Below the pieces are notes generated by a model. That model saw only the letters and a program-made list of their open reading frames with translations. It was not told the origin of the DNA and did no database searches. A DNA stretch of 32,000 bases, taken from assembly GCA_048939465.1 (NCBI GenBank), contig JBHLPL010000001.1, forward strand, positions 60,001 to 92,000. Reading direction: 5' to 3'. Positions within the stretch are counted from its first letter, which is position 1; each line of letters begins with the position of its first letter. Positions 1 to 32,000 of this stretch are shown one piece after another. The stretch is from Promethearchaeota archaeon (lineage in GTDB: Archaea > Asgardarchaeota > Odinarchaeia > Odinarchaeales > JBHLKK01). Position numbers and translations under genes: made by a program.

Positions 1-2
1 TG

Positions 3-425
3 TTTCTATCTGGCCTTGGCATATTATTGCTCGCGTGGATTCTGATCGTTTTTGCATTCTGGACAATCTCCAGAGTGACTGGAGGAAAAGGATCATATCG
101 AGCAACCTTTCTGGTCACAAGCTATGCCTTTGCCCCTCTTATAATCGCAAGGTTAATTTCTCTGGTTGTCTTGGCAGGTGGACTCCCAAGCGTTACCATT
201 ACCGAAGCCATGGCTCCTGGAGAATTGGGCACAGCACTGATACCTTTACTCAATTCTGTAGTCTGGACTTATTCCCTTGGTGTTGAGACTTTCTTTTGGC
301 TTTGGTCTGCACTGCTTTCTTCATTGGCAATAAGAGAAACTCAGAATACGTCAACTCTCAAAGCGGTAGTAATGGCTTACGCTGTTATCATATGCTCTCT
401 ACTAATACTTTGGACAATTCATTGA
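3..425 (+). CDS. Yip1-domain membrane protein (5'-truncated by window edge)
   Basis: Frame is open from base 3. Hydrophobic multi-TM protein with SRVTGGKGSYRATFLVTSYAFAP, matching the Yip1-family GGkG.y...f.v..Ya..P pattern. Confidence 0.65.
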   Translation, partial: FLSGLGILLLAWILIVFAFWTISRVTGGKGSYRATFLVTSYAFAPLIIARLISLVVLAGGLPSVTITEAMAPGELGTALIPLLNSVVWTYSLGVETFFWLWSALLSSLAIRETQNTSTLKAVVMAYAVIICSLLILWTIH

Positions 426-492
426 AGATAGGTCTGGGAACTGGCTTGGTCCATATTTGAAAGTCCTGTAATCTCTGAAGGGCTCAAGTAGG

Positions 493-1488
493 TCATCGGA
501 TCATCACTATGAGTTTGATGGGACTGGCCAGATTCTTATCATTAACAAAAATGAGATCTCCTTCTTTCACTCCGGTATCTTTCAATACGATGCTATCCGG
601 GACAATCTTGCCCTCGATAATAATCTCAGGATTCTGAAGGCCATAGGTCATTATCAGCCTGTTTTTTAATTCTTGAATGGGTTCTTCCAGGTTCACGACA
701 TATTTGACGCCTACGGTGCGGTACTTAGGACTGCAAACAACACAGCTCGGATTACGGACAAGCCTAATCTTTGTAAAAGACTGGCTCAATCCATCGTAAA
801 ATAGATAGTTGTCAAGCAGATCCTTGCGTTCTAAAATAATCTTTAGCGTTTCTTGTGCTTGGATTCCTCCGACTACTGTAGTTGTTGTGGAAATCATTGG
901 AAATTTCTCCTTCTCTTGCTCTTTCTCTTTTCGCGCCTCTCCAGGAAGAGTACAGGCCTTCTGTAATCTTTCTTTTGGTATCAATGGTTGGCATTCCAGG
1001 CAGGGCGTTTCAAAGGGGATGATTACCTGAACGTTCCCCCACCAGCCAAATAATCCTCCATGAATTAGAGGCTTATTCAAGTGAACACACATGGAATTCA
1101 GCCATCTGCGTGCCTCAAAAGTATCTAAGCCTTCCACGATGACCGAACTTCTCTGGTAGACTTCTTTATCTATCGACCGCATATCCTTCATATAGGTACT
1201 TACCTTGACTTCCGGATTGAGTTTCTCAAGGAATTCCTCAGCAGCCTCCACTTTCAATCTTCCAATATCTTCTTCTCTGAAAAGTATTTGTCGGTTCAAA
1301 TTCGAAAGCTCAATTGTGTCGTTGTCTATAAGAATCAACTTTCCTATTCCCATCAACGCCAGATCAAGAGCAACTACCGAGCCTAAAGCCCCCACTCCTA
1401 CGACCAAAACCGTTGAATTGCGAATCAATCCTTGGTCCCATTCTTCGAGAAGTTCCTGTCTATGATAACGACCTTCTCCTTCTTTCAA
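493..1488 (-). CDS. Ubiquitin-activating enzyme E1 (ThiF/MoeB/UBA fold with C-terminal ubiquitin-fold domain)
   Basis: RYHRQ, GVGALGS nucleotide-binding loop, DNDTIELSNLNRQ, Zn pairs CLEC/CVVC, putative catalytic Cys in ACTLPG, C-terminal beta-grasp-like segment. Start refined to TTG 1488 (SD GGAGGGG, TTGA overlap with E2 stop); ORF track starts at 1515. Confidence 0.93.
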   Translation of the reverse strand: MKEGEGRYHRQELLEEWDQGLIRNSTVLVVGVGALGSVVALDLALMGIGKLILIDNDTIELSNLNRQILFREEDIGRLKVEAAEEFLEKLNPEVKVSTYMKDMRSIDKEVYQRSSVIVEGLDTFEARRWLNSMCVHLNKPLIHGGLFGWWGNVQVIIPFETPCLECQPLIPKERLQKACTLPGEARKEKEQEKEKFPMISTTTTVVGGIQAQETLKIILERKDLLDNYLFYDGLSQSFTKIRLVRNPSCVVCSPKYRTVGVKYVVNLEEPIQELKNRLIMTYGLQNPEIIIEGKIVPDSIVLKDTGVKEGDLIFVNDKNLASPIKLIVMIR

Positions 1489-1955
1489 GCCTGCCCCCTC
1501 CTGAGGTGTTTCCAAGTAGCATACCTTTTGATATACTCTTTTACTTTCTCCTTGAATTCTCTTGGCGACTCACGCATTTCCTTTGCAGCCACTCGATTCA
1601 GAGGGTCGTGAGGGTTGGGAAAGCTCAGGACGTTTCTTATGGCCTCGATTACGCCAACTAAATTTATGCTTGGAGACCAATCTTTCCCCAGAATGCCCAG
1701 ACATATTCTTCCCTCCCTGGTGATATTTGGATGCCAAATTGGAGTCAAGAACCGAGCTTTGGGAGGTTTAAATGGATAGCTTCTGTCTACTTCTAACTCG
1801 ATTTGGAAGACCCCTCCATCGTAAACACTGGTACCTAGAATGAATCCACGCCATTTTGTGAGGTCTCCACTTAGCGGTTGAAATGAAGGTTCCTCCTCCT
1901 CTATGCTCTTAGCTTCAAGTGCCAAGCGCTCTAAGAATGCCTCTCTGTCTAAAAT
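1485..1955 (-). CDS. Ubiquitin-conjugating enzyme E2 (UBC)
   Basis: YPFKPP, HPN and catalytic Cys (IWHPNITREGRICLGILGKDWSP), PNPHDPLN. Frame extends upstream of the TTG at 1925 through LDREAFLERL; start probably ATT 1955 (see findings). Confidence 0.95.
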   Translation of the reverse strand: MLDREAFLERLALEAKSIEEEEPSFQPLSGDLTKWRGFILGTSVYDGGVFQIELEVDRSYPFKPPKARFLTPIWHPNITREGRICLGILGKDWSPSINLVGVIEAIRNVLSFPNPHDPLNRVAAKEMRESPREFKEKVKEYIKRYATWKHLRRGQA

Positions 1956-2010
1956 CTTTCCATACCTCCCTCTGAATATGTAAAATCACAAAGAAATAAG
2001 TATGTGAAAA

Positions 2011-2024
2011 ATATTAAAACCTTA
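2011..2024 (-). promoter_or_regulatory. Putative BRE/TATA promoter of the E2-E1 operon
   Basis: Minus strand TAAGGTTTTAATAT, near-identical to TAAGGTTTAAATAT upstream of the SSB gene. Confidence 0.5.
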
Positions 2025-2101
2025 TAGTTCAGGATCGATCCTCCTGAATGATACGGCCTTCTATCCTCCAGATGAAAGATCCTAAGCGAAATAGAAAGTA
2101 T

Positions 2102-2344
2102 TTAAGGATCTCCTCCTTCGGTTCTAGTAATAAGATACACCTTATCTCTTTCGACGCACCCTGCTTCTTTAAGTGTCGTACTATCCAGCTGTTCCATACC
2201 TTTGAATGCAAGGACAAAGGTTGCTTCTGGTATACGTCTCTGTCTGGCAATTATTCTCTTGAGTTCACCGAATGAAATATTAGGCGCCACATCAAGTGTG
2301 GTCTTCATTCCACCAATTGCAGAGACAATCTCTACCTCCATCAT
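2102..2344 (-). CDS. Ubiquitin-like modifier (pro-form with GG followed by DP)
   Basis: 80-aa beta-grasp pattern ending YLITRTEGG-DP*; clustered with E1/E2/RING genes; SD GGGGTGA. Confidence 0.93.
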   Translation of the reverse strand: MMEVEIVSAIGGMKTTLDVAPNISFGELKRIIARQRRIPEATFVLAFKGMEQLDSTTLKEAGCVERDKVYLITRTEGGDP

Positions 2345-2359
2345 AAATCACCCCAATTA

Positions 2360-2599
2360 CTATTTTACCATAAGATGTCTAGTGGAGAGTTTTCTTTTGC
2401 AGAAGGGACATTGGCCCTTCGTCTTAACCCATTCCAGCAGTTCAATCTTGTGAGCTTGGCTTCCGCAGTATGGACAGTATATTGTCTTCTCGCCGGGTCT
2501 TATTGGCAGAAGGCAAACGATGCACCTTTCTGGCTCCCAAAGCCACTCTCCTAAGACTCTAACTTGCTTTATTACGAATCTGTCAGCTGCCTTCGACAT
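2360..2599 (-). CDS. Small RING-finger protein, putative E3 ligase
   Basis: C-x2-C-x12-C-x2-C-x4-H-x2-E-x3-W-x6-C-P-x-C; directly upstream of ubiquitin on the same strand; resembles archaeal small RING finger E3s. Confidence 0.85.
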   Translation of the reverse strand: MSKAADRFVIKQVRVLGEWLWEPERCIVCLLPIRPGEKTIYCPYCGSQAHKIELLEWVKTKGQCPFCKRKLSTRHLMVK

Positions 2600-2632
2600 T
2601 TAGTATCTCCAAAGAAGATTAATTAAGAACAC

Positions 2633-2649
2633 TATTAAATACTTTTGCG
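2633..2649 (-). promoter_or_regulatory. Putative BRE/TATA promoter of the RING-ubiquitin genes
   Basis: Minus strand CGCAAAAGTATTTAATA about 35 nt upstream of the RING start. Confidence 0.5.
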
Positions 2650-2742
2650 AATGCCCCCACTCGGGGCAGTTCAGACTCTTTGCTCTGAATTGATCATCTC
2701 CTACAGCCTTGGAATTGCAGATTAGTCGAAAAACCAACAGAG

Positions 2743-3474
2743 CTAACCCCCCAAAACCTCTTCAAACATATCAAGCAAAACATAGCGAGTTGAGGGATCA
2801 ATGGCAACAGTTCCATAAGTTGGCACACCCAATAGTCTTCCCACAAGTTCTGGGTCCAATGAGTGGGGAAGGTCTTGTTTGTTTGCAATTGCAACAACCT
2901 TTGCATCAGGAACACGTTCTTGGACGAGGCTCATGATTCTCTTCCTGGTCCTGGCTACACTCGTTACAGACGAGTCCGTAACAACGATGATAATATCTGA
3001 GCCCCTGATCATTACGTCCCAGAATCGACCAAATCGTTCTTGTCCAGCGAAATCCCACACGATCACTTTTACTGGCGTTTCCACCCCTTCGAGATTTTTG
3101 ATATTGACCATTAGGGTAGGAGTATGGTTTATGGGAACTTCTTCATCAAAAAGCAATTTCAGCAGTGTTGTCTTGCCTGCACCGCCAAATCCCAAAAAGG
3201 AGACCTTAATGATCCTCATTAGCTGGCTTACGGAAAGTCTCATCTTACAGAAGGGACATTTACCTTTGGTCTTAACCCATTCAAGTATTTCTCTTCTGTG
3301 AGCAATACATCCACAGTTTGGGCAGTCTATTGTCTTATCGTTAGGTCCTATTGGCAGAAGGCATACTATGCAATTCTTCGCTCCCACTTTTTCCACCCAG
3401 TCTTCCGATCTGTGGATATTGCAGAGCGTCAAATCGATTAGGAAATCCTGTCTCTCTTCACTGGGCCACCTCAA
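2743..3474 (-). CDS. RING finger-small GTPase (Arf/Rab-like) fusion protein
   Basis: RING (CIVC...CPNC...H..E...W...CPFC) in one frame with G1 GFGGAGKT, G2 PT, G3 WDFAGQ and G4 NKQD. The true start may be the later GTG (MGAKNC...). Confidence 0.85.
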   Translation of the reverse strand: MRWPSEERQDFLIDLTLCNIHRSEDWVEKVGAKNCIVCLLPIGPNDKTIDCPNCGCIAHRREILEWVKTKGKCPFCKMRLSVSQLMRIIKVSFLGFGGAGKTTLLKLLFDEEVPINHTPTLMVNIKNLEGVETPVKVIVWDFAGQERFGRFWDVMIRGSDIIIVVTDSSVTSVARTRKRIMSLVQERVPDAKVVAIANKQDLPHSLDPELVGRLLGVPTYGTVAIDPSTRYVLLDMFEEVLGG

Positions 3475-3701
3475 ATCTTACAAGATTTTGTAGCCTAACT
3501 ACATAATTGACACTTGTAGTATAAAAGATTTGTGATGCGCTATTAATTCACAGCAAAGAAGTGTGTAAAACACGGTAACCCGCGGTTTCTTTGTTTAGAG
3601 TGAGTTGAAGGTACGATTAAATCTCCTTTGAGTAATTGAGTACTACGAATGTTTTTAAGTATTCTACTACAAATATGTATTGCGTTTGTGAGGGACTGAA
3701 T

Positions 3702-4184
3702 TTGAGCAGTTCAAAGCGGAAGCAATTTGAGATAAAGCTTGAAGTAATCAAAACTCCTAAGGGTGAAGTTCCCACGGTCAAAAGCTTAAGGCAGGTAGTT
3801 ATGGGTCTAAATGAATTGAATAGTGATATCGTTAATGTGAGGTCTCAGATTATGGGGGAAATAAAGGATTTAAAGCGTGATGTTACCGCAGTAAAGAAGT
3901 TGCTTGCCGAAGAGGCGGTTACTTTTGATGCCATCAATGAGAAGTTCACAGACCTTAACAACAGCTTGGAGTCTCTATTAAAGCAAAAAACAGATGATAA
4001 AACCCTGAAGGCTGTTAAGGGGGTAGGGGCTACTCTAAACTCTCTTGAGACTCAGCTTTCTGAAATGGCGAAAAATGTGAAAGATGGACTTGCGGAACAG
4101 GCCAAAAATGTTGCTAATGCCGTAGGCAAACTCTACCTTTTCCTTGAAAAGGCAGAAGAAGGAAAGAAGAAAAAGACCTCCTAG
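3702..4184 (+). CDS. Hypothetical coiled-coil protein
   Basis: Heptad-rich body after a short N-terminal beta-rich head (FEIKLEVIKTPKGEVPTV). Start refined to TTG 3702 (SD GAGGGA + 6 nt); ORF track starts at 3636. Confidence 0.75.
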   Translation: MSSSKRKQFEIKLEVIKTPKGEVPTVKSLRQVVMGLNELNSDIVNVRSQIMGEIKDLKRDVTAVKKLLAEEAVTFDAINEKFTDLNNSLESLLKQKTDDKTLKAVKGVGATLNSLETQLSEMAKNVKDGLAEQAKNVANAVGKLYLFLEKAEEGKKKKTS

Positions 4185-4194
4185 GCCTCTCTTA

Positions 4195-5229
4195 TTATGT
4201 GTAAAATCTATCTCTCTGTCTTTGTCTCTCTTCTAAGAAACTCACAAAGTCACTTAGGGTCGGATCATTCTCAAGTTCGTCGTGAATCAGTTCGGCTACG
4301 CTCAGAATTGATGCTGCAACATGTGCCTTGACTTGTTGTGTTTTCTTGTCGTCGGGCTTCAGGAAACTCATTATTCTTTTTTGAAACTGCTGTAGAGTCA
4401 GCAACCTATCAACCAAAAGACCGAATGATTTCATAATGTTCTCTCTTGTGGCTGAAGCATCCTCCTTTATTCCTACTGCTTCCATGGCACGAAGACATGG
4501 ATATAATATCTCAGAGCCAAACCAATTTACCAGAAGGCCTCTTTTGTCTATGGTCTTGAGAAAAACCGATAGTGGAATCCCAAGTTCTTTTATTCTATTC
4601 TTCGCCAGCTGGGCCGCTTTTTCTAGCCCTACTTCATGTGTGGCCTTAAGAACCCCTACCATGATTGAACTGACGGCAATGGAAAGAACCCTCCTGAGAT
4701 TGTTGGCTTCCAACAGCTTGTTGATTAGCTCCTTTGCTTCATCCAGATTAATGTCTGATATGACAAATGATTTTACGATTTCCAAAAGCTGACCTCTGAC
4801 CTCTAAGCTTTTCCCGTAACCTGTTCCGTCCAGGGCAAGTAGAGTATAGGCAGTCTCAAGTATTTCTTTATCAAACCATTGCACGACCAGGTATTCATTT
4901 GTAACCCTTCTCAAATCTGTGGCGGTCTTAACGTCTTTGAGTATATGTGCTAGCCGTTCAATAAACGTTTCAAAAATCGCAACTATGTATTCTTGGACAT
5001 TTGCGTCTATTCCGTATCTCTTCAACTCTTTTTTTATAATCTTTCTAAAGCCGGACTCGGTTATCTCTCCCTTCAAGTATTTAATGAACGGAGCAAAAAG
5101 ATCTTTTTTGAGATTGTCCAAAGAGGGCGGCTTGAGTTCCCTGACTAGCCTCTCAGTCATTCCCCACACTATGAAATAGTAGAAGTCTCCCATTGCCTTA
5201 TAGTATTCGCTAGCGAATTCCTCACCCAA
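4195..5229 (-). CDS. Hypothetical all-alpha protein, downstream partner of the HerA-like ATPase
   Basis: Long ORF with helical amphipathic pattern. Start refined to TTG 5229 (SD GAGGTGA + 7 nt), 7 nt after the ATPase stop. Confidence 0.75.
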   Translation of the reverse strand: MGEEFASEYYKAMGDFYYFIVWGMTERLVRELKPPSLDNLKKDLFAPFIKYLKGEITESGFRKIIKKELKRYGIDANVQEYIVAIFETFIERLAHILKDVKTATDLRRVTNEYLVVQWFDKEILETAYTLLALDGTGYGKSLEVRGQLLEIVKSFVISDINLDEAKELINKLLEANNLRRVLSIAVSSIMVGVLKATHEVGLEKAAQLAKNRIKELGIPLSVFLKTIDKRGLLVNWFGSEILYPCLRAMEAVGIKEDASATRENIMKSFGLLVDRLLTLQQFQKRIMSFLKPDDKKTQQVKAHVAASILSVAELIHDELENDPTLSDFVSFLEERQRQRDRFYT

Positions 5230-5236
5230 TTGCTGC

Positions 5237-7843
5237 TCACCTCTCATCAATGAGGTTTATCAGAGTATTCAAGAGTTCGCAGAACTTCCTGGCGTCTTCT
5301 TCGCTAGATGATACACCGACAAGAGATGCGATAGCGATTCTGTTGTTCTTTGCCGAAGTAATGGCAATTCTCAAGTTTCCCTTTCCAGCCAAAATTACAG
5401 GTATCTCCTCATCTGATGGCACACTATCGATTGTCCAATTCTTGGATTTCAGTAAATCATGGATCTCCTGCAGGACTACTTGAGGTTCCTTGGATACTTT
5501 CTTGTGACAAGTCTTGGAATATACCTTGATATCACTTGGGAACAAATGTTCGTGATATCTATACCTCATAAGTCTATTTAGAAATCTTTTTAACATGTCA
5601 TCTGGAACATCAAGGGTCTTCGGTGCTGGTATTTCATAAGATCCGGCCGCTGCCACTTTTTCTGAGTCTTCGGGGTTGGCCCCTTCTTCAATGACTTCTT
5701 CGTCAGGTATTGCATATTCAATAAGCTTTGGAGATGCTTCTCTTCCGGCATGCTGACTTGTTCTGGGTCGAATTCTCAAAACAAATCCCCGGTTCGTAGT
5801 TAGTCTGGTTGACTGATCCATTATTATGGGGGTTCCAACTGGAAGGCTTCTTATGAAACTCGACTTTGAAATTTCTTTGGGAATCTCTGCCGGGGATCTT
5901 TTCATGAGTGCCTTAATATCATCTGCATAAGTCAAGTTGTGAGCAATCAGAATATCTACTTGAGAGAGGATACGGGCGTCAGTTGCTGCTGGTTGTTGGG
6001 TACACAACAACAGCCCACATCCCGGTTTTCTGCCTTCTTTAGCGTAATCAATGAGGGGCTCAGAAGCAATTGTCTCTCCATCTGAAGGGACTACTTGCTG
6101 GGCTTCGTCTATTAGAAGCCAGGTTACTGGTATCTTTTCTTCTATATCCCCATATCCGAGATGTTTTGCCTCAATCGTTCTGGAGATCTTCTTTCGCTCT
6201 CTTAGGATCTTCCGTGCAAGAATCCCAACTACCAACTCCCGGATACTGTCCCCCAGAAAGCTTACATCTACTATAGTAATCTGATTTGGAACAACTATTT
6301 CGTTGAATGCTGTCCCTTTCTTAGAGAATATCCCCCATTGTTTGGCGGATTCCAGTCTAGAAATAACGGCTCTTCGAGTATCAAGTCTGAATCCTCCTTC
6401 CTTGGAAAGGATTTCCGTATCATCTTGAACGCACTTTATCATATCGTCAATAGTGTAATCTTCTCCTTTACCATCAATACGCATTCGGTTTCCATAGGCA
6501 TCCACCACGGAATAGCCGTCTCTAACCTTATTGACTACTCTTCCGGTCAGAAAACCTCTTGGACTGGACTGCTCCAGTTTAAAGAGATAACACCAATCAT
6601 CTGCAGTAAGCTCACCAGGCTTTATCGAGAATGCATCATCTCTTGTTTGTTCTGGAATCTGATGGAATAATCCTACAGGAACTAGGACCTGAACGTTTGA
6701 ATATCCCTCTGGGTCTAGTTTCCATTCCCCAAGATTCTCTAGCTCGTCCTTCTCCCAGTTCGGATATTTCATGCTCCAAAATATGCCCATCGGATCAACT
6801 ATCACAACAGCTATCCCGAGACCACATCTAGCTAGTTCTTCAGCAATGACTCCGAGTGTGTATGATTTTCCGGATCCCCGATGGCCGCATATGAAAATAA
6901 CGTGGGGTTTCACTGCGTCTACCAGTACCTTACGGCCGAAATACCCTTTACCGCCAGCAGGTTTTTCGCAGATCCTCCCAATATACAAAGTCCCACGACA
7001 TCCAAATTTCTCTTGAAATTGCTTGGTCCTCCCAACAATAACTGACTCTCCGAGACAGTCATCAAGGAGTCTCAGCTCCTCCTTCATTGCGGGGCTGTAT
7101 TCAACAGGAAACGATTCCTCCTTGAGGACTCTCATCTCCCCCCTTACGTGGTTGATGAGCATCTGCAGTTCTTCTATACTTCTCGGAGGTATGGTCAGCA
7201 TGCTTTCTATATATTTCCGAAGCTTATCCTTCTTTGGATAGTGCCCAGAGGAATATCCTGAGAGTTCCCACAGCATAAGCTCGATAGTCTCTTCTTTCGT
7301 CAGCCCCTCAAAAGGCACTGCGTCAACTGAAGCGGTGTCCAGAAATTTTGAATCACCCAACGCGAGGTACAAAAGGAGGGACGCATTTATCCTATCGTTT
7401 CCGTCGAATTCCTTCAGCATACTGATAGCATTCTCTAGGTATCTCGGTTCTTTTTTCACGTTATATGCCTGAAGAAGTATGCGAAATCGATGTACGTCTA
7501 TCTTGTTGTTAGATAGTGCGTAATCATATACCTTCTTCTCAGCCTCGTCAATATTTATTTCTAAGGCTCCCGAGGCTCCTTTCAATGCTTGAATGGTTTC
7601 CCAGGTATTCTTCAAAGGATCATCCTGAAATGCCCATTCCCCGGATGGTAATTGTGAGGAGAGAATGTCTTCGACAATGATTGATGCTATTTCCAGAAAG
7701 ACAAGGTCTTTTGTCATCTGATAGACTCGTACGCATGCATCGACGAGGAACGGTCTATCAACAGCTCTTGCGGATTCGGCACTGAAACTTGTTATGTAGT
7801 CTAGGATATGTGGTAATATTTCACATAGAGGTCTTCCATGCAA
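5237..7843 (-). CDS. HerA/FtsK/VirB4-superfamily ATPase (DUF87-type) with extra N- and C-terminal domains
   Basis: Walker A GHRGSGKS, VIVDPMG, Walker B WLLIDEAQ, EGRKPG arginine finger and TQQP. About 260-aa helical N-terminal extension and about 160-aa C-terminal extension. Confidence 0.88.
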   Translation of the reverse strand: MHGRPLCEILPHILDYITSFSAESARAVDRPFLVDACVRVYQMTKDLVFLEIASIIVEDILSSQLPSGEWAFQDDPLKNTWETIQALKGASGALEINIDEAEKKVYDYALSNNKIDVHRFRILLQAYNVKKEPRYLENAISMLKEFDGNDRINASLLLYLALGDSKFLDTASVDAVPFEGLTKEETIELMLWELSGYSSGHYPKKDKLRKYIESMLTIPPRSIEELQMLINHVRGEMRVLKEESFPVEYSPAMKEELRLLDDCLGESVIVGRTKQFQEKFGCRGTLYIGRICEKPAGGKGYFGRKVLVDAVKPHVIFICGHRGSGKSYTLGVIAEELARCGLGIAVVIVDPMGIFWSMKYPNWEKDELENLGEWKLDPEGYSNVQVLVPVGLFHQIPEQTRDDAFSIKPGELTADDWCYLFKLEQSSPRGFLTGRVVNKVRDGYSVVDAYGNRMRIDGKGEDYTIDDMIKCVQDDTEILSKEGGFRLDTRRAVISRLESAKQWGIFSKKGTAFNEIVVPNQITIVDVSFLGDSIRELVVGILARKILRERKKISRTIEAKHLGYGDIEEKIPVTWLLIDEAQQVVPSDGETIASEPLIDYAKEGRKPGCGLLLCTQQPAATDARILSQVDILIAHNLTYADDIKALMKRSPAEIPKEISKSSFIRSLPVGTPIIMDQSTRLTTNRGFVLRIRPRTSQHAGREASPKLIEYAIPDEEVIEEGANPEDSEKVAAAGSYEIPAPKTLDVPDDMLKRFLNRLMRYRYHEHLFPSDIKVYSKTCHKKVSKEPQVVLQEIHDLLKSKNWTIDSVPSDEEIPVILAGKGNLRIAITSAKNNRIAIASLVGVSSSEEDARKFCELLNTLINLIDER

Positions 7844-7885
7844 ATGGTTTCCCCCATTGGCAGATTCAGATGTTTTCAGAAGGAA

Positions 7886-8500
7886 TCATGACCTGCTTTC
7901 CTTTAGTTTCTTAATTTCTTTTTCCAGCTCTGAGACCTTCTTCTCCGGTGCTGGAAGAGCAATACCTGTTTCAACAGTTATCTCCTGATCGATTTCGGTC
8001 AACGTTTTTTCAATTTCCTTATCACTAATCTCTTGCGAAACCGTGATTTCGAGTCCTGATTCAGCGATCTCTTTCGACACCTCAAATTGCTGTAGCTGAC
8101 CTTCAACTTCTTTAATCAATTTGGCTATCTTTGGTACCTTCACAGCGTTCTTAAGTCCCCCAAGGACGTTACGGAGACTACCTAATATTTTGGACAAATC
8201 AGTAACAGATTCGCTTTGTCTGAGTTTTACAATTAGTCCCTCTATGGTCAATCTGTAGTTGTCAATGCCAACTGCCCACTTCTGAAATTGCAGGTAATGC
8301 TTTGCGTACGTCTTTGCAGCCTCATTATTGCCCTTGATACGTTGAGTTCGAGCTTTAGTACGGCTCTTGTCGCCTTCTCTTTCCAGTTGCATCCTTTGTC
8401 TATCGAGTTTCCGTGTGAGCAAATCCAACTGAAAAATGGCCTTCTCAAGCCTTTTTCTCTTAGACCCCCCTAACCAGTCAAACAAACGGCCTAACGACAA
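7886..8500 (-). CDS. ESCRT-III subunit, Vps2/24/46 class
   Basis: N-terminal amphipathic helix (LGRLFDWLGG), basic helical hairpin, acidic C-half, terminal MIM1-like ELEKEIKKLK; divergent from Vps4. Confidence 0.88.
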   Translation of the reverse strand: MSLGRLFDWLGGSKRKRLEKAIFQLDLLTRKLDRQRMQLEREGDKSRTKARTQRIKGNNEAAKTYAKHYLQFQKWAVGIDNYRLTIEGLIVKLRQSESVTDLSKILGSLRNVLGGLKNAVKVPKIAKLIKEVEGQLQQFEVSKEIAESGLEITVSQEISDKEIEKTLTEIDQEITVETGIALPAPEKKVSELEKEIKKLKESRS

Positions 8501-8661
8501 CTATTACACCTCATTAGTCACTGAAAGGTTGTACAACACACACAATTAAAGCTTACGAAATTACATCAAATACGGCTTTTCATCACCTAAGTTTTTTAGG
8601 TTTGTTCTTCTAATAGTTAACTAGCCTATCGCAATGTCTACAGAATCCTATTTTCCTGAGG

Positions 8662-9825
8662 TTGGGATTGATGTCTGATAAGCTGTTCAAATACGCCACC
8701 CAGATGGCGAAGGAAGCTGTGAAACTTGACAAGCAAGGCAAACAGAAGCTGGCTGTACAGAAATATATTCATGCGGCCGATATCTTGATGAGGTTTCTGA
8801 AATTAACCGAGAATCCCGCACTGAGAAAAGTATGTTATGAAAAGGCGGAGCAGTATGTGCAAAGAGCTAAAGAACTACAAGGTGTAACACCAGGTCTGCC
8901 GGCAGTATCAGAAAAAGCAGCGGGGAAAGCGCTGACCAAGGAAGATCAAGCCCTCCAAGAAGCAATCTCGGATACCATAATCACTGAGAAACCAAGTGTT
9001 GAATGGGAAGACGTAGCAAATCTAGAGACGGCAAAACAAGCCTTGAGAGAGGCTGTTATCTTACCGATGCTCAGACCAGATATTTTTACTGGTGCAAGGG
9101 AACCTTGGCGTGGATTATTGTTGATCGGACCACCCGGATGTGGAAAAACACTGCTCGCAAAAGCTGTGGCGAACGAATGCAACGCAACATTCTTCAGCGC
9201 TGACGCAGCCTCTTTGGTTTCAAAGTGGCTGGGAGAATCGGAAAAACTTGTAAGCACATTATTTACCGTTGCACGAAGTAGCTCCCCTTCCGTTGTGTTC
9301 ATCGACGAAGTGGATGCTTTGGCAACAGTTAGATCGGGTGATGAGGTTGGAGGTGAGCGGAGAATGAAGACGCAGCTATTAATAGAAATGGATGGGGTTC
9401 GAAAACGAAAGGGAGAGCAAGTAGTAGTTCTTGGCGCCACGAACAGGCCATGGGATCTTGACCCGGGTTTTCGTAGAAGGTTCGAAAAAAGAATTTATGT
9501 GCCCCTTCCTGATAAGGAAGGCCGTCGCGAGATATTTAAGATTCACGTCAGAGGAATTGAAATAGCTTCAGATGTTGATTTTGATGAACTAGCGACTCTT
9601 ACTGAGGGATACTCCGGCTCAGATATTGCGCTGATATGTAGGGATGCTGCCATGATGCCAATACGTGAACTGGATACCGCAGGCACGTTGACTAGGAAAG
9701 ATATCAAAGTTCGATCGGTAGATCGTGAGGATTTTCTGAAGTCCATGAAAAAGGTTAGGCCAACTGTTTCACCAGACGAACTGGAGAAATACGAGGAATG
9801 GACCAAAGAATTCGCATCAGAATGA
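8662..9825 (+). CDS. vps4: Vps4 AAA+ ATPase (MIT + AAA)
   Basis: N-terminal MIT (AKEAVKLDKQG...A...Y), GPPGCGKT, SKWLGESEK pore loop, FIDEVD, ATNRPWDLD...RRRFEKRIYVPLP, C-terminal YEEWTKEF. Likely start ATG 8671. Confidence 0.96.
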   Translation: MGLMSDKLFKYATQMAKEAVKLDKQGKQKLAVQKYIHAADILMRFLKLTENPALRKVCYEKAEQYVQRAKELQGVTPGLPAVSEKAAGKALTKEDQALQEAISDTIITEKPSVEWEDVANLETAKQALREAVILPMLRPDIFTGAREPWRGLLLIGPPGCGKTLLAKAVANECNATFFSADAASLVSKWLGESEKLVSTLFTVARSSSPSVVFIDEVDALATVRSGDEVGGERRMKTQLLIEMDGVRKRKGEQVVVLGATNRPWDLDPGFRRRFEKRIYVPLPDKEGRREIFKIHVRGIEIASDVDFDELATLTEGYSGSDIALICRDAAMMPIRELDTAGTLTRKDIKVRSVDREDFLKSMKKVRPTVSPDELEKYEEWTKEFASE

Positions 9826-9839
9826 ACTGGTGATATATA

Positions 9840-10586
9840 TTGTCGGTAAGGGAAAAGCCACGTAAAAAAGCTGGGAAGTCTCAAAAGGAAGAAACTGACA
9901 AGAAGGAGCGAATCAAAGAAGAGCTTGAGGAACTCAAGGAAGAAGTTGAAACAATGGTGGAGGCAGAAGAAGCTGAGACAATAGAAGAGGTTGAGAAAAT
10001 CCAAGAGCCTAGCGCTAGGCAACTTCCGAAGGCGGTTGCTGAGGAAATCTCCTCTGAATTGGAGAAGATCTGTAACTTATATGAATGGGTTGCAAATCCT
10101 GAACAAGTCAGATGGATGTATTGGATGCCCTCCAATAAAGAGCATATTGATTCATGGAGAGACGAATGGGCTGATTTCTTGTTTCAATGGGCCCGAGCAA
10201 AAATCCTTCATATAGTAACACTGGTCTTGCTTATGGGTGAACACCCATTTGATAAGTTATCTCCAAAGGTGGATTCGCTGAGAGTTATTATGAAAACCCT
10301 AGCTGAGAAGGATCTTGCTGAATTCTTGGATAATAAAGAAACCAGATTGCGAATATACTGGAGGACTCTTAATGAGTGGGCAGAAATAATCTATAACTGG
10401 GCACTCAATACCGGAAGAATGGATATAAGTGTTTTTGATGTTATTAATGACAGAGGGGAAAAGTGGGGCTTTCACACGCTGCCAGCGAAAGAAATTAGAC
10501 TCATCTTCAGGATTATGGTAGAGCGTGGGTTGGCCCGTTGGATGGACGAGAAGAGAGGCCATATTGAGATAAGAGTAGACTTTTGA
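9840..10586 (+). CDS. vps25: ESCRT-II Vps25-like protein with charged N-terminal extension
   Basis: W..EWADFLFQW and IYWRTLNEWAEIIYNW motifs typical of Vps25 tandem winged helices; 14 nt downstream of vps4. Confidence 0.88.
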   Translation: MSVREKPRKKAGKSQKEETDKKERIKEELEELKEEVETMVEAEEAETIEEVEKIQEPSARQLPKAVAEEISSELEKICNLYEWVANPEQVRWMYWMPSNKEHIDSWRDEWADFLFQWARAKILHIVTLVLLMGEHPFDKLSPKVDSLRVIMKTLAEKDLAEFLDNKETRLRIYWRTLNEWAEIIYNWALNTGRMDISVFDVINDRGEKWGFHTLPAKEIRLIFRIMVERGLARWMDEKRGHIEIRVDF

Positions 10587-10628
10587 CCTGTCTTTCGCGG
10601 TTATGCACCATCTAAGCGGATTATCTTG

Positions 10629-10642
10629 CGAAAATCTTAAAT
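10629..10642 (+). promoter_or_regulatory. Putative BRE/TATA promoter of the large surface protein
   Basis: CGAAAA-TCTTAAAT about 65 nt upstream of the start. Confidence 0.45.
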
Positions 10643-10706
10643 CTTTTTATGTGAATATTATAACAGATCACGCGTAACTCCGATTCATGGATTAGATTAA
10701 GATGAA

Positions 10707-13700
10707 GTGGTCGTCATGCAAGCCAAAAGAAAAAATCTGCTAATATCTCTGGTCTTCACACTATTTCTGATCTCAACGCTCTCATCAATTACAGTTCCAC
10801 CCGTCACAGCTTCTCCAGATACTGCTGACTGGTGGAATTATAACTGGAATCAGAGGGTTCCAGTGATGATAAACACAACAGGTCACAACACATCCGACAT
10901 ACCGATAAAGATCGAAGGAATTAATTTCACTCAGCTTCTACTGGATCTGGGTGTCGGCTCTCCCCACGATAATAACTCGGTAAGAGTCGTGGAGTGGAAC
11001 GTAGCATCGGAACTGAACACTGAATTACCGAGCTTATTTGCTCCTGCAGGCACGTATGACAGCTCCAGCAATGCTGTAGGTGATGTTTACTGGACAATGA
11101 ATGGAACAACACTTGAAAACACAAACAGAACCTTCTATGTATACTTCGATACTACTGATGCTCCTGGTGGTCCCAAGAGCCCACCAAGCTACAGTGTGGA
11201 TCCTCGTCTACCTGAAGGAATAGCCTATGTAAGAAACGCTAAGGACGATATATCTTATGAATCGGCCCAACAACTTGCTGCGGAATATGGGCTCGCCCAA
11301 GCTGCACTGTTCAATGAAAGCGTGAAATCAGGAAGTCATTACAGGAGCGGATCGGGTTGGCAAAACAACAGTATAGATCTCGTACCTGATGACTACTCAA
11401 TGATAATACTTGGGTCAGACTCCCTAGACGGTGGCGAAATACCTGGAAAACTCGATATAGACTCCCAATTCAGATCAAACTTGGAAGCTTTCATTGCTGG
11501 CGGCGGGATACTTGTTATTCAACAGATAACGTCAAGCGATCCTGCCCAGCCACTGACTGGAATTCAGTTCACAAGCTCTCACGGAGAAAGCTATAAGAAA
11601 CCACTGCAACAGCACGAAATCACAACTAATCCAAACAATATTCGAACTGAAAATCTCAATTCGCTTTCAGATGGATTTGATAAAATTACGGACTCTACTC
11701 GCTACTCTTCGATAGCCAACGTGACAGATAACGGCGGAGGTCCAACAGGCCATCGAATCAGAATCATTCAGAGAGGAGCAGGCTATGTTATTGTAGAGGT
11801 ACTGGGATGGACCTCAACTGGCGATATAGATAAGTGGAAACAGATCTTTGAAAACTATCTGAATTATCATATCAACCACACAAAGGATAGTCTGGCCATA
11901 ACCGTTGGCAGCCAAGCAGAATATAGTCTGATTAACGATGTTACCGTAGTTGTAACAAATCATGAAGGATTATTCGTTCCTGACGCAAATGTTACTATGG
12001 TCAACACGACAGCCCAGGCAAACAATCTTAGTGGCTACAACCAATGGGCATTAACAGATAGCAACGGCCAAGTTTTCTTCCCGGATGTACCAGATAACAA
12101 CTATAATGTTACGGCAACTTACGTAACTAACATGGGAGATAGCACCGGAATTCTGAACGATACATTTTCAAACTTCAACATCAATTATACTCAAACCCTC
12201 AATCTTAAAGTAAACATTACAAGGCTATTAGTGAACATCACTGATGTAGATAATATGACCCAGTATGATCTGATACCTAACTGGGCAGAACATTATATCG
12301 TTGGCCTTTTCAACCAGTCCGATGGGAGTCCGATGGCCAACACAACGACAACAACCTTGTACGAGTCTGGTGGTATTAACTGGCTTGTAGGAGAACTCTG
12401 GTGGCATAATTCATCGGACAATCATGTGATCAAAGTATTGTATGAGCATCCTGATTATTCGAATACACTGACTCTTAACGAGACTAGTAACATACAACTT
12501 GATGTTTCGACTTCCTTCAACGTCAACGTCAGTATGACAAGGCTGACTGTTTTTGCCCGTGGGTATCCGACCATCGATCCGCTTGTTAATGTGGTTCTTG
12601 AGTTGAGCAACGATACGCAAGCAATAGCTAATGTCACAGCAGACGATTCAGGAGCGGTAGTCTTCTACTGGAGGACTCAACCCTCGCAGAATTACTCTAT
12701 ACGCGCATTCTACTTCGATACACTGGTCTCATTCATCAAATTCCATGAAAGCTGGTCTGATTGGAATGAAAGCGTTAGCCTACCACTTCCAAATGCTACC
12801 GAAAAGCTGATTGATATTCAGCTGGGTGCGGAGTATGAGACGGATCTTGTACTAACTGCTTTTACCCCCGACGTCACGTATGGGGATAACGTAACGGTCA
12901 CCGTGTATTTCAATGTCACAAGTCCTTCGCCAAGACCCGTAACTGGAGCAACCGCCAGATGCTACCTCAGAGTGGGAACAACAGATATCTTTATGGAAAC
13001 AATGACTGAGGCAGGTTCCGGATATTATACACTGACATTCAACACGACTCACTACGGTGGCATAATAGGCGATGAAAACATAGAATATCGTATCTTAGTA
13101 ATTGTTGAAAAATCAGGGTATACCTCTCCTACGCCGATATTCACCGACCTGACAATCAGGGGGCTCGCAACAACTTTGGATTGTTCAATCTCACCAGAAA
13201 CCATTTACTGGGGCGACCTCATAACAGTAGACGTTACGTACGAGGATTTGGAGGACGCAACAGTCTCATACATAATTGGAAGTTGGGATTCTGGCGTATT
13301 CAGTGATCTTGGAAATGGAAACTACCGCACCTCGATAGACACCTCTAAATCGTCCTTCTGGGGAGACTACATATTAAAAATAACTGCCGAAAAGCCGAAT
13401 TATGAAATGAAGTACGCAGAAATAGCTCTTAGAATCAATCAGATACAGACTCTGATAAACGGATCTCGTATACTTGTCACATCACCCATCAGCGTGTATG
13501 CAATGGAAGACAGTTTAATACACTTCAACTACACAACAGCTGGCAATATCGGCATCAACTCGACAGTCCATCAGTACTACTGGGAGAGCATATCAAGCGG
13601 TAGTGGCTACGGAGACTTGTCTTATCTTGGGAACGGTATGTATGGGCTGGATTTTGATACTTCGAACAGATTTGTTGATGAATACACAATTGCTGTTATA

Positions 13701-14663
13701 TTTGAGAAATCGAATTATGAGGCAAGAACTGCTACATTCAATCTGAAGGTACTCGGGAGACCCGCAGATTTTGAAACCGTCAGTTCATCCGTTTCAGCTG
13801 CTCACGGTAATGAGGCAACATTCAGCTTCCACATTTCAGATGCTCTAACCGGTCTTCCTCTTGAAAATGTGTCCATAGTCCTAGACTGTAGCATAAATCC
13901 GGCATATTTGTCTTGGATTAATGGTAGTGGATGGTATAACCTAACCATACTCACTGCAAATCTTTCGCCCGGTTCATACGATATCAAATTGGTCATTACT
14001 CAATCAAACTACACAACTGAAGTCGAAAACGTTCATATGACCGTTGAATATGAAAGAATCCTTGGGATGCCTTGGCCTTCATTTATTCTAATGATTTCAT
14101 TCATAGCTGGTGCCGTTGCTGCTACTGGGGGCCTTTTCAGATTCTACACTTGGAAGAAAGTACCGCCTCTTGTCAGGAACATCAATAAGAGCCTCAAACA
14201 CATGCAGCAAGGAGAAGTTGTAAACATAAAAAAGACGTTTCCAGACACAAAGGATAGGGACTATGTTCTCGGAGAATTCCTGAACGAAGAGCTGGAGATT
14301 CTGGGAATAAGATCTGCAGCCTATGGGGAAGAAGGTTCTCAACTGCTCTCCATAGTTTCGGCGGCGACTTCATCCGAAACCGAAACAACGGAGTCTGAAA
14401 CGCAGGTTATCAGGGCAGCGGAATCTGAGACTTTGCCTGAACCGGAAGCAACACAACCTGAAATGAAGGAATCTGAAGCAATGCCAAAAGAACCAGTCGA
14501 AGAACTTGAGGTAACCAAGGAACCTGAAATAGAGAAACCGGAGAAGAAAAAGCCTTACTCGGCAAAAGCCGGACCTAAGAGGCTAAAGACCAAGAAAACA
14601 GAAAAGAGAGAATCGAAATCAAGGTCAGGGAAGTCAAAGGCAAAAAACAAGGTGCAGAAATAA
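10707..14663 (+). CDS. Large membrane-anchored surface protein (DUF2341-like N-terminus, Ig-like/beta-sandwich repeats)
   Basis: Signal peptide; WWNYNWNQRVPV start of the mature domain; repeated T/ADxxG.V.F and GxGxY motifs; many N-x-S/T sequons; TM helix (WPSFILMISFIAGAVAATGGLF); acidic then Lys-rich cytoplasmic tail. Confidence 0.8.
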   Translation: MVVMQAKRKNLLISLVFTLFLISTLSSITVPPVTASPDTADWWNYNWNQRVPVMINTTGHNTSDIPIKIEGINFTQLLLDLGVGSPHDNNSVRVVEWNVASELNTELPSLFAPAGTYDSSSNAVGDVYWTMNGTTLENTNRTFYVYFDTTDAPGGPKSPPSYSVDPRLPEGIAYVRNAKDDISYESAQQLAAEYGLAQAALFNESVKSGSHYRSGSGWQNNSIDLVPDDYSMIILGSDSLDGGEIPGKLDIDSQFRSNLEAFIAGGGILVIQQITSSDPAQPLTGIQFTSSHGESYKKPLQQHEITTNPNNIRTENLNSLSDGFDKITDSTRYSSIANVTDNGGGPTGHRIRIIQRGAGYVIVEVLGWTSTGDIDKWKQIFENYLNYHINHTKDSLAITVGSQAEYSLINDVTVVVTNHEGLFVPDANVTMVNTTAQANNLSGYNQWALTDSNGQVFFPDVPDNNYNVTATYVTNMGDSTGILNDTFSNFNINYTQTLNLKVNITRLLVNITDVDNMTQYDLIPNWAEHYIVGLFNQSDGSPMANTTTTTLYESGGINWLVGELWWHNSSDNHVIKVLYEHPDYSNTLTLNETSNIQLDVSTSFNVNVSMTRLTVFARGYPTIDPLVNVVLELSNDTQAIANVTADDSGAVVFYWRTQPSQNYSIRAFYFDTLVSFIKFHESWSDWNESVSLPLPNATEKLIDIQLGAEYETDLVLTAFTPDVTYGDNVTVTVYFNVTSPSPRPVTGATARCYLRVGTTDIFMETMTEAGSGYYTLTFNTTHYGGIIGDENIEYRILVIVEKSGYTSPTPIFTDLTIRGLATTLDCSISPETIYWGDLITVDVTYEDLEDATVSYIIGSWDSGVFSDLGNGNYRTSIDTSKSSFWGDYILKITAEKPNYEMKYAEIALRINQIQTLINGSRILVTSPISVYAMEDSLIHFNYTTAGNIGINSTVHQYYWESISSGSGYGDLSYLGNGMYGLDFDTSNRFVDEYTIAVIFEKSNYEARTATFNLKVLGRPADFETVSSSVSAAHGNEATFSFHISDALTGLPLENVSIVLDCSINPAYLSWINGSGWYNLTILTANLSPGSYDIKLVITQSNYTTEVENVHMTVEYERILGMPWPSFILMISFIAGAVAATGGLFRFYTWKKVPPLVRNINKSLKHMQQGEVVNIKKTFPDTKDRDYVLGEFLNEELEILGIRSAAYGEEGSQLLSIVSAATSSETETTESETQVIRAAESETLPEPEATQPEMKESEAMPKEPVEELEVTKEPEIEKPEKKKPYSAKAGPKRLKTKKTEKRESKSRSGKSKAKNKVQK

Positions 14664-14736
14664 GGGACGCCTAAGGTGCCCCCTGAATCAATTTAAACCT
14701 CGGAGCGAACCCCCTCATTCCTATTTTCCTGTTTAC

Positions 14737-15483
14737 TTATGAGTTTTTACTTGCCTTGCCTCCTAGCCCGGGAAAGTAGTACTTTTCTCCTCTTGAATAG
14801 CTAGGATCCATTCTGGTAACCTTGGCTTTTTTTAATGCCTCTAATGCTCTTTTGACTCTGGTCTCGTTCCACCCGGTTTTCACCATGATTTCCTCAGGAG
14901 TCGTCCAGCCTTTCTCGCTTGCAATGTTCAATATCTCATTCTGATCATTTCCCAGCTCCACAGAAATGAATTGAACAACCTTCACGTCTGACTTCAACTT
15001 CATGATTCCTGGTATCATATCTTCTTCTTCCATTTTCCTTATGGCCTTCATAACATCCTCTACTGATATCTTTCCCTTGATCATTCCTGTGTTGACCAAT
15101 AAAACAGCTTCTGGAATTGTCATAATTCCACCTGTTTCTTGCCTTCTCATCAGGGCTCTCTGATAAAGAAGCAAACCCAGTTTCTCATGATCAACTTTAG
15201 TTCTGAAAAATCCCTTCCTCACCACATCCTCTTCTCTCACAATCTGGGTAATAATAGCGCTTTTGGGAATACCGAACTTCTTTCTAATCTTTTCAACTTC
15301 CGAGCGGAACTCGGGATTTATGTCGAGCAGGATTCCATACTTCTTGACTATCTCTACCAGCTTTTCCCTCGTACGCTTGGCCATTTCAAGCTCGCTTGCC
15401 ATATTCTGAAGTCTCAACTCAACGCCTTTTTCTTCCAAGGCTCGTTTTGCTCTCATCTCCTTCTCAATTTCGTAAAGACCCAA
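14737..15483 (-). CDS. vps22: ESCRT-II Vps22 (SNF8/EAP30 domain)
   Basis: MGLYEIEK N-helix, NPEFRSEV...FGI, TGGIMTIPE, ISVEDVMKAIRKM, GW...RVKRAL...YYFPGL; abuts the vps28 stop. Confidence 0.9.
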   Translation of the reverse strand: MGLYEIEKEMRAKRALEEKGVELRLQNMASELEMAKRTREKLVEIVKKYGILLDINPEFRSEVEKIRKKFGIPKSAIITQIVREEDVVRKGFFRTKVDHEKLGLLLYQRALMRRQETGGIMTIPEAVLLVNTGMIKGKISVEDVMKAIRKMEEEDMIPGIMKLKSDVKVVQFISVELGNDQNEILNIASEKGWTTPEEIMVKTGWNETRVKRALEALKKAKVTRMDPSYSRGEKYYFPGLGGKASKNS

Positions 15484-16290
15484 TCAAACGCCCCCCTCGG
15501 ACACTTCCTTCAGCTTAGCTTCAAAGTCTTTAAGCCATCTATCCGCTTGGAACCCAAGCCTTTCGGCCTCCTCTTCACTGACAGTCTCGCTTGGTTTTCG
15601 AGACTTAAGCCTGTCGCGCCATTCTTCAATCTCCTTGATAACCCAGTACTTCGCATTGAATCCAGGAAATCTCTTCATAATACTCAGAAGCTCGTCTAGT
15701 CGTGGAACAAGCATATCAACTCTTGCTACGTCCTTCAGTCTTGTAAGATCCATCACAGTAATCAGATTCGTTGTGATGTCGAGCGTTTTAGAAGCGACTG
15801 TTGCAGGAGAAGCTGTCAAAATCTCTAGAAGAGCGCCTGTCTCACCCTCTGCAAGTTTTAGTTTATTGATCGCCAAAGGAAACTCCCTTACTATTCCTTC
15901 ATCTTCCAAGAACTTGGCAACGTCGATATTCAGTTCTTCCAATCTGCCTTTAGCCTTGAATGCGCCTGTCATTAGCGCTCGGACTTGACGCTTGTACATT
16001 GCTGGCTCTATTCTGGCTTCCTTGAAACTCTCGATTATGGATTCCAGTGTTGCGATGCATGCATAGAGTTCTGCCTGTTTGTCAAGAACGTATTTTCTCT
16101 GGGAAGGACTGAGCCTCTGAAGTGCTTCAGACTCCCCCCCTCGAACCGACTCGCTTAGTGTCGATTTGTATTCCGACGCAGTTGAGCTGTTTTCAAGGGG
16201 CTCTTTTGGGGCTTCTTCTTTTTTCTTTTCCTTTCTTTTCTTTTCTGCCTCGGATGTTTCACGCTTTCTGGTTACTTCCATCCCGTTCAC
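15484..16290 (-). CDS. vps28: ESCRT-I Vps28
   Basis: AELYACIATLESI N-terminal hairpin; C-terminal bundle ITVMDLTRL...VDMLVPRLDEL...EWRDRL...SETVSEEEAERLGF. Likely start ATG 16281. Confidence 0.9.
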   Translation of the reverse strand: MNGMEVTRKRETSEAEKKRKEKKKEEAPKEPLENSSTASEYKSTLSESVRGGESEALQRLSPSQRKYVLDKQAELYACIATLESIIESFKEARIEPAMYKRQVRALMTGAFKAKGRLEELNIDVAKFLEDEGIVREFPLAINKLKLAEGETGALLEILTASPATVASKTLDITTNLITVMDLTRLKDVARVDMLVPRLDELLSIMKRFPGFNAKYWVIKEIEEWRDRLKSRKPSETVSEEEAERLGFQADRWLKDFEAKLKEVSEGGV

Positions 16291-16311
16291 CAGCGAGTGA
16301 GAAAAAGAATA

Positions 16312-17067
16312 TTACTTCTTCAGTTCCTCAAGCTTCTTGGTAACCAAATACAAGTCTTTCTTATAACGTTTATAGAGCTTACCATACTCTACGTCGCTGA
16401 TTTCGCCCGATTCGTACTTCATCTCGAGGTTTTGCAGGAGGTCCTCAGTTGCGATCTTTTCACCCTCAAGGTCCAATATCCTCTCTTCTTTTGGGTCGCC
16501 AAGTTTGGGGGCCTCATGTTGGCCTGAAAGCGAAATGCTTCGAGCGTCCATCGCTCCGCGTATTCTGGCCAGTTCCTCGTCCTTTTTCTGCATAACATCT
16601 CTCAATCTTAACGTTTCTCTCTCAAGGTTCAGAACCTTTGATTGGAGTTGTCTAACGCCTTCCGAAACCGCGGCTGTAGGTTCCAGAGCAGTTGTGGCTG
16701 TTGCGGGGGCAGAAACATATATGGGTCTGGGCGGCTTACGTGCAAAGAGACCTTTCAGTGTATTGACAACCTGATGGATGTGATATTCTGGACGCCATTC
16801 GGAGAGTATTTTCAGGCTAACTTCTCCGGATTGCCTATTGATCTGGGGGTGATCTGTCGGCGTAATCATTTTCACACTAGGCGCTGACCTTGGAAAGTCA
16901 TCAGGTAATGCTATCTCAACTTCGAATCTCCTCTTCGCGTGTTGTCCTCTACCCGGTATGGAACCTCTCCAAAGCCTCAGGTTTCCTCTGACTGGAGTAA
17001 ATTCCTGCGCTCGTCTGTACATGAGTTGGGCTTCTTTAGCAACAATCAATTCAGCATCTTCAGACAA
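16312..17067 (-). CDS. vps23: ESCRT-I Vps23/TSG101-like (UEV + coiled coil + steadiness box)
   Basis: UBC fold with HPQ instead of HPN and Ser in place of the catalytic Cys (GEVSLKIL), Pro/Ala linker, coiled coil, EDLLQNLEMKYESGEIS..EY steadiness box. Start refined to TTG 17067 (SD GGAGG + 7 nt). Confidence 0.88.
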   Translation of the reverse strand: MSEDAELIVAKEAQLMYRRAQEFTPVRGNLRLWRGSIPGRGQHAKRRFEVEIALPDDFPRSAPSVKMITPTDHPQINRQSGEVSLKILSEWRPEYHIHQVVNTLKGLFARKPPRPIYVSAPATATTALEPTAAVSEGVRQLQSKVLNLERETLRLRDVMQKKDEELARIRGAMDARSISLSGQHEAPKLGDPKEERILDLEGEKIATEDLLQNLEMKYESGEISDVEYGKLYKRYKKDLYLVTKKLEELKK

Positions 17068-17163
17068 GTGATTGCCTCCCTTTTGGGTTTTTTCAAGAAT
17101 AATTATCAAGAACAGACATAAAAACTCTTGCCATATTGTGCTTCTCAGAAGGAAAAGGAATGA

Positions 17164-18507
17164 TTATTTCAGAAACTTCTTTTCAAACGAATTGACTACT
17201 TCTTCAAGGTTTGGTCTACCAATCTCTTGGAGTTCGTACCTGACCCTTACAGTCGGTTTGTCAATTCTGATAATCCTGGTTAAATCTATTGGCGTTCCTA
17301 TTACAACAACATCACAGTCGGCCGCATTGATCGTGTCCTCAAGATCTTTTATTTGCTCTTCGCCGTAGCCTACAGCAGGCAGCACTTTACCTATGTGTGG
17401 GTATTTCTCAAAAATCCTTTTGATAGATCCAGTGGAATAAGGACGGGGGTCAATAACTTCTGCTTCAAGTTCTCGAGCCATGATCATGCCCGCGCCGTAA
17501 GCCATACCGCCGTGTGTTACGCTCGGACCGTCTTCGATGACCAAAACCCGCCTTCCTTTTATCGACTGATCTTTATCTATGGACTTCTTCATAACCGCCC
17601 TAATTATCGTTGCCTTTGGATTCACGTGTTCTATATTATTCCTCACATATTCTACGTTTTTTTGGGCCGCAGTATCTACCTTATTGATTATTACCACGTC
17701 TGCCATCCTGAGATTTGCCTCGCCAGGATGATAAGTAATCTCATGGCCTGGTCTGTGAGGATCTGTTATCACGATATGTAAGTCGGGTTTGATAAATGGC
17801 AAGTCATTATTGCCTCCATCCCAAATAATTACGTCTGCCTCTGCCTCTGCCTCTCTCAGAATCCTTTCATAATCTACGCCGGAATAAACTACAATTCCTT
17901 GTTCTATGTGTGGGGCATAATCTTCCCTTTCCTCAATTGTGCAGTCATATTTATCCAGATCTTCGAAAGTCGCAAATCTCTGACTTATTTGGTTTATTAA
18001 GTCTCCATAAGGCATTGGGTGCCTTATGACAACAGTGCGATATCCCTTACTCCGCAATATCCTACTCACTCTCCGCGTTGTTGGTGATTTTCCGGCTCCG
18101 GTTCTGACTGCGCACACAGAAATAACCGGTTTTCTGGATGTCAGTGCTGTGCTTTTGAGACCCATCAGTCTGAAATCTGGGCCACATGAAAGCACGATAG
18201 AAGCTTTATGCATTACTTCCACATGAGAAAGATCACTGTATGCCAGAACTACTTGGTCTACATCATGTTCTTTTATTAGATTTGGCAAATCCTCCTCGGG
18301 ATATATAGGAATCCCATTGGGGTAATTCGGACCAGCTAACTTGGGATGATACAATCTGTTGGCAATATTGGGTATTTGAGACGCTGTAAATGCGATGACG
18401 CGATATCTTTTGTCGTTCCTGAAGTATACGTTGAAATTGTGGAAGTCCCTTCCCGCAGCACCCATTATGACTACTTTTATCTGTTTCACCAACCTCACCA
18501 ACTTCAA
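17164..18507 (-). CDS. cDPGS-family P-loop enzyme, GAAGRDFHN clade (probable arginine synthetase ArcE type)
   Basis: IMGAAGRDFHNFN, QIPNI, AVRTGAGKS P-loop, RHPMPYG, TIEEREDY, WDGGNND, EDGPSVTHGGM. Confidence 0.8.
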   Translation of the reverse strand: MKLVRLVKQIKVVIMGAAGRDFHNFNVYFRNDKRYRVIAFTASQIPNIANRLYHPKLAGPNYPNGIPIYPEEDLPNLIKEHDVDQVVLAYSDLSHVEVMHKASIVLSCGPDFRLMGLKSTALTSRKPVISVCAVRTGAGKSPTTRRVSRILRSKGYRTVVIRHPMPYGDLINQISQRFATFEDLDKYDCTIEEREDYAPHIEQGIVVYSGVDYERILREAEAEADVIIWDGGNNDLPFIKPDLHIVITDPHRPGHEITYHPGEANLRMADVVIINKVDTAAQKNVEYVRNNIEHVNPKATIIRAVMKKSIDKDQSIKGRRVLVIEDGPSVTHGGMAYGAGMIMARELEAEVIDPRPYSTGSIKRIFEKYPHIGKVLPAVGYGEEQIKDLEDTINAADCDVVVIGTPIDLTRIIRIDKPTVRVRYELQEIGRPNLEEVVNSFEKKFLK

Positions 18508-18751
18508 CCCTATTTGATAGGAGACGGTCTACCAAAGATTGGGGATGAAAATTGCCGAGTATTTATGTCCTTCTTCTTTATATATTTTTGACACTTGAAA
18601 TTCCGGGCATTTCTAATTCCGAAATAGGAGAATCAGATCCTTGATCGGTAATCAGTGTATATGGATTCGATCTATCAAGATTCCAAAAAAAGGAAAATCT
18701 TCTTGACGCTCTTCCCTATCGGCGGGTAGAATTGGCGCAGTCTGCGCACCC

Positions 18752-18788
18752 AGAAAAGAAGCAAACTACTCCCCCCTTCAGGAAGGAG
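18752..18788 (-). terminator. Putative hairpin/T-rich terminator
   Basis: Minus strand CTCCTTCC-TGAA-GGGGGGAG (8-bp stem with two G-U pairs) followed by TAGTTTGCTTCTTTTCT, 40 nt after the stop at 18828. Confidence 0.4.
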
Positions 18789-18827
18789 TCTCCTTGAGGT
18801 GGTTTAGATGGATTCTCCAATTAATGA

Positions 18828-19352
18828 CTACTCACTCTGGGTTTTCAACTTCGTAAAAAGTTGCTTTAACTCCATGTTTAGTGCTCTTCGGACATTTACT
18901 GGACTGATAGGTATTGCGGGTCTGGGCGGCTCAGCTGCTCCTTGTGCGGCCACAGGAGTAGCTCCGCCTGTAGCTGCGGGTGCAACTCCAGGAGCAGTAG
19001 CGGGGGTAGGTGACGGTGAAGCTGAGGCAGACGTAGAGGCTGGAGCCGTTGGCGATACTGCTGAAGGTCTTATTGCGGTCTCTGCAGGTTTCCCAGCGGC
19101 CCCTTGGGAAACGGTACTTGCAGTGACTGGAAGAGAGACTCGAGACTCAATCGAGTTAATCCTACTCTCTATTACGCCTATTTTGATTTCGAGGTTCTTG
19201 GACAGACTATTCAGGTTTTGCTCCAGCATATCAATGGCGTTTATAACGATTTCCATAACTCTGCTTAGTATCGTACTAATTTCCTGGATACGCTTTGGTT
19301 GTGACAGCGTTTCATCAATAAGCCTTACGAAGTCTTCTCCCATATCGAACAC
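18828..19352 (-). CDS. Hypothetical protein: coiled coil + Pro/Ala-rich linker (contains PTAP) + C-terminal amphipathic helix
   Basis: Heptads IDMLEQNLNSLSKNLEIKIGVIESRINSIESRV, low-complexity linker, terminal VNVRRALNMELKQLFTKLK. Likely start ATG 19343. Confidence 0.75.
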   Translation of the reverse strand: MFDMGEDFVRLIDETLSQPKRIQEISTILSRVMEIVINAIDMLEQNLNSLSKNLEIKIGVIESRINSIESRVSLPVTASTVSQGAAGKPAETAIRPSAVSPTAPASTSASASPSPTPATAPGVAPAATGGATPVAAQGAAEPPRPAIPISPVNVRRALNMELKQLFTKLKTQSE

Positions 19353-19367
19353 CGTCTATGATTATCA

Positions 19368-20210
19368 CTAAACTTTGCGGTTTATAATCTTTTCTTTTGT
19401 ATGACTAATAATCATCGCTGTCTTTTTCCCTTCTTCTTTCCTCCTGTCCGAGGCAACCTCGTGGTTAGTGTTTTGGGTCTCTTTTGCTTCCATCTTCTCC
19501 CCCGAGATCTCTTCCTTTCTTTTCTCCTTGGTTATGAATGAACCCCAATCTATTCTGAGCATCAGATAGACCAATAGAATCGTTCCCAAAATTCCTATCA
19601 CGGTACCTGCTGTGCCCCCGCCTCCAAATAATGCTTCAACCAGCGGCCGGAAAAACCTCCCTCCGTAAGCCAAGATTGCGCATAGAACTATCTTCCCCAA
19701 AATGGCTGCGACAACCGCTTTGACAATGCTATACTTCATTACGCCTACAGGGATAAGAAGCATATCATCAGGTAAAGGCGTAGCTGCGAACAAGAATATT
19801 GCTGCAAATCCATACTTCTCAATTAACTTCTTCATGGATTCTATTCTCTTACCGTATTTTTCTTCGATTAGCTCCCTTCCTCCCCGCCCTATCGCATAGG
19901 CGCTCAATTCTCCAATAGCTGCGCCAAATCCGCAGACTAATGCAAGTATCAGCGGCTCAATAAACTCCTGGGTTCCCAGAAGGATTACAGCCAGAGCGTA
20001 GGGAACGGGTAGGAAAACTGTGAAGTTGCCAAAGGTGGATATTAGGAAGGCCCCGAAATAGACAGACAGTGGACTTCCCACAGCAAAGTTGAACATCCCA
20101 ATCGTTAAGCTGTCAAAGAAATTGGCAATAGCTTCTATTGAAAACAGAACCACCAATGCTATTCCGGTGATTACAAAAGCTATTATGAAAATAATGTCTC
20201 GACGTTCCAT
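19368..20210 (-). CDS. DedA/VTT (SNARE-associated Golgi protein) family membrane protein
   Basis: FLPVPY, GFGAAIGELSAYAIGRGG, FLFAATPLPDD...G.MKY motifs. Confidence 0.88.
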   Translation of the reverse strand: MERRDIIFIIAFVITGIALVVLFSIEAIANFFDSLTIGMFNFAVGSPLSVYFGAFLISTFGNFTVFLPVPYALAVILLGTQEFIEPLILALVCGFGAAIGELSAYAIGRGGRELIEEKYGKRIESMKKLIEKYGFAAIFLFAATPLPDDMLLIPVGVMKYSIVKAVVAAILGKIVLCAILAYGGRFFRPLVEALFGGGGTAGTVIGILGTILLVYLMLRIDWGSFITKEKRKEEISGEKMEAKETQNTNHEVASDRRKEEGKKTAMIISHTKEKIINRKV

Positions 20211-20280
20211 GCTTCATCCGCTCGGTCTGCATCGCGATATGTATAACGTGATGTATAGTAATATAAGCCAATAAGCATAT

Positions 20281-21246
20281 ATGACTATTTCCACTCCGAA
20301 TTCTCCGTTAACCTTGATGGAGGATATACTGCTGGCAGAGCTTAAGGCCCTTGTAGAAATAATTCGGTTGCCCAATTGCCTCATGGGTAGCTTGACCACG
20401 TCGATTTCCGTATTGACAGTAGACAGCATCCTAGACCTGACAGCCGGAGTAAGCCTGTCCGCTGTTAGCCTCATCTGGTTGCTTGTTATTGCCTATATTA
20501 CTTACGTCTTTGCAGCGGCTGCAGGGAACGTTGTAAATGACGTATTCGATATCGAAGTAGACAGGATAAATCGGCCAAATCGGGTGCTTCCAAGAAGAGC
20601 ACTAACTGTGCGTCAAGCTAAGATATACACAATTCTGCTTTGGCTGGCCTGTTCATTCTGCGCCTTCTTAACAAGCATCCCGGCTGGAATTATTGCTACA
20701 ACCTTTTCACTAGTTGGTTTCGGTTATGCATCAAGGGCCAAACTGCTAGGAATATGGGGGAACTTCACCGTTTCGTTTTCTTTTGCCTTTGGTTTGATTT
20801 ACGGCTCTCTAATAACTTATTATGCCGCTTTGGGCACGCTGGGTCTCCCCCTCCTAATATGGCTTTACTTCTTCACGGCGTTCTTTATCCTTCAGGGCAG
20901 AGAAGTGATTAAGGGGATGGAGGATGTTGAGGGTGACCGAGTGAGGGGTGTGAAAACCGTAGCTTTGGTTTACGGCTTTAGGAGGGCATCTATCGTGGCT
21001 GCTCTTTTCAATATCATAAGCATGATTTGCTTCACAGCCGCGTGGTTTCTGAGTTGGTCCGGCTGGTCGTCCTTACCAAATATCTGGTACACCGTTTTTC
21101 TATTACCCGGCGATGGTATTGTGCTGGCTTCTACAATCTTGATCTTAATGAAATCATCTTCATCTTCAGCTCAGAATAGAGCCAGTTTCTATTCCAAAAT
21201 AGGAAGTCTCCTAGGTCTGTTGGCATTCTTGGTAGGAGCACTATAA
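20281..21246 (+). CDS. UbiA-family prenyltransferase, probable digeranylgeranylglyceryl phosphate (DGGGP) synthase
   Basis: IIRLPNC, GNVVNDVFDIEVDRINRPNRVLP (NDxxDxxxD), GREVIKGMEDVEGD, multiple TM helices. True start probably at or after ATG 20317. Confidence 0.85.
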   Translation: MTISTPNSPLTLMEDILLAELKALVEIIRLPNCLMGSLTTSISVLTVDSILDLTAGVSLSAVSLIWLLVIAYITYVFAAAAGNVVNDVFDIEVDRINRPNRVLPRRALTVRQAKIYTILLWLACSFCAFLTSIPAGIIATTFSLVGFGYASRAKLLGIWGNFTVSFSFAFGLIYGSLITYYAALGTLGLPLLIWLYFFTAFFILQGREVIKGMEDVEGDRVRGVKTVALVYGFRRASIVAALFNIISMICFTAAWFLSWSGWSSLPNIWYTVFLLPGDGIVLASTILILMKSSSSSAQNRASFYSKIGSLLGLLAFLVGAL

Positions 21247-21339
21247 ACGGTTTTCTGAGAGTCTGCGCATCTCGAATTGCGTAGTTCTCAACATAAAGCT
21301 GATTTCATTAAAGATTCAACATTAAAACCTACTGCGTCT

Positions 21340-21354
21340 CGTAATGTTTTTATA
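21340..21354 (+). promoter_or_regulatory. Putative BRE/TATA promoter of the longin-GTPase gene
   Basis: CGTAATG-TTTTTATA. Confidence 0.45.
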
Positions 21355-21463
21355 CTATTATGACAATAATTTATGTAGCTAAACTACAAAATTGGGAACC
21401 TCTCGATGATGTGTCTGCTGAGTGACCTAGAAACTCTACACTAATCATTGTGAGGGATATGCA

Positions 21464-22321
21464 ATGATTCATTCGGTTTATGTAATCCGAAGGACAGGAG
21501 AATGCCTATTCTCCAGAGTATATGATAAGAACGGAATCGACGAAGCCCTAATATCCGGCTTCTTAAGCGCTCTACAATCTTTCATAAATGAAATCAGTGG
21601 AGATTATGTAAGGACTCTGAAAACTGGAAATGTGAAATTTGTCTATAATTTACTGGATGATCTGATATTCGTATTCTGCGTCGATCTAGAAGAAGATGAG
21701 GAAAAACTGAGAAAGAAGATAAATCTCACTCAGAGTGTCTTCGTAAGGAGATTTGGCAGCATAATAGAAGGCTGGAATGGTCAAACCAGCATCTTCGAAT
21801 CCTTCAATGTAACAGTAGATGACATTGTTACAGATCTCGTAAAGGTATCCGTAATTGGATTTGGGGGTGTCGGTAAGACGACTCTCCTCAAGCTTATTCT
21901 AAGGGAAGAAGTTCCCGTACAACACATTCCAACAATAGCGGTTGATATCAAAGATCTTAACGGTGTAAAATCCCCGGCAAAGGTGGTCATGTGGGATTTT
22001 GCTGGACAACAGCGTTTTGAATCCCTTTGGGATGTGATGATTAAAGGCTCAGACGTTATTCTAATTGTTACGGATTCTTCCATGTTAAATATAGTAAAGA
22101 CCAAGAAAAAAATCATCTCCCTCATTAAAGAGCATAATCCCGGCGCGAGAGTTATTGCTATTGCAAACAAACAAGACCTTCCGAATTCGATAAAGCCAAG
22201 AGCAATTAGTGACCTTCTAGGCGTACCGGTTTATGGAATTGTCGGCATAGACCCTTCAAATCGAGGGCAATTGCTTGAGATAATAGGCGATACTGTTAAT
22301 AGCTGGCTAGAATATTCATAA
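21464..22321 (+). CDS. Longin domain-small GTPase (Arf-like) fusion
   Basis: N-terminal MIHSVYVIRRTGECLFSR...LISGFLSALQSF longin pattern; G1 GFGGVGKT, G3 WDFAGQ, G4 NKQD. Confidence 0.88.
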   Translation: MIHSVYVIRRTGECLFSRVYDKNGIDEALISGFLSALQSFINEISGDYVRTLKTGNVKFVYNLLDDLIFVFCVDLEEDEEKLRKKINLTQSVFVRRFGSIIEGWNGQTSIFESFNVTVDDIVTDLVKVSVIGFGGVGKTTLLKLILREEVPVQHIPTIAVDIKDLNGVKSPAKVVMWDFAGQQRFESLWDVMIKGSDVILIVTDSSMLNIVKTKKKIISLIKEHNPGARVIAIANKQDLPNSIKPRAISDLLGVPVYGIVGIDPSNRGQLLEIIGDTVNSWLEYS

Positions 22322-22367
22322 ACTATCCACTAGGCCGTTTGTTCATTCGCCGCTGGAGTAGGGCTTA

Positions 22368-23120
22368 ATGTTTCTTGTGGGGGCCGTAGGAGACATTCAT
22401 GGACCGAAGTATCTATACCTGTTTAAGAATGGACTAAGCTCACTAAAAGGAAATGTCTTAGACGATATTAATTGTCTATTTTTTGCCGGCGATATCATAT
22501 CAAAAGGCCATACTGAAGATCTCCAAGCGGTAATAAGGACCATCGATGACTTTGAAGTTAGATGTCCTTTGATCTCCTGCTTCGGTAACGAGGAGTATGA
22601 AGAAACGCATAACATAATACGAGAGAAATTCGGCAGTAGGGTTACATTCCTGGATGATGAGTCTTTTGTCTTGAACCTGAAAGACGATAGGACACTAGGG
22701 ATTGTGGGATCTAAAGGGAGTCTAGATCGACCCACATGGTGGCAAAGTAGGAATATTCCAAACATCCTTCAGATATATTCTCAGAGAATCAGTGTAATAG
22801 GTGGTCTCCTTCAGAAATTGAAGACTGATTTCAAGATCTTACTCCTACATTATGCTCCGACTTTCAAAACATTAGGTGGCGAAGGAAGAACTTTTTACCA
22901 GCAATTAGGAAGCAAAAAGCTTGAGACTATAATCAGCAGAAGCAAACCGGACGTAGTTATCCATGCCCATGCCCACAATGGACGCAGATTTGCCCTTTTG
23001 GGTGAGATTCCTATATACAACGTTTCTCTTCCTCTTACCCGGACAATCACAGTCATAAAACTACCGGGATTTGCTATCTCCGATTCCTCGGAAGATAATA
23101 AGGAAGAATATACATCATGA
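22368..23120 (+). CDS. Calcineurin-like metallophosphoesterase
   Basis: GDIHG, AGDII, FGNEE, LLHYAP, HAHAH motifs. Confidence 0.88.
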   Translation: MFLVGAVGDIHGPKYLYLFKNGLSSLKGNVLDDINCLFFAGDIISKGHTEDLQAVIRTIDDFEVRCPLISCFGNEEYEETHNIIREKFGSRVTFLDDESFVLNLKDDRTLGIVGSKGSLDRPTWWQSRNIPNILQIYSQRISVIGGLLQKLKTDFKILLLHYAPTFKTLGGEGRTFYQQLGSKKLETIISRSKPDVVIHAHAHNGRRFALLGEIPIYNVSLPLTRTITVIKLPGFAISDSSEDNKEEYTS

Positions 23121-23399
23121 ATACTTCAGTGTTATTTATGTTTATATGACTTAAAAAACATCTAACTCCTTGTTGTGCAAAACGACTTTATCCCTTTCAC
23201 CGTCGCTTAGTCCGGCGAGACACGATTCTGATAAGCTAATCTGATTGCTGTTGCCGATTGGATAAGGTCTTGTAGATCGCTTCAATCTGATGAAAATGTG
23301 AGGGTCAAATCCTTTAATCTGAAAATGCTGCCCTTGAGAGCGACCAGAATAGCCCGACTCCTCGTGAGGTCAAACAACCCGTTTGCTTGAGGGAGTTTC

Positions 23400-25205
23400 A
23401 TGAAGACTGTGAGAATCTGCAATTTTTGTGGAAGCAGAGAAGCAACTCATTATTGTGAGGAGTGTGGAGCCTCATTCTGCAGCAGGTGCGCAAGAAAGAA
23501 GAAGATCCAAATTAGCATATGTGTAAATTGCGGTGCATCTGTTGACAAACTCAGAAAACAGAGTAGTATTACGGCCTGCAATGACTGTAATCCGTCAAGC
23601 ACAAAATCTGCGATAAAATACATAACCCTATGCCCTGATTGCTCTTCAAAGACGGTAGTACGCATCAAGAAAAAAAACCATGATTTGTTGATCAAACTCA
23701 AAAGTGCAGTTTCAAGTCTTATATCCGGCTACTATATCCTAAAACAATTTTTGGCTGAAGTGAATACCGTACGGCGCAGGATAGTAGCAATGAGGTATTA
23801 TGGATTTAGACAGTATCCTGAACTCGAAAAGACATTGATTGCTGTCTATTCTGAAGTTCATACGTTGGGTCAGAACTTTGTCAATACAGTATTCAAAACA
23901 TTACAGGGAGTAGATTCTGAATTGCTTGTGGTTCTAAGGAAGAGACCATGGGACTCCAAAGATTTTCCCTCGGTAGAATCTCTGACAGAACAACTTAGAA
24001 AAGATGGACAGATGACTCAGAAAGACTTGATGAACAGACTAACTGATTTAAGACAGCTATTTATCGACCTTCTTCCTCTAATTGGGTCTCTGGAGTACTT
24101 CAGACAAGTGTACGATAGCATAGGGGAGCATTTAATCCTTGATAAGTATGAGAGAATCATCTGTGCGTTTAGCAAGGTGTCTCTGTCATCGAACTCATCC
24201 AAGCGGAGCAAGAATAACGGAACCTTGGTTCTTACAAACCGCAGAATAGTTCTTCATCAACAAGCAAAGGGAAAAGGGGCTTTCAATGTAATTGGGGCAA
24301 GATTGACTGATTTAAACTCCTATCATGTCGATGAAACAGATGGAAGAATAACTCTGGAAACAACGAATGGTAGAACGGAGTTCCTTGTTTCACAGAATGC
24401 TGCGAGTTTATTCAAGAGATCTCTAGAGGTAACCGACCGATACGACGGGAATTTAGTAGATTTGGATCGCTTAAATCGTCTCATTAATATCCAGTGGGTT
24501 TCTTCGGAGTTATATCGTCTGAATAAGAAACTGCAGCTAGAGGTTCTCAATGTGCTGGGGGAGAAACCCAGACTTCTCGATTCAGCAGTTGTTGCTACAT
24601 CTGTCTTTAGAGAGTACTCAAATGACACTCCTGAGCCACCGCAGGAGGGGCCAAATGTCTCGTTTGGGATCAAGAAAGACGATCCCAAAGAGGCCATGAA
24701 TTCGGAATCTTATAAGGGAACCAAGCCGGCAGGCGTTATTCGTCGCATTGTGAATTTATTTAAGAATAATAGAAATCGTGAATTATCCGATCTAGTTCTG
24801 GAAATTGGCAGAAAGAACAGAACCAATACGGGCGGGATGGTTCCTTTAGCTGAAGTGTACCTATCGATAAAAGAACTCAGACCTAATCGGAACATCGATG
24901 TTGAGGAAGTTGAAAAAGCAATTGAAACACTTAAAGAAAAAGGACTTATAGTTGATTTTAGGGAACATAACTCTGGAATAAAAGTTGTTGAGTTCTTTCC
25001 ATTAGAGTTCAGTAGTGATAAGAATACTGTTATAGATTTGGCAGCAGAAAGAGGTCACCTGACGCTTGAGGATGTCATACGCAATACGGGATGGTTAGGG
25101 GTCAGAGCTGCAAGAGCACTTAAAGGGTTAGAGAAAATTGGGATAGCCAAGCTTGACCCTACATATTCTAGGGGAAAGCGTTGGTATTTCCCATACCTGA
25201 AATGA
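23400..25205 (+). CDS. Vps36-like protein: B-box-like/Zn fingers + helical region + PH/GLUE-like segment + EAP30 tandem winged helix
   Basis: Six CxxC pairs at the N-terminus; GTLVLTNRRIVL; C-terminal ~140 aa collinear with the local Vps22 (TGG.., I.VE.V.KAI, TGW...R..RAL, DP.YSRG..(W/Y)YFP.L). Confidence 0.75.
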   Translation: MKTVRICNFCGSREATHYCEECGASFCSRCARKKKIQISICVNCGASVDKLRKQSSITACNDCNPSSTKSAIKYITLCPDCSSKTVVRIKKKNHDLLIKLKSAVSSLISGYYILKQFLAEVNTVRRRIVAMRYYGFRQYPELEKTLIAVYSEVHTLGQNFVNTVFKTLQGVDSELLVVLRKRPWDSKDFPSVESLTEQLRKDGQMTQKDLMNRLTDLRQLFIDLLPLIGSLEYFRQVYDSIGEHLILDKYERIICAFSKVSLSSNSSKRSKNNGTLVLTNRRIVLHQQAKGKGAFNVIGARLTDLNSYHVDETDGRITLETTNGRTEFLVSQNAASLFKRSLEVTDRYDGNLVDLDRLNRLINIQWVSSELYRLNKKLQLEVLNVLGEKPRLLDSAVVATSVFREYSNDTPEPPQEGPNVSFGIKKDDPKEAMNSESYKGTKPAGVIRRIVNLFKNNRNRELSDLVLEIGRKNRTNTGGMVPLAEVYLSIKELRPNRNIDVEEVEKAIETLKEKGLIVDFREHNSGIKVVEFFPLEFSSDKNTVIDLAAERGHLTLEDVIRNTGWLGVRAARALKGLEKIGIAKLDPTYSRGKRWYFPYLK

Positions 25206-25250
25206 TGTTGAAGAAATCTCTTGAGAAAGCCCATCAGCCTGGCTTTTGGT

Positions 25251-25694
25251 TCATCGCCTTCCCTCGCGGGAACGGCGGTAAGATCCCCTACTGTAGGGTC
25301 TTCGTCTTGGTCTAAATCGGTCCTGTTCATATTGTTTTTCGGAGAGATTGTTCTCTGTGTTTACATCGCCAAACTCGGCATCCTCAAATGACTCAATCGT
25401 ACCATATCTACCGATATTTAATCGCAAGGATCCCTTGAATACTGTACAGTATCCGTTGTTGATTTTGTATATCTGATCTATTTCCACCTTGTCAATGTCC
25501 TGATTCCAAAGAGTTAAGTACACGCTACCAGTCTCGTCACCCACCAGAGCTTCGGTGACTCTTAGTTGTTCACCTGTCTTTCTTGAGAATACCTCTCTTG
25601 CCTCATTCTTAGAGGCTACCTTAACTTTTACGTTTACACCTCTAGAGTTCGGATTTAGCTCTTCTACGACTACAAATTCCTCAGATTCGCTCAT
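25251..25694 (-). CDS. ssb: Single OB-fold ssDNA-binding protein (crenarchaeal SSB/RPA type) with Arg-rich tail
   Basis: VNVKVKV...EALVGDETGSVYLTLWN...LRLNIGRYG; tail RFRPRRRPYSRGSYRRSREGRR. Start refined to ATG 25694. Confidence 0.88.
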   Translation of the reverse strand: MSESEEFVVVEELNPNSRGVNVKVKVASKNEAREVFSRKTGEQLRVTEALVGDETGSVYLTLWNQDIDKVEIDQIYKINNGYCTVFKGSLRLNIGRYGTIESFEDAEFGDVNTENNLSEKQYEQDRFRPRRRPYSRGSYRRSREGRR

Positions 25695-25800
25695 TTTAGT
25701 TACATCTCTATTCATATACTTTGTTCGTTTAACAAGGATAGCAAAACAAGTCCCTAGAGCAAGTTTTACATCCTTAAGCGGTATCGGGTTAGATTCCAAG

Positions 25801-25814
25801 ATATTTAAACCTTA
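25801..25814 (-). promoter_or_regulatory. Putative BRE/TATA promoter of the SSB gene
   Basis: Minus strand TAAGGTTTAAATAT. Confidence 0.5.
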
Positions 25815-25840
25815 CTATATGGAAGAAATAGCTTTCTCGA

Positions 25841-26488
25841 TTACTCTTTTTCTTTTTCCTCTTCTGGTATGTCTTCTTTAAGCCCTTTCTTAATATCTTC
25901 AAGTTCCTTCCGTATTTTGTCCTTCTTCTTTTCAGCGACAGCCTTCTCTTTTTCGGTGGGAATCTCAGGTAACTCTTCTTCTATGGCCACTTCCTCTTGA
26001 AGTTTTGCTAACTCCCTCTCTACGTCAATGTCTTCGCCTTCATCCAAAGCTGTGGCACTTAACATCTCACTGGTTTTCTCTATCTCATCAACCAGTTGTT
26101 CAGTTTTTAGCATAACTTCAGTAGCTTTCTCACTTGACATAAGTCTTCTTGCTTCTTCAAGTTGTTCAAGACCAACTTCAAGGGCACGTCCCATGTCGGC
26201 AGTATCTCTAGCAGTCTCGATCATATCAATAACATCTTCTAGGCTGCCTACCTGTCTATGATAACGATTCATCCATGTGGTATATCTTTTCCATTTTCGA
26301 AGATGTGTCCTTGCCCCATCTGTGTTTCCTTGCCTTACAAGCTCTCTTGCTCTCTGCTTGCTTTCTCCTGCCTTTCTTTCAAATCCACGAACTCTGAGTG
26401 TCATCTTGTTGATTGTTGCACGCATTTCTGTAACTGCTTCGTCTCTGCTTTCCTTTTTCTTGGGGAATAGCTTCCTCAGAAAACCCAA
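25841..26488 (-). CDS. ESCRT-III subunit, Vps20/32/60 (Snf7) class
   Basis: MGFLRKLF amphipathic helix, G...AR..LRK.KRY hairpin, IETA, DIDVERELAKLQEE...ELPEIP, MIM-like IRKELEDIKK. Confidence 0.88.
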   Translation of the reverse strand: MGFLRKLFPKKKESRDEAVTEMRATINKMTLRVRGFERKAGESKQRARELVRQGNTDGARTHLRKWKRYTTWMNRYHRQVGSLEDVIDMIETARDTADMGRALEVGLEQLEEARRLMSSEKATEVMLKTEQLVDEIEKTSEMLSATALDEGEDIDVERELAKLQEEVAIEEELPEIPTEKEKAVAEKKKDKIRKELEDIKKGLKEDIPEEEKEKE

Positions 26489-26599
26489 ACAACTTCACCT
26501 CATCAATACTAGAATTGACATTTTGAGCTTATTATACTTTACTTTTTAGTTCTCCTATTTCTAAACCTTATGCTCTGTCGAAAGGAGCACTGAGTCTCC

Positions 26600-26896
26600 T
26601 CATTCTTTCTTATCGTCTTTGCCTATTTCCCTTATTAGCGGCTTTTCCTCCTTCAGTCCGAGAATTCTGAACTTGGGGTATTGCTTTTCCAATTGTTCTC
26701 TCAGTCTTTCTTTATTTACGTTTCCGTGCGTTTCAACATTAACAATCGGTCTGTCGCCTTCGTATGTTACTTGAATCGGATAACCGCCTGCACCGCCAAA
26801 ATCGTCGTTCAGAAATCTCTTTTCTAAGGCCTCAGATAATCCGAAATCTTCATCAAATGGATCAGAAATGGTTCCCTTTTTTTTCTTTTTGCCTAA
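26600..26896 (-). CDS. Small hypothetical protein (98 aa) absent from the ORF track; no canonical start codon
   Basis: Manual translation (L/M)GKKKKKGTISDPFDEDFGLSEALEKRFLNDDFGGAGGYPIQVTYEGDRPIVNVETHGNVNKERLREQLEKQYPKFRILGLKEEKPLIREIGKDDKKE*; G-run SD + TTA. Confidence 0.65.
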   Translation of the reverse strand, partial: LGKKKKKGTISDPFDEDFGLSEALEKRFLNDDFGGAGGYPIQVTYEGDRPIVNVETHGNVNKERLREQLEKQYPKFRILGLKEEKPLIREIGKDDKKE

Positions 26897-27197
26897 AGGG
26901 TTCCCCCCCTGCTGAAAAATATACCCAATTATCTTATGATTTACGGAAAAATAAAAAACTAATGGTTTCCGATAAGGTTTATCGTTTGAGGGTTAGGTAT
27001 GGTTTCCTAGAAATGCTTTTCATCAGGGAATTCGCATACTTCCCGCATGTGGGTGGTTTTGCTGTCACTGAAGGGAAAATCGAGGAAGCACGGGAGAGGA
27101 GATTGAGAAGGCTTGGGAAATAAGTTCACGAGGGCTGTCAAGAGGGATTGTTATACGTCTATGATCGACTCAATGAGTTGAAGGACCAGGAGGAATT

Positions 27198-27857
27198 ATG
27201 TTGGTTGGCAAAAAATACTCATCGCTCAAAAAGAAAATCGTAGAAATAGAAAAAAAGCTCCTTGAAAAGGGTTTTGTTGTTGGCCCTGCAGGAAATGTAA
27301 GTGCTAGGACTCCCGAAGAGGACAAGATCCTCATAACTCCAAGTGGAGTAACTCATGATAGGATTAAGACTGAGGATATCCTGATCGTAGATTTTAAAGG
27401 TGATATCTTAGATGGTGAGCTTGCCCCCTCGAGTGAAATAGAAATGCACTTGTCTATATACCGAACGCAAGAAGATGCTGGTGCAGTAATCCACTCTCAC
27501 CCACCCTTTTCCACAGCTTTGGCAGTCGTTGGGGAAACTATTCCTCCTCTTACGGATGAATTTGTGGTTTTCGTTGGGGGGGAGGTGAGACTGGCAGATT
27601 ATGCTGTTGCTGGGAGCGAAGAGCTGGCAAATAATGTTATTTTGGCCATAGGAGGCAGCAGGGCAGTTCTGCTTTCAAATCACGGACTTCTTTGCTACGG
27701 GAGGGATTTGGACGATGCGCTGTTTGTTACGGAACTTGTGGAAGAAACAGCCAGAGTACTTGTCCATGCGTTGACAATTGGCACCCCCAAACCCTTGCCG
27801 AAAGATATCATTGAAAAACAAAGAGAGACCTTCAAAATGATAAAATCTCGACGATAG
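27198..27857 (+). CDS. Class II aldolase/adducin family protein (L-fuculose-1-phosphate aldolase-like)
   Basis: GNVSAR, ITPSG, PSSEIEMH, HSHPP, LLSNHG. Confidence 0.92.
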   Translation: MLVGKKYSSLKKKIVEIEKKLLEKGFVVGPAGNVSARTPEEDKILITPSGVTHDRIKTEDILIVDFKGDILDGELAPSSEIEMHLSIYRTQEDAGAVIHSHPPFSTALAVVGETIPPLTDEFVVFVGGEVRLADYAVAGSEELANNVILAIGGSRAVLLSNHGLLCYGRDLDDALFVTELVEETARVLVHALTIGTPKPLPKDIIEKQRETFKMIKSRR

Positions 27858-27924
27858 GTAGTAACTATGCCTTCAATCAGTTCTGGCATAACGTTCGTGG
27901 TAAGTCTTTCGGAGTTCGTCAGAT

Positions 27925-28701
27925 ATGAGAATATCTTTTGATAGAGTTGCACATGTTTATGATAAAACAAGAGGCCTCCCTAATCGAGTGATGAGTCAGC
28001 TAATCGAAAGGCTAACCGAAGAGCTATCCGATAAAAGAACTATTCTAGATGCAGGTGTTGGGACTGGAAGGTTTGCAGAACCTTTAACGGATATTGGACT
28101 CAATGTTGTTGGAATAGATATTGCGAAGGAAATGATGAAGAAAGCAGCTGAGAGGGGCTTAGATAAACTGCTTTTGAGCGATGTCCTATTCCTCCCGTTC
28201 AGGGACAGTTCCTTTGAGGTCACGATTTCAATACATCTTCTTCATCTGGTCCGCGGGTGGAAAAAAGCCCTACATGAAATCTGCAGAGTAACTACAAAAG
28301 AAATGATTTCGATGGACTACAGATACAAGAACCCGATTCGTACGGCCTATGACCGTCTTCTCAGAAGCCATGGGTATGAACCGCGCAGGGTCGGAAAAGG
28401 AGAATGGGAATTGAAAGATATAGTGAAACCTTCGAAGTCATCGTTTGTAGCTTCCTTTAATATTGATGCAAATGAAACTCTTGCTTATCTCGGTCAAATG
28501 GTTTATTCGAGTCAGTGGGAATTGCCAAAAGGCATAAACGATAAGATTGTAAGTGAATTGGGAGCGCGATTTGCCGATAGGCTGATTCCTCAGGAACTGC
28601 ACCTTTTAGTGTGGGATGTGGAAGACCTAAGAGATTTTTGCGGCAATAGCTTGAGACCAGCCAGATGGGATACCTGCCTCGATGAAGACCGGCCTACATA
28701 A
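27925..28701 (+). CDS. Class I SAM-dependent methyltransferase
   Basis: FDRVAHVYDKTR, ILDAGVGTGRF, VVGIDIAKEMM, LPFRDSSFE, HLLHLV. Confidence 0.9.
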   Translation: MRISFDRVAHVYDKTRGLPNRVMSQLIERLTEELSDKRTILDAGVGTGRFAEPLTDIGLNVVGIDIAKEMMKKAAERGLDKLLLSDVLFLPFRDSSFEVTISIHLLHLVRGWKKALHEICRVTTKEMISMDYRYKNPIRTAYDRLLRSHGYEPRRVGKGEWELKDIVKPSKSSFVASFNIDANETLAYLGQMVYSSQWELPKGINDKIVSELGARFADRLIPQELHLLVWDVEDLRDFCGNSLRPARWDTCLDEDRPT

Positions 28702-28717
28702 CGGGTGCCGTACTGAC

Positions 28718-29968
28718 TTAATGACTGAATATACTTTTCCATTTTGCAGGAACATTTTTGCTATAGACAATCTCTTCTGCACCTAAGAATTCACCTAATT
28801 CTTCGATCGTATTAATCACCATCTGACCTTCTTCCTTGGTCAAGCTTACGTCCTCTTCTGCGTAAATTGCGTTGATTTTCAGTCTTTCATTCTTCCGATC
28901 CATCACTGGATCTATGCGACCTATGAATCTGTCGCCCTGCAAAATTGGCATAGCATATTGACCATATTTGCGCTTGAACTGGGGCACATAAATCTCTAGC
29001 CGGAAGCTGAACTTGAAAACCTGTTCGGTACGTTGGCGATCACAAATCAGATTATCGAAAGGAGAAAGGAGCGTTGTTCGGGACCCCCATTCGGCACTAG
29101 ATATTCGGTCAATCATGGGCAGGTCACTAACATGGACGTACCAAGATCCAGGCCAAAGTCTACCATTCTTGTCGTCCTCTATGCGCACGCGTGCAATATG
29201 TCCTTCGGATTCAAGATTTTCGAGCACTTTGCTCAAATCCCCGTAGCAATTCCGAATATAATGATTACGAATGTGGATGGCACGTGCCACACCAAGGGCA
29301 CGTAATGATTTTTCTGCGCCCCTTCGAGCAATCTCGGCTTCGGATAATATTTCTTTTGGGGCCCAGTCGGGTAAGAATCGGTCTGTAAGGTCCCACCACT
29401 TCCGTCTGCCTGCACGTTTTGCAACCATAATCTTACCTGTGGCCCAGAGATAGGTAAGCATCTGGTTGACATTCCGACCAGCGGTCCAGCCTGTGGACTG
29501 CCAATCCGCAATTGCTACATTCTTGAAGTGGCTGGATGGAAGGGGACCGTGATCCCGAATCTCGGTAAGAATATGGTTACGCAAAACCTTATTCTCTCCA
29601 ACCCAGGCACGAATCTTCCGGGCCCAGGGTGAGTCTCCAGCATAGGCGGTGCGCATTAACCCGTCGAAGATCGGATAGTCTTCGGTAGGTACTATTGAAG
29701 TGGCATGCGCCCAGTTCTCAAAGAGCTTCCGTTCCTTCCACATTAATCTGTCAAGGCATCTCGGATCGTAAGGACCTAGACGACTCCATAATACGAGTAA
29801 ATGGCTGGGAGCTACAACACTTATCGGATCTATCTGTATACATCCTAGGCCTCGAAGGACCTCTAAAATACCGATCTCGTTGGCCGGAGGCCGAGGACCC
29901 GCTAGATGCTGGCGCATAACTGCCAAACGCCTGGCCAGCGCAGGTGTGATAACACGCGTAGAATTCAT
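28718..29968 (-). CDS. YcaQ/AlkZ-family winged-helix DNA glycosylase (crosslink repair)
   Basis: IQIDPISVVAPSHLLVLWSRLGPY (QxD motif), LFENWAHA, LLSPFDNLI.DR.R...F.F..RLEIYVP..KRKYG.Y. Confidence 0.88.
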   Translation of the reverse strand: MNSTRVITPALARRLAVMRQHLAGPRPPANEIGILEVLRGLGCIQIDPISVVAPSHLLVLWSRLGPYDPRCLDRLMWKERKLFENWAHATSIVPTEDYPIFDGLMRTAYAGDSPWARKIRAWVGENKVLRNHILTEIRDHGPLPSSHFKNVAIADWQSTGWTAGRNVNQMLTYLWATGKIMVAKRAGRRKWWDLTDRFLPDWAPKEILSEAEIARRGAEKSLRALGVARAIHIRNHYIRNCYGDLSKVLENLESEGHIARVRIEDDKNGRLWPGSWYVHVSDLPMIDRISSAEWGSRTTLLSPFDNLICDRQRTEQVFKFSFRLEIYVPQFKRKYGQYAMPILQGDRFIGRIDPVMDRKNERLKINAIYAEEDVSLTKEEGQMVINTIEELGEFLGAEEIVYSKNVPAKWKSIFSH

Positions 29969-30437
29969 GTATCAGGAGATATCTCGGTGCACATATAAGC
30001 ATTGTTTCCCATTCTTTTTGAAACATGACTTTTATGGGTGCAGGACCAGTAACAGGCGCAGCTATCTGAGTCATTCGATGGGGTGGTATTTTACTAGAAT
30101 GGAAGGGACCAAACGATTTCAAGCACTCTCTGAATGACGTCAGATGTATTCATGTCTTTTGCTTGTGGCTGAGTACAGTGGCGTGCATAGGCGATATTTT
30201 TGGTGGAGCGGCGCAGCAGAAACGGAAGCTCCGGAAACCAGTATCCTAAAGACGAAGTTAGAGCAATTTGAGTACCGGGGCTCAATCATCAATAACGCTT
30301 AAATAACGGATCCAGAACAAAAAGGACTTAAAGCCCCCGTCCGAAATCGAGATTTCGTCGGGACAACTCAAGCACTCGAAGAATCTGCTTGATACGGCTG
30401 AGAGATATTTGAATCACAGATTGGGCGAGGTCTATGG

Positions 30438-31409
30438 ATGAGTGGACTCATACTCCTGCCGATGATGCTTGCTGGATCGTTAGTCATCATGGCTGTATCC
30501 AGCCATTTTGCCGTAGCATCGATGGAAAGAATAATCGAGTTTACAGGCTTAAGTGAAGCCGCTGCGGGGATTGGGATTCTTGCAGTAATGACTTCCGCCC
30601 CTGAAATGACTGTAGCCCTTTTTTCAGTCCTCCAAGGAGCTCCCGGAATAGCTATAGGTGACATTTTGGGCTCAAACGTATTTAATCTAGGGGCGATCAT
30701 GGGCATACTAGGGATGATCGGTTTTCTCAAGACGTGCTGTCCTGATACTGTTATGATAACACAGTTAACAGATATTCTTTTTCTAACCGCATTAATCCCC
30801 ATACTCATTGTGATATTTGAAATAGCAACTCCAGTCGTTGGTGTAATTCTCTTCGGGGTCTTCATACTCAATATCCATTCTATGACAAAGAAGAGAACAT
30901 TAATCCCGGTTGCAAAAGAAGAAGAAAAACCTTCAATACCCAAGACAGACAGATTCTCAAGAATCGTTAAGGACCGCAAGATAGCAGTCGTGGCAATACT
31001 GATTCTTAGTCTCGCCGGCCTTATGACTGCTGGAAGTCTGGTGGTCTCATCTGGCACAGGAATCGCCACTCTGCTGGGAGCCCCCCCGATACTGGTCGGG
31101 GCGAAGATTGTTTCGTTGGGTACTTCCCTACCAGAGCTTACTCTTGACCTTACAGCTGCTCGACGAGGACGCGTGCAAATGGCACTGGGAGACATTGTAG
31201 GGTCCAATCTAATGAATTTGACCTTTGTATTGGGGCTTGTCTTCATCACCTCATCTTTTACAGTTGACACAACCATCTTTTCAGAAATTCTACCATTTCT
31301 GCTGATCACGACCCTCATTTTCTGGCGTTTTCTTATGAGAGGCGAAATTTCAAAAGTAGGGGGATCGCTTCTATTGGTTTCCTACATATTATTTCTTATA
31401 ATCGTCTGA
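30438..31409 (+). CDS. Na+/Ca2+ antiporter (CaCA family, YrbG-like)
   Basis: Two alpha repeats: TSAPEM...GDILGSNVFN and GTSLPEL...GDIVGSNLMN. Confidence 0.92.
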   Translation: MSGLILLPMMLAGSLVIMAVSSHFAVASMERIIEFTGLSEAAAGIGILAVMTSAPEMTVALFSVLQGAPGIAIGDILGSNVFNLGAIMGILGMIGFLKTCCPDTVMITQLTDILFLTALIPILIVIFEIATPVVGVILFGVFILNIHSMTKKRTLIPVAKEEEKPSIPKTDRFSRIVKDRKIAVVAILILSLAGLMTAGSLVVSSGTGIATLLGAPPILVGAKIVSLGTSLPELTLDLTAARRGRVQMALGDIVGSNLMNLTFVLGLVFITSSFTVDTTIFSEILPFLLITTLIFWRFLMRGEISKVGGSLLLVSYILFLIIV

Positions 31410-31517
31410 AGCTGTGAAGATATAAATACAGAATAAATCGAGTCCTCCTTGGATTCTATGCAATAAGTATTTTTACTACGAGTTCAATTGTACTAGAAAT
31501 TCAAGGAGGATTGAAAC

Positions 31518-32000
31518 GTGGTTGAATTACATCCTTCCATCTCTATATCTCGACTGCATAGACATCTTTCAGAACTCGAGAGAATTGGCAACAGGTGGCC
31601 TGGATCTGAAGGCGAATCAAAAGCCCAAGAGTATATATATTCTTACCTAAGAAGCTTGGACATTGACGATGTCTTCCTAGATGAGTACGAGTTCCTCCAA
31701 TACAAACCGGTGAAATTCGAGCTTAGTCTGACAACACCTGTAACTGATAACATAGTATGTAGACCGATGTCCTATACTGAAAATGCATCCGTTTCTGGGG
31801 AGATAGCTTATGCGGGAAGTGGCAGTCCTGAAGAATTCAGATCAATCGATGAGCAAGGTATTGAAATAGAAGACAGGATTGTCATGGCGACGACTGATAT
31901 CCCTTTTGAGATAACCCCTCTGGTCGAAGACAGAGGAGGCATTGCATTAATAGCTGTTTCAAATGCACCGGAGTCACTAATACGAAATTGTGTTGGCAAA
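31518..32000 (+). CDS. PA-domain/M28-family peptidase, 3'-truncated by window edge
   Basis: Manual translation from GTG 31518 (SD GGAGG + 8 nt): ...IGNRWPGSEGESKAQEYI...SGEIAYAGSGSPEEF...IEDRIVM...GGIALI; open to the window end. Confidence 0.7.
   Translation, partial: MVELHPSISISRLHRHLSELERIGNRWPGSEGESKAQEYIYSYLRSLDIDDVFLDEYEFLQYKPVKFELSLTTPVTDNIVCRPMSYTENASVSGEIAYAGSGSPEEFRSIDEQGIEIEDRIVMATTDIPFEITPLVEDRGGIALIAVSNAPESLIRNCVGK

Follow-up and report, generated by a model that had tools for sequence, protein, structure and literature searches.

Ubiquitin and ESCRT genes

The window analysed here is a stretch of 32,000 nucleotides from an Asgard metagenome-assembled genome (MAG) of 1,964,118 bp (1.96 Mb), which consists of 152 contigs and is 91% complete, with 3.8% estimated contamination. 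The source genome belongs to the same GTDB order as Ca. Odinarchaeum yellowstonii LCB_4 and to a different family. LCB_4 comes from a hot spring, and DNA of the source genome was found in runs labelled as mangrove and sediment metagenomes. A congeneric MAG carries the submitter label 'Candidatus Hodarchaeota', at odds with the GTDB-based kinship.

The E1-like ubiquitin-activating enzyme (340 aa; 493–1515, minus strand) is of the ThiF/MoeB type (PF00899, ThiF, 1.1e-67) and shares 46% identity with its LCB_4 orthologue. Its gene overlaps by 31 nt with that of the E2 ubiquitin-conjugating enzyme (1485–1925, minus; UQ_con PF00179, 6e-38), where a motif check places HPN at residue 65 and the cysteine at 75. 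The ubiquitin-like protein (2102–2344, minus; PF00240, 8.8e-7; 29 bits, with the cut-off at 25.4) ends in GG-DP and therefore needs C-terminal processing. A small RING-finger protein (2360–2599, minus; zf-RING_2; 29.5 bits, with the cut-off at 27.3) is a candidate E3. In the adjacent RING-GTPase (2743–3474, minus; Arf 2.3e-20), a RING is joined to a small Arf/Rab-like GTPase. Its RING part shares 67% identity with the free RING, and its G domain 59% with that of the longin-domain GTPase of the window. Judged by these similarities, RING-GTPase is a genus-specific chimera of two genes from the same cluster, and locus comparison found no such fusion at the LCB_4 locus.

As the original prediction held, Pfam hmmscan detects no JAMM/Rpn11 deubiquitinase in the window. 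A genome-wide check, however, located an MPN+ JAMM with a C-terminal membrane anchor on another contig (C7). In 2017, Hennell James and co-workers reportedly described an E1/E2/RING/ubiquitin operon with an Rpn11-type JAMM in Caldiarchaeum subterraneum. Both systems are compact archaeal ubiquitylation cassettes of the eukaryote type, with a ubiquitin that requires C-terminal trimming. In contrast to C. subterraneum, the tail-anchored JAMM here lies outside the cassette, which is itself coupled to ESCRT genes.

ESCRT-I is represented by a Vps23/Tsg101-like protein (16312–17109, minus; UQ_con 5.7e-17, UEV 8e-7), with a UEV domain, in which a motif check finds the catalytic Cys changed to Ser, and a coiled-coil stalk, and by Vps28 (15484–16290, minus; PF03997, 8.2e-17). 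ESCRT-II comprises Vps22 (EAP30; 14737–15483, minus; PF04157, 2.5e-16) and Vps25 (9840–10586, plus; PF05871, 2.8e-12), which has an acidic N-terminal extension and whose orthologue in LCB_4 has a solved structure (chain 7pb9_A). ESCRT-IIIA (Vps2/24/46 class; 7886–8500, minus; Snf7 8e-14) carries a MIM1-like helix at its conserved C-terminus; among solved structures, CHMP1B, CHMP2A and CHMP3 are its nearest relatives. Vps4 (8662–9825, plus; AAA 7.5e-42, MIT 4.3e-12, Vps4_C 1.5e-12) is transcribed divergently from ESCRT-IIIA. ESCRT-IIIB (Vps20/32/60 class; 25841–26488, minus; Snf7 7.5e-20) forms the right end of the cluster, and its best relatives are Heimdall ESCRT-IIIB (9ftl_A, 2.9e-17; further match 9fn1_U, 1.1e-11) and Vps20/32/60-like proteins. 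Family and structure searches (Pfam hmmscan, PDB sequence and fold searches) confirmed every ubiquitin and ESCRT component that had been predicted, each at its predicted position.

The Snf7 family has exactly two matches in the 1,964,118-bp genome, both inside the window, and tblastn against this 91%-complete genome found no second copy of ubiquitin, E2, Vps22, Vps23, Vps25, Vps28 or Snf7 outside it. The clustering is therefore not a matter of chance.

Other interleaved and flanking genes

The left flank of the cluster is a Zn-ribbon/Yip1-domain membrane protein, of which the window covers the C-terminal part (3–425, plus; Yip1 1.5e-12); its gene starts upstream of the window (C138:59640). This gene adjoins E1 in LCB_4 too and holds the same place in the comparison genomes G003 and G004. 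The small coiled-coil protein CC182 (3636–4184, plus) has an invariant N-terminal TPxGxVPT motif in alignment. In G003/G004, G027, G007, G032, G239 and G296, its homologues immediately precede Vps23.

Downstream of Vps25 lies a 1318-aa type-I surface protein (10707–14663, plus; CarboxypepD_reg 9.4e-8) with a signal/anchor, Ig-like domains, a transmembrane segment at about 1118–1146 and an acidic/basic tail, as outlined by its hydrophobic segments. It has orthologues in the congeneric G001 and G002 only and is a genus-specific insertion. The 447-aa cobW-like P-loop GTPase (17164–18507, minus; cobW 6.2e-5; Atlas 0.99, 'putative GTPase') is 50% identical to its counterpart in LCB_4 and 65% to that in G032, and adjoins ESCRT genes in families f1, f2 and f15. 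The protein cc174 (18828–19352, minus) consists of a coiled coil, a Pro/Ala/Ser/Thr-rich linker with PTAP and a conserved C-terminal helix, and has orthologues in G002, G003, G004 and G040. We rejected a plus-strand ORF at 18808–19371 as a gene, since it is a low-complexity frame antisense to cc174.

The remaining genes encode a DedA/VTT-family membrane protein (19368–20210, minus; VTT_dom 1e-13) with weak UptA similarity, a UbiA-family prenyltransferase (20281–21246, plus; UbiA 4.5e-31) nearest to the archaeal DGGGP-synthase type, with NF009523 and NF009521 matches under their cut-offs, a longin-domain small GTPase (21464–22321, plus; Arf 8.5e-18, Fuz_longin_1 5.1e-6), and an OB-fold single-stranded-DNA-binding protein (SSB; 25251–25799, minus; Ssb-like_OB 1.4e-16, PRK06461-type SSB 3e-38). 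The SSB gene adjoins ESCRT-IIIB in LCB_4 also, as seen from its position in G003.

A HerA-type ATPase and its helical partner

HerA868 (5237–7843, minus; PF01935, 1.3e-13) is a ring ATPase of the HerA/FtsK superfamily with intact Walker A and Walker B motifs. Its model (pLDDT 80) shows a 12-helix domain at the N-terminus, then a barrel and ATPase core, which a disordered linker joins to an alpha/beta domain at the C-terminus. The barrel and RecA-type core resemble those of HerA translocases (HerA-NurA, PDB 4D2I and 9X1M; FtsK/VirB4 superfamily), with a Z of 33.0 and an rmsd of 4.0 for 342 aligned against 4d2i_B, and a Foldseek match to 9x1m_A at 4e-15. Compared with HerA-NurA, the C-terminal domain is added, and so is the 12-helix domain, whose alpha/alpha-toroid-like matches (Z 11–13) are only a lead.

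The operon partner of HerA868, unk351 (4195–5250, minus), overlaps it by 14 nt and is an all-helical protein of no known family. It likewise follows the ATPase in Freyarchaeia and Jordarchaeia; a weak counterpart occurs in Heimdallarchaeota, where the module takes the form HerA-partner-Snf7. The order IIIA-HerA-(unk351)-IIIB, or at minimum IIIA-HerA, is found in Freyarchaeia, Jordarchaeia, Helarchaeota and further families.

A Vps36-like protein of composite origin

The Vps36-like protein (601 aa; 23400–25205, plus) matches EAP30 at 1.8e-11 and the Vps36 GLUE domain at 22 bits, under the cut-off. The model and fold search show three Zn ribbons and long helices together with a PH domain; a disordered linker and a tandem winged helix of the Vps22 type complete the protein. 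The calcineurin-like metallophosphoesterase encoded before it (22368–23120, plus; Metallophos 1.1e-10) is the conserved upstream partner of the Zn-ribbon-PH gene, and the pair also occurs in G026 and G016 (family f12). This metallophosphatase/Zn-ribbon-PH module is kept as an ESCRT neighbour across several Asgard classes.

About 370 N-terminal residues align to standalone Znr-CC-PH proteins of about 500 aa, and the C-terminal 150–220 or so to Asgard Vps22 proteins of about 250 aa. Makarova et al. 2024 (PMC10936438) name these proteins Znr_CC_PH_SB (cog.011556) and Vps22# (cog.002769). Here, by contrast, the two are one polypeptide, in which the winged-helix pair takes the place of the steadiness-box tail. 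A search of 5.8 billion protein clusters found the full-length form in only three, all at least 64% identical. The Vps36-like protein is thus a genus-restricted fusion in which a known Asgard Znr-CC-PH protein is joined to a winged-helix pair of the Vps22 type.

The architecture is shared with eukaryotic Vps36: both have a PH/GLUE-type domain, a helical region and a tandem winged helix, and Zn fingers are present as they are in the yeast protein. Fold search matches the model to Vps36 (3cuq_B, PDB 3CUQ chain B, 2.3e-5) and to the Vps36 PH domain (2cay_A; TM 0.57, rmsd 3.8, 113 columns, E 0.0096). However, the winged-helix pair resembles Vps22 more (3cuq_A, 3.0e-7), the Zn ribbons are N-terminal to the PH domain instead of inserted within it, and a long coiled coil is present. 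Since the fusion is lineage-specific, the protein is a parallel invention and not an orthologue of eukaryotic Vps36.

Gene order in related Asgard archaea

The one-locus arrangement of ubiquitin and ESCRT genes is already published for the Odinarchaeum lineage. Zaremba-Niedzwiedzka and co-workers are said to have been the first, in 2017, to show the single-locus cluster of LCB_4. The original prediction, which described Asgard clusters as often partial or split, understates the literature for this lineage, as the full set of LCB_4 in one cluster is on record (Hatano 2022, PMC9192718). The gene content of the window is accordingly the published one, whereas the gene order is not.

For comparison we used G003, a closed LCB_4-type genome of the same order (1,418,269 bp), whose Vps25 matches the solved Odin LCB_4 chain 7pb9_A with 388 bits over 170 residues. 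Within about 16 kb it carries the core genes of the window and most of the genes that surround them here. From the left, its order is Yip1 / E1- E2- Ub- RING- / CC182+ Vps23+ Vps28+ Vps22+ / Vps25- Vps4-, continuing to the right of Vps4 with IIIA+ IIIB+ / SSB+ / longin-GTPase- / UbiA- / VTT+ cc174+ P-loop+. LCB_4 and the window share the core (E1, E2, Ub, RING, Vps23, Vps28, Vps22, Vps25, Vps4, ESCRT-IIIA and IIIB) and the neighbours Yip1, CC182, SSB, longin-GTPase, UbiA, DedA, cc174 and P-loop GTPase, at 32–64% protein identity. The window corresponds gene for gene to the G003/LCB_4 gene set and strands after two adjacent block inversions, [Vps23..ESCRT-IIIA] and [ESCRT-IIIB..P-loop GTPase], plus genes that LCB_4 lacks. 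As a result of the inversions, ESCRT-IIIB and CC182 are parted from their usual partners, and former flanking genes seem interleaved.

The HerA-type ATPase and its partner have no counterpart in LCB_4, nor do the metallophosphatase, RING-GTPase and the 1318-aa protein, and a Znr-PH/Vps36-like protein of any kind is missing there. The ATPase/partner pair, which belongs between the ESCRT-III genes, and the metallophosphatase/Zn-ribbon-PH module are kept in other Asgard classes and appear to be retained here and missing in the streamlined LCB_4 family, the direction (loss there versus gain here) resting on outgroup gene order and not on a rooted reconstruction. Novelties of the genus are the 1318-aa surface protein after Vps25, the RING-GTPase chimera and the Zn-ribbon-PH/winged-helix fusion that gives the Vps36-like architecture.

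In Helarchaeota Hel_GB_B (SUPR01000004.1, G239:C128) and the related G296, the ubiquitin and ESCRT genes occupy about 17 kb. The order is IIIB- HerA- IIIA- / Vps4+ Vps25+ / Vps22- Vps28- Vps23- CC182- / RING, Ub, E2, E1, and from HerA to Vps23 it is identical to that of the window. Unlike in the window, ESCRT-IIIB is still beside the ATPase and CC182 still beside Vps23, and the helical partner gene, the Vps36-like fusion and interleaved lipid or GTPase genes are missing.

Alternative explanations

A chimeric or mis-binned assembly could have joined ubiquitin, ESCRT and unrelated genes artificially, a concern raised by the fragmentation and estimated contamination of the MAG, and by loose ends and a 237-nt skip (about 18591–18829) in contigs from other runs. 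Yet two congeneric species-level MAGs (G002:C60 and C95; G001:C54, C86 and C112) are collinear with window positions 3–27100, and contigs from other metagenome runs bridge 1–11224, 3241–7939, 12758–16405 and 16376–18573, critical junctions included. The contig is therefore not chimeric. Composition is even (41–47% GC), and the variable spot at 18.6–18.8 kb is intergenic and spanned by other contigs. We regard an artefact, against which the original prediction had cautioned, as extremely improbable.

It is also unlikely that all the interleaved non-ESCRT genes are passengers, none working with ubiquitin or ESCRT, in a cluster broken by neutral inversions and insertions. LCB_4 does manage with a compact 8-kb core from E1 to ESCRT-IIIB that is free of the HerA-type ATPase, its partner, Znr-PH, metallophosphatase and the big surface protein. 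The block from P-loop GTPase to SSB only flanks that core and is internal here through inversion; the P-loop GTPase family is widespread in bacteria, SSB, UbiA and DedA resemble housekeeping genes, and the 1318-aa protein is confined to the genus. However, at least eight Asgard families have a HerA-type gene (33–45% identity) as the direct neighbour of an ESCRT-III gene, even where the operon lies on another contig than Vps4 or 750 kb away. In six other Asgard families CC182 opens the Vps23-Vps28-Vps22 operon, and the Znr-PH module is already described as an ESCRT component of Asgard archaea (Makarova et al., 2024, PMC10936438). The HerA-type ATPase and unk351 might instead form a two-gene anti-phage or DNA-repair module of the HerA-effector type, placed beside ESCRT-III by chance or by the habit of defence islands. 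PADLOC HerA and mad8 models match HerA868 at 1e-16, its nearest solved folds are HerA-NurA, HerA-Sir2 and HerA-DUF4297 complexes, a single partner gene is typical of HerA genes, and the ATPase core is pan-archaeal, without ESCRT neighbours outside Asgard. Nevertheless, unk351 has no match in Pfam, PADLOC, NCBIfam or Atlas and no nuclease or Sir2 signature, and NurA is not found near HerA868, whose neighbours are ESCRT-III genes. Many lineages lack the partner, with ESCRT-IIIB then directly after the ATPase, and the place between ESCRT-IIIA and ESCRT-IIIB does not vary from class to class and looks vertically inherited, unlike defence islands. We consider a defence role quite unlikely. The suggestion that interleaved genes are enriched for ESCRT accessories holds for CC182, for HerA868 and unk351, and for the metallophosphatase/Zn-ribbon-PH module. 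It does not extend to the P-loop GTPase, DedA/VTT, UbiA, longin-GTPase and SSB genes, which were found near ESCRT genes only in close relatives or as loose neighbours, nor to the 1318-aa protein.

Proposed working of the system

Taken as a whole, the explanation that we hold to be highly probable is that this 26-kb stretch is the only ubiquitin-ESCRT locus of an uncultured Asgard archaeon and contains the complete set, with operons as suggested by gene spacing. By homology, the C-terminal DP of ubiquitin would be trimmed, probably by the JAMM of contig C7, and the trimmed ubiquitin may be activated by E1 and handed on to E2, with the RING protein(s) taking part in its attachment to membrane proteins. 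The UEV domain of Vps23 would then bind ubiquitin, with Vps23 pairing with Vps28; both interactions were shown biochemically for the LCB_4 orthologues (Hatano 2022, PMC9192718). ESCRT-II would recruit ESCRT-IIIB; besides Vps22 and Vps25 it would here include the Vps36-like protein, which may contribute a membrane-binding PH domain and Zn ribbons. ESCRT-IIIA would join, and Vps4 would recycle the polymer via MIT-MIM contacts.

What is less ordinary here is a few conserved extra genes, chiefly the HerA-type motor ATPase and the lineage-made Vps36-like subunit. The HerA-type ring ATPase would most likely be a second motor at or on the ESCRT-III assembly, with DNA or protein as its substrate.

The ubiquitin-ESCRT locus and the soundness of its contig

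The ubiquitin-ESCRT genes lie at 493-26488 of the window, on the largest contig (C138, 96,683 bp) of a metagenome-assembled genome of 1,964,118 bp in 152 contigs (43% GC, 91% complete, 3.8% contaminated). Pfam scans of all long ORFs in the window bore out each component listed in the original prediction: E1, E2, ubiquitin, the RING proteins, Vps23, Vps28, Vps22, Vps25, a Vps36-like protein, both ESCRT-III classes and Vps4. Genome-wide, the Snf7 family has exactly two matches, both inside the window. A tblastn search found no second copy of ubiquitin, E2 or any ESCRT-I or ESCRT-II gene elsewhere in the genome, where the additional matches were only ThiF, Cdc48-like and small-GTPase paralogues. 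These results confirm the cluster, in which the gathering of the genes is complete and not a matter of statistics. No tRNA genes or Rfam families were found in the window. Operon structure was read from gene spacing only; no RNA data set is listed among the public runs.

A chimeric contig could also have produced such a concentration of genes. Base composition is even along the whole window, and two further species-level genomes in the genus (G001 and G002) show the arrangement too. In G002, one contig (C60) is collinear with the window from the Yip1 gene to the gene of a 1318-aa protein (10707-14663, plus strand), and another (C95) from the end of that gene to past ESCRT-IIIB; three contigs of G001 (C54, C86 and C112) are collinear with the middle of the window. 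Positions 4100-10600 are nearly complete in metagenome runs of several studies, labelled mangrove or sediment, and contigs from such runs bridge 1-11224, 3241-7939, 12758-16405 and 16376-18573. The collinear relatives and bridging contigs rule out an assembly artefact. The sole unstable spot of the window is intergenic, at about 18591-18829, between the P-loop GTPase gene and cc174. Here, 237 nt are missing from contigs of two other runs, and loose ends occur at 18769 and 18808 in three runs; the spot is probably a strain-variable insertion or deletion.

We notice two database titles at odds with their content. The congeneric contig G001:C112 (JBHLKK010000112.1) is titled 'Candidatus Hodarchaeota', in conflict with its kinship to the Odinarchaeum order, and an Asgard-type ubiquitin-ESCRT contig (G296:C243, DATKTP010000243.1) is titled 'Candidatus Deferrimicrobium sp.'. 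An ORF some 2 kb upstream of the cluster-flanking Yip1 gene (C138:56878-57834; L084:16878-17834) has an N-terminus that, judged by eye, resembles an ArsA/Get3-type P-loop ATPase. ATPases of this type serve in the insertion of tail-anchored proteins.

Rearrangement relative to the Odinarchaeum locus

Genome kinship places the source genus in the same order as G003, a closed genome of 1,418,269 bp, and in a different family. The Vps25 of G003 matches chain 7pb9_A ('Tandem WH domains of Vps25') with 388 bits over 170 residues. Because this chain is the Odinarchaeota LCB_4 crystal structure of Hatano 2022 (PMC9192718), G003 can be identified as Ca. Odinarchaeum yellowstonii LCB_4 or a strain nearly identical to it. 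The same study reports the full ubiquitin-ESCRT set of LCB_4 in a single cluster, so that the supercluster as such is the published state of the lineage.

All window proteins were compared by tblastn with 80 kb each of G003 and G004, another genome of the LCB_4 type. Both relatives hold the genes within about 16 kb, beginning with Yip1, followed by E1, E2, ubiquitin and RING on the minus strand, CC182, Vps23, Vps28 and Vps22 on the plus strand, and Vps25 and Vps4 on the minus strand. To the right follow ESCRT-IIIA, ESCRT-IIIB and SSB (plus), longin-GTPase and UbiA (minus), and DedA, cc174 and the P-loop GTPase (plus). The core content is the same, and each of the 12 core genes has its orthologue in a single G003 locus, whereas the gene order differs by two inverted blocks and five additional genes or modules. 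The original prediction had allowed that the locus may merely repeat the standard published arrangement; this holds for content and fails for order. The genes and strands of LCB_4 become those of the window once the blocks from Vps23 to ESCRT-IIIA and from ESCRT-IIIB to the P-loop GTPase are each inverted in place. In LCB_4, the P-loop GTPase, cc174, DedA, UbiA, longin-GTPase and SSB genes merely flank a compact core, whereas in the window they are internal, since the inversion carried ESCRT-IIIB to the far end. The block inversions also cut CC182 off from the Vps23 operon, which it normally heads. The five items without counterpart in the LCB_4 locus are RING-GTPase, the pair unk351 and HerA868, the 1318-aa protein, a metallophosphatase and the Vps36-like protein.

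The ubiquitin cascade and a membrane-anchored JAMM candidate

The E1 contains a ThiF-type adenylation domain (PF00899, 1.1e-67, residues 23-259), and the E2 a UBC fold (PF00179, 6e-38) with HPN at residue 65 and the catalytic Cys at 75. The free RING protein, a candidate RING-type E3, reaches 29.5 bits, above the cut-off of 27.3. The RING of RING-GTPase is 67% identical to it and, at 25.5 bits, falls under the cut-off. RING-GTPase (2743-3474) is seen in this genus only and is a chimera from copies of two genes of the same cluster, its G domain being 59% identical to that of longin-GTPase; it exemplifies local domain shuffling.

Ubiquitin has the beta-grasp fold (PF00240, 29 bits against a cut-off of 25.4) and the Gly-Gly near its C-terminus. 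The sequence terminates in GG followed by DP, and a processing protease is therefore required. As predicted, no JAB or Prok-JAB domain occurs among the window ORFs by Pfam, and neither a deubiquitinase nor a processing protease is encoded with the cascade. The genome-wide search for JAMM proteases yielded one eukaryote-type MPN+ protein (C7:3790-4545, L082; JAB, 61 bits) whose HSHx7SxxD motif is intact and which carries a hydrophobic transmembrane anchor at its C-terminus; the other JAB-type match of the genome is a Prok-JAB fragment at the end of contig C59. The C7 protein is a candidate membrane-anchored deubiquitinase, encoded apart from the ubiquitin genes, and the obvious candidate for the protease that would process ubiquitin. 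No homologue of it was detected in the ubiquitin-ESCRT loci of the other lineages onto which it was mapped. Profiles of OTU, UCH, Peptidase_C97, Mod_r (Vps37) and BRO1 had no matches in the genome, and the control genomes were likewise silent for four of the five.

ESCRT-III, ESCRT-I and the coiled-coil protein CC182

The genome encodes one ESCRT-III member of each class, both with the Snf7-family core (PF03357; ESCRT-IIIA 8e-14, ESCRT-IIIB 7.5e-20). By its best solved relatives, the product of 7886-8500 is nearest to CHMP1B/2A/3 and belongs to the Vps2/24/46 class (ESCRT-IIIA); it ends in a MIM1-like helix. The product of 25841-26488 is nearest to Heimdall ESCRT-IIIB and a Vps20/32/60-like chain, and thus belongs to the Vps20/32/60 class. 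Vps4 carries the MIT (4.3e-12), AAA (7.5e-42), AAA_lid_3 (6.5e-16) and Vps4_C (1.5e-12) domains.

In ESCRT-I, Vps23 matches UQ_con (5.7e-17) and UEV (8e-7), with Ser at the position of the catalytic Cys and a CdvA-like coiled coil at its C-terminus, and Vps28 matches PF03997 (8.2e-17) over profile positions 2-188 of 188. For a third subunit of the Vps37/Mvb12 type, the Mod_r profile (PF07200) is without match in the genome, and the control genomes are silent too. By gene position, CC182 (3636-4184, plus strand) is a candidate for this subunit. Its homologues share an invariant TPxGxVPT motif and, after it, a coiled coil, and one immediately precedes Vps23 on its strand both in LCB_4-type genomes and in five further families (f3, f13, f15, f28 and f30). 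Profile-profile comparison of the CC182 and Vps23 family alignments gave a probability of just 2.7% and thus showed no homology to the Vps23 stalk or steadiness box.

Another coiled-coil gene, cc174 (18828-19352, minus strand), encodes a coiled coil, a linker rich in Pro, Ala, Ser and Thr, and a conserved C-terminal helix; the plus-strand ORF at 18808-19371 is a low-complexity Ala/Gly/Val frame antisense to it. The linker contains PTAP in the source genome and G002 and PSAP in LCB_4, and neither in G004 or Freyarchaeia. PTAP and PSAP are the classic UEV-binding motif, and their occurrence here may be chance in a Pro-rich segment.

A HerA-type ATPase beside ESCRT-III

HerA868 (5237-7843, minus strand) is flanked by ESCRT-IIIA and by unk351 (4195-5250, minus strand), a helical protein with no match in Pfam, PADLOC, NCBIfam or Atlas. 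The HerA868 model (pLDDT 80) begins with a 12-helix N-terminal domain, followed by a barrel and ATPase core; the linker at 698-735 is disordered, and an alpha/beta domain forms the C-terminal part. Its core superimposes on HerA (4d2i_B; Z 33.0, rmsd 4.0, 342 aligned) and also matches DndH, VirB4 and FtsK, and Walker A and B are intact and invariant across the family. In contrast to the HerA-NurA system of DNA-end resection, no NurA nuclease (with Mre11/Rad50) is adjacent.

Pfam found nothing in the N-terminal domain (residues 1-245). Atlas features point weakly (0.83) toward the alpha/alpha toroids of prenyltransferases and squalene cyclases, and comparison with toroid proteins gave VIA Z values of 11-13, a range that helical repeats can reach by chance. 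The toroid likeness of the model is only a lead. Nothing supports a reading of this domain as tandem MIT.

HerA868 and Vps4 were searched in 301 Asgard genomes, and the HerA868 family also in one genome per species of the collection. In many Asgard lineages, an ESCRT-III gene is the immediate neighbour of a full-length relative (33-45% identity). Some Jordarchaeia, as well as Freyarchaeia with the closed genome G040 among them, have the order IIIA-HerA-unk351-IIIB; IIIA-HerA-IIIB is found in other Jordarchaeia, Helarchaeota Hel_GB_B and three further families, and IIIA-HerA in family f3. In Heimdallarchaeota, HerA is followed by an unk351-like gene and then a Snf7 gene (PF03357, 54 bits). In G040 and G011, no ESCRT-III genes besides those of the HerA operon were detected within the regions examined, and the operon lies 750 kb from Vps4-Vps25 or on another contig.

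The ATPase core alone (about 250-707) is pan-archaeal at 45-49% identity and has no ESCRT neighbours outside Asgard. Core-like proteins of 800-1300 aa (L118-L173) occur in Methanofastidiosa, Hadarchaeota, Thermoplasmatota, Theionarchaea and several DPANN lineages. We notice that the core is more similar to these pan-archaeal proteins than to the full-length Heimdall relatives.

Four genomes of the LCB_4 family contain no orthologue of HerA868, as would be the case if the module had been inserted in the present genus. Given its recurrence beside ESCRT-III, it is most parsimonious to regard the module as ancestral to much of Asgard and as lost from the small genomes of the LCB_4 type. The function of HerA868 is inferred solely from where its gene lies. 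FtsK acts at bacterial septa, and one possibility, by analogy, is that HerA868 could move DNA or protein through a constricting membrane neck. A full-text literature search for Asgard, ESCRT-III and HerA returned no relevant paper, and the main text of Makarova 2024 (PMC10936438) does not mention HerA, FtsK or P-loop.

ESCRT-II and a Vps36-like fusion

Vps22 matches EAP30 (2.5e-16) and Vps25 the ESCRT-II (Vps25) family (2.8e-12), both with tandem winged helices; for Vps25, the tandem-WH structure of the LCB_4 orthologue has been solved (7pb9_A). A 601-aa EAP30-containing protein (23400-25205, plus strand) has the architecture of Vps36, a PH/GLUE domain with tandem winged helices. In its AlphaFold model (pLDDT 73), residues 1-88 form Zn ribbons, 89-241 long helices and 253-349 a PH domain; a linker at 390-455 is disordered and leads into two winged helices (457-596). 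Foldseek matched the model to human ESCRT-II (3cuq_A, Vps22, 3e-7; 3cuq_B, Vps36, 2e-5), to yeast 1u5t_A, to the PH domain of Vps36 (2cay_A; TM 0.57, rmsd 3.8, 113 columns, E 0.0096) and to many helix-PH proteins.

Such an architecture would be expected of an inherited Vps36 orthologue. We rejected this reading on four grounds, one being that Hatano 2022 reported no Vps36 from Asgard archaea. The two halves are separate genes in 28 of the 28 other Asgard genomes sampled, in which the N-terminal ~370 residues match proteins of ~500 aa (the Znr_CC_PH_SB family of Makarova 2024) and the C-terminal part matches Vps22 proteins of ~250 aa. The fused form is restricted to this genus, where it occurs in three near-identical clusters. 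The winged-helix pair is nearer to Vps22 than to Vps36 in the fold search against eukaryotic ESCRT-II. Nor is this pair a recent copy of the neighbouring Vps22, since it is 37% identical to the local protein and 42-43% identical to Vps22 of other lineages. The protein is thus of the Vps36 type in architecture and not an orthologue.

Hatano 2022 found no Asgard Vps36, described Odin Vps22 as monomeric and proposed an undiscovered partner. The fusion does not settle that puzzle, because it is absent from LCB_4. On a separate matter, two closed Asgard genomes contain a third Vps22-like match with one in-frame TAG (G027:C1:2041277-2041696 and G017:C1:2343305-2343724), which may reflect a pseudogene, recoding or a gene split in two.

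Other interleaved genes

The ESCRT neighbourhoods of about 20 further Asgard genomes were compared by mapping all window proteins onto each. In this genus and in two f12 genomes, the metallophosphatase gene lies immediately before the Zn-ribbon-PH gene, which in many lineages, including the present one, points toward ESCRT-IIIB in convergent orientation. UbiA recurs 1-17 kb from ESCRT genes in Thorarchaeota, f12 and Freyarchaeia; this link is loose, and UbiA is probably a lipid-synthesis gene. The P-loop GTPase is also found inside the ESCRT cluster of f15 (65% identity) and belongs to a cobW-like family common in bacteria, and orthologues of the 1318-aa protein are confined to the genus. The proposal that the interleaved genes are enriched for ESCRT accessories thus stands for four of about 12, namely CC182, HerA868, unk351 and the metallophosphatase, on the basis of linkage across classes, and does not hold for the rest.

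Significance

The locus is a genuine and complete ubiquitin-ESCRT locus of a kind already published for the lineage, rearranged here. One-locus ubiquitin-ESCRT is already the textbook picture for Odinarchaeum, so the cluster itself adds little. Its worth lies in comparison, as a second and richer locus of the Odin type that shows the biochemical model LCB_4 to be a reduced case. The interest lies in a few conserved undescribed companions and the lineage-specific Vps36-like fusion, not in the supercluster. We consider it possible, if somewhat improbable as a whole, that Asgard ESCRT-III has an unrecognised, ancestral second motor, a HerA/FtsK-type ring ATPase encoded between ESCRT-IIIA and ESCRT-IIIB and joined in several classes by a dedicated helical partner, that this motor works on or through the ESCRT-III assembly and was lost in the streamlined LCB_4, and that this genus independently evolved a Vps36-like third ESCRT-II subunit. 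If the last point is true, evolution can readily turn a Vps22/Vps25 complex into a PH-bearing ESCRT-II. In any case, the fusion is a ready-made construct for studying the behaviour of a PH-bearing ESCRT-II. CC182 is a small coiled-coil protein heading the ESCRT-I/II operon in most lineages, and the HerA-type ATPase is tied to ESCRT-III across Asgard classes with no mention found in the searchable ESCRT literature. Together with the Vps36-like fusion, they stand out as three items for reconstituting the archaeal forerunner of the ESCRT pathway of eukaryotes.

What the first reader, a model, noticed from the sequence alone, without database searches (positions are those of the whole stretch)
2743..3474. 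RING E3-small GTPase fusion next to the ubiquitin operon
Seen: one frame joins a RING to a complete Arf/Rab-like G domain with no linker (KMRLSVSQLM-RIIKVSFLG). The RING is ~69% identical by hand count (36/52) to the standalone RING just downstream, with obvious DNA similarity between ~2400-2525 and ~3250-3372. The G domain is ~60% identical to the longin-GTPase at 21464. Known: human TRIM23/ARD1 combines a RING with an ARF domain. Inference: a nucleotide-switched E3 ligase that could tie GTPase-marked membranes to ubiquitination, probably a lineage-specific chimera of two duplicated modules.
Basis: partly seen in the sequence, partly recalled or inferred. Interest (0 to 1): 0.85.

Follow-up and report, generated by a model that had tools for sequence, protein, structure and literature searches.

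The report
RING E3 fused to small GTPase
An Asgard archaeon carries a real, conserved gene that joins a ubiquitin-ligase RING finger directly to a small GTPase switch, built within one genus from two neighbouring genes of its ubiquitin-ESCRT cluster; this is an independent archaeal counterpart of human TRIM23.

Summary
One frame on the minus strand joins a RING finger to a complete small-GTPase domain with about 3 linker residues. The fusion is not an assembly error. Independent metagenome contigs cross the junction without indels. Three further lineages of the same genus carry the same fusion at 68-86% identity, and none has a Met at the junction. Both halves are under purifying selection (dN/dS 0.13-0.19).

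One correction: the CDS most likely starts at GTG 3387 (214 aa), not TTG 3474.

Origin is well supported. The RING is a tandem copy of the adjacent solo RING E3 and shares a genus-specific His-to-Glu change at zinc ligand 6, but it has lost the conserved N-terminal loop. The G domain branches with the genus's own ESCRT-linked longin-GTPase and has a fixed switch II change.

Among 400 genomes of the phylum and the 150 best RING relatives from 1.84 billion protein representatives, no other RING-to-GTPase fusion of this kind appeared. I found no paper describing it.

A GTP-switched E3 ligase is the best reading, but it is inferred, not shown. I class it as a new variant of a known kind (compare TRIM23, RNF112).

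The parts
2743..3387 (-). Most likely CDS of the RING-GTPase fusion (214 aa, GTG start, TAG stop at 2743-2745)
   Evidence: ORF. Start inferred from orthologues and from L037, where an ATG replaces the GTG and the upstream frame is closed. Fusion conserved without stops in G001, G002 and L037.
3217..3387 (-). RING domain (residues 1-57 of the 214-aa form): C-x2-C-x12-C-x2-C-x4-H-x2-E-x10-C-x2-C
   Evidence: Pfam zf-RING_2, E 1.6e-5. AF2 model of the RING alone has pLDDT 88.8. Foldseek matches RING/U-box E3 domains at TM 0.69-0.78.
3202..3225 (-). Junction (..QLM-RIIKV..): the end of the RING tail helix runs into strand beta1 of the G domain with about 3 linker residues
   Evidence: Sequence. 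AF2 secondary structure shows helix 53-56 then strand 60-66. Logan contigs of runs X4 (2870-3292) and X6/X10 (2749-3267) cross it with 0 gaps. Relatives have I/V instead of M at this place.
2746..3216 (-). Small GTPase (Arf-like) G domain, residues 58-214; G1 GFGGAGKT, G2 PT, G3 WDFAGQ, G4 NKQD, G5 AIDPS
   Evidence: Pfam Arf 73.2 bits. Alignment A3. Closest solved sequences are Arl2/Arl3/Arf1 and Asgard ArfRs. Foldseek agrees.
3388..3474 (-).
   Evidence: the same stretch in L037 carries a TAA and indels. G001 and G002 have only 3 open codons upstream.
3393..3398 (-). Shine-Dalgarno-like GGGTGG, 5 nt before GTG 3387
   Evidence: Sequence. The equivalent GGGCGG precedes the ATG in L037. This is inference.
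3489..3526 (-). Putative own promoter: TTTTATA box (3520-3526) followed by a 15-nt palindrome TGTAG-TTAGG-CTACA (3489-3503)
   Evidence: Sequence. The TATA box is conserved in L037; of the palindrome, the arms are kept and two loop bases differ. Function is inferred.
2729..2733 (-). T5 tract 9 nt after the stop codon; possible archaeal terminator, which would make the fusion its own transcription unit
   Evidence: Sequence only. Inference.
2360..2599 (-). Solo RING E3 (79 aa), donor paralogue of the RING; keeps the N-terminal RFVI..GEW.W loop that the fusion lacks
21464..22321 (+). Longin-GTPase (285 aa), donor paralogue of the G domain
   Evidence: tree.
493..2344 (-). Ubiquitin (2102-2344), E2 (1485-1925) and E1 (493-1515): the presumed enzymatic partners
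   Evidence: Pfam. E2 keeps the HPN..C active-site motif.

Best explanation
This is one real gene (2743..3387, 214 aa) for a two-domain protein. An N-terminal RING finger of the Asgard ubiquitin-operon E3 type is joined, almost without a linker, to a switch-competent Arf-like small GTPase domain.

Shown or strongly supported:
- It arose in the ancestor of this genus. The RING gene of the E1-E2-Ub-RING operon was duplicated in tandem. The copy lost the conserved N-terminal loop (reported for a Helarchaeial homologue to help bind the substrate UEV-Vps23). It gained the G domain of the longin-GTPase that sits in the same ubiquitin-ESCRT supercluster, in place of that protein's longin domain.
- Both halves have since been kept under purifying selection.

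Inferred:
- The RING recruits the local E2~Ub.
- The G domain replaces the lost substrate-binding loop as the targeting or regulatory module. Ligase action would then be directed to whatever binds the G domain in one nucleotide state, or be gated by that state.
- Because the RING is attached directly to beta1, where Arf proteins carry their nucleotide-sensitive N-terminal helix, the coupling could be conformational.
- The fixed switch II change (FESLW to FGRFW) suggests partners different from those of the parent GTPase.

My separate odds: real single gene about 0.97; origin as described about 0.85; GTP-governed E3 function about 0.45. The confidence given is for the whole statement.
For: Reality of the fusion:
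- Open frame.
- Logan contigs from runs of other studies cross the junction without gaps, and no indel is listed.
- Orthologues in G001 and G002 (68-70% identity over the 214-aa form, no stops), in L037/P0002 (86%) and in the P0003 cluster all carry both domains.
- Their junctions read ..QLIKVIKV.. and ..ELVDIAKV.., with no Met.
- dN/dS for G001 versus G002 is 0.19 (RING) and 0.13 (G domain).

Origin:
- G003 (1,418,269 bp; same size as Ca. Odinarchaeum LCB_4, PMC9246712) has E1-E2-Ub-RING followed directly by the coiled-coil gene, with no fusion. All four lineages of the genus have the fusion inserted there.
- In the G-domain tree the fusions form one clade (100/98) that groups with the genus's own longin-GTPases (93/93), apart from those of genus g2.
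- In the RING tree, fusion and solo RINGs of the genus group together (83/89).
- The His-to-Glu change at ligand 6 is shared only by the genus's solo and fusion RINGs.
- Orthologous RING DNA is more alike than paralogous RING DNA.

Competence:
- The RING fold matches RING/U-box E3s.
- The I/V, W, CP and K positions are kept.
- G1-G5 and the catalytic Gln are kept in all fusions.
- The complex model of the local E2 with the fusion RING scored 0.72 against a best control of 0.39. That mark was reached by 58 of 80 solved complexes and 2 of 110 mismatched pairs. The runs agree in at least 0% of contacts and the partner's pLDDT is at least 75.
- The N-loop's role in substrate binding comes from bioRxiv 10.1101/2023.07.25.550441.
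- The longin-GTPase is linked to the Ub-ESCRT cluster both here and in G003.
Against:
- Zinc ligand 6 is Glu instead of His, and the Pfam RING score is below the curated cut-off (25.5 versus 27.3). The solo RING that passes the cut-off has the same Glu.
- The predicted E2 contact lies on E2 residues 10-16, 27-32 and 138-142 (beta-sheet side and C-terminal helix), not on the canonical helix 1/loop 4/loop 7 surface. One of three runs scored 0 and one control reached 0.39. E2-RING is also a textbook pair that can pass from memory.
- No membrane anchor is visible: no N-terminal amphipathic helix and no C-terminal Cys motif.
- The switch I/interswitch part of the model has low confidence (pLDDT 50-60), so nothing can be said about domain coupling.
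- The gene occurs in one genus only, so it cannot be central to Asgard biology.
Confidence: 0.5

Rival explanations
1. The fusion is real, but the RING half is not a ligase. It would act as a zinc-finger adaptor that docks a GTPase onto the E2 or another ubiquitin-system part, or as a decoy that competes with the solo RING E3. The protein would then be a GTPase regulator or sensor of the ubiquitin pathway rather than an E3.
For: Ligand 6 is Glu, and the Pfam RING score is below the cut-off. The N-terminal substrate-binding loop is lost. The predicted E2 contact is non-canonical, on the E2 backside, as known for regulatory backside binders (my own knowledge).
Against: The same Glu is present in the solo RING, the only other E3 candidate of the operon, so it is probably tolerated. 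The I/V, W, CP and K positions used by active RINGs are conserved under purifying selection. The fold matches active RING E3s.
Confidence: 0.22
2. TRIM23-like self-regulation: the main substrate of the RING is its own G domain, and auto-ubiquitination controls the GTPase cycle, rather than the GTPase directing the ligase to other proteins.
For: [quoted passage not shown] Here the two domains are only about 3 residues apart.
Against: There is no shared descent with TRIM23. The very short linker may make it hard for the RING-bound E2~Ub to reach lysines of the same chain, so this would need action in trans between molecules. I have no data on dimerisation.
Confidence: 0.12
3. Artefact or decay: two adjacent genes joined by an assembly or sequencing error, or a recent non-functional chimera on its way to loss.
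Against: Contigs of independent runs agree without indels. Four lineages at 68-86% identity keep one frame, three of them without the ATG. dN/dS is 0.13-0.19 in both halves.
Confidence: 0.02

Closest known systems
Human TRIM23/ARD1 (RING, B-boxes, coiled coil, C-terminal ARF domain)
   Same: One chain carries an N-terminal RING E3 module and a C-terminal Arf-type G domain. TRIM23 is described as having both E3 ligase and GTPase activity, with cross-talk between them (PMC12075517).
   Different: The fusion has no B-box or coiled coil, only about 3 linker residues. It is 214 aa long, whereas TRIM23 is much longer (length from my own knowledge). Its origin is independent, from local paralogues within one archaeal genus. 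The RING belongs to the Asgard C4-H-(H/E)-C2 family. No activity has been shown.
Asgard ubiquitin-operon small RING E3 (solo RING at 2360-2599; Helarchaeial homologue shown to ubiquitinate UEV-Vps23, bioRxiv 10.1101/2023.07.25.550441)
   Same: The RING core is 67% identical. It lies in the same operon neighbourhood and has the same unusual Glu at ligand 6.
   Different: The fusion lacks the conserved N-terminal RF.I..G.W.W loop and carries a C-terminal G domain instead.
Asgard longin-GTPases (called Rag-like or Arf-like in PMC10933270 and bioRxiv 10.1101/2020.10.19.343400)
   Same: The G domain is 59% identical to the paralogue at 21464-22321 and nests with the genus's copies in the tree.
   Different: The longin domain is replaced by a RING. 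Switch II has changed from FESLW to FGRFW in all fusions.
RNF112 (RING plus dynamin-superfamily GTPase; PMC12012479)
   Same: Another RING plus GTPase protein in animals.
   Different: Its GTPase is a large dynamin-type domain, not a small Ras-superfamily G domain. It is unrelated by descent.
ESM Atlas clusters with Ras/Roc plus a RING Pfam family (389-aa cluster of 56 members, taxa not recorded; nematode cluster of 291 aa)
   Same: These are leads that RING plus small GTPase architectures arose more than once.
   Different: Feature scores are 0.83-0.85, which counts as a lead only. The RING families differ (zf-RING_UBOX, zf-C3HC4). I did not examine them.

Membership tests
RING-type E3 ligase domain (Pfam zf-RING_2, RING-H2-like) | Profile match above the curated cut-off | tested here: not met
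   25.5 bits against a cut-off of 27.3, E 1.6e-5. The paralogous solo RING scores 29.5 and passes.
RING-type E3 ligase domain (Pfam zf-RING_2, RING-H2-like) | Eight zinc ligands in cross-brace spacing | tested here: inconclusive
   Seven Cys/His ligands are conserved. Position 6 is Glu in this genus and His in nearly all relatives. Whether Glu binds zinc cannot be told from sequence.
RING-type E3 ligase domain (Pfam zf-RING_2, RING-H2-like) | RING/U-box fold | tested here: met
   AF2 pLDDT 88.8. Foldseek matches EL5, RNF165, RNF13, RNF38 and TRAF6 at TM 0.69-0.78, rmsd 1.1-2.6.
RING-type E3 ligase domain (Pfam zf-RING_2, RING-H2-like) | E2-contact residues (hydrophobic between ligands 1-2, helix Trp, Pro after ligand 7, basic residue after ligand 8) | tested here: met
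   C-I-V-C, LEW, CPFC and K are present. The first three are conserved in all fusions; the basic residue is M in G001. Their roles are taken from my general knowledge of RING E3s.
RING-type E3 ligase domain (Pfam zf-RING_2, RING-H2-like) | Binds an E2 and stimulates ubiquitin transfer | tested here: inconclusive
   The complex model passes the mark (0.72 against a best control of 0.39; 58 of 80 solved and 2 of 110 mismatched pairs reach it; runs agree in at least 0% of contacts; partner pLDDT at least 75), but at a non-canonical E2 surface. Activity cannot be tested here.
Arf-family small GTPase (PF00025) | Profile match above cut-off and G1-G5 motifs with the catalytic Gln | tested here: met
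   73.2 bits against 22.3. GFGGAGKT, PT, WDFAGQ, NKQD and AIDPS are present and conserved in all fusions except one P-loop residue (A or V). Best solved relatives are Arl2/Arl3/Arf1 at 1e-15 to 1e-11.
Arf-family small GTPase (PF00025) | N-terminal amphipathic (often myristoylated) helix that couples nucleotide state to membrane binding | tested here: not met
   The RING occupies the N-terminus right up to beta1.
Arf-family small GTPase (PF00025) | GTP binding and hydrolysis | not testable with these tools
   Needs a biochemical assay.
TRIM23 / tripartite-motif family | RING, B-box and coiled-coil tripartite motif | tested here: not met
   Only RING and G-domain families are found. About 3 residues lie between them.
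TRIM23 / tripartite-motif family | Common descent with metazoan TRIM23 | tested here: not met
   Both halves derive from paralogues of the same genus.
Asgard longin-GTPase family | G domain within the family's clade | tested here: met
   Tree (93/93 with the genus's longin-GTPases).
Asgard longin-GTPase family | N-terminal longin domain | tested here: not met
   No longin hit in the fusion. The parent has Fuz_longin_1.
Asgard ubiquitin-operon small RING E3 | Conserved N-terminal loop (RF.I...G.W.W) ahead of the RING | tested here: not met
   Alignments A2 and A6: present in the solo RINGs and many relatives, absent from all fusions.

The most novel reading that the evidence does not exclude
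The fusion may be a 'Rosetta stone'. It would show that, in Odin-like Asgard archaea generally, the ESCRT-cluster longin-GTPase and the ubiquitin RING E3 act in one pathway. A small GTPase would mark the place or time at which ESCRT cargo or adaptors are ubiquitinated. That would be an archaeal forerunner of the GTPase-ubiquitin-ESCRT logic of eukaryotic endosomal sorting, hard-wired into one polypeptide in this genus.
Probability: 0.2. Interest if true: 0.8.

Novelty: new variant of a known kind. Interest (0 to 1): 0.55.

Why it matters
Asgard archaea encode many small GTPases and a eukaryote-like ubiquitin-ESCRT cluster, but how these systems talk to each other is unknown, and almost nothing about them has been tested.

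A natural, selectively maintained fusion of the operon's E3 module with the G domain of the cluster's own longin-GTPase is genomic evidence that the two systems are functionally linked.

It is also a compact (214 aa), probably soluble protein. With the adjacent E1, E2 and ubiquitin genes it gives a complete, directly testable set for asking whether nucleotide state can gate ubiquitin transfer in an archaeal system.

It further shows convergent evolution of the RING plus Arf-like architecture otherwise known from metazoan TRIM23.

Its limits are that it occurs in one genus only and that domain shuffling among Asgard eukaryote-like proteins is already known to be common.

Tried and rejected
- RNA evidence: no RNA holder was listed among the runs. 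Nothing can be said about expression.
- Raw reads: only Logan contigs could be laid, not raw reads. X6 and X10 show identical pieces and may be one data set, and X1 may be the source of the window.
- Split form in G003: the match with an internal TGA turned out to be the solo RING read through its stop, not a RING plus GTPase pair.
- The search for related loci in genome contigs left out the window's own genus and returned only longin-type or plain GTPases. Those whose matches began inside the RING range have no CxxC motifs.
- Other Asgard RING hits with long open frames are C-terminal RINGs on proteins whose sequences show a hydrophobic, membrane-anchor-like segment (read by eye); they have no G domain.
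- Gene conversion between the two RING copies was considered because RING dS is lower than G-domain dS. I rejected it because orthologous RING DNA (73-89%) is more alike than paralogous RING DNA (66-75%).
- The TTG 3474 start was rejected.
- Run 1 of the complex prediction scored 0.00 and one control scored 0.39.
- The relative orientation of RING and G domain could not be inspected, because only summary confidence is returned.
- Only the best 150 of 1,640 RING relatives were checked for a G domain. The reverse order (GTPase then RING) was not searched systematically.
- Literature searches found no description of an archaeal RING-GTPase. Absence from the held library is not proof.
- Taxon label: one sister MAG is deposited as 'Candidatus Hodarchaeota archaeon' and others as 'Promethearchaeota archaeon'. 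The genome tool places the window in the same order as a 1,418,269-bp closed genome that matches Odinarchaeum LCB_4 by size. I could not resolve this.

Full report
**1. What is there**

On the minus strand an open frame runs from 3474 to 2743 (243 aa). Pfam finds a RING finger at residues 34-77 (zf-RING_2, E 1.6e-5, 25.5 bits, just below the 27.3 cut-off). It also finds a complete small-GTPase domain at 83-217 (Arf 73.2 bits; also Roc and Ras). The two parts meet at ...SVSQLM-RIIKVSFLGFGGAGKT.

Downstream on the same strand lie a 79-aa solo RING (2360-2599), ubiquitin (2102-2344), an E2 (1485-1925) and an E1 (493-1515). Further along the window are ESCRT-III, Vps4, Vps25, a Vps22/36-like protein and a longin-GTPase at 21464-22321.

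- RING versus solo RING is 36/54 = 67%.
- G domain versus the longin-GTPase is 88/149 = 59%.
- The RING DNA similarity is real.

**2. Is the fusion real?**

First, contigs assembled independently from public metagenome runs cross the junction without any gap or indel. These are X4 at 2870-3292 and X6/X10 at 2749-3267, besides X1, which may be the source. X6 and X10 show identical pieces and should count once. The runs are mangrove and sediment metagenomes.

Second, relatives have one gene, not two:
- The two other species of the genus held in the genome collection (G001, G002) carry a collinear RING-GTPase frame. It covers residues 28/31-241 of the query at 67-71% identity without stops, or 68-70% over the 214-aa form.
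- A fourth lineage (P0002, contig L037, 86% identical) and the P0003 cluster carry both Pfam domains as well.
- In these relatives the junction reads ..QLIKVIKV.. or ..ELVDIAKV...
- Nei-Gojobori dN/dS between G001 and G002 is 0.19 for the RING and 0.13 for the G domain. Both halves are under purifying selection.

**3. Start codon**

The orthologues begin 4-5 residues before the first zinc ligand (MVKQNC, MVTENC, MGTKNC) and have no room for an extension. In L037 an ATG stands exactly where G000 has GTG 3387, preceded by the same GGG(C/T)GGAAAAA. The stretch equivalent to 3388-3474 there contains a TAA and indels that are not multiples of three. The CDS is therefore most likely 2743..3387 (214 aa), which is the length gene callers gave to P0001 and P0002.

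Upstream there is a TTTTATA box (3520-3526), conserved in L037, and a palindrome (3489-3503) whose arms are conserved there. A T5 tract follows the stop codon. This suggests, by inference only, that the gene is its own transcription unit beside the operon.

**4. Origin**

In G003 the order is E1-E2-Ub-RING, followed at once by the divergent coiled-coil gene, then UEV-Vps23, Vps28, Vps22/36, Vps25, Vps4, two ESCRT-III genes and the longin-GTPase. G003 is in the same order as the window's genome but in another family. It is a closed genome of 1,418,269 bp, the size published for Ca. Odinarchaeum yellowstonii LCB_4 (PMC9246712). It has no fusion. In all four lineages of the window's genus the fusion sits between the solo RING and the coiled-coil gene.

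A maximum-likelihood tree of G domains puts the fusions in one clade (100/98). That clade groups with the genus's own longin-GTPases (93/93), apart from those of genus g2 and from two other paralogue groups.

A tree of the 55-column RING core groups fusion and solo RINGs of the genus (83/89), apart from the G003 RING. Resolution is low, as expected for so few columns.

A sharper character is the sixth zinc-ligand position. It is His in almost every relative but Glu in both the solo and the fusion RINGs of this genus only. RING DNA is more alike between orthologues (73-89%) than between paralogues (66-75%), so the duplication predates the four lineages and was not homogenised later.

I add two observations:
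- The RING copy lost the conserved N-terminal loop (RF.I..G.W.W) of the solo RING family.
- Switch II changed from FESLW (all longin-GTPases) to FGRFW (all fusions).

**5. How widespread?**

A search with the RING plus P-loop segment in 400 genomes of the phylum (85 genera) found a match running from the RING into the P-loop only in G000, G001 and G002. All other matches stop at the end of the RING.

A RING profile searched against 1.84 billion protein representatives gave 1,640 hits. Of the best 150, only the fusion's own cluster contains a G domain. Other Asgard members of this RING family are small solo proteins or C-terminal RINGs on membrane proteins.

The ESM Atlas offers two leads to other Ras plus RING clusters, one from nematodes and one unrecorded. 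I did not examine them.

**6. Competence of the parts**

*RING.* The RING alone models with pLDDT 88.8 and matches solved RING and U-box E3 domains at TM 0.69-0.78. It keeps the hydrophobic residue between ligands 1 and 2, the helix Trp and the CP motif in all fusions. The basic residue after the last Cys is kept in all but G001, which has Met.

*G domain.* The G domain keeps G1-G5 and the catalytic Gln. By sequence it is closest to Arl2/Arl3/Arf1 and to solved Asgard ArfRs, and by fold to Arf, Arl, Rab and Rac proteins. The full-length model has pLDDT 81.6 and pTM 0.67. Confidence is low in switch I and the interswitch, and helix 53-56 runs straight into strand 60-66.

*E2 contact.* A complex prediction of the local E2 with the fusion's RING scored 0.72 against a best control of 0.39. 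That mark was reached by 58 of 80 solved complexes and 2 of 110 mismatched pairs. The runs agree in at least 0% of their contacts and the partner's pLDDT is at least 75. However, the contact is on E2 residues 10-16, 27-32 and 138-142, not on the canonical RING-binding surface, and RING-E2 is a textbook pair. I take this as weak support only.

**7. Mechanism**

Shown:
- A single, conserved gene.
- Its origin from two local paralogues.
- Intact motifs in both halves.

Inferred:
- The RING recruits the operon's E2~Ub.
- The G domain has replaced the N-terminal loop as the targeting or gating module. In a Helarchaeial homologue that loop helps to bind UEV-Vps23 (bioRxiv 10.1101/2023.07.25.550441).
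- Nucleotide state therefore decides where or when ubiquitin is transferred.

The attachment point, directly on beta1 where Arf proteins carry their nucleotide-sensitive N-terminal helix, makes conformational coupling plausible (my own knowledge of Arf proteins). The parent longin-GTPase is linked to the Ub-ESCRT supercluster both here and in G003. This makes ESCRT-related targets the first candidates.

Rivals are a non-catalytic RING adaptor or decoy, and TRIM23-like auto-ubiquitination of the G domain (PMC12075517). An artefact or pseudogene is practically excluded.

**8. Comparison and novelty**

The architecture works like TRIM23 but is not a member of that family. It has no B-box or coiled coil, and it arose independently within one archaeal genus. 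RNF112 is another RING plus GTPase protein, but with a dynamin-type domain (PMC12012479).

Papers on Asgard GTPases, ESCRT and ubiquitin that I searched describe longin- and roadblock-GTPase fusions and solo RING E3s, but no RING-GTPase. In NCBI the orthologues are named only 'GTP-binding protein'.

I rate it a new variant of a known kind. It is of moderate to good interest as a Rosetta-stone link between small GTPases and ubiquitination in Asgard archaea and as a compact test system. It is limited by its narrow distribution.

Earlier first readers of this scan noted the same fusion on this stretch.

Noticed in passing
window 2102-2344 (-): The ubiquitin gene ends ...TEGGDP: two residues follow the Gly-Gly, so it is a pro-ubiquitin that needs C-terminal processing. 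A similar tail is described for a Helarchaeial ubiquitin (bioRxiv 10.1101/2023.07.25.550441). No deubiquitinase was looked for.
   Followed up: no
window 2360-2599 and 3217-3387 (-): Both RING copies of this genus have Glu at zinc-ligand position 6, where nearly all 1,640 relatives sampled have His. This is either a tolerated ligand swap or a three-ligand site.
   Followed up: partly
window 3489-3526: TTTTATA box followed by the palindrome TGTAGTTAGGCTACA. The TATA box is conserved in the sister lineage L037; of the palindrome, the arms are kept and two loop bases differ. Position relative to the TATA box suggests an operator over the transcription start.
   Followed up: partly
window 3636-4184 (+); L013 5445-5897; L014 8069-8581: A coiled-coil protein of 150-182 aa with only weak Pfam hits is conserved divergently next to the RING gene in both genera. 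It may be the uncharacterised asCOG005522 neighbour mentioned in bioRxiv 10.1101/2023.07.25.550441.
   Followed up: no
window 21464-22321 (+); L013 12136-13032 (-): The longin-GTPase that donated the G domain lies at the edge of the ubiquitin-ESCRT supercluster both here and in the Odinarchaeum-sized genome G003. This conserved linkage suggests it works with ESCRT.
   Followed up: partly
G000:C73:15310-15756 (-); G002:C179:4143-4589; G001:C25:16782-17246: A small-GTPase paralogue matches with one in-frame TGA in G000 and G002 and two in G001. This could be a read-through of the gene end, a pseudogene or a recoded codon.
   Followed up: no
window 1485-1515: The E2 and E1 genes overlap by 31 nt, as also in L037 (2083-2107). 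This suggests translational coupling.
   Followed up: no
whole genome: Taxon labels disagree. A sister MAG's protein is deposited under 'Candidatus Hodarchaeota archaeon', yet the genome tool places the window in the same order as a 1,418,269-bp closed genome that matches Ca. Odinarchaeum LCB_4 by size.
   Followed up: partly
window 3-425 (+): A Yip1-domain membrane protein lies beside the E1 gene. It is conserved at the same place in L037, and genes of the same size and position (261 aa) sit there in G001 and G002 (no family search run on them).
   Followed up: partly

Follow-up and report, generated by a model that had tools for sequence, protein, structure and literature searches.

Why would an Asgard archaeon encode a HerA-type ATPase directly behind an ESCRT-III gene, and next to the gene for Vps4, the canonical ESCRT motor? 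We addressed this question for a window of 32,000 nt (the whole stretch of DNA analysed) from a Promethearchaeota archaeon, considering the locus itself, the architecture of the ATPase, and the occurrence of the gene order in other genomes.

Gene order and ESCRT-III types at the locus

The initial annotation had placed three minus-strand genes here, coding for ESCRT-III, an ATPase and a helical protein, and each of the frames was recovered at its coordinates. The first gene of the unit, ESCRT-IIIA (204 aa, 7886-8500), starts with TTG, with GAGGTG 8 nt upstream. It is followed after 42 nt by the gene for an ATPase of the HerA clade (868 aa, 5237-7843) and, after a further 7 nt, by the gene for an all-helical partner, PART (4195-5229), gaps identical to those annotated. 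The unit also proved to be divergent from vps4 (8662-9825) and vps25 (9840-10586), as had been claimed; the 161-nt spacer between them (8501-8661) contains a TTTAAT element some 45 nt ahead of the ESCRT-IIIA start and presumably holds the promoters of both units. The gene spacing suggests that ESCRT-IIIA, the ATPase and PART are co-transcribed. The PART frame opens with TTG at 5229, which coincides with the start of a 344-aa Hod homologue (P0130) and agrees with the annotated length of about 344 aa. With the 7-nt gap and an SD (GAGGTGA) 7 nt upstream of the TTG, PART is predicted to be translationally coupled to the ATPase.

ESCRT-IIIA matched Pfam Snf7 (8e-14; 52.1 bits, cut-off 27.3) and carries a conserved C-terminal helix, ELEKEIKKLKE. 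Its assignment to the Vps2/24/46 (A) type held, the closest solved relatives being CHMP1B, CHMP2A and CHMP3. In a tree, the Snf7 genes upstream and downstream of the ATPase separated cleanly into an A-type and a B-type clade, and ESCRT-IIIA fell in the upstream clade, whose members always lie 5' of the ATPase (support 100). The downstream clade (support 100) includes ESCRT-IIIB of the Vps20/32/60 type, encoded on the minus strand of the window at 25841-26488 and matching Heimdall ESCRT-IIIB (9ftl) in a PDB phmmer search (2.9e-17). Other Asgard lineages carry this gene immediately behind the ATPase or PART; here it is displaced by about 18 kb. On the plus strand, vps4 (MIT, AAA and Vps4_C by Pfam; NCBIfam CdvC, 7.7e-102) and the ESCRT-II gene vps25 together occupy 8662-10586, and their divergent layout was also found in the Hod, Hel-type, f3 and f18 loci. 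The window further encodes ESCRT-I genes and a ubiquitin cassette in the usual divergent layout.

The locus thus shares IIIA, IIIB, Vps4, Vps25, ESCRT-I and the ubiquitin cassette with the canonical Asgard ubiquitin-ESCRT cluster (PMC9192718, PMC10936438, PMC11804906), the IIIA/IIIB naming being that of Souza et al. 2025 (PMC11804906). It differs in the ATPase, which directly follows ESCRT-IIIA here and lies between IIIA and IIIB in other lineages. Neither a HerA/FtsK/DUF87 ATPase nor a helical partner is mentioned in the texts of Hatano et al. 2022 (PMC9192718) and Souza et al. 2025 (PMC11804906), or in the text and the part of Table S2 consulted of Makarova et al. 2024 (PMC10936438).

Architecture and relatives of the ATPase and its partner

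The ATPase starts with TTG, giving an N-terminus ('xxGR') consistent with 28 homologues, and matched Pfam DUF87 with 52 bits (cut-off 23.2). A HAS-barrel-like region and a RecA-type core occupy aa 250-703 (5735-7096). The Walker A motif GHRGSGKSYT (6857-6886) and the Walker B residues DE (6104-6109, inside LLIDEAQ at 6098-6118) were verified by translation, and both motifs are invariant, along with many arginines, in 29 ATPase sequences. We predict with strong confidence that the enzyme is catalytically active.

The motor had initially been described as HerA/VirB4-like, and only the HerA half of this description was retained: the best structural match of the core was Sulfolobus HerA (4d2i_B; VIA Z 30.8 over 338 residues, rmsd 3.4 A), compared to Z 23.7 for VirB4. 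A Foldseek search with the ATPase model recovered HerA entries at E ~1e-14 (best 8e-15), and the top PDB phmmer match was again HerA (4d2i, 5.7e-7). Among the nearest known systems is the HerA of HerA-NurA(-Mre11-Rad50) end resection (4d2i; Thermococcus HerA-NurA, 9x1m), with which the ATPase has in common the HAS-barrel, the RecA-type core with a helical insert, Walker A/B and DUF87. However, identity to archaeal HerA is 17-21%, the bit scores fall far below the NCBIfam HerA cut-offs, and the locus has no NurA, Mre11 or Rad50 neighbour. A grouping with repair HerA, which would have counted against the initial annotation, was not found, as the ATPase forms a clade separate (100/99) from the five HerA-like paralogues of the genome, one of which adjoins a gene for an Mre11-like phosphoesterase.

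The ATPase also belongs to the ring-pump superfamily of the bacterial septal translocases FtsK/SpoIIIE; the concept of a DNA pump with genetic ties to a division or scission machine is common to both. It is nevertheless not a member of that family: HerA is a much closer relative (Z 17.9 for the FtsK motor, and ~17-18 for EccC/EssC), and FtsK (PF01580) gave no match in the ATPase and only weak matches in 2 of 29 relatives. The N-terminal membrane domain of FtsK/SpoIIIE was not seen, the N-domain of the ATPase being modelled as a soluble toroid. Like Vps4/CdvC, it is an ATP-driven ring encoded beside ESCRT-III genes, but Vps4/CdvC is AAA+ and the ATPase, of the HerA/FtsK superfamily, has no match to MIT, Vps4_C or any other known ESCRT-III-binding module.

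Two domains, of 245 and 120 aa, distinguish the ATPase from archaeal HerA. The N-terminal domain (aa 1-245, 7109-7843) comprises 12 helices in a predicted alpha/alpha-toroid (six-hairpin) fold (AF2 pLDDT ~90). It aligned with thioester domains, GH76, epimerases and a terpene synthase at VIA-align Z 10-12.4 over 217-233 residues, a range (below ~13) in which a shared arrangement can be all that helical repeats have in common. An Atlas feature search gave no more than a lead, to squalene cyclase/prenyltransferase families (score 0.83), and no Pfam toroid family was significant across the 29 ATPase members. Since alpha/alpha-toroids usually bind glycans, isoprenoids or peptides, the predicted fold does not point to DNA. 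An acidic, disordered linker (aa 704-745, 5609-5734; pLDDT 28-52), variable in length among homologues, connects the core to the C-terminal alpha/beta domain (aa 746-868, 5240-5608; pLDDT ~77-88), for which the Atlas search returned no match. The N-domain HMM matched every ESCRT-linked homologue; the C-domain HMM matched all of these and the Bathyarchaeota form, the Thorarchaeota form weakly, and none of the euryarchaeal or DPANN relatives. Judged by these profiles, the N- and C-domains are markers of the ESCRT-linked ATPase clade.

The helical character given to PART agrees with an all-helical AF2 model of three bundles (pLDDT 78). Searches of Pfam, PDB, PADLOC and PHROG assigned it to no family and no known fold. 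Along its whole length, PART has 36% identity with the Jordarchaeia gene that occupies the equivalent position (E 6e-79), and it also matched a Heimdall-labelled form from f27 (E 3e-9). It occurs in three families only and is not a universal component of the module.

Distribution and gene order

The adjacency of ESCRT-III and the ATPase is not confined to one genome, and recurs in seven Asgard GTDB families (Hod, Jord/Frey, Hel-type, f3, f7, f18 and f30) and in a Bathyarchaeota-type ESCRT cluster. Throughout the seven families the ATPase gene sits, with a constant insertion point and orientation, between ESCRT-III genes of the A type and the B type, while ATPase identity falls to ~40%. Among 30 distinct ATPases sharing this domain architecture, ESCRT-IIIA immediately precedes 21, and for 15 ESCRT-IIIB is the next gene, or the next after PART. 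Asgard families without the ATPase carry both ESCRT-III genes in direct tandem. In the Bathyarchaeota-type cluster the order is Snf7, a 200-aa gene, a Vps25-like gene, the ATPase and Vps4. The set IIIA-ATPase-PART-IIIB stands alone in Jordarchaeia/Freyarchaeia, with vps4 some 750 kb away in a closed genome, which suggests that the link is with ESCRT-III itself and not with the wider cluster. Vps4 with MIT was kept in every carrier checked, the Jord, f7 and f27 genomes encoding it elsewhere. The synteny supports, with good confidence, a functional link of the ATPase module to ESCRT-III. The proposal of an undescribed, ESCRT-linked multi-gene unit accordingly stands, since neither uniqueness to this genome nor a grouping with repair HerA was found.

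No ATPase homologue at E<=1e-30 was detected in 200 of 301 sampled Asgard genomes, nearly all of which have ESCRT-III; a 1.4-Mb family of the same order is among those lacking one, and the largest Asgard family (f9) had a match in 1 of 68 genomes. Being absent from about two thirds of the sampled genomes, the module cannot belong to the ESCRT core. In Thorarchaeota (f6), in Bathyarchaeota RBG_16_48_13 and in most of f27, close relatives of the ATPase lie outside ESCRT loci. Together with PART, the ATPase has probably gone unrecognised as an additional element of the ESCRT machinery inherited by eukaryotes.

Possible roles of the module at ESCRT-III sites

The explanation that we favour, at a probability of roughly 45%, is an accessory ESCRT-III module in which a HerA-type ring moves DNA at the scission site. 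The ancestral order would have been ESCRT-IIIA, ATPase, (PART) and ESCRT-IIIB, the IIIB gene of Hodarchaeota having moved ~18 kb off within the same ESCRT super-cluster. ESCRT-IIIA would be made together with the ring translocase and PART, and the motor would act beside Vps4 without replacing it. The two clade-specific domains, PART, or both may dock the hexamer on ESCRT-III polymers or membrane at the constricting neck, where the ring would spend ATP to move double-stranded DNA, either to clear the chromosome out of the scission site, in the manner of FtsK, or to load DNA into ESCRT-made vesicles or protrusions. The pumping of DNA or protein, and its coupling to scission, are proposed by analogy with HerA and FtsK; Iyer and colleagues are said to have proposed in 2004 that HerA is the archaeal counterpart of FtsK. 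DNA is a tentative choice of substrate, made because those solved HerA-clade matches whose PDB titles name a role on DNA (HerA-NurA, TdpAB and anti-phage HerA complexes with DNA) have it as their substrate. Against it, the ATPase has no membrane anchor, nuclease or recognised DNA-binding domain, and EccC/EssC, motors of the wider FtsK-like superfamily, act on protein substrates.

The existence of such secretion ATPases, and their match to the model, would also fit a second motor that remodels ESCRT-III itself or acts on protein cargo, working at a step other than that of Vps4. Bound to ESCRT-IIIA/IIIB through the toroid, the C-domain or PART, such a ring might extract, thread or reorganise subunits, for example when filaments nucleate, when A and B subunits exchange or when cargo is moved into nascent vesicles. 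The position of the gene exactly between the A-type and B-type genes in seven families, the Jord/Frey ESCRT-III genes that accompany the ATPase and not vps4, and the lack of a DNA-binding or nuclease module are consistent with this role. We nevertheless consider it rather unlikely, given the DNA-handling relatives named above, the lack of MIT or another known ESCRT-III-binding module, and the retention of Vps4 with MIT in the carriers checked. A link to the membrane or envelope, in which the toroid binds archaeal isoprenoid lipid or surface glycan and the motor drives anchoring, or the rearrangement of lipid or envelope, where ESCRT-III is located, seems quite improbable. The resemblance to six-hairpin toroids over ~220-230 residues, the Atlas lead and the restriction of the toroid to the ESCRT-linked clade speak for it, but the low Z-scores and the insignificant Pfam toroid families weaken the resemblance, and no HerA motor is known to us to act on lipid.

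The ATPase and PART might instead be a self-contained HerA pair for DNA repair, defence or a mobile element, settled at a permissive site in between the two ESCRT-III genes and without a functional connection to ESCRT. The patchy Asgard distribution and the copies outside ESCRT loci in Thorarchaeota, some Bathyarchaeota and f27 would suit this idea. So would the anti-phage systems (Sir2-HerA/Nezha, DUF4297-HerA, TdpAB), in which HerA ATPases are commonly joined by variable partners and, as here, a HerA-type core is followed by a tightly coupled second gene; PADLOC HerA models scored up to 58 bits. The Foldseek and PADLOC matches to anti-phage HerA are, however, generic HerA matches. PART, helical and non-enzymatic, differs from the anti-phage partners, having no PADLOC/PHROG family and no effector domain, and the ATPase reached 44 bits against a curated HerA equivalog cut-off of 800. 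Anti-phage HerA pairs reside in variable islands, whereas the ATPase lies in a conserved, housekeeping-type ESCRT cluster. The insertion point and orientation maintained across such divergent ATPases, and the independent ESCRT context of the Bathyarchaeota-type cluster, make a self-contained pair distinctly unlikely.

The ESCRT-III unit and its HerA-clade ATPase

The unit occupies the minus strand of a 1.96-Mb metagenome-assembled genome (MAG) that is 91% complete (contig C138:60001-92000) and has Hodarchaeota as its closest named relatives, and DNA of the window is contained in the reads of mangrove and sediment metagenomes. It opens with a gene for a 204-aa Snf7-family protein, ESCRT-IIIA (7886-8500; TTG start, GAGGTG 8 nt upstream), continues with an 868-aa ATPase (5237-7843; TTG start, N-terminus in accord with 28 homologues) and closes with a 344-aa helical protein, here called PART (4195-5229), for which the best start is a TTG (5229), preceded by GAGGTGA 7 nt upstream and shared with the 344-aa homologue of Hodarchaeota (Hod). 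The genes are separated by 42 and 7 nt, neither gap contains a TATA-like element or a T-run, and a T-rich stretch lies past the stop codon of PART; from the spacing we infer that ESCRT-IIIA, the ATPase and PART are co-transcribed. The gene order, coordinates and gaps of the three minus-strand frames were as the initial annotation had given them, and so was the divergence from Vps4 (8662-9825, plus strand) and Vps25 (9840-10586, plus strand), with a 161-nt spacer between ESCRT-IIIA and vps4.

The product of the first gene matches Pfam Snf7 at 52.1 bits (cut-off 27.3), and its best PDB matches are CHMP1B, CHMP2A and CHMP3. A second Snf7 gene of the window (25841-26488, minus strand) matches the Heimdall ESCRT-IIIB structure 9ftl at 2.9e-17, and also Snf7. 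In a tree of Snf7 proteins, the genes upstream and downstream of the ATPase form two clades with a support of 100, and each clade holds one of the window's two genes. By homology, the first gene of the unit is an A-type ESCRT-III and the distant one B-type (ESCRT-IIIB). We regard the locus as an ESCRT-III locus with an additional HerA-type motor module. The C-terminal helix of ESCRT-IIIA (LEKEIKKLKE) is conserved, with a hydrophobic spacing that by eye is like that of MIM1, the helix type bound by the MIT domain of Vps4.

Translation of the ATPase gene placed a Walker A motif, GHRGSGKSYT, at aa 320-329 and a Walker B motif, LLIDEA, at aa 576-581, and the key residues of both, including the DE of Walker B, are invariant across 29 sequences. 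The protein matches Pfam DUF87, the HerA central domain, at 52 bits against a gathering cut-off of 23.2; DUF87 and HerA_C are both matched by every one of the 29 relatives, and the top PDB match by sequence is HerA. We modelled the protein as a monomer with AlphaFold2 from an alignment of 29 sequences (mean pLDDT 85), which gave a beta-barrel-like region and RecA-type core (aa 250-703), flanked by a helical N-domain (aa 1-245) on one side and, past a disordered linker (aa 704-745), by a C-domain of alpha/beta type (aa 746-868) on the other. The core aligned in VIA-align to Sulfolobus HerA (4d2i) with a Z of 30.8 over 338 residues (rmsd 3.4 A), and more weakly to VirB4 (23.7), TrwB (18.9), FtsK (17.9) and EccC (about 17-18). 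Among the best 50 Foldseek matches nearly all were HerA entries, joined by TdpAB and DndH. Sequence and model together place the ATPase in the HerA clade of the FtsK-HerA superfamily, with a core closest to HerA. The initial annotation had called it a ‘HerA/VirB4-like’ motor: the HerA half of that label stands, whereas the VirB4 half does not, the VirB4 model NF045975 (VirB4_plasma) reaching 18.7 bits against a cut-off of 590 and the fold match falling below that to HerA. The FtsK/SpoIIIE motor domain PF01580 did not match the ATPase at E<=0.1 and was matched by two of the 29 relatives (E 0.0036).

FtsK/SpoIIIE proteins begin with a polytopic membrane anchor; the first 245 aa here are modelled as a soluble toroid of 12 helices (within aa 10-242; pLDDT ~90). 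The N-domain superposed on (alpha/alpha)6 toroids with Z values of 10-12.4 over 217-233 residues, namely the thioester domains of alpha-2-macroglobulin and C3d, GH76, N-acylglucosamine epimerase (AGE), glucuronyl hydrolase and terpene synthase; for helical repeats a Z below 13 is moderate evidence only. A language-model feature search of the Atlas returned squalene-cyclase/prenyltransferase families, a lead in accord with the toroid fold, and no Pfam toroid family was significant in any of the 29 members. We regard the N-domain as a probable (alpha/alpha)6 toroid, or six-hairpin fold, on this moderate evidence. The same Atlas search gave no usable match for the C-domain. In Jord/Freyarchaeia (Jord/Frey) the ATPase is longer, at ~1015 aa (L008:8001-11054 and other loci); the C-domain common to both forms stops at about residue 890, and the ~125 aa beyond it are absent from the Hod protein.

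PART was modelled as three helical bundles (pLDDT 78) and nothing in Pfam, PDB, AFDB, Atlas, PADLOC or PHROGs matched it convincingly; Foldseek against the PDB gave nothing at E<=0.001, VIA-wide gave generic helical-bundle matches with Z<=7.8, and Atlas TM scores did not exceed 0.34. A single AFDB cluster bearing the name ‘Cullin family profile domain-containing protein’ (E 1.5e-5, TM 0.45) was set aside, as no other search agreed with it. The family is very small, with 22 representatives among 1.84 billion; its close members adjoin the ATPase and its more distant members are solitary. Near the C-terminus (aa 325-345; window 5240-5260 as given) an invariant ‘DP(S/T)L’ followed by a charged helix was seen in three families (alignment A3), and this is a candidate docking motif.

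Conservation and limits of the gene neighbourhood

We fetched 135 loci and annotated their genes using profiles made from proteins of the window. Full-length ATPase homologues are 79-89% identical in Hodarchaeota and 32-46% identical in Jord/Freyarchaeia, Helarchaeota, other Asgard lineages and Bathyarchaeota. The Hod loci keep the gene order of the window. Jord/Frey loci carry ESCRT-IIIA, the ATPase, PART and ESCRT-IIIB, with the other ESCRT genes not nearby, and in a closed genome of this group a Vps4 with MIT domain is encoded ~750 kb away. Loci of the Helarchaeota type (Hel-type) and of GTDB families f3, f7, f18 and f30 have ESCRT-IIIA, the ATPase and ESCRT-IIIB without PART, mostly beside vps4-vps25; the PART profile did not find the gene in five PART-less carriers (82-95% complete). 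When the distinct ATPases with both extra domains were considered (n=30), ESCRT-IIIA lay directly upstream in 21 and ESCRT-IIIB directly downstream in 15, and PART was present in 17; these loci are mutually related and not independent counts, the independent units being ~7 GTDB families. The adjacency is therefore conserved across ~7 Asgard families and a Bathyarchaeota-type ESCRT cluster, and is not peculiar to this genome. Since the upstream and downstream Snf7 genes form separate clades and the window has one gene in each, comparison of the loci gives the ancestral order as ESCRT-IIIA, ATPase, (PART), ESCRT-IIIB, with the Hod ESCRT-IIIB relocated by ~18 kb.

Snf7 genes are present in 263 of 268 Asgard genomes of at least 85% completeness. 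Where a family has no ATPase gene, its two ESCRT-III genes stand directly in tandem with gaps of ~120 nt (for example G026:C1:1586901-1588046, G222:C24, G085:C36, G054:C8, G003:C38 and G066:C8), and this gap is the exact site of the ATPase, with or without PART, in the carriers. The Bathyarchaeota-type cluster, which is non-Asgard and has a different layout, was found in one MAG of Bathyarchaeota and in a metagenome contig related to it (L013:1963-9473, L055:2193-8398). In order, it encodes Snf7, a 200-aa protein, a winged-helix protein similar to Vps25, the ATPase (here 747-770 aa and carrying half of the N-domain) and Vps4; on the metagenome contig, L013, genes for an FHA protein and for a Ser/Thr kinase lie upstream as well. 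A contig labelled as the bacterium ‘Candidatus Deferrimicrobium sp.’ (L067, DATKTP010000243.1) carries a typical Hel-type set of Vps4, ESCRT-IIIA, ATPase and ESCRT-IIIB, and its bin is probably mislabelled or contaminated.

The distribution is patchy. An ATPase homologue (E<=1e-30) occurs in 101 of the 301 Asgard genomes sampled; it is absent from a 1.4-Mb family of the same order (0/4) and present in 1 of 68 genomes of the largest family, f9. In family f27, labelled Heimdall, the ATPase and PART remain paired, with ESCRT-IIIB adjacent in some members only, and one Bathyarchaeota copy is solitary. Thorarchaeota have a shorter paralogue without the N-domain and with a weak C-domain in an unrelated, uninformative context (tRNA methyltransferase, NUDIX, MarR). 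A sister clade in MAGs labelled Methanofastidiosa or Thermococci consists of ~800-aa proteins with wHTH or other N-termini, always 3’ of an EF-Tu-like GTPase of 521-527 aa with which they form a conserved pair (L069:5373-9376, L086:4742-8479, L077, L079, L082, L085). An apparent ‘Vps4’ near these euryarchaeal genes was actually the proteasome ATPase PAN; because the AAA gene is PAN and the upstream 521-aa gene encodes the EF-Tu-like GTPase, there is no ESCRT link at these loci.

Putative role of the ATPase

By its motifs, the ATPase is a catalytically intact member of the HerA clade with two clade-specific domains, and Vps4 is retained alongside it. A functional link to ESCRT-III is likely, because across deep lineages of Asgard archaea the ATPase gene sits between two ESCRT-III genes or immediately after one, and Vps4 has been retained. 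Prediction of a complex of the N-domain and C-domain with ESCRT-IIIA scored 0.01, which counts neither way. Among the solved structures matched, those of the HerA clade for which a DNA role is stated act on DNA, and HerA was reportedly put forward in 2004, by Iyer et al., as the archaeal analogue of FtsK; for these two reasons we rank a DNA pump first, and by analogy DNA is a plausible substrate, at somewhat less than even odds. Such a pump would be recruited to ESCRT-III necks, where its task could be chromosome clearance at division or the loading of DNA into vesicles. The full proposal, to which we give a probability of about 0.3, is that Asgard ESCRT-III may include, as an old component, a DNA pump of the HerA type that docks through its toroid and alpha/beta domains, is joined by a helical adaptor in some lineages, and couples scission to DNA translocation (for division clearance, or for loading vesicles or protrusions), and that this pump was lost or never present towards eukaryotes.

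Ranked after a DNA pump, and rather unlikely, is a second remodeller that acts on ESCRT-III or on protein. Vps4/CdvC differs in its domains: MIT (PF04212), the AAA+ cassette (PF00004) and Vps4_C (PF09336) are all absent from the ATPase (E<=0.1) and all three are found in the gene at 8662-9825; a substitution for Vps4 in Jord/Frey was rejected, MIT-bearing proteins of ~390 aa being encoded elsewhere in those genomes. A lipid or envelope role is hinted at by the toroid N-domain and appears improbable. A bystander repair or defence pair is given equally small weight. The repair HerA of the HerA-NurA-Mre11-Rad50 system has NurA, Mre11 or Rad50 in its operon, whereas the neighbours here are ESCRT-IIIA and PART; the best NCBIfam match, NF040937, reached 44.2 bits against a cut-off of 800, and a maximum-likelihood tree set the ATPase apart from each of the five HerA-like paralogues that this genome encodes (100/99), one of which adjoins an Mre11-like phosphoesterase gene. 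We accordingly rejected an identification as repair HerA, a grouping raised in the initial annotation as one that would count against its proposal. For anti-phage HerA (Sir2-HerA, DUF4297-HerA), the PADLOC HerA models matched the ATPase over partial length at no more than 58 bits; PADLOC gave zero matches for PART and found no Sir2, DUF4297 or other effector partner, and PHROGs and PADLOC together gave weak generic HerA or terminase-like matches only.

Asgard ESCRT-III with Vps4 is of interest as the immediate precursor of the membrane-remodelling machinery of eukaryotes, and the current picture of two subunits plus Vps4 omits the ATPase gene. A HerA, FtsK or DUF87 ATPase is not mentioned in the text of the chief comparative and structural studies of Asgard ESCRT, Hatano 2022, Makarova 2024, Souza 2025 and the Liu 2020 preprint, although it could be an unlabelled arrow in their figures; nor is one mentioned in the available part of the neighbourhood table of Makarova 2024. 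A keyword search for Asgard or ESCRT with HerA, DUF87, HerA-like or FtsK-like returned nothing relevant.

The ATPase would add a second and conserved motor, from a superfamily known to pump DNA, between the A- and B-type genes of several Asgard classes, Hodarchaeales included. Hodarchaeales are nearest to eukaryotes in current phylogenies. If the proposal of a DNA pump is true, the protein would be the functional FtsK counterpart of archaea that was reportedly predicted in 2004 and is not known to have been linked to any apparatus of division or scission. The ATPase would also offer a testable handle on what Asgard ESCRT does, whether division, vesicle formation or DNA transfer, and on how archaea that use ESCRT exclude DNA from a closing membrane neck or insert it there. 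The proteins of the unit are predicted to be soluble and are of moderate size, so assays of binding, ATPase activity and translocation with the already purified Asgard ESCRT-IIIA and ESCRT-IIIB should be feasible without culture.

Genes flanking the unit

Convergent on the end of PART is a plus-strand gene (3636-4184) for a coiled-coil protein of ~170-180 aa, without a Pfam family above threshold. Both of the other Hod loci (L007, L015) have it at the corresponding position, and a 135-aa relative lies inside Hel-type ESCRT clusters (L021, L066, L067); its product may be a further ESCRT-associated coiled-coil protein. Just past it, on the minus strand, a RING finger is fused to an Arf-like GTPase (2743-3474). 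On the other side, a gene for a surface protein of 1318 aa, either secreted or anchored and containing a CarboxypepD_reg domain (10707-14663, plus strand), parts the vps4-vps25 block from the ESCRT-I/II block, as it does in Hod locus L007.
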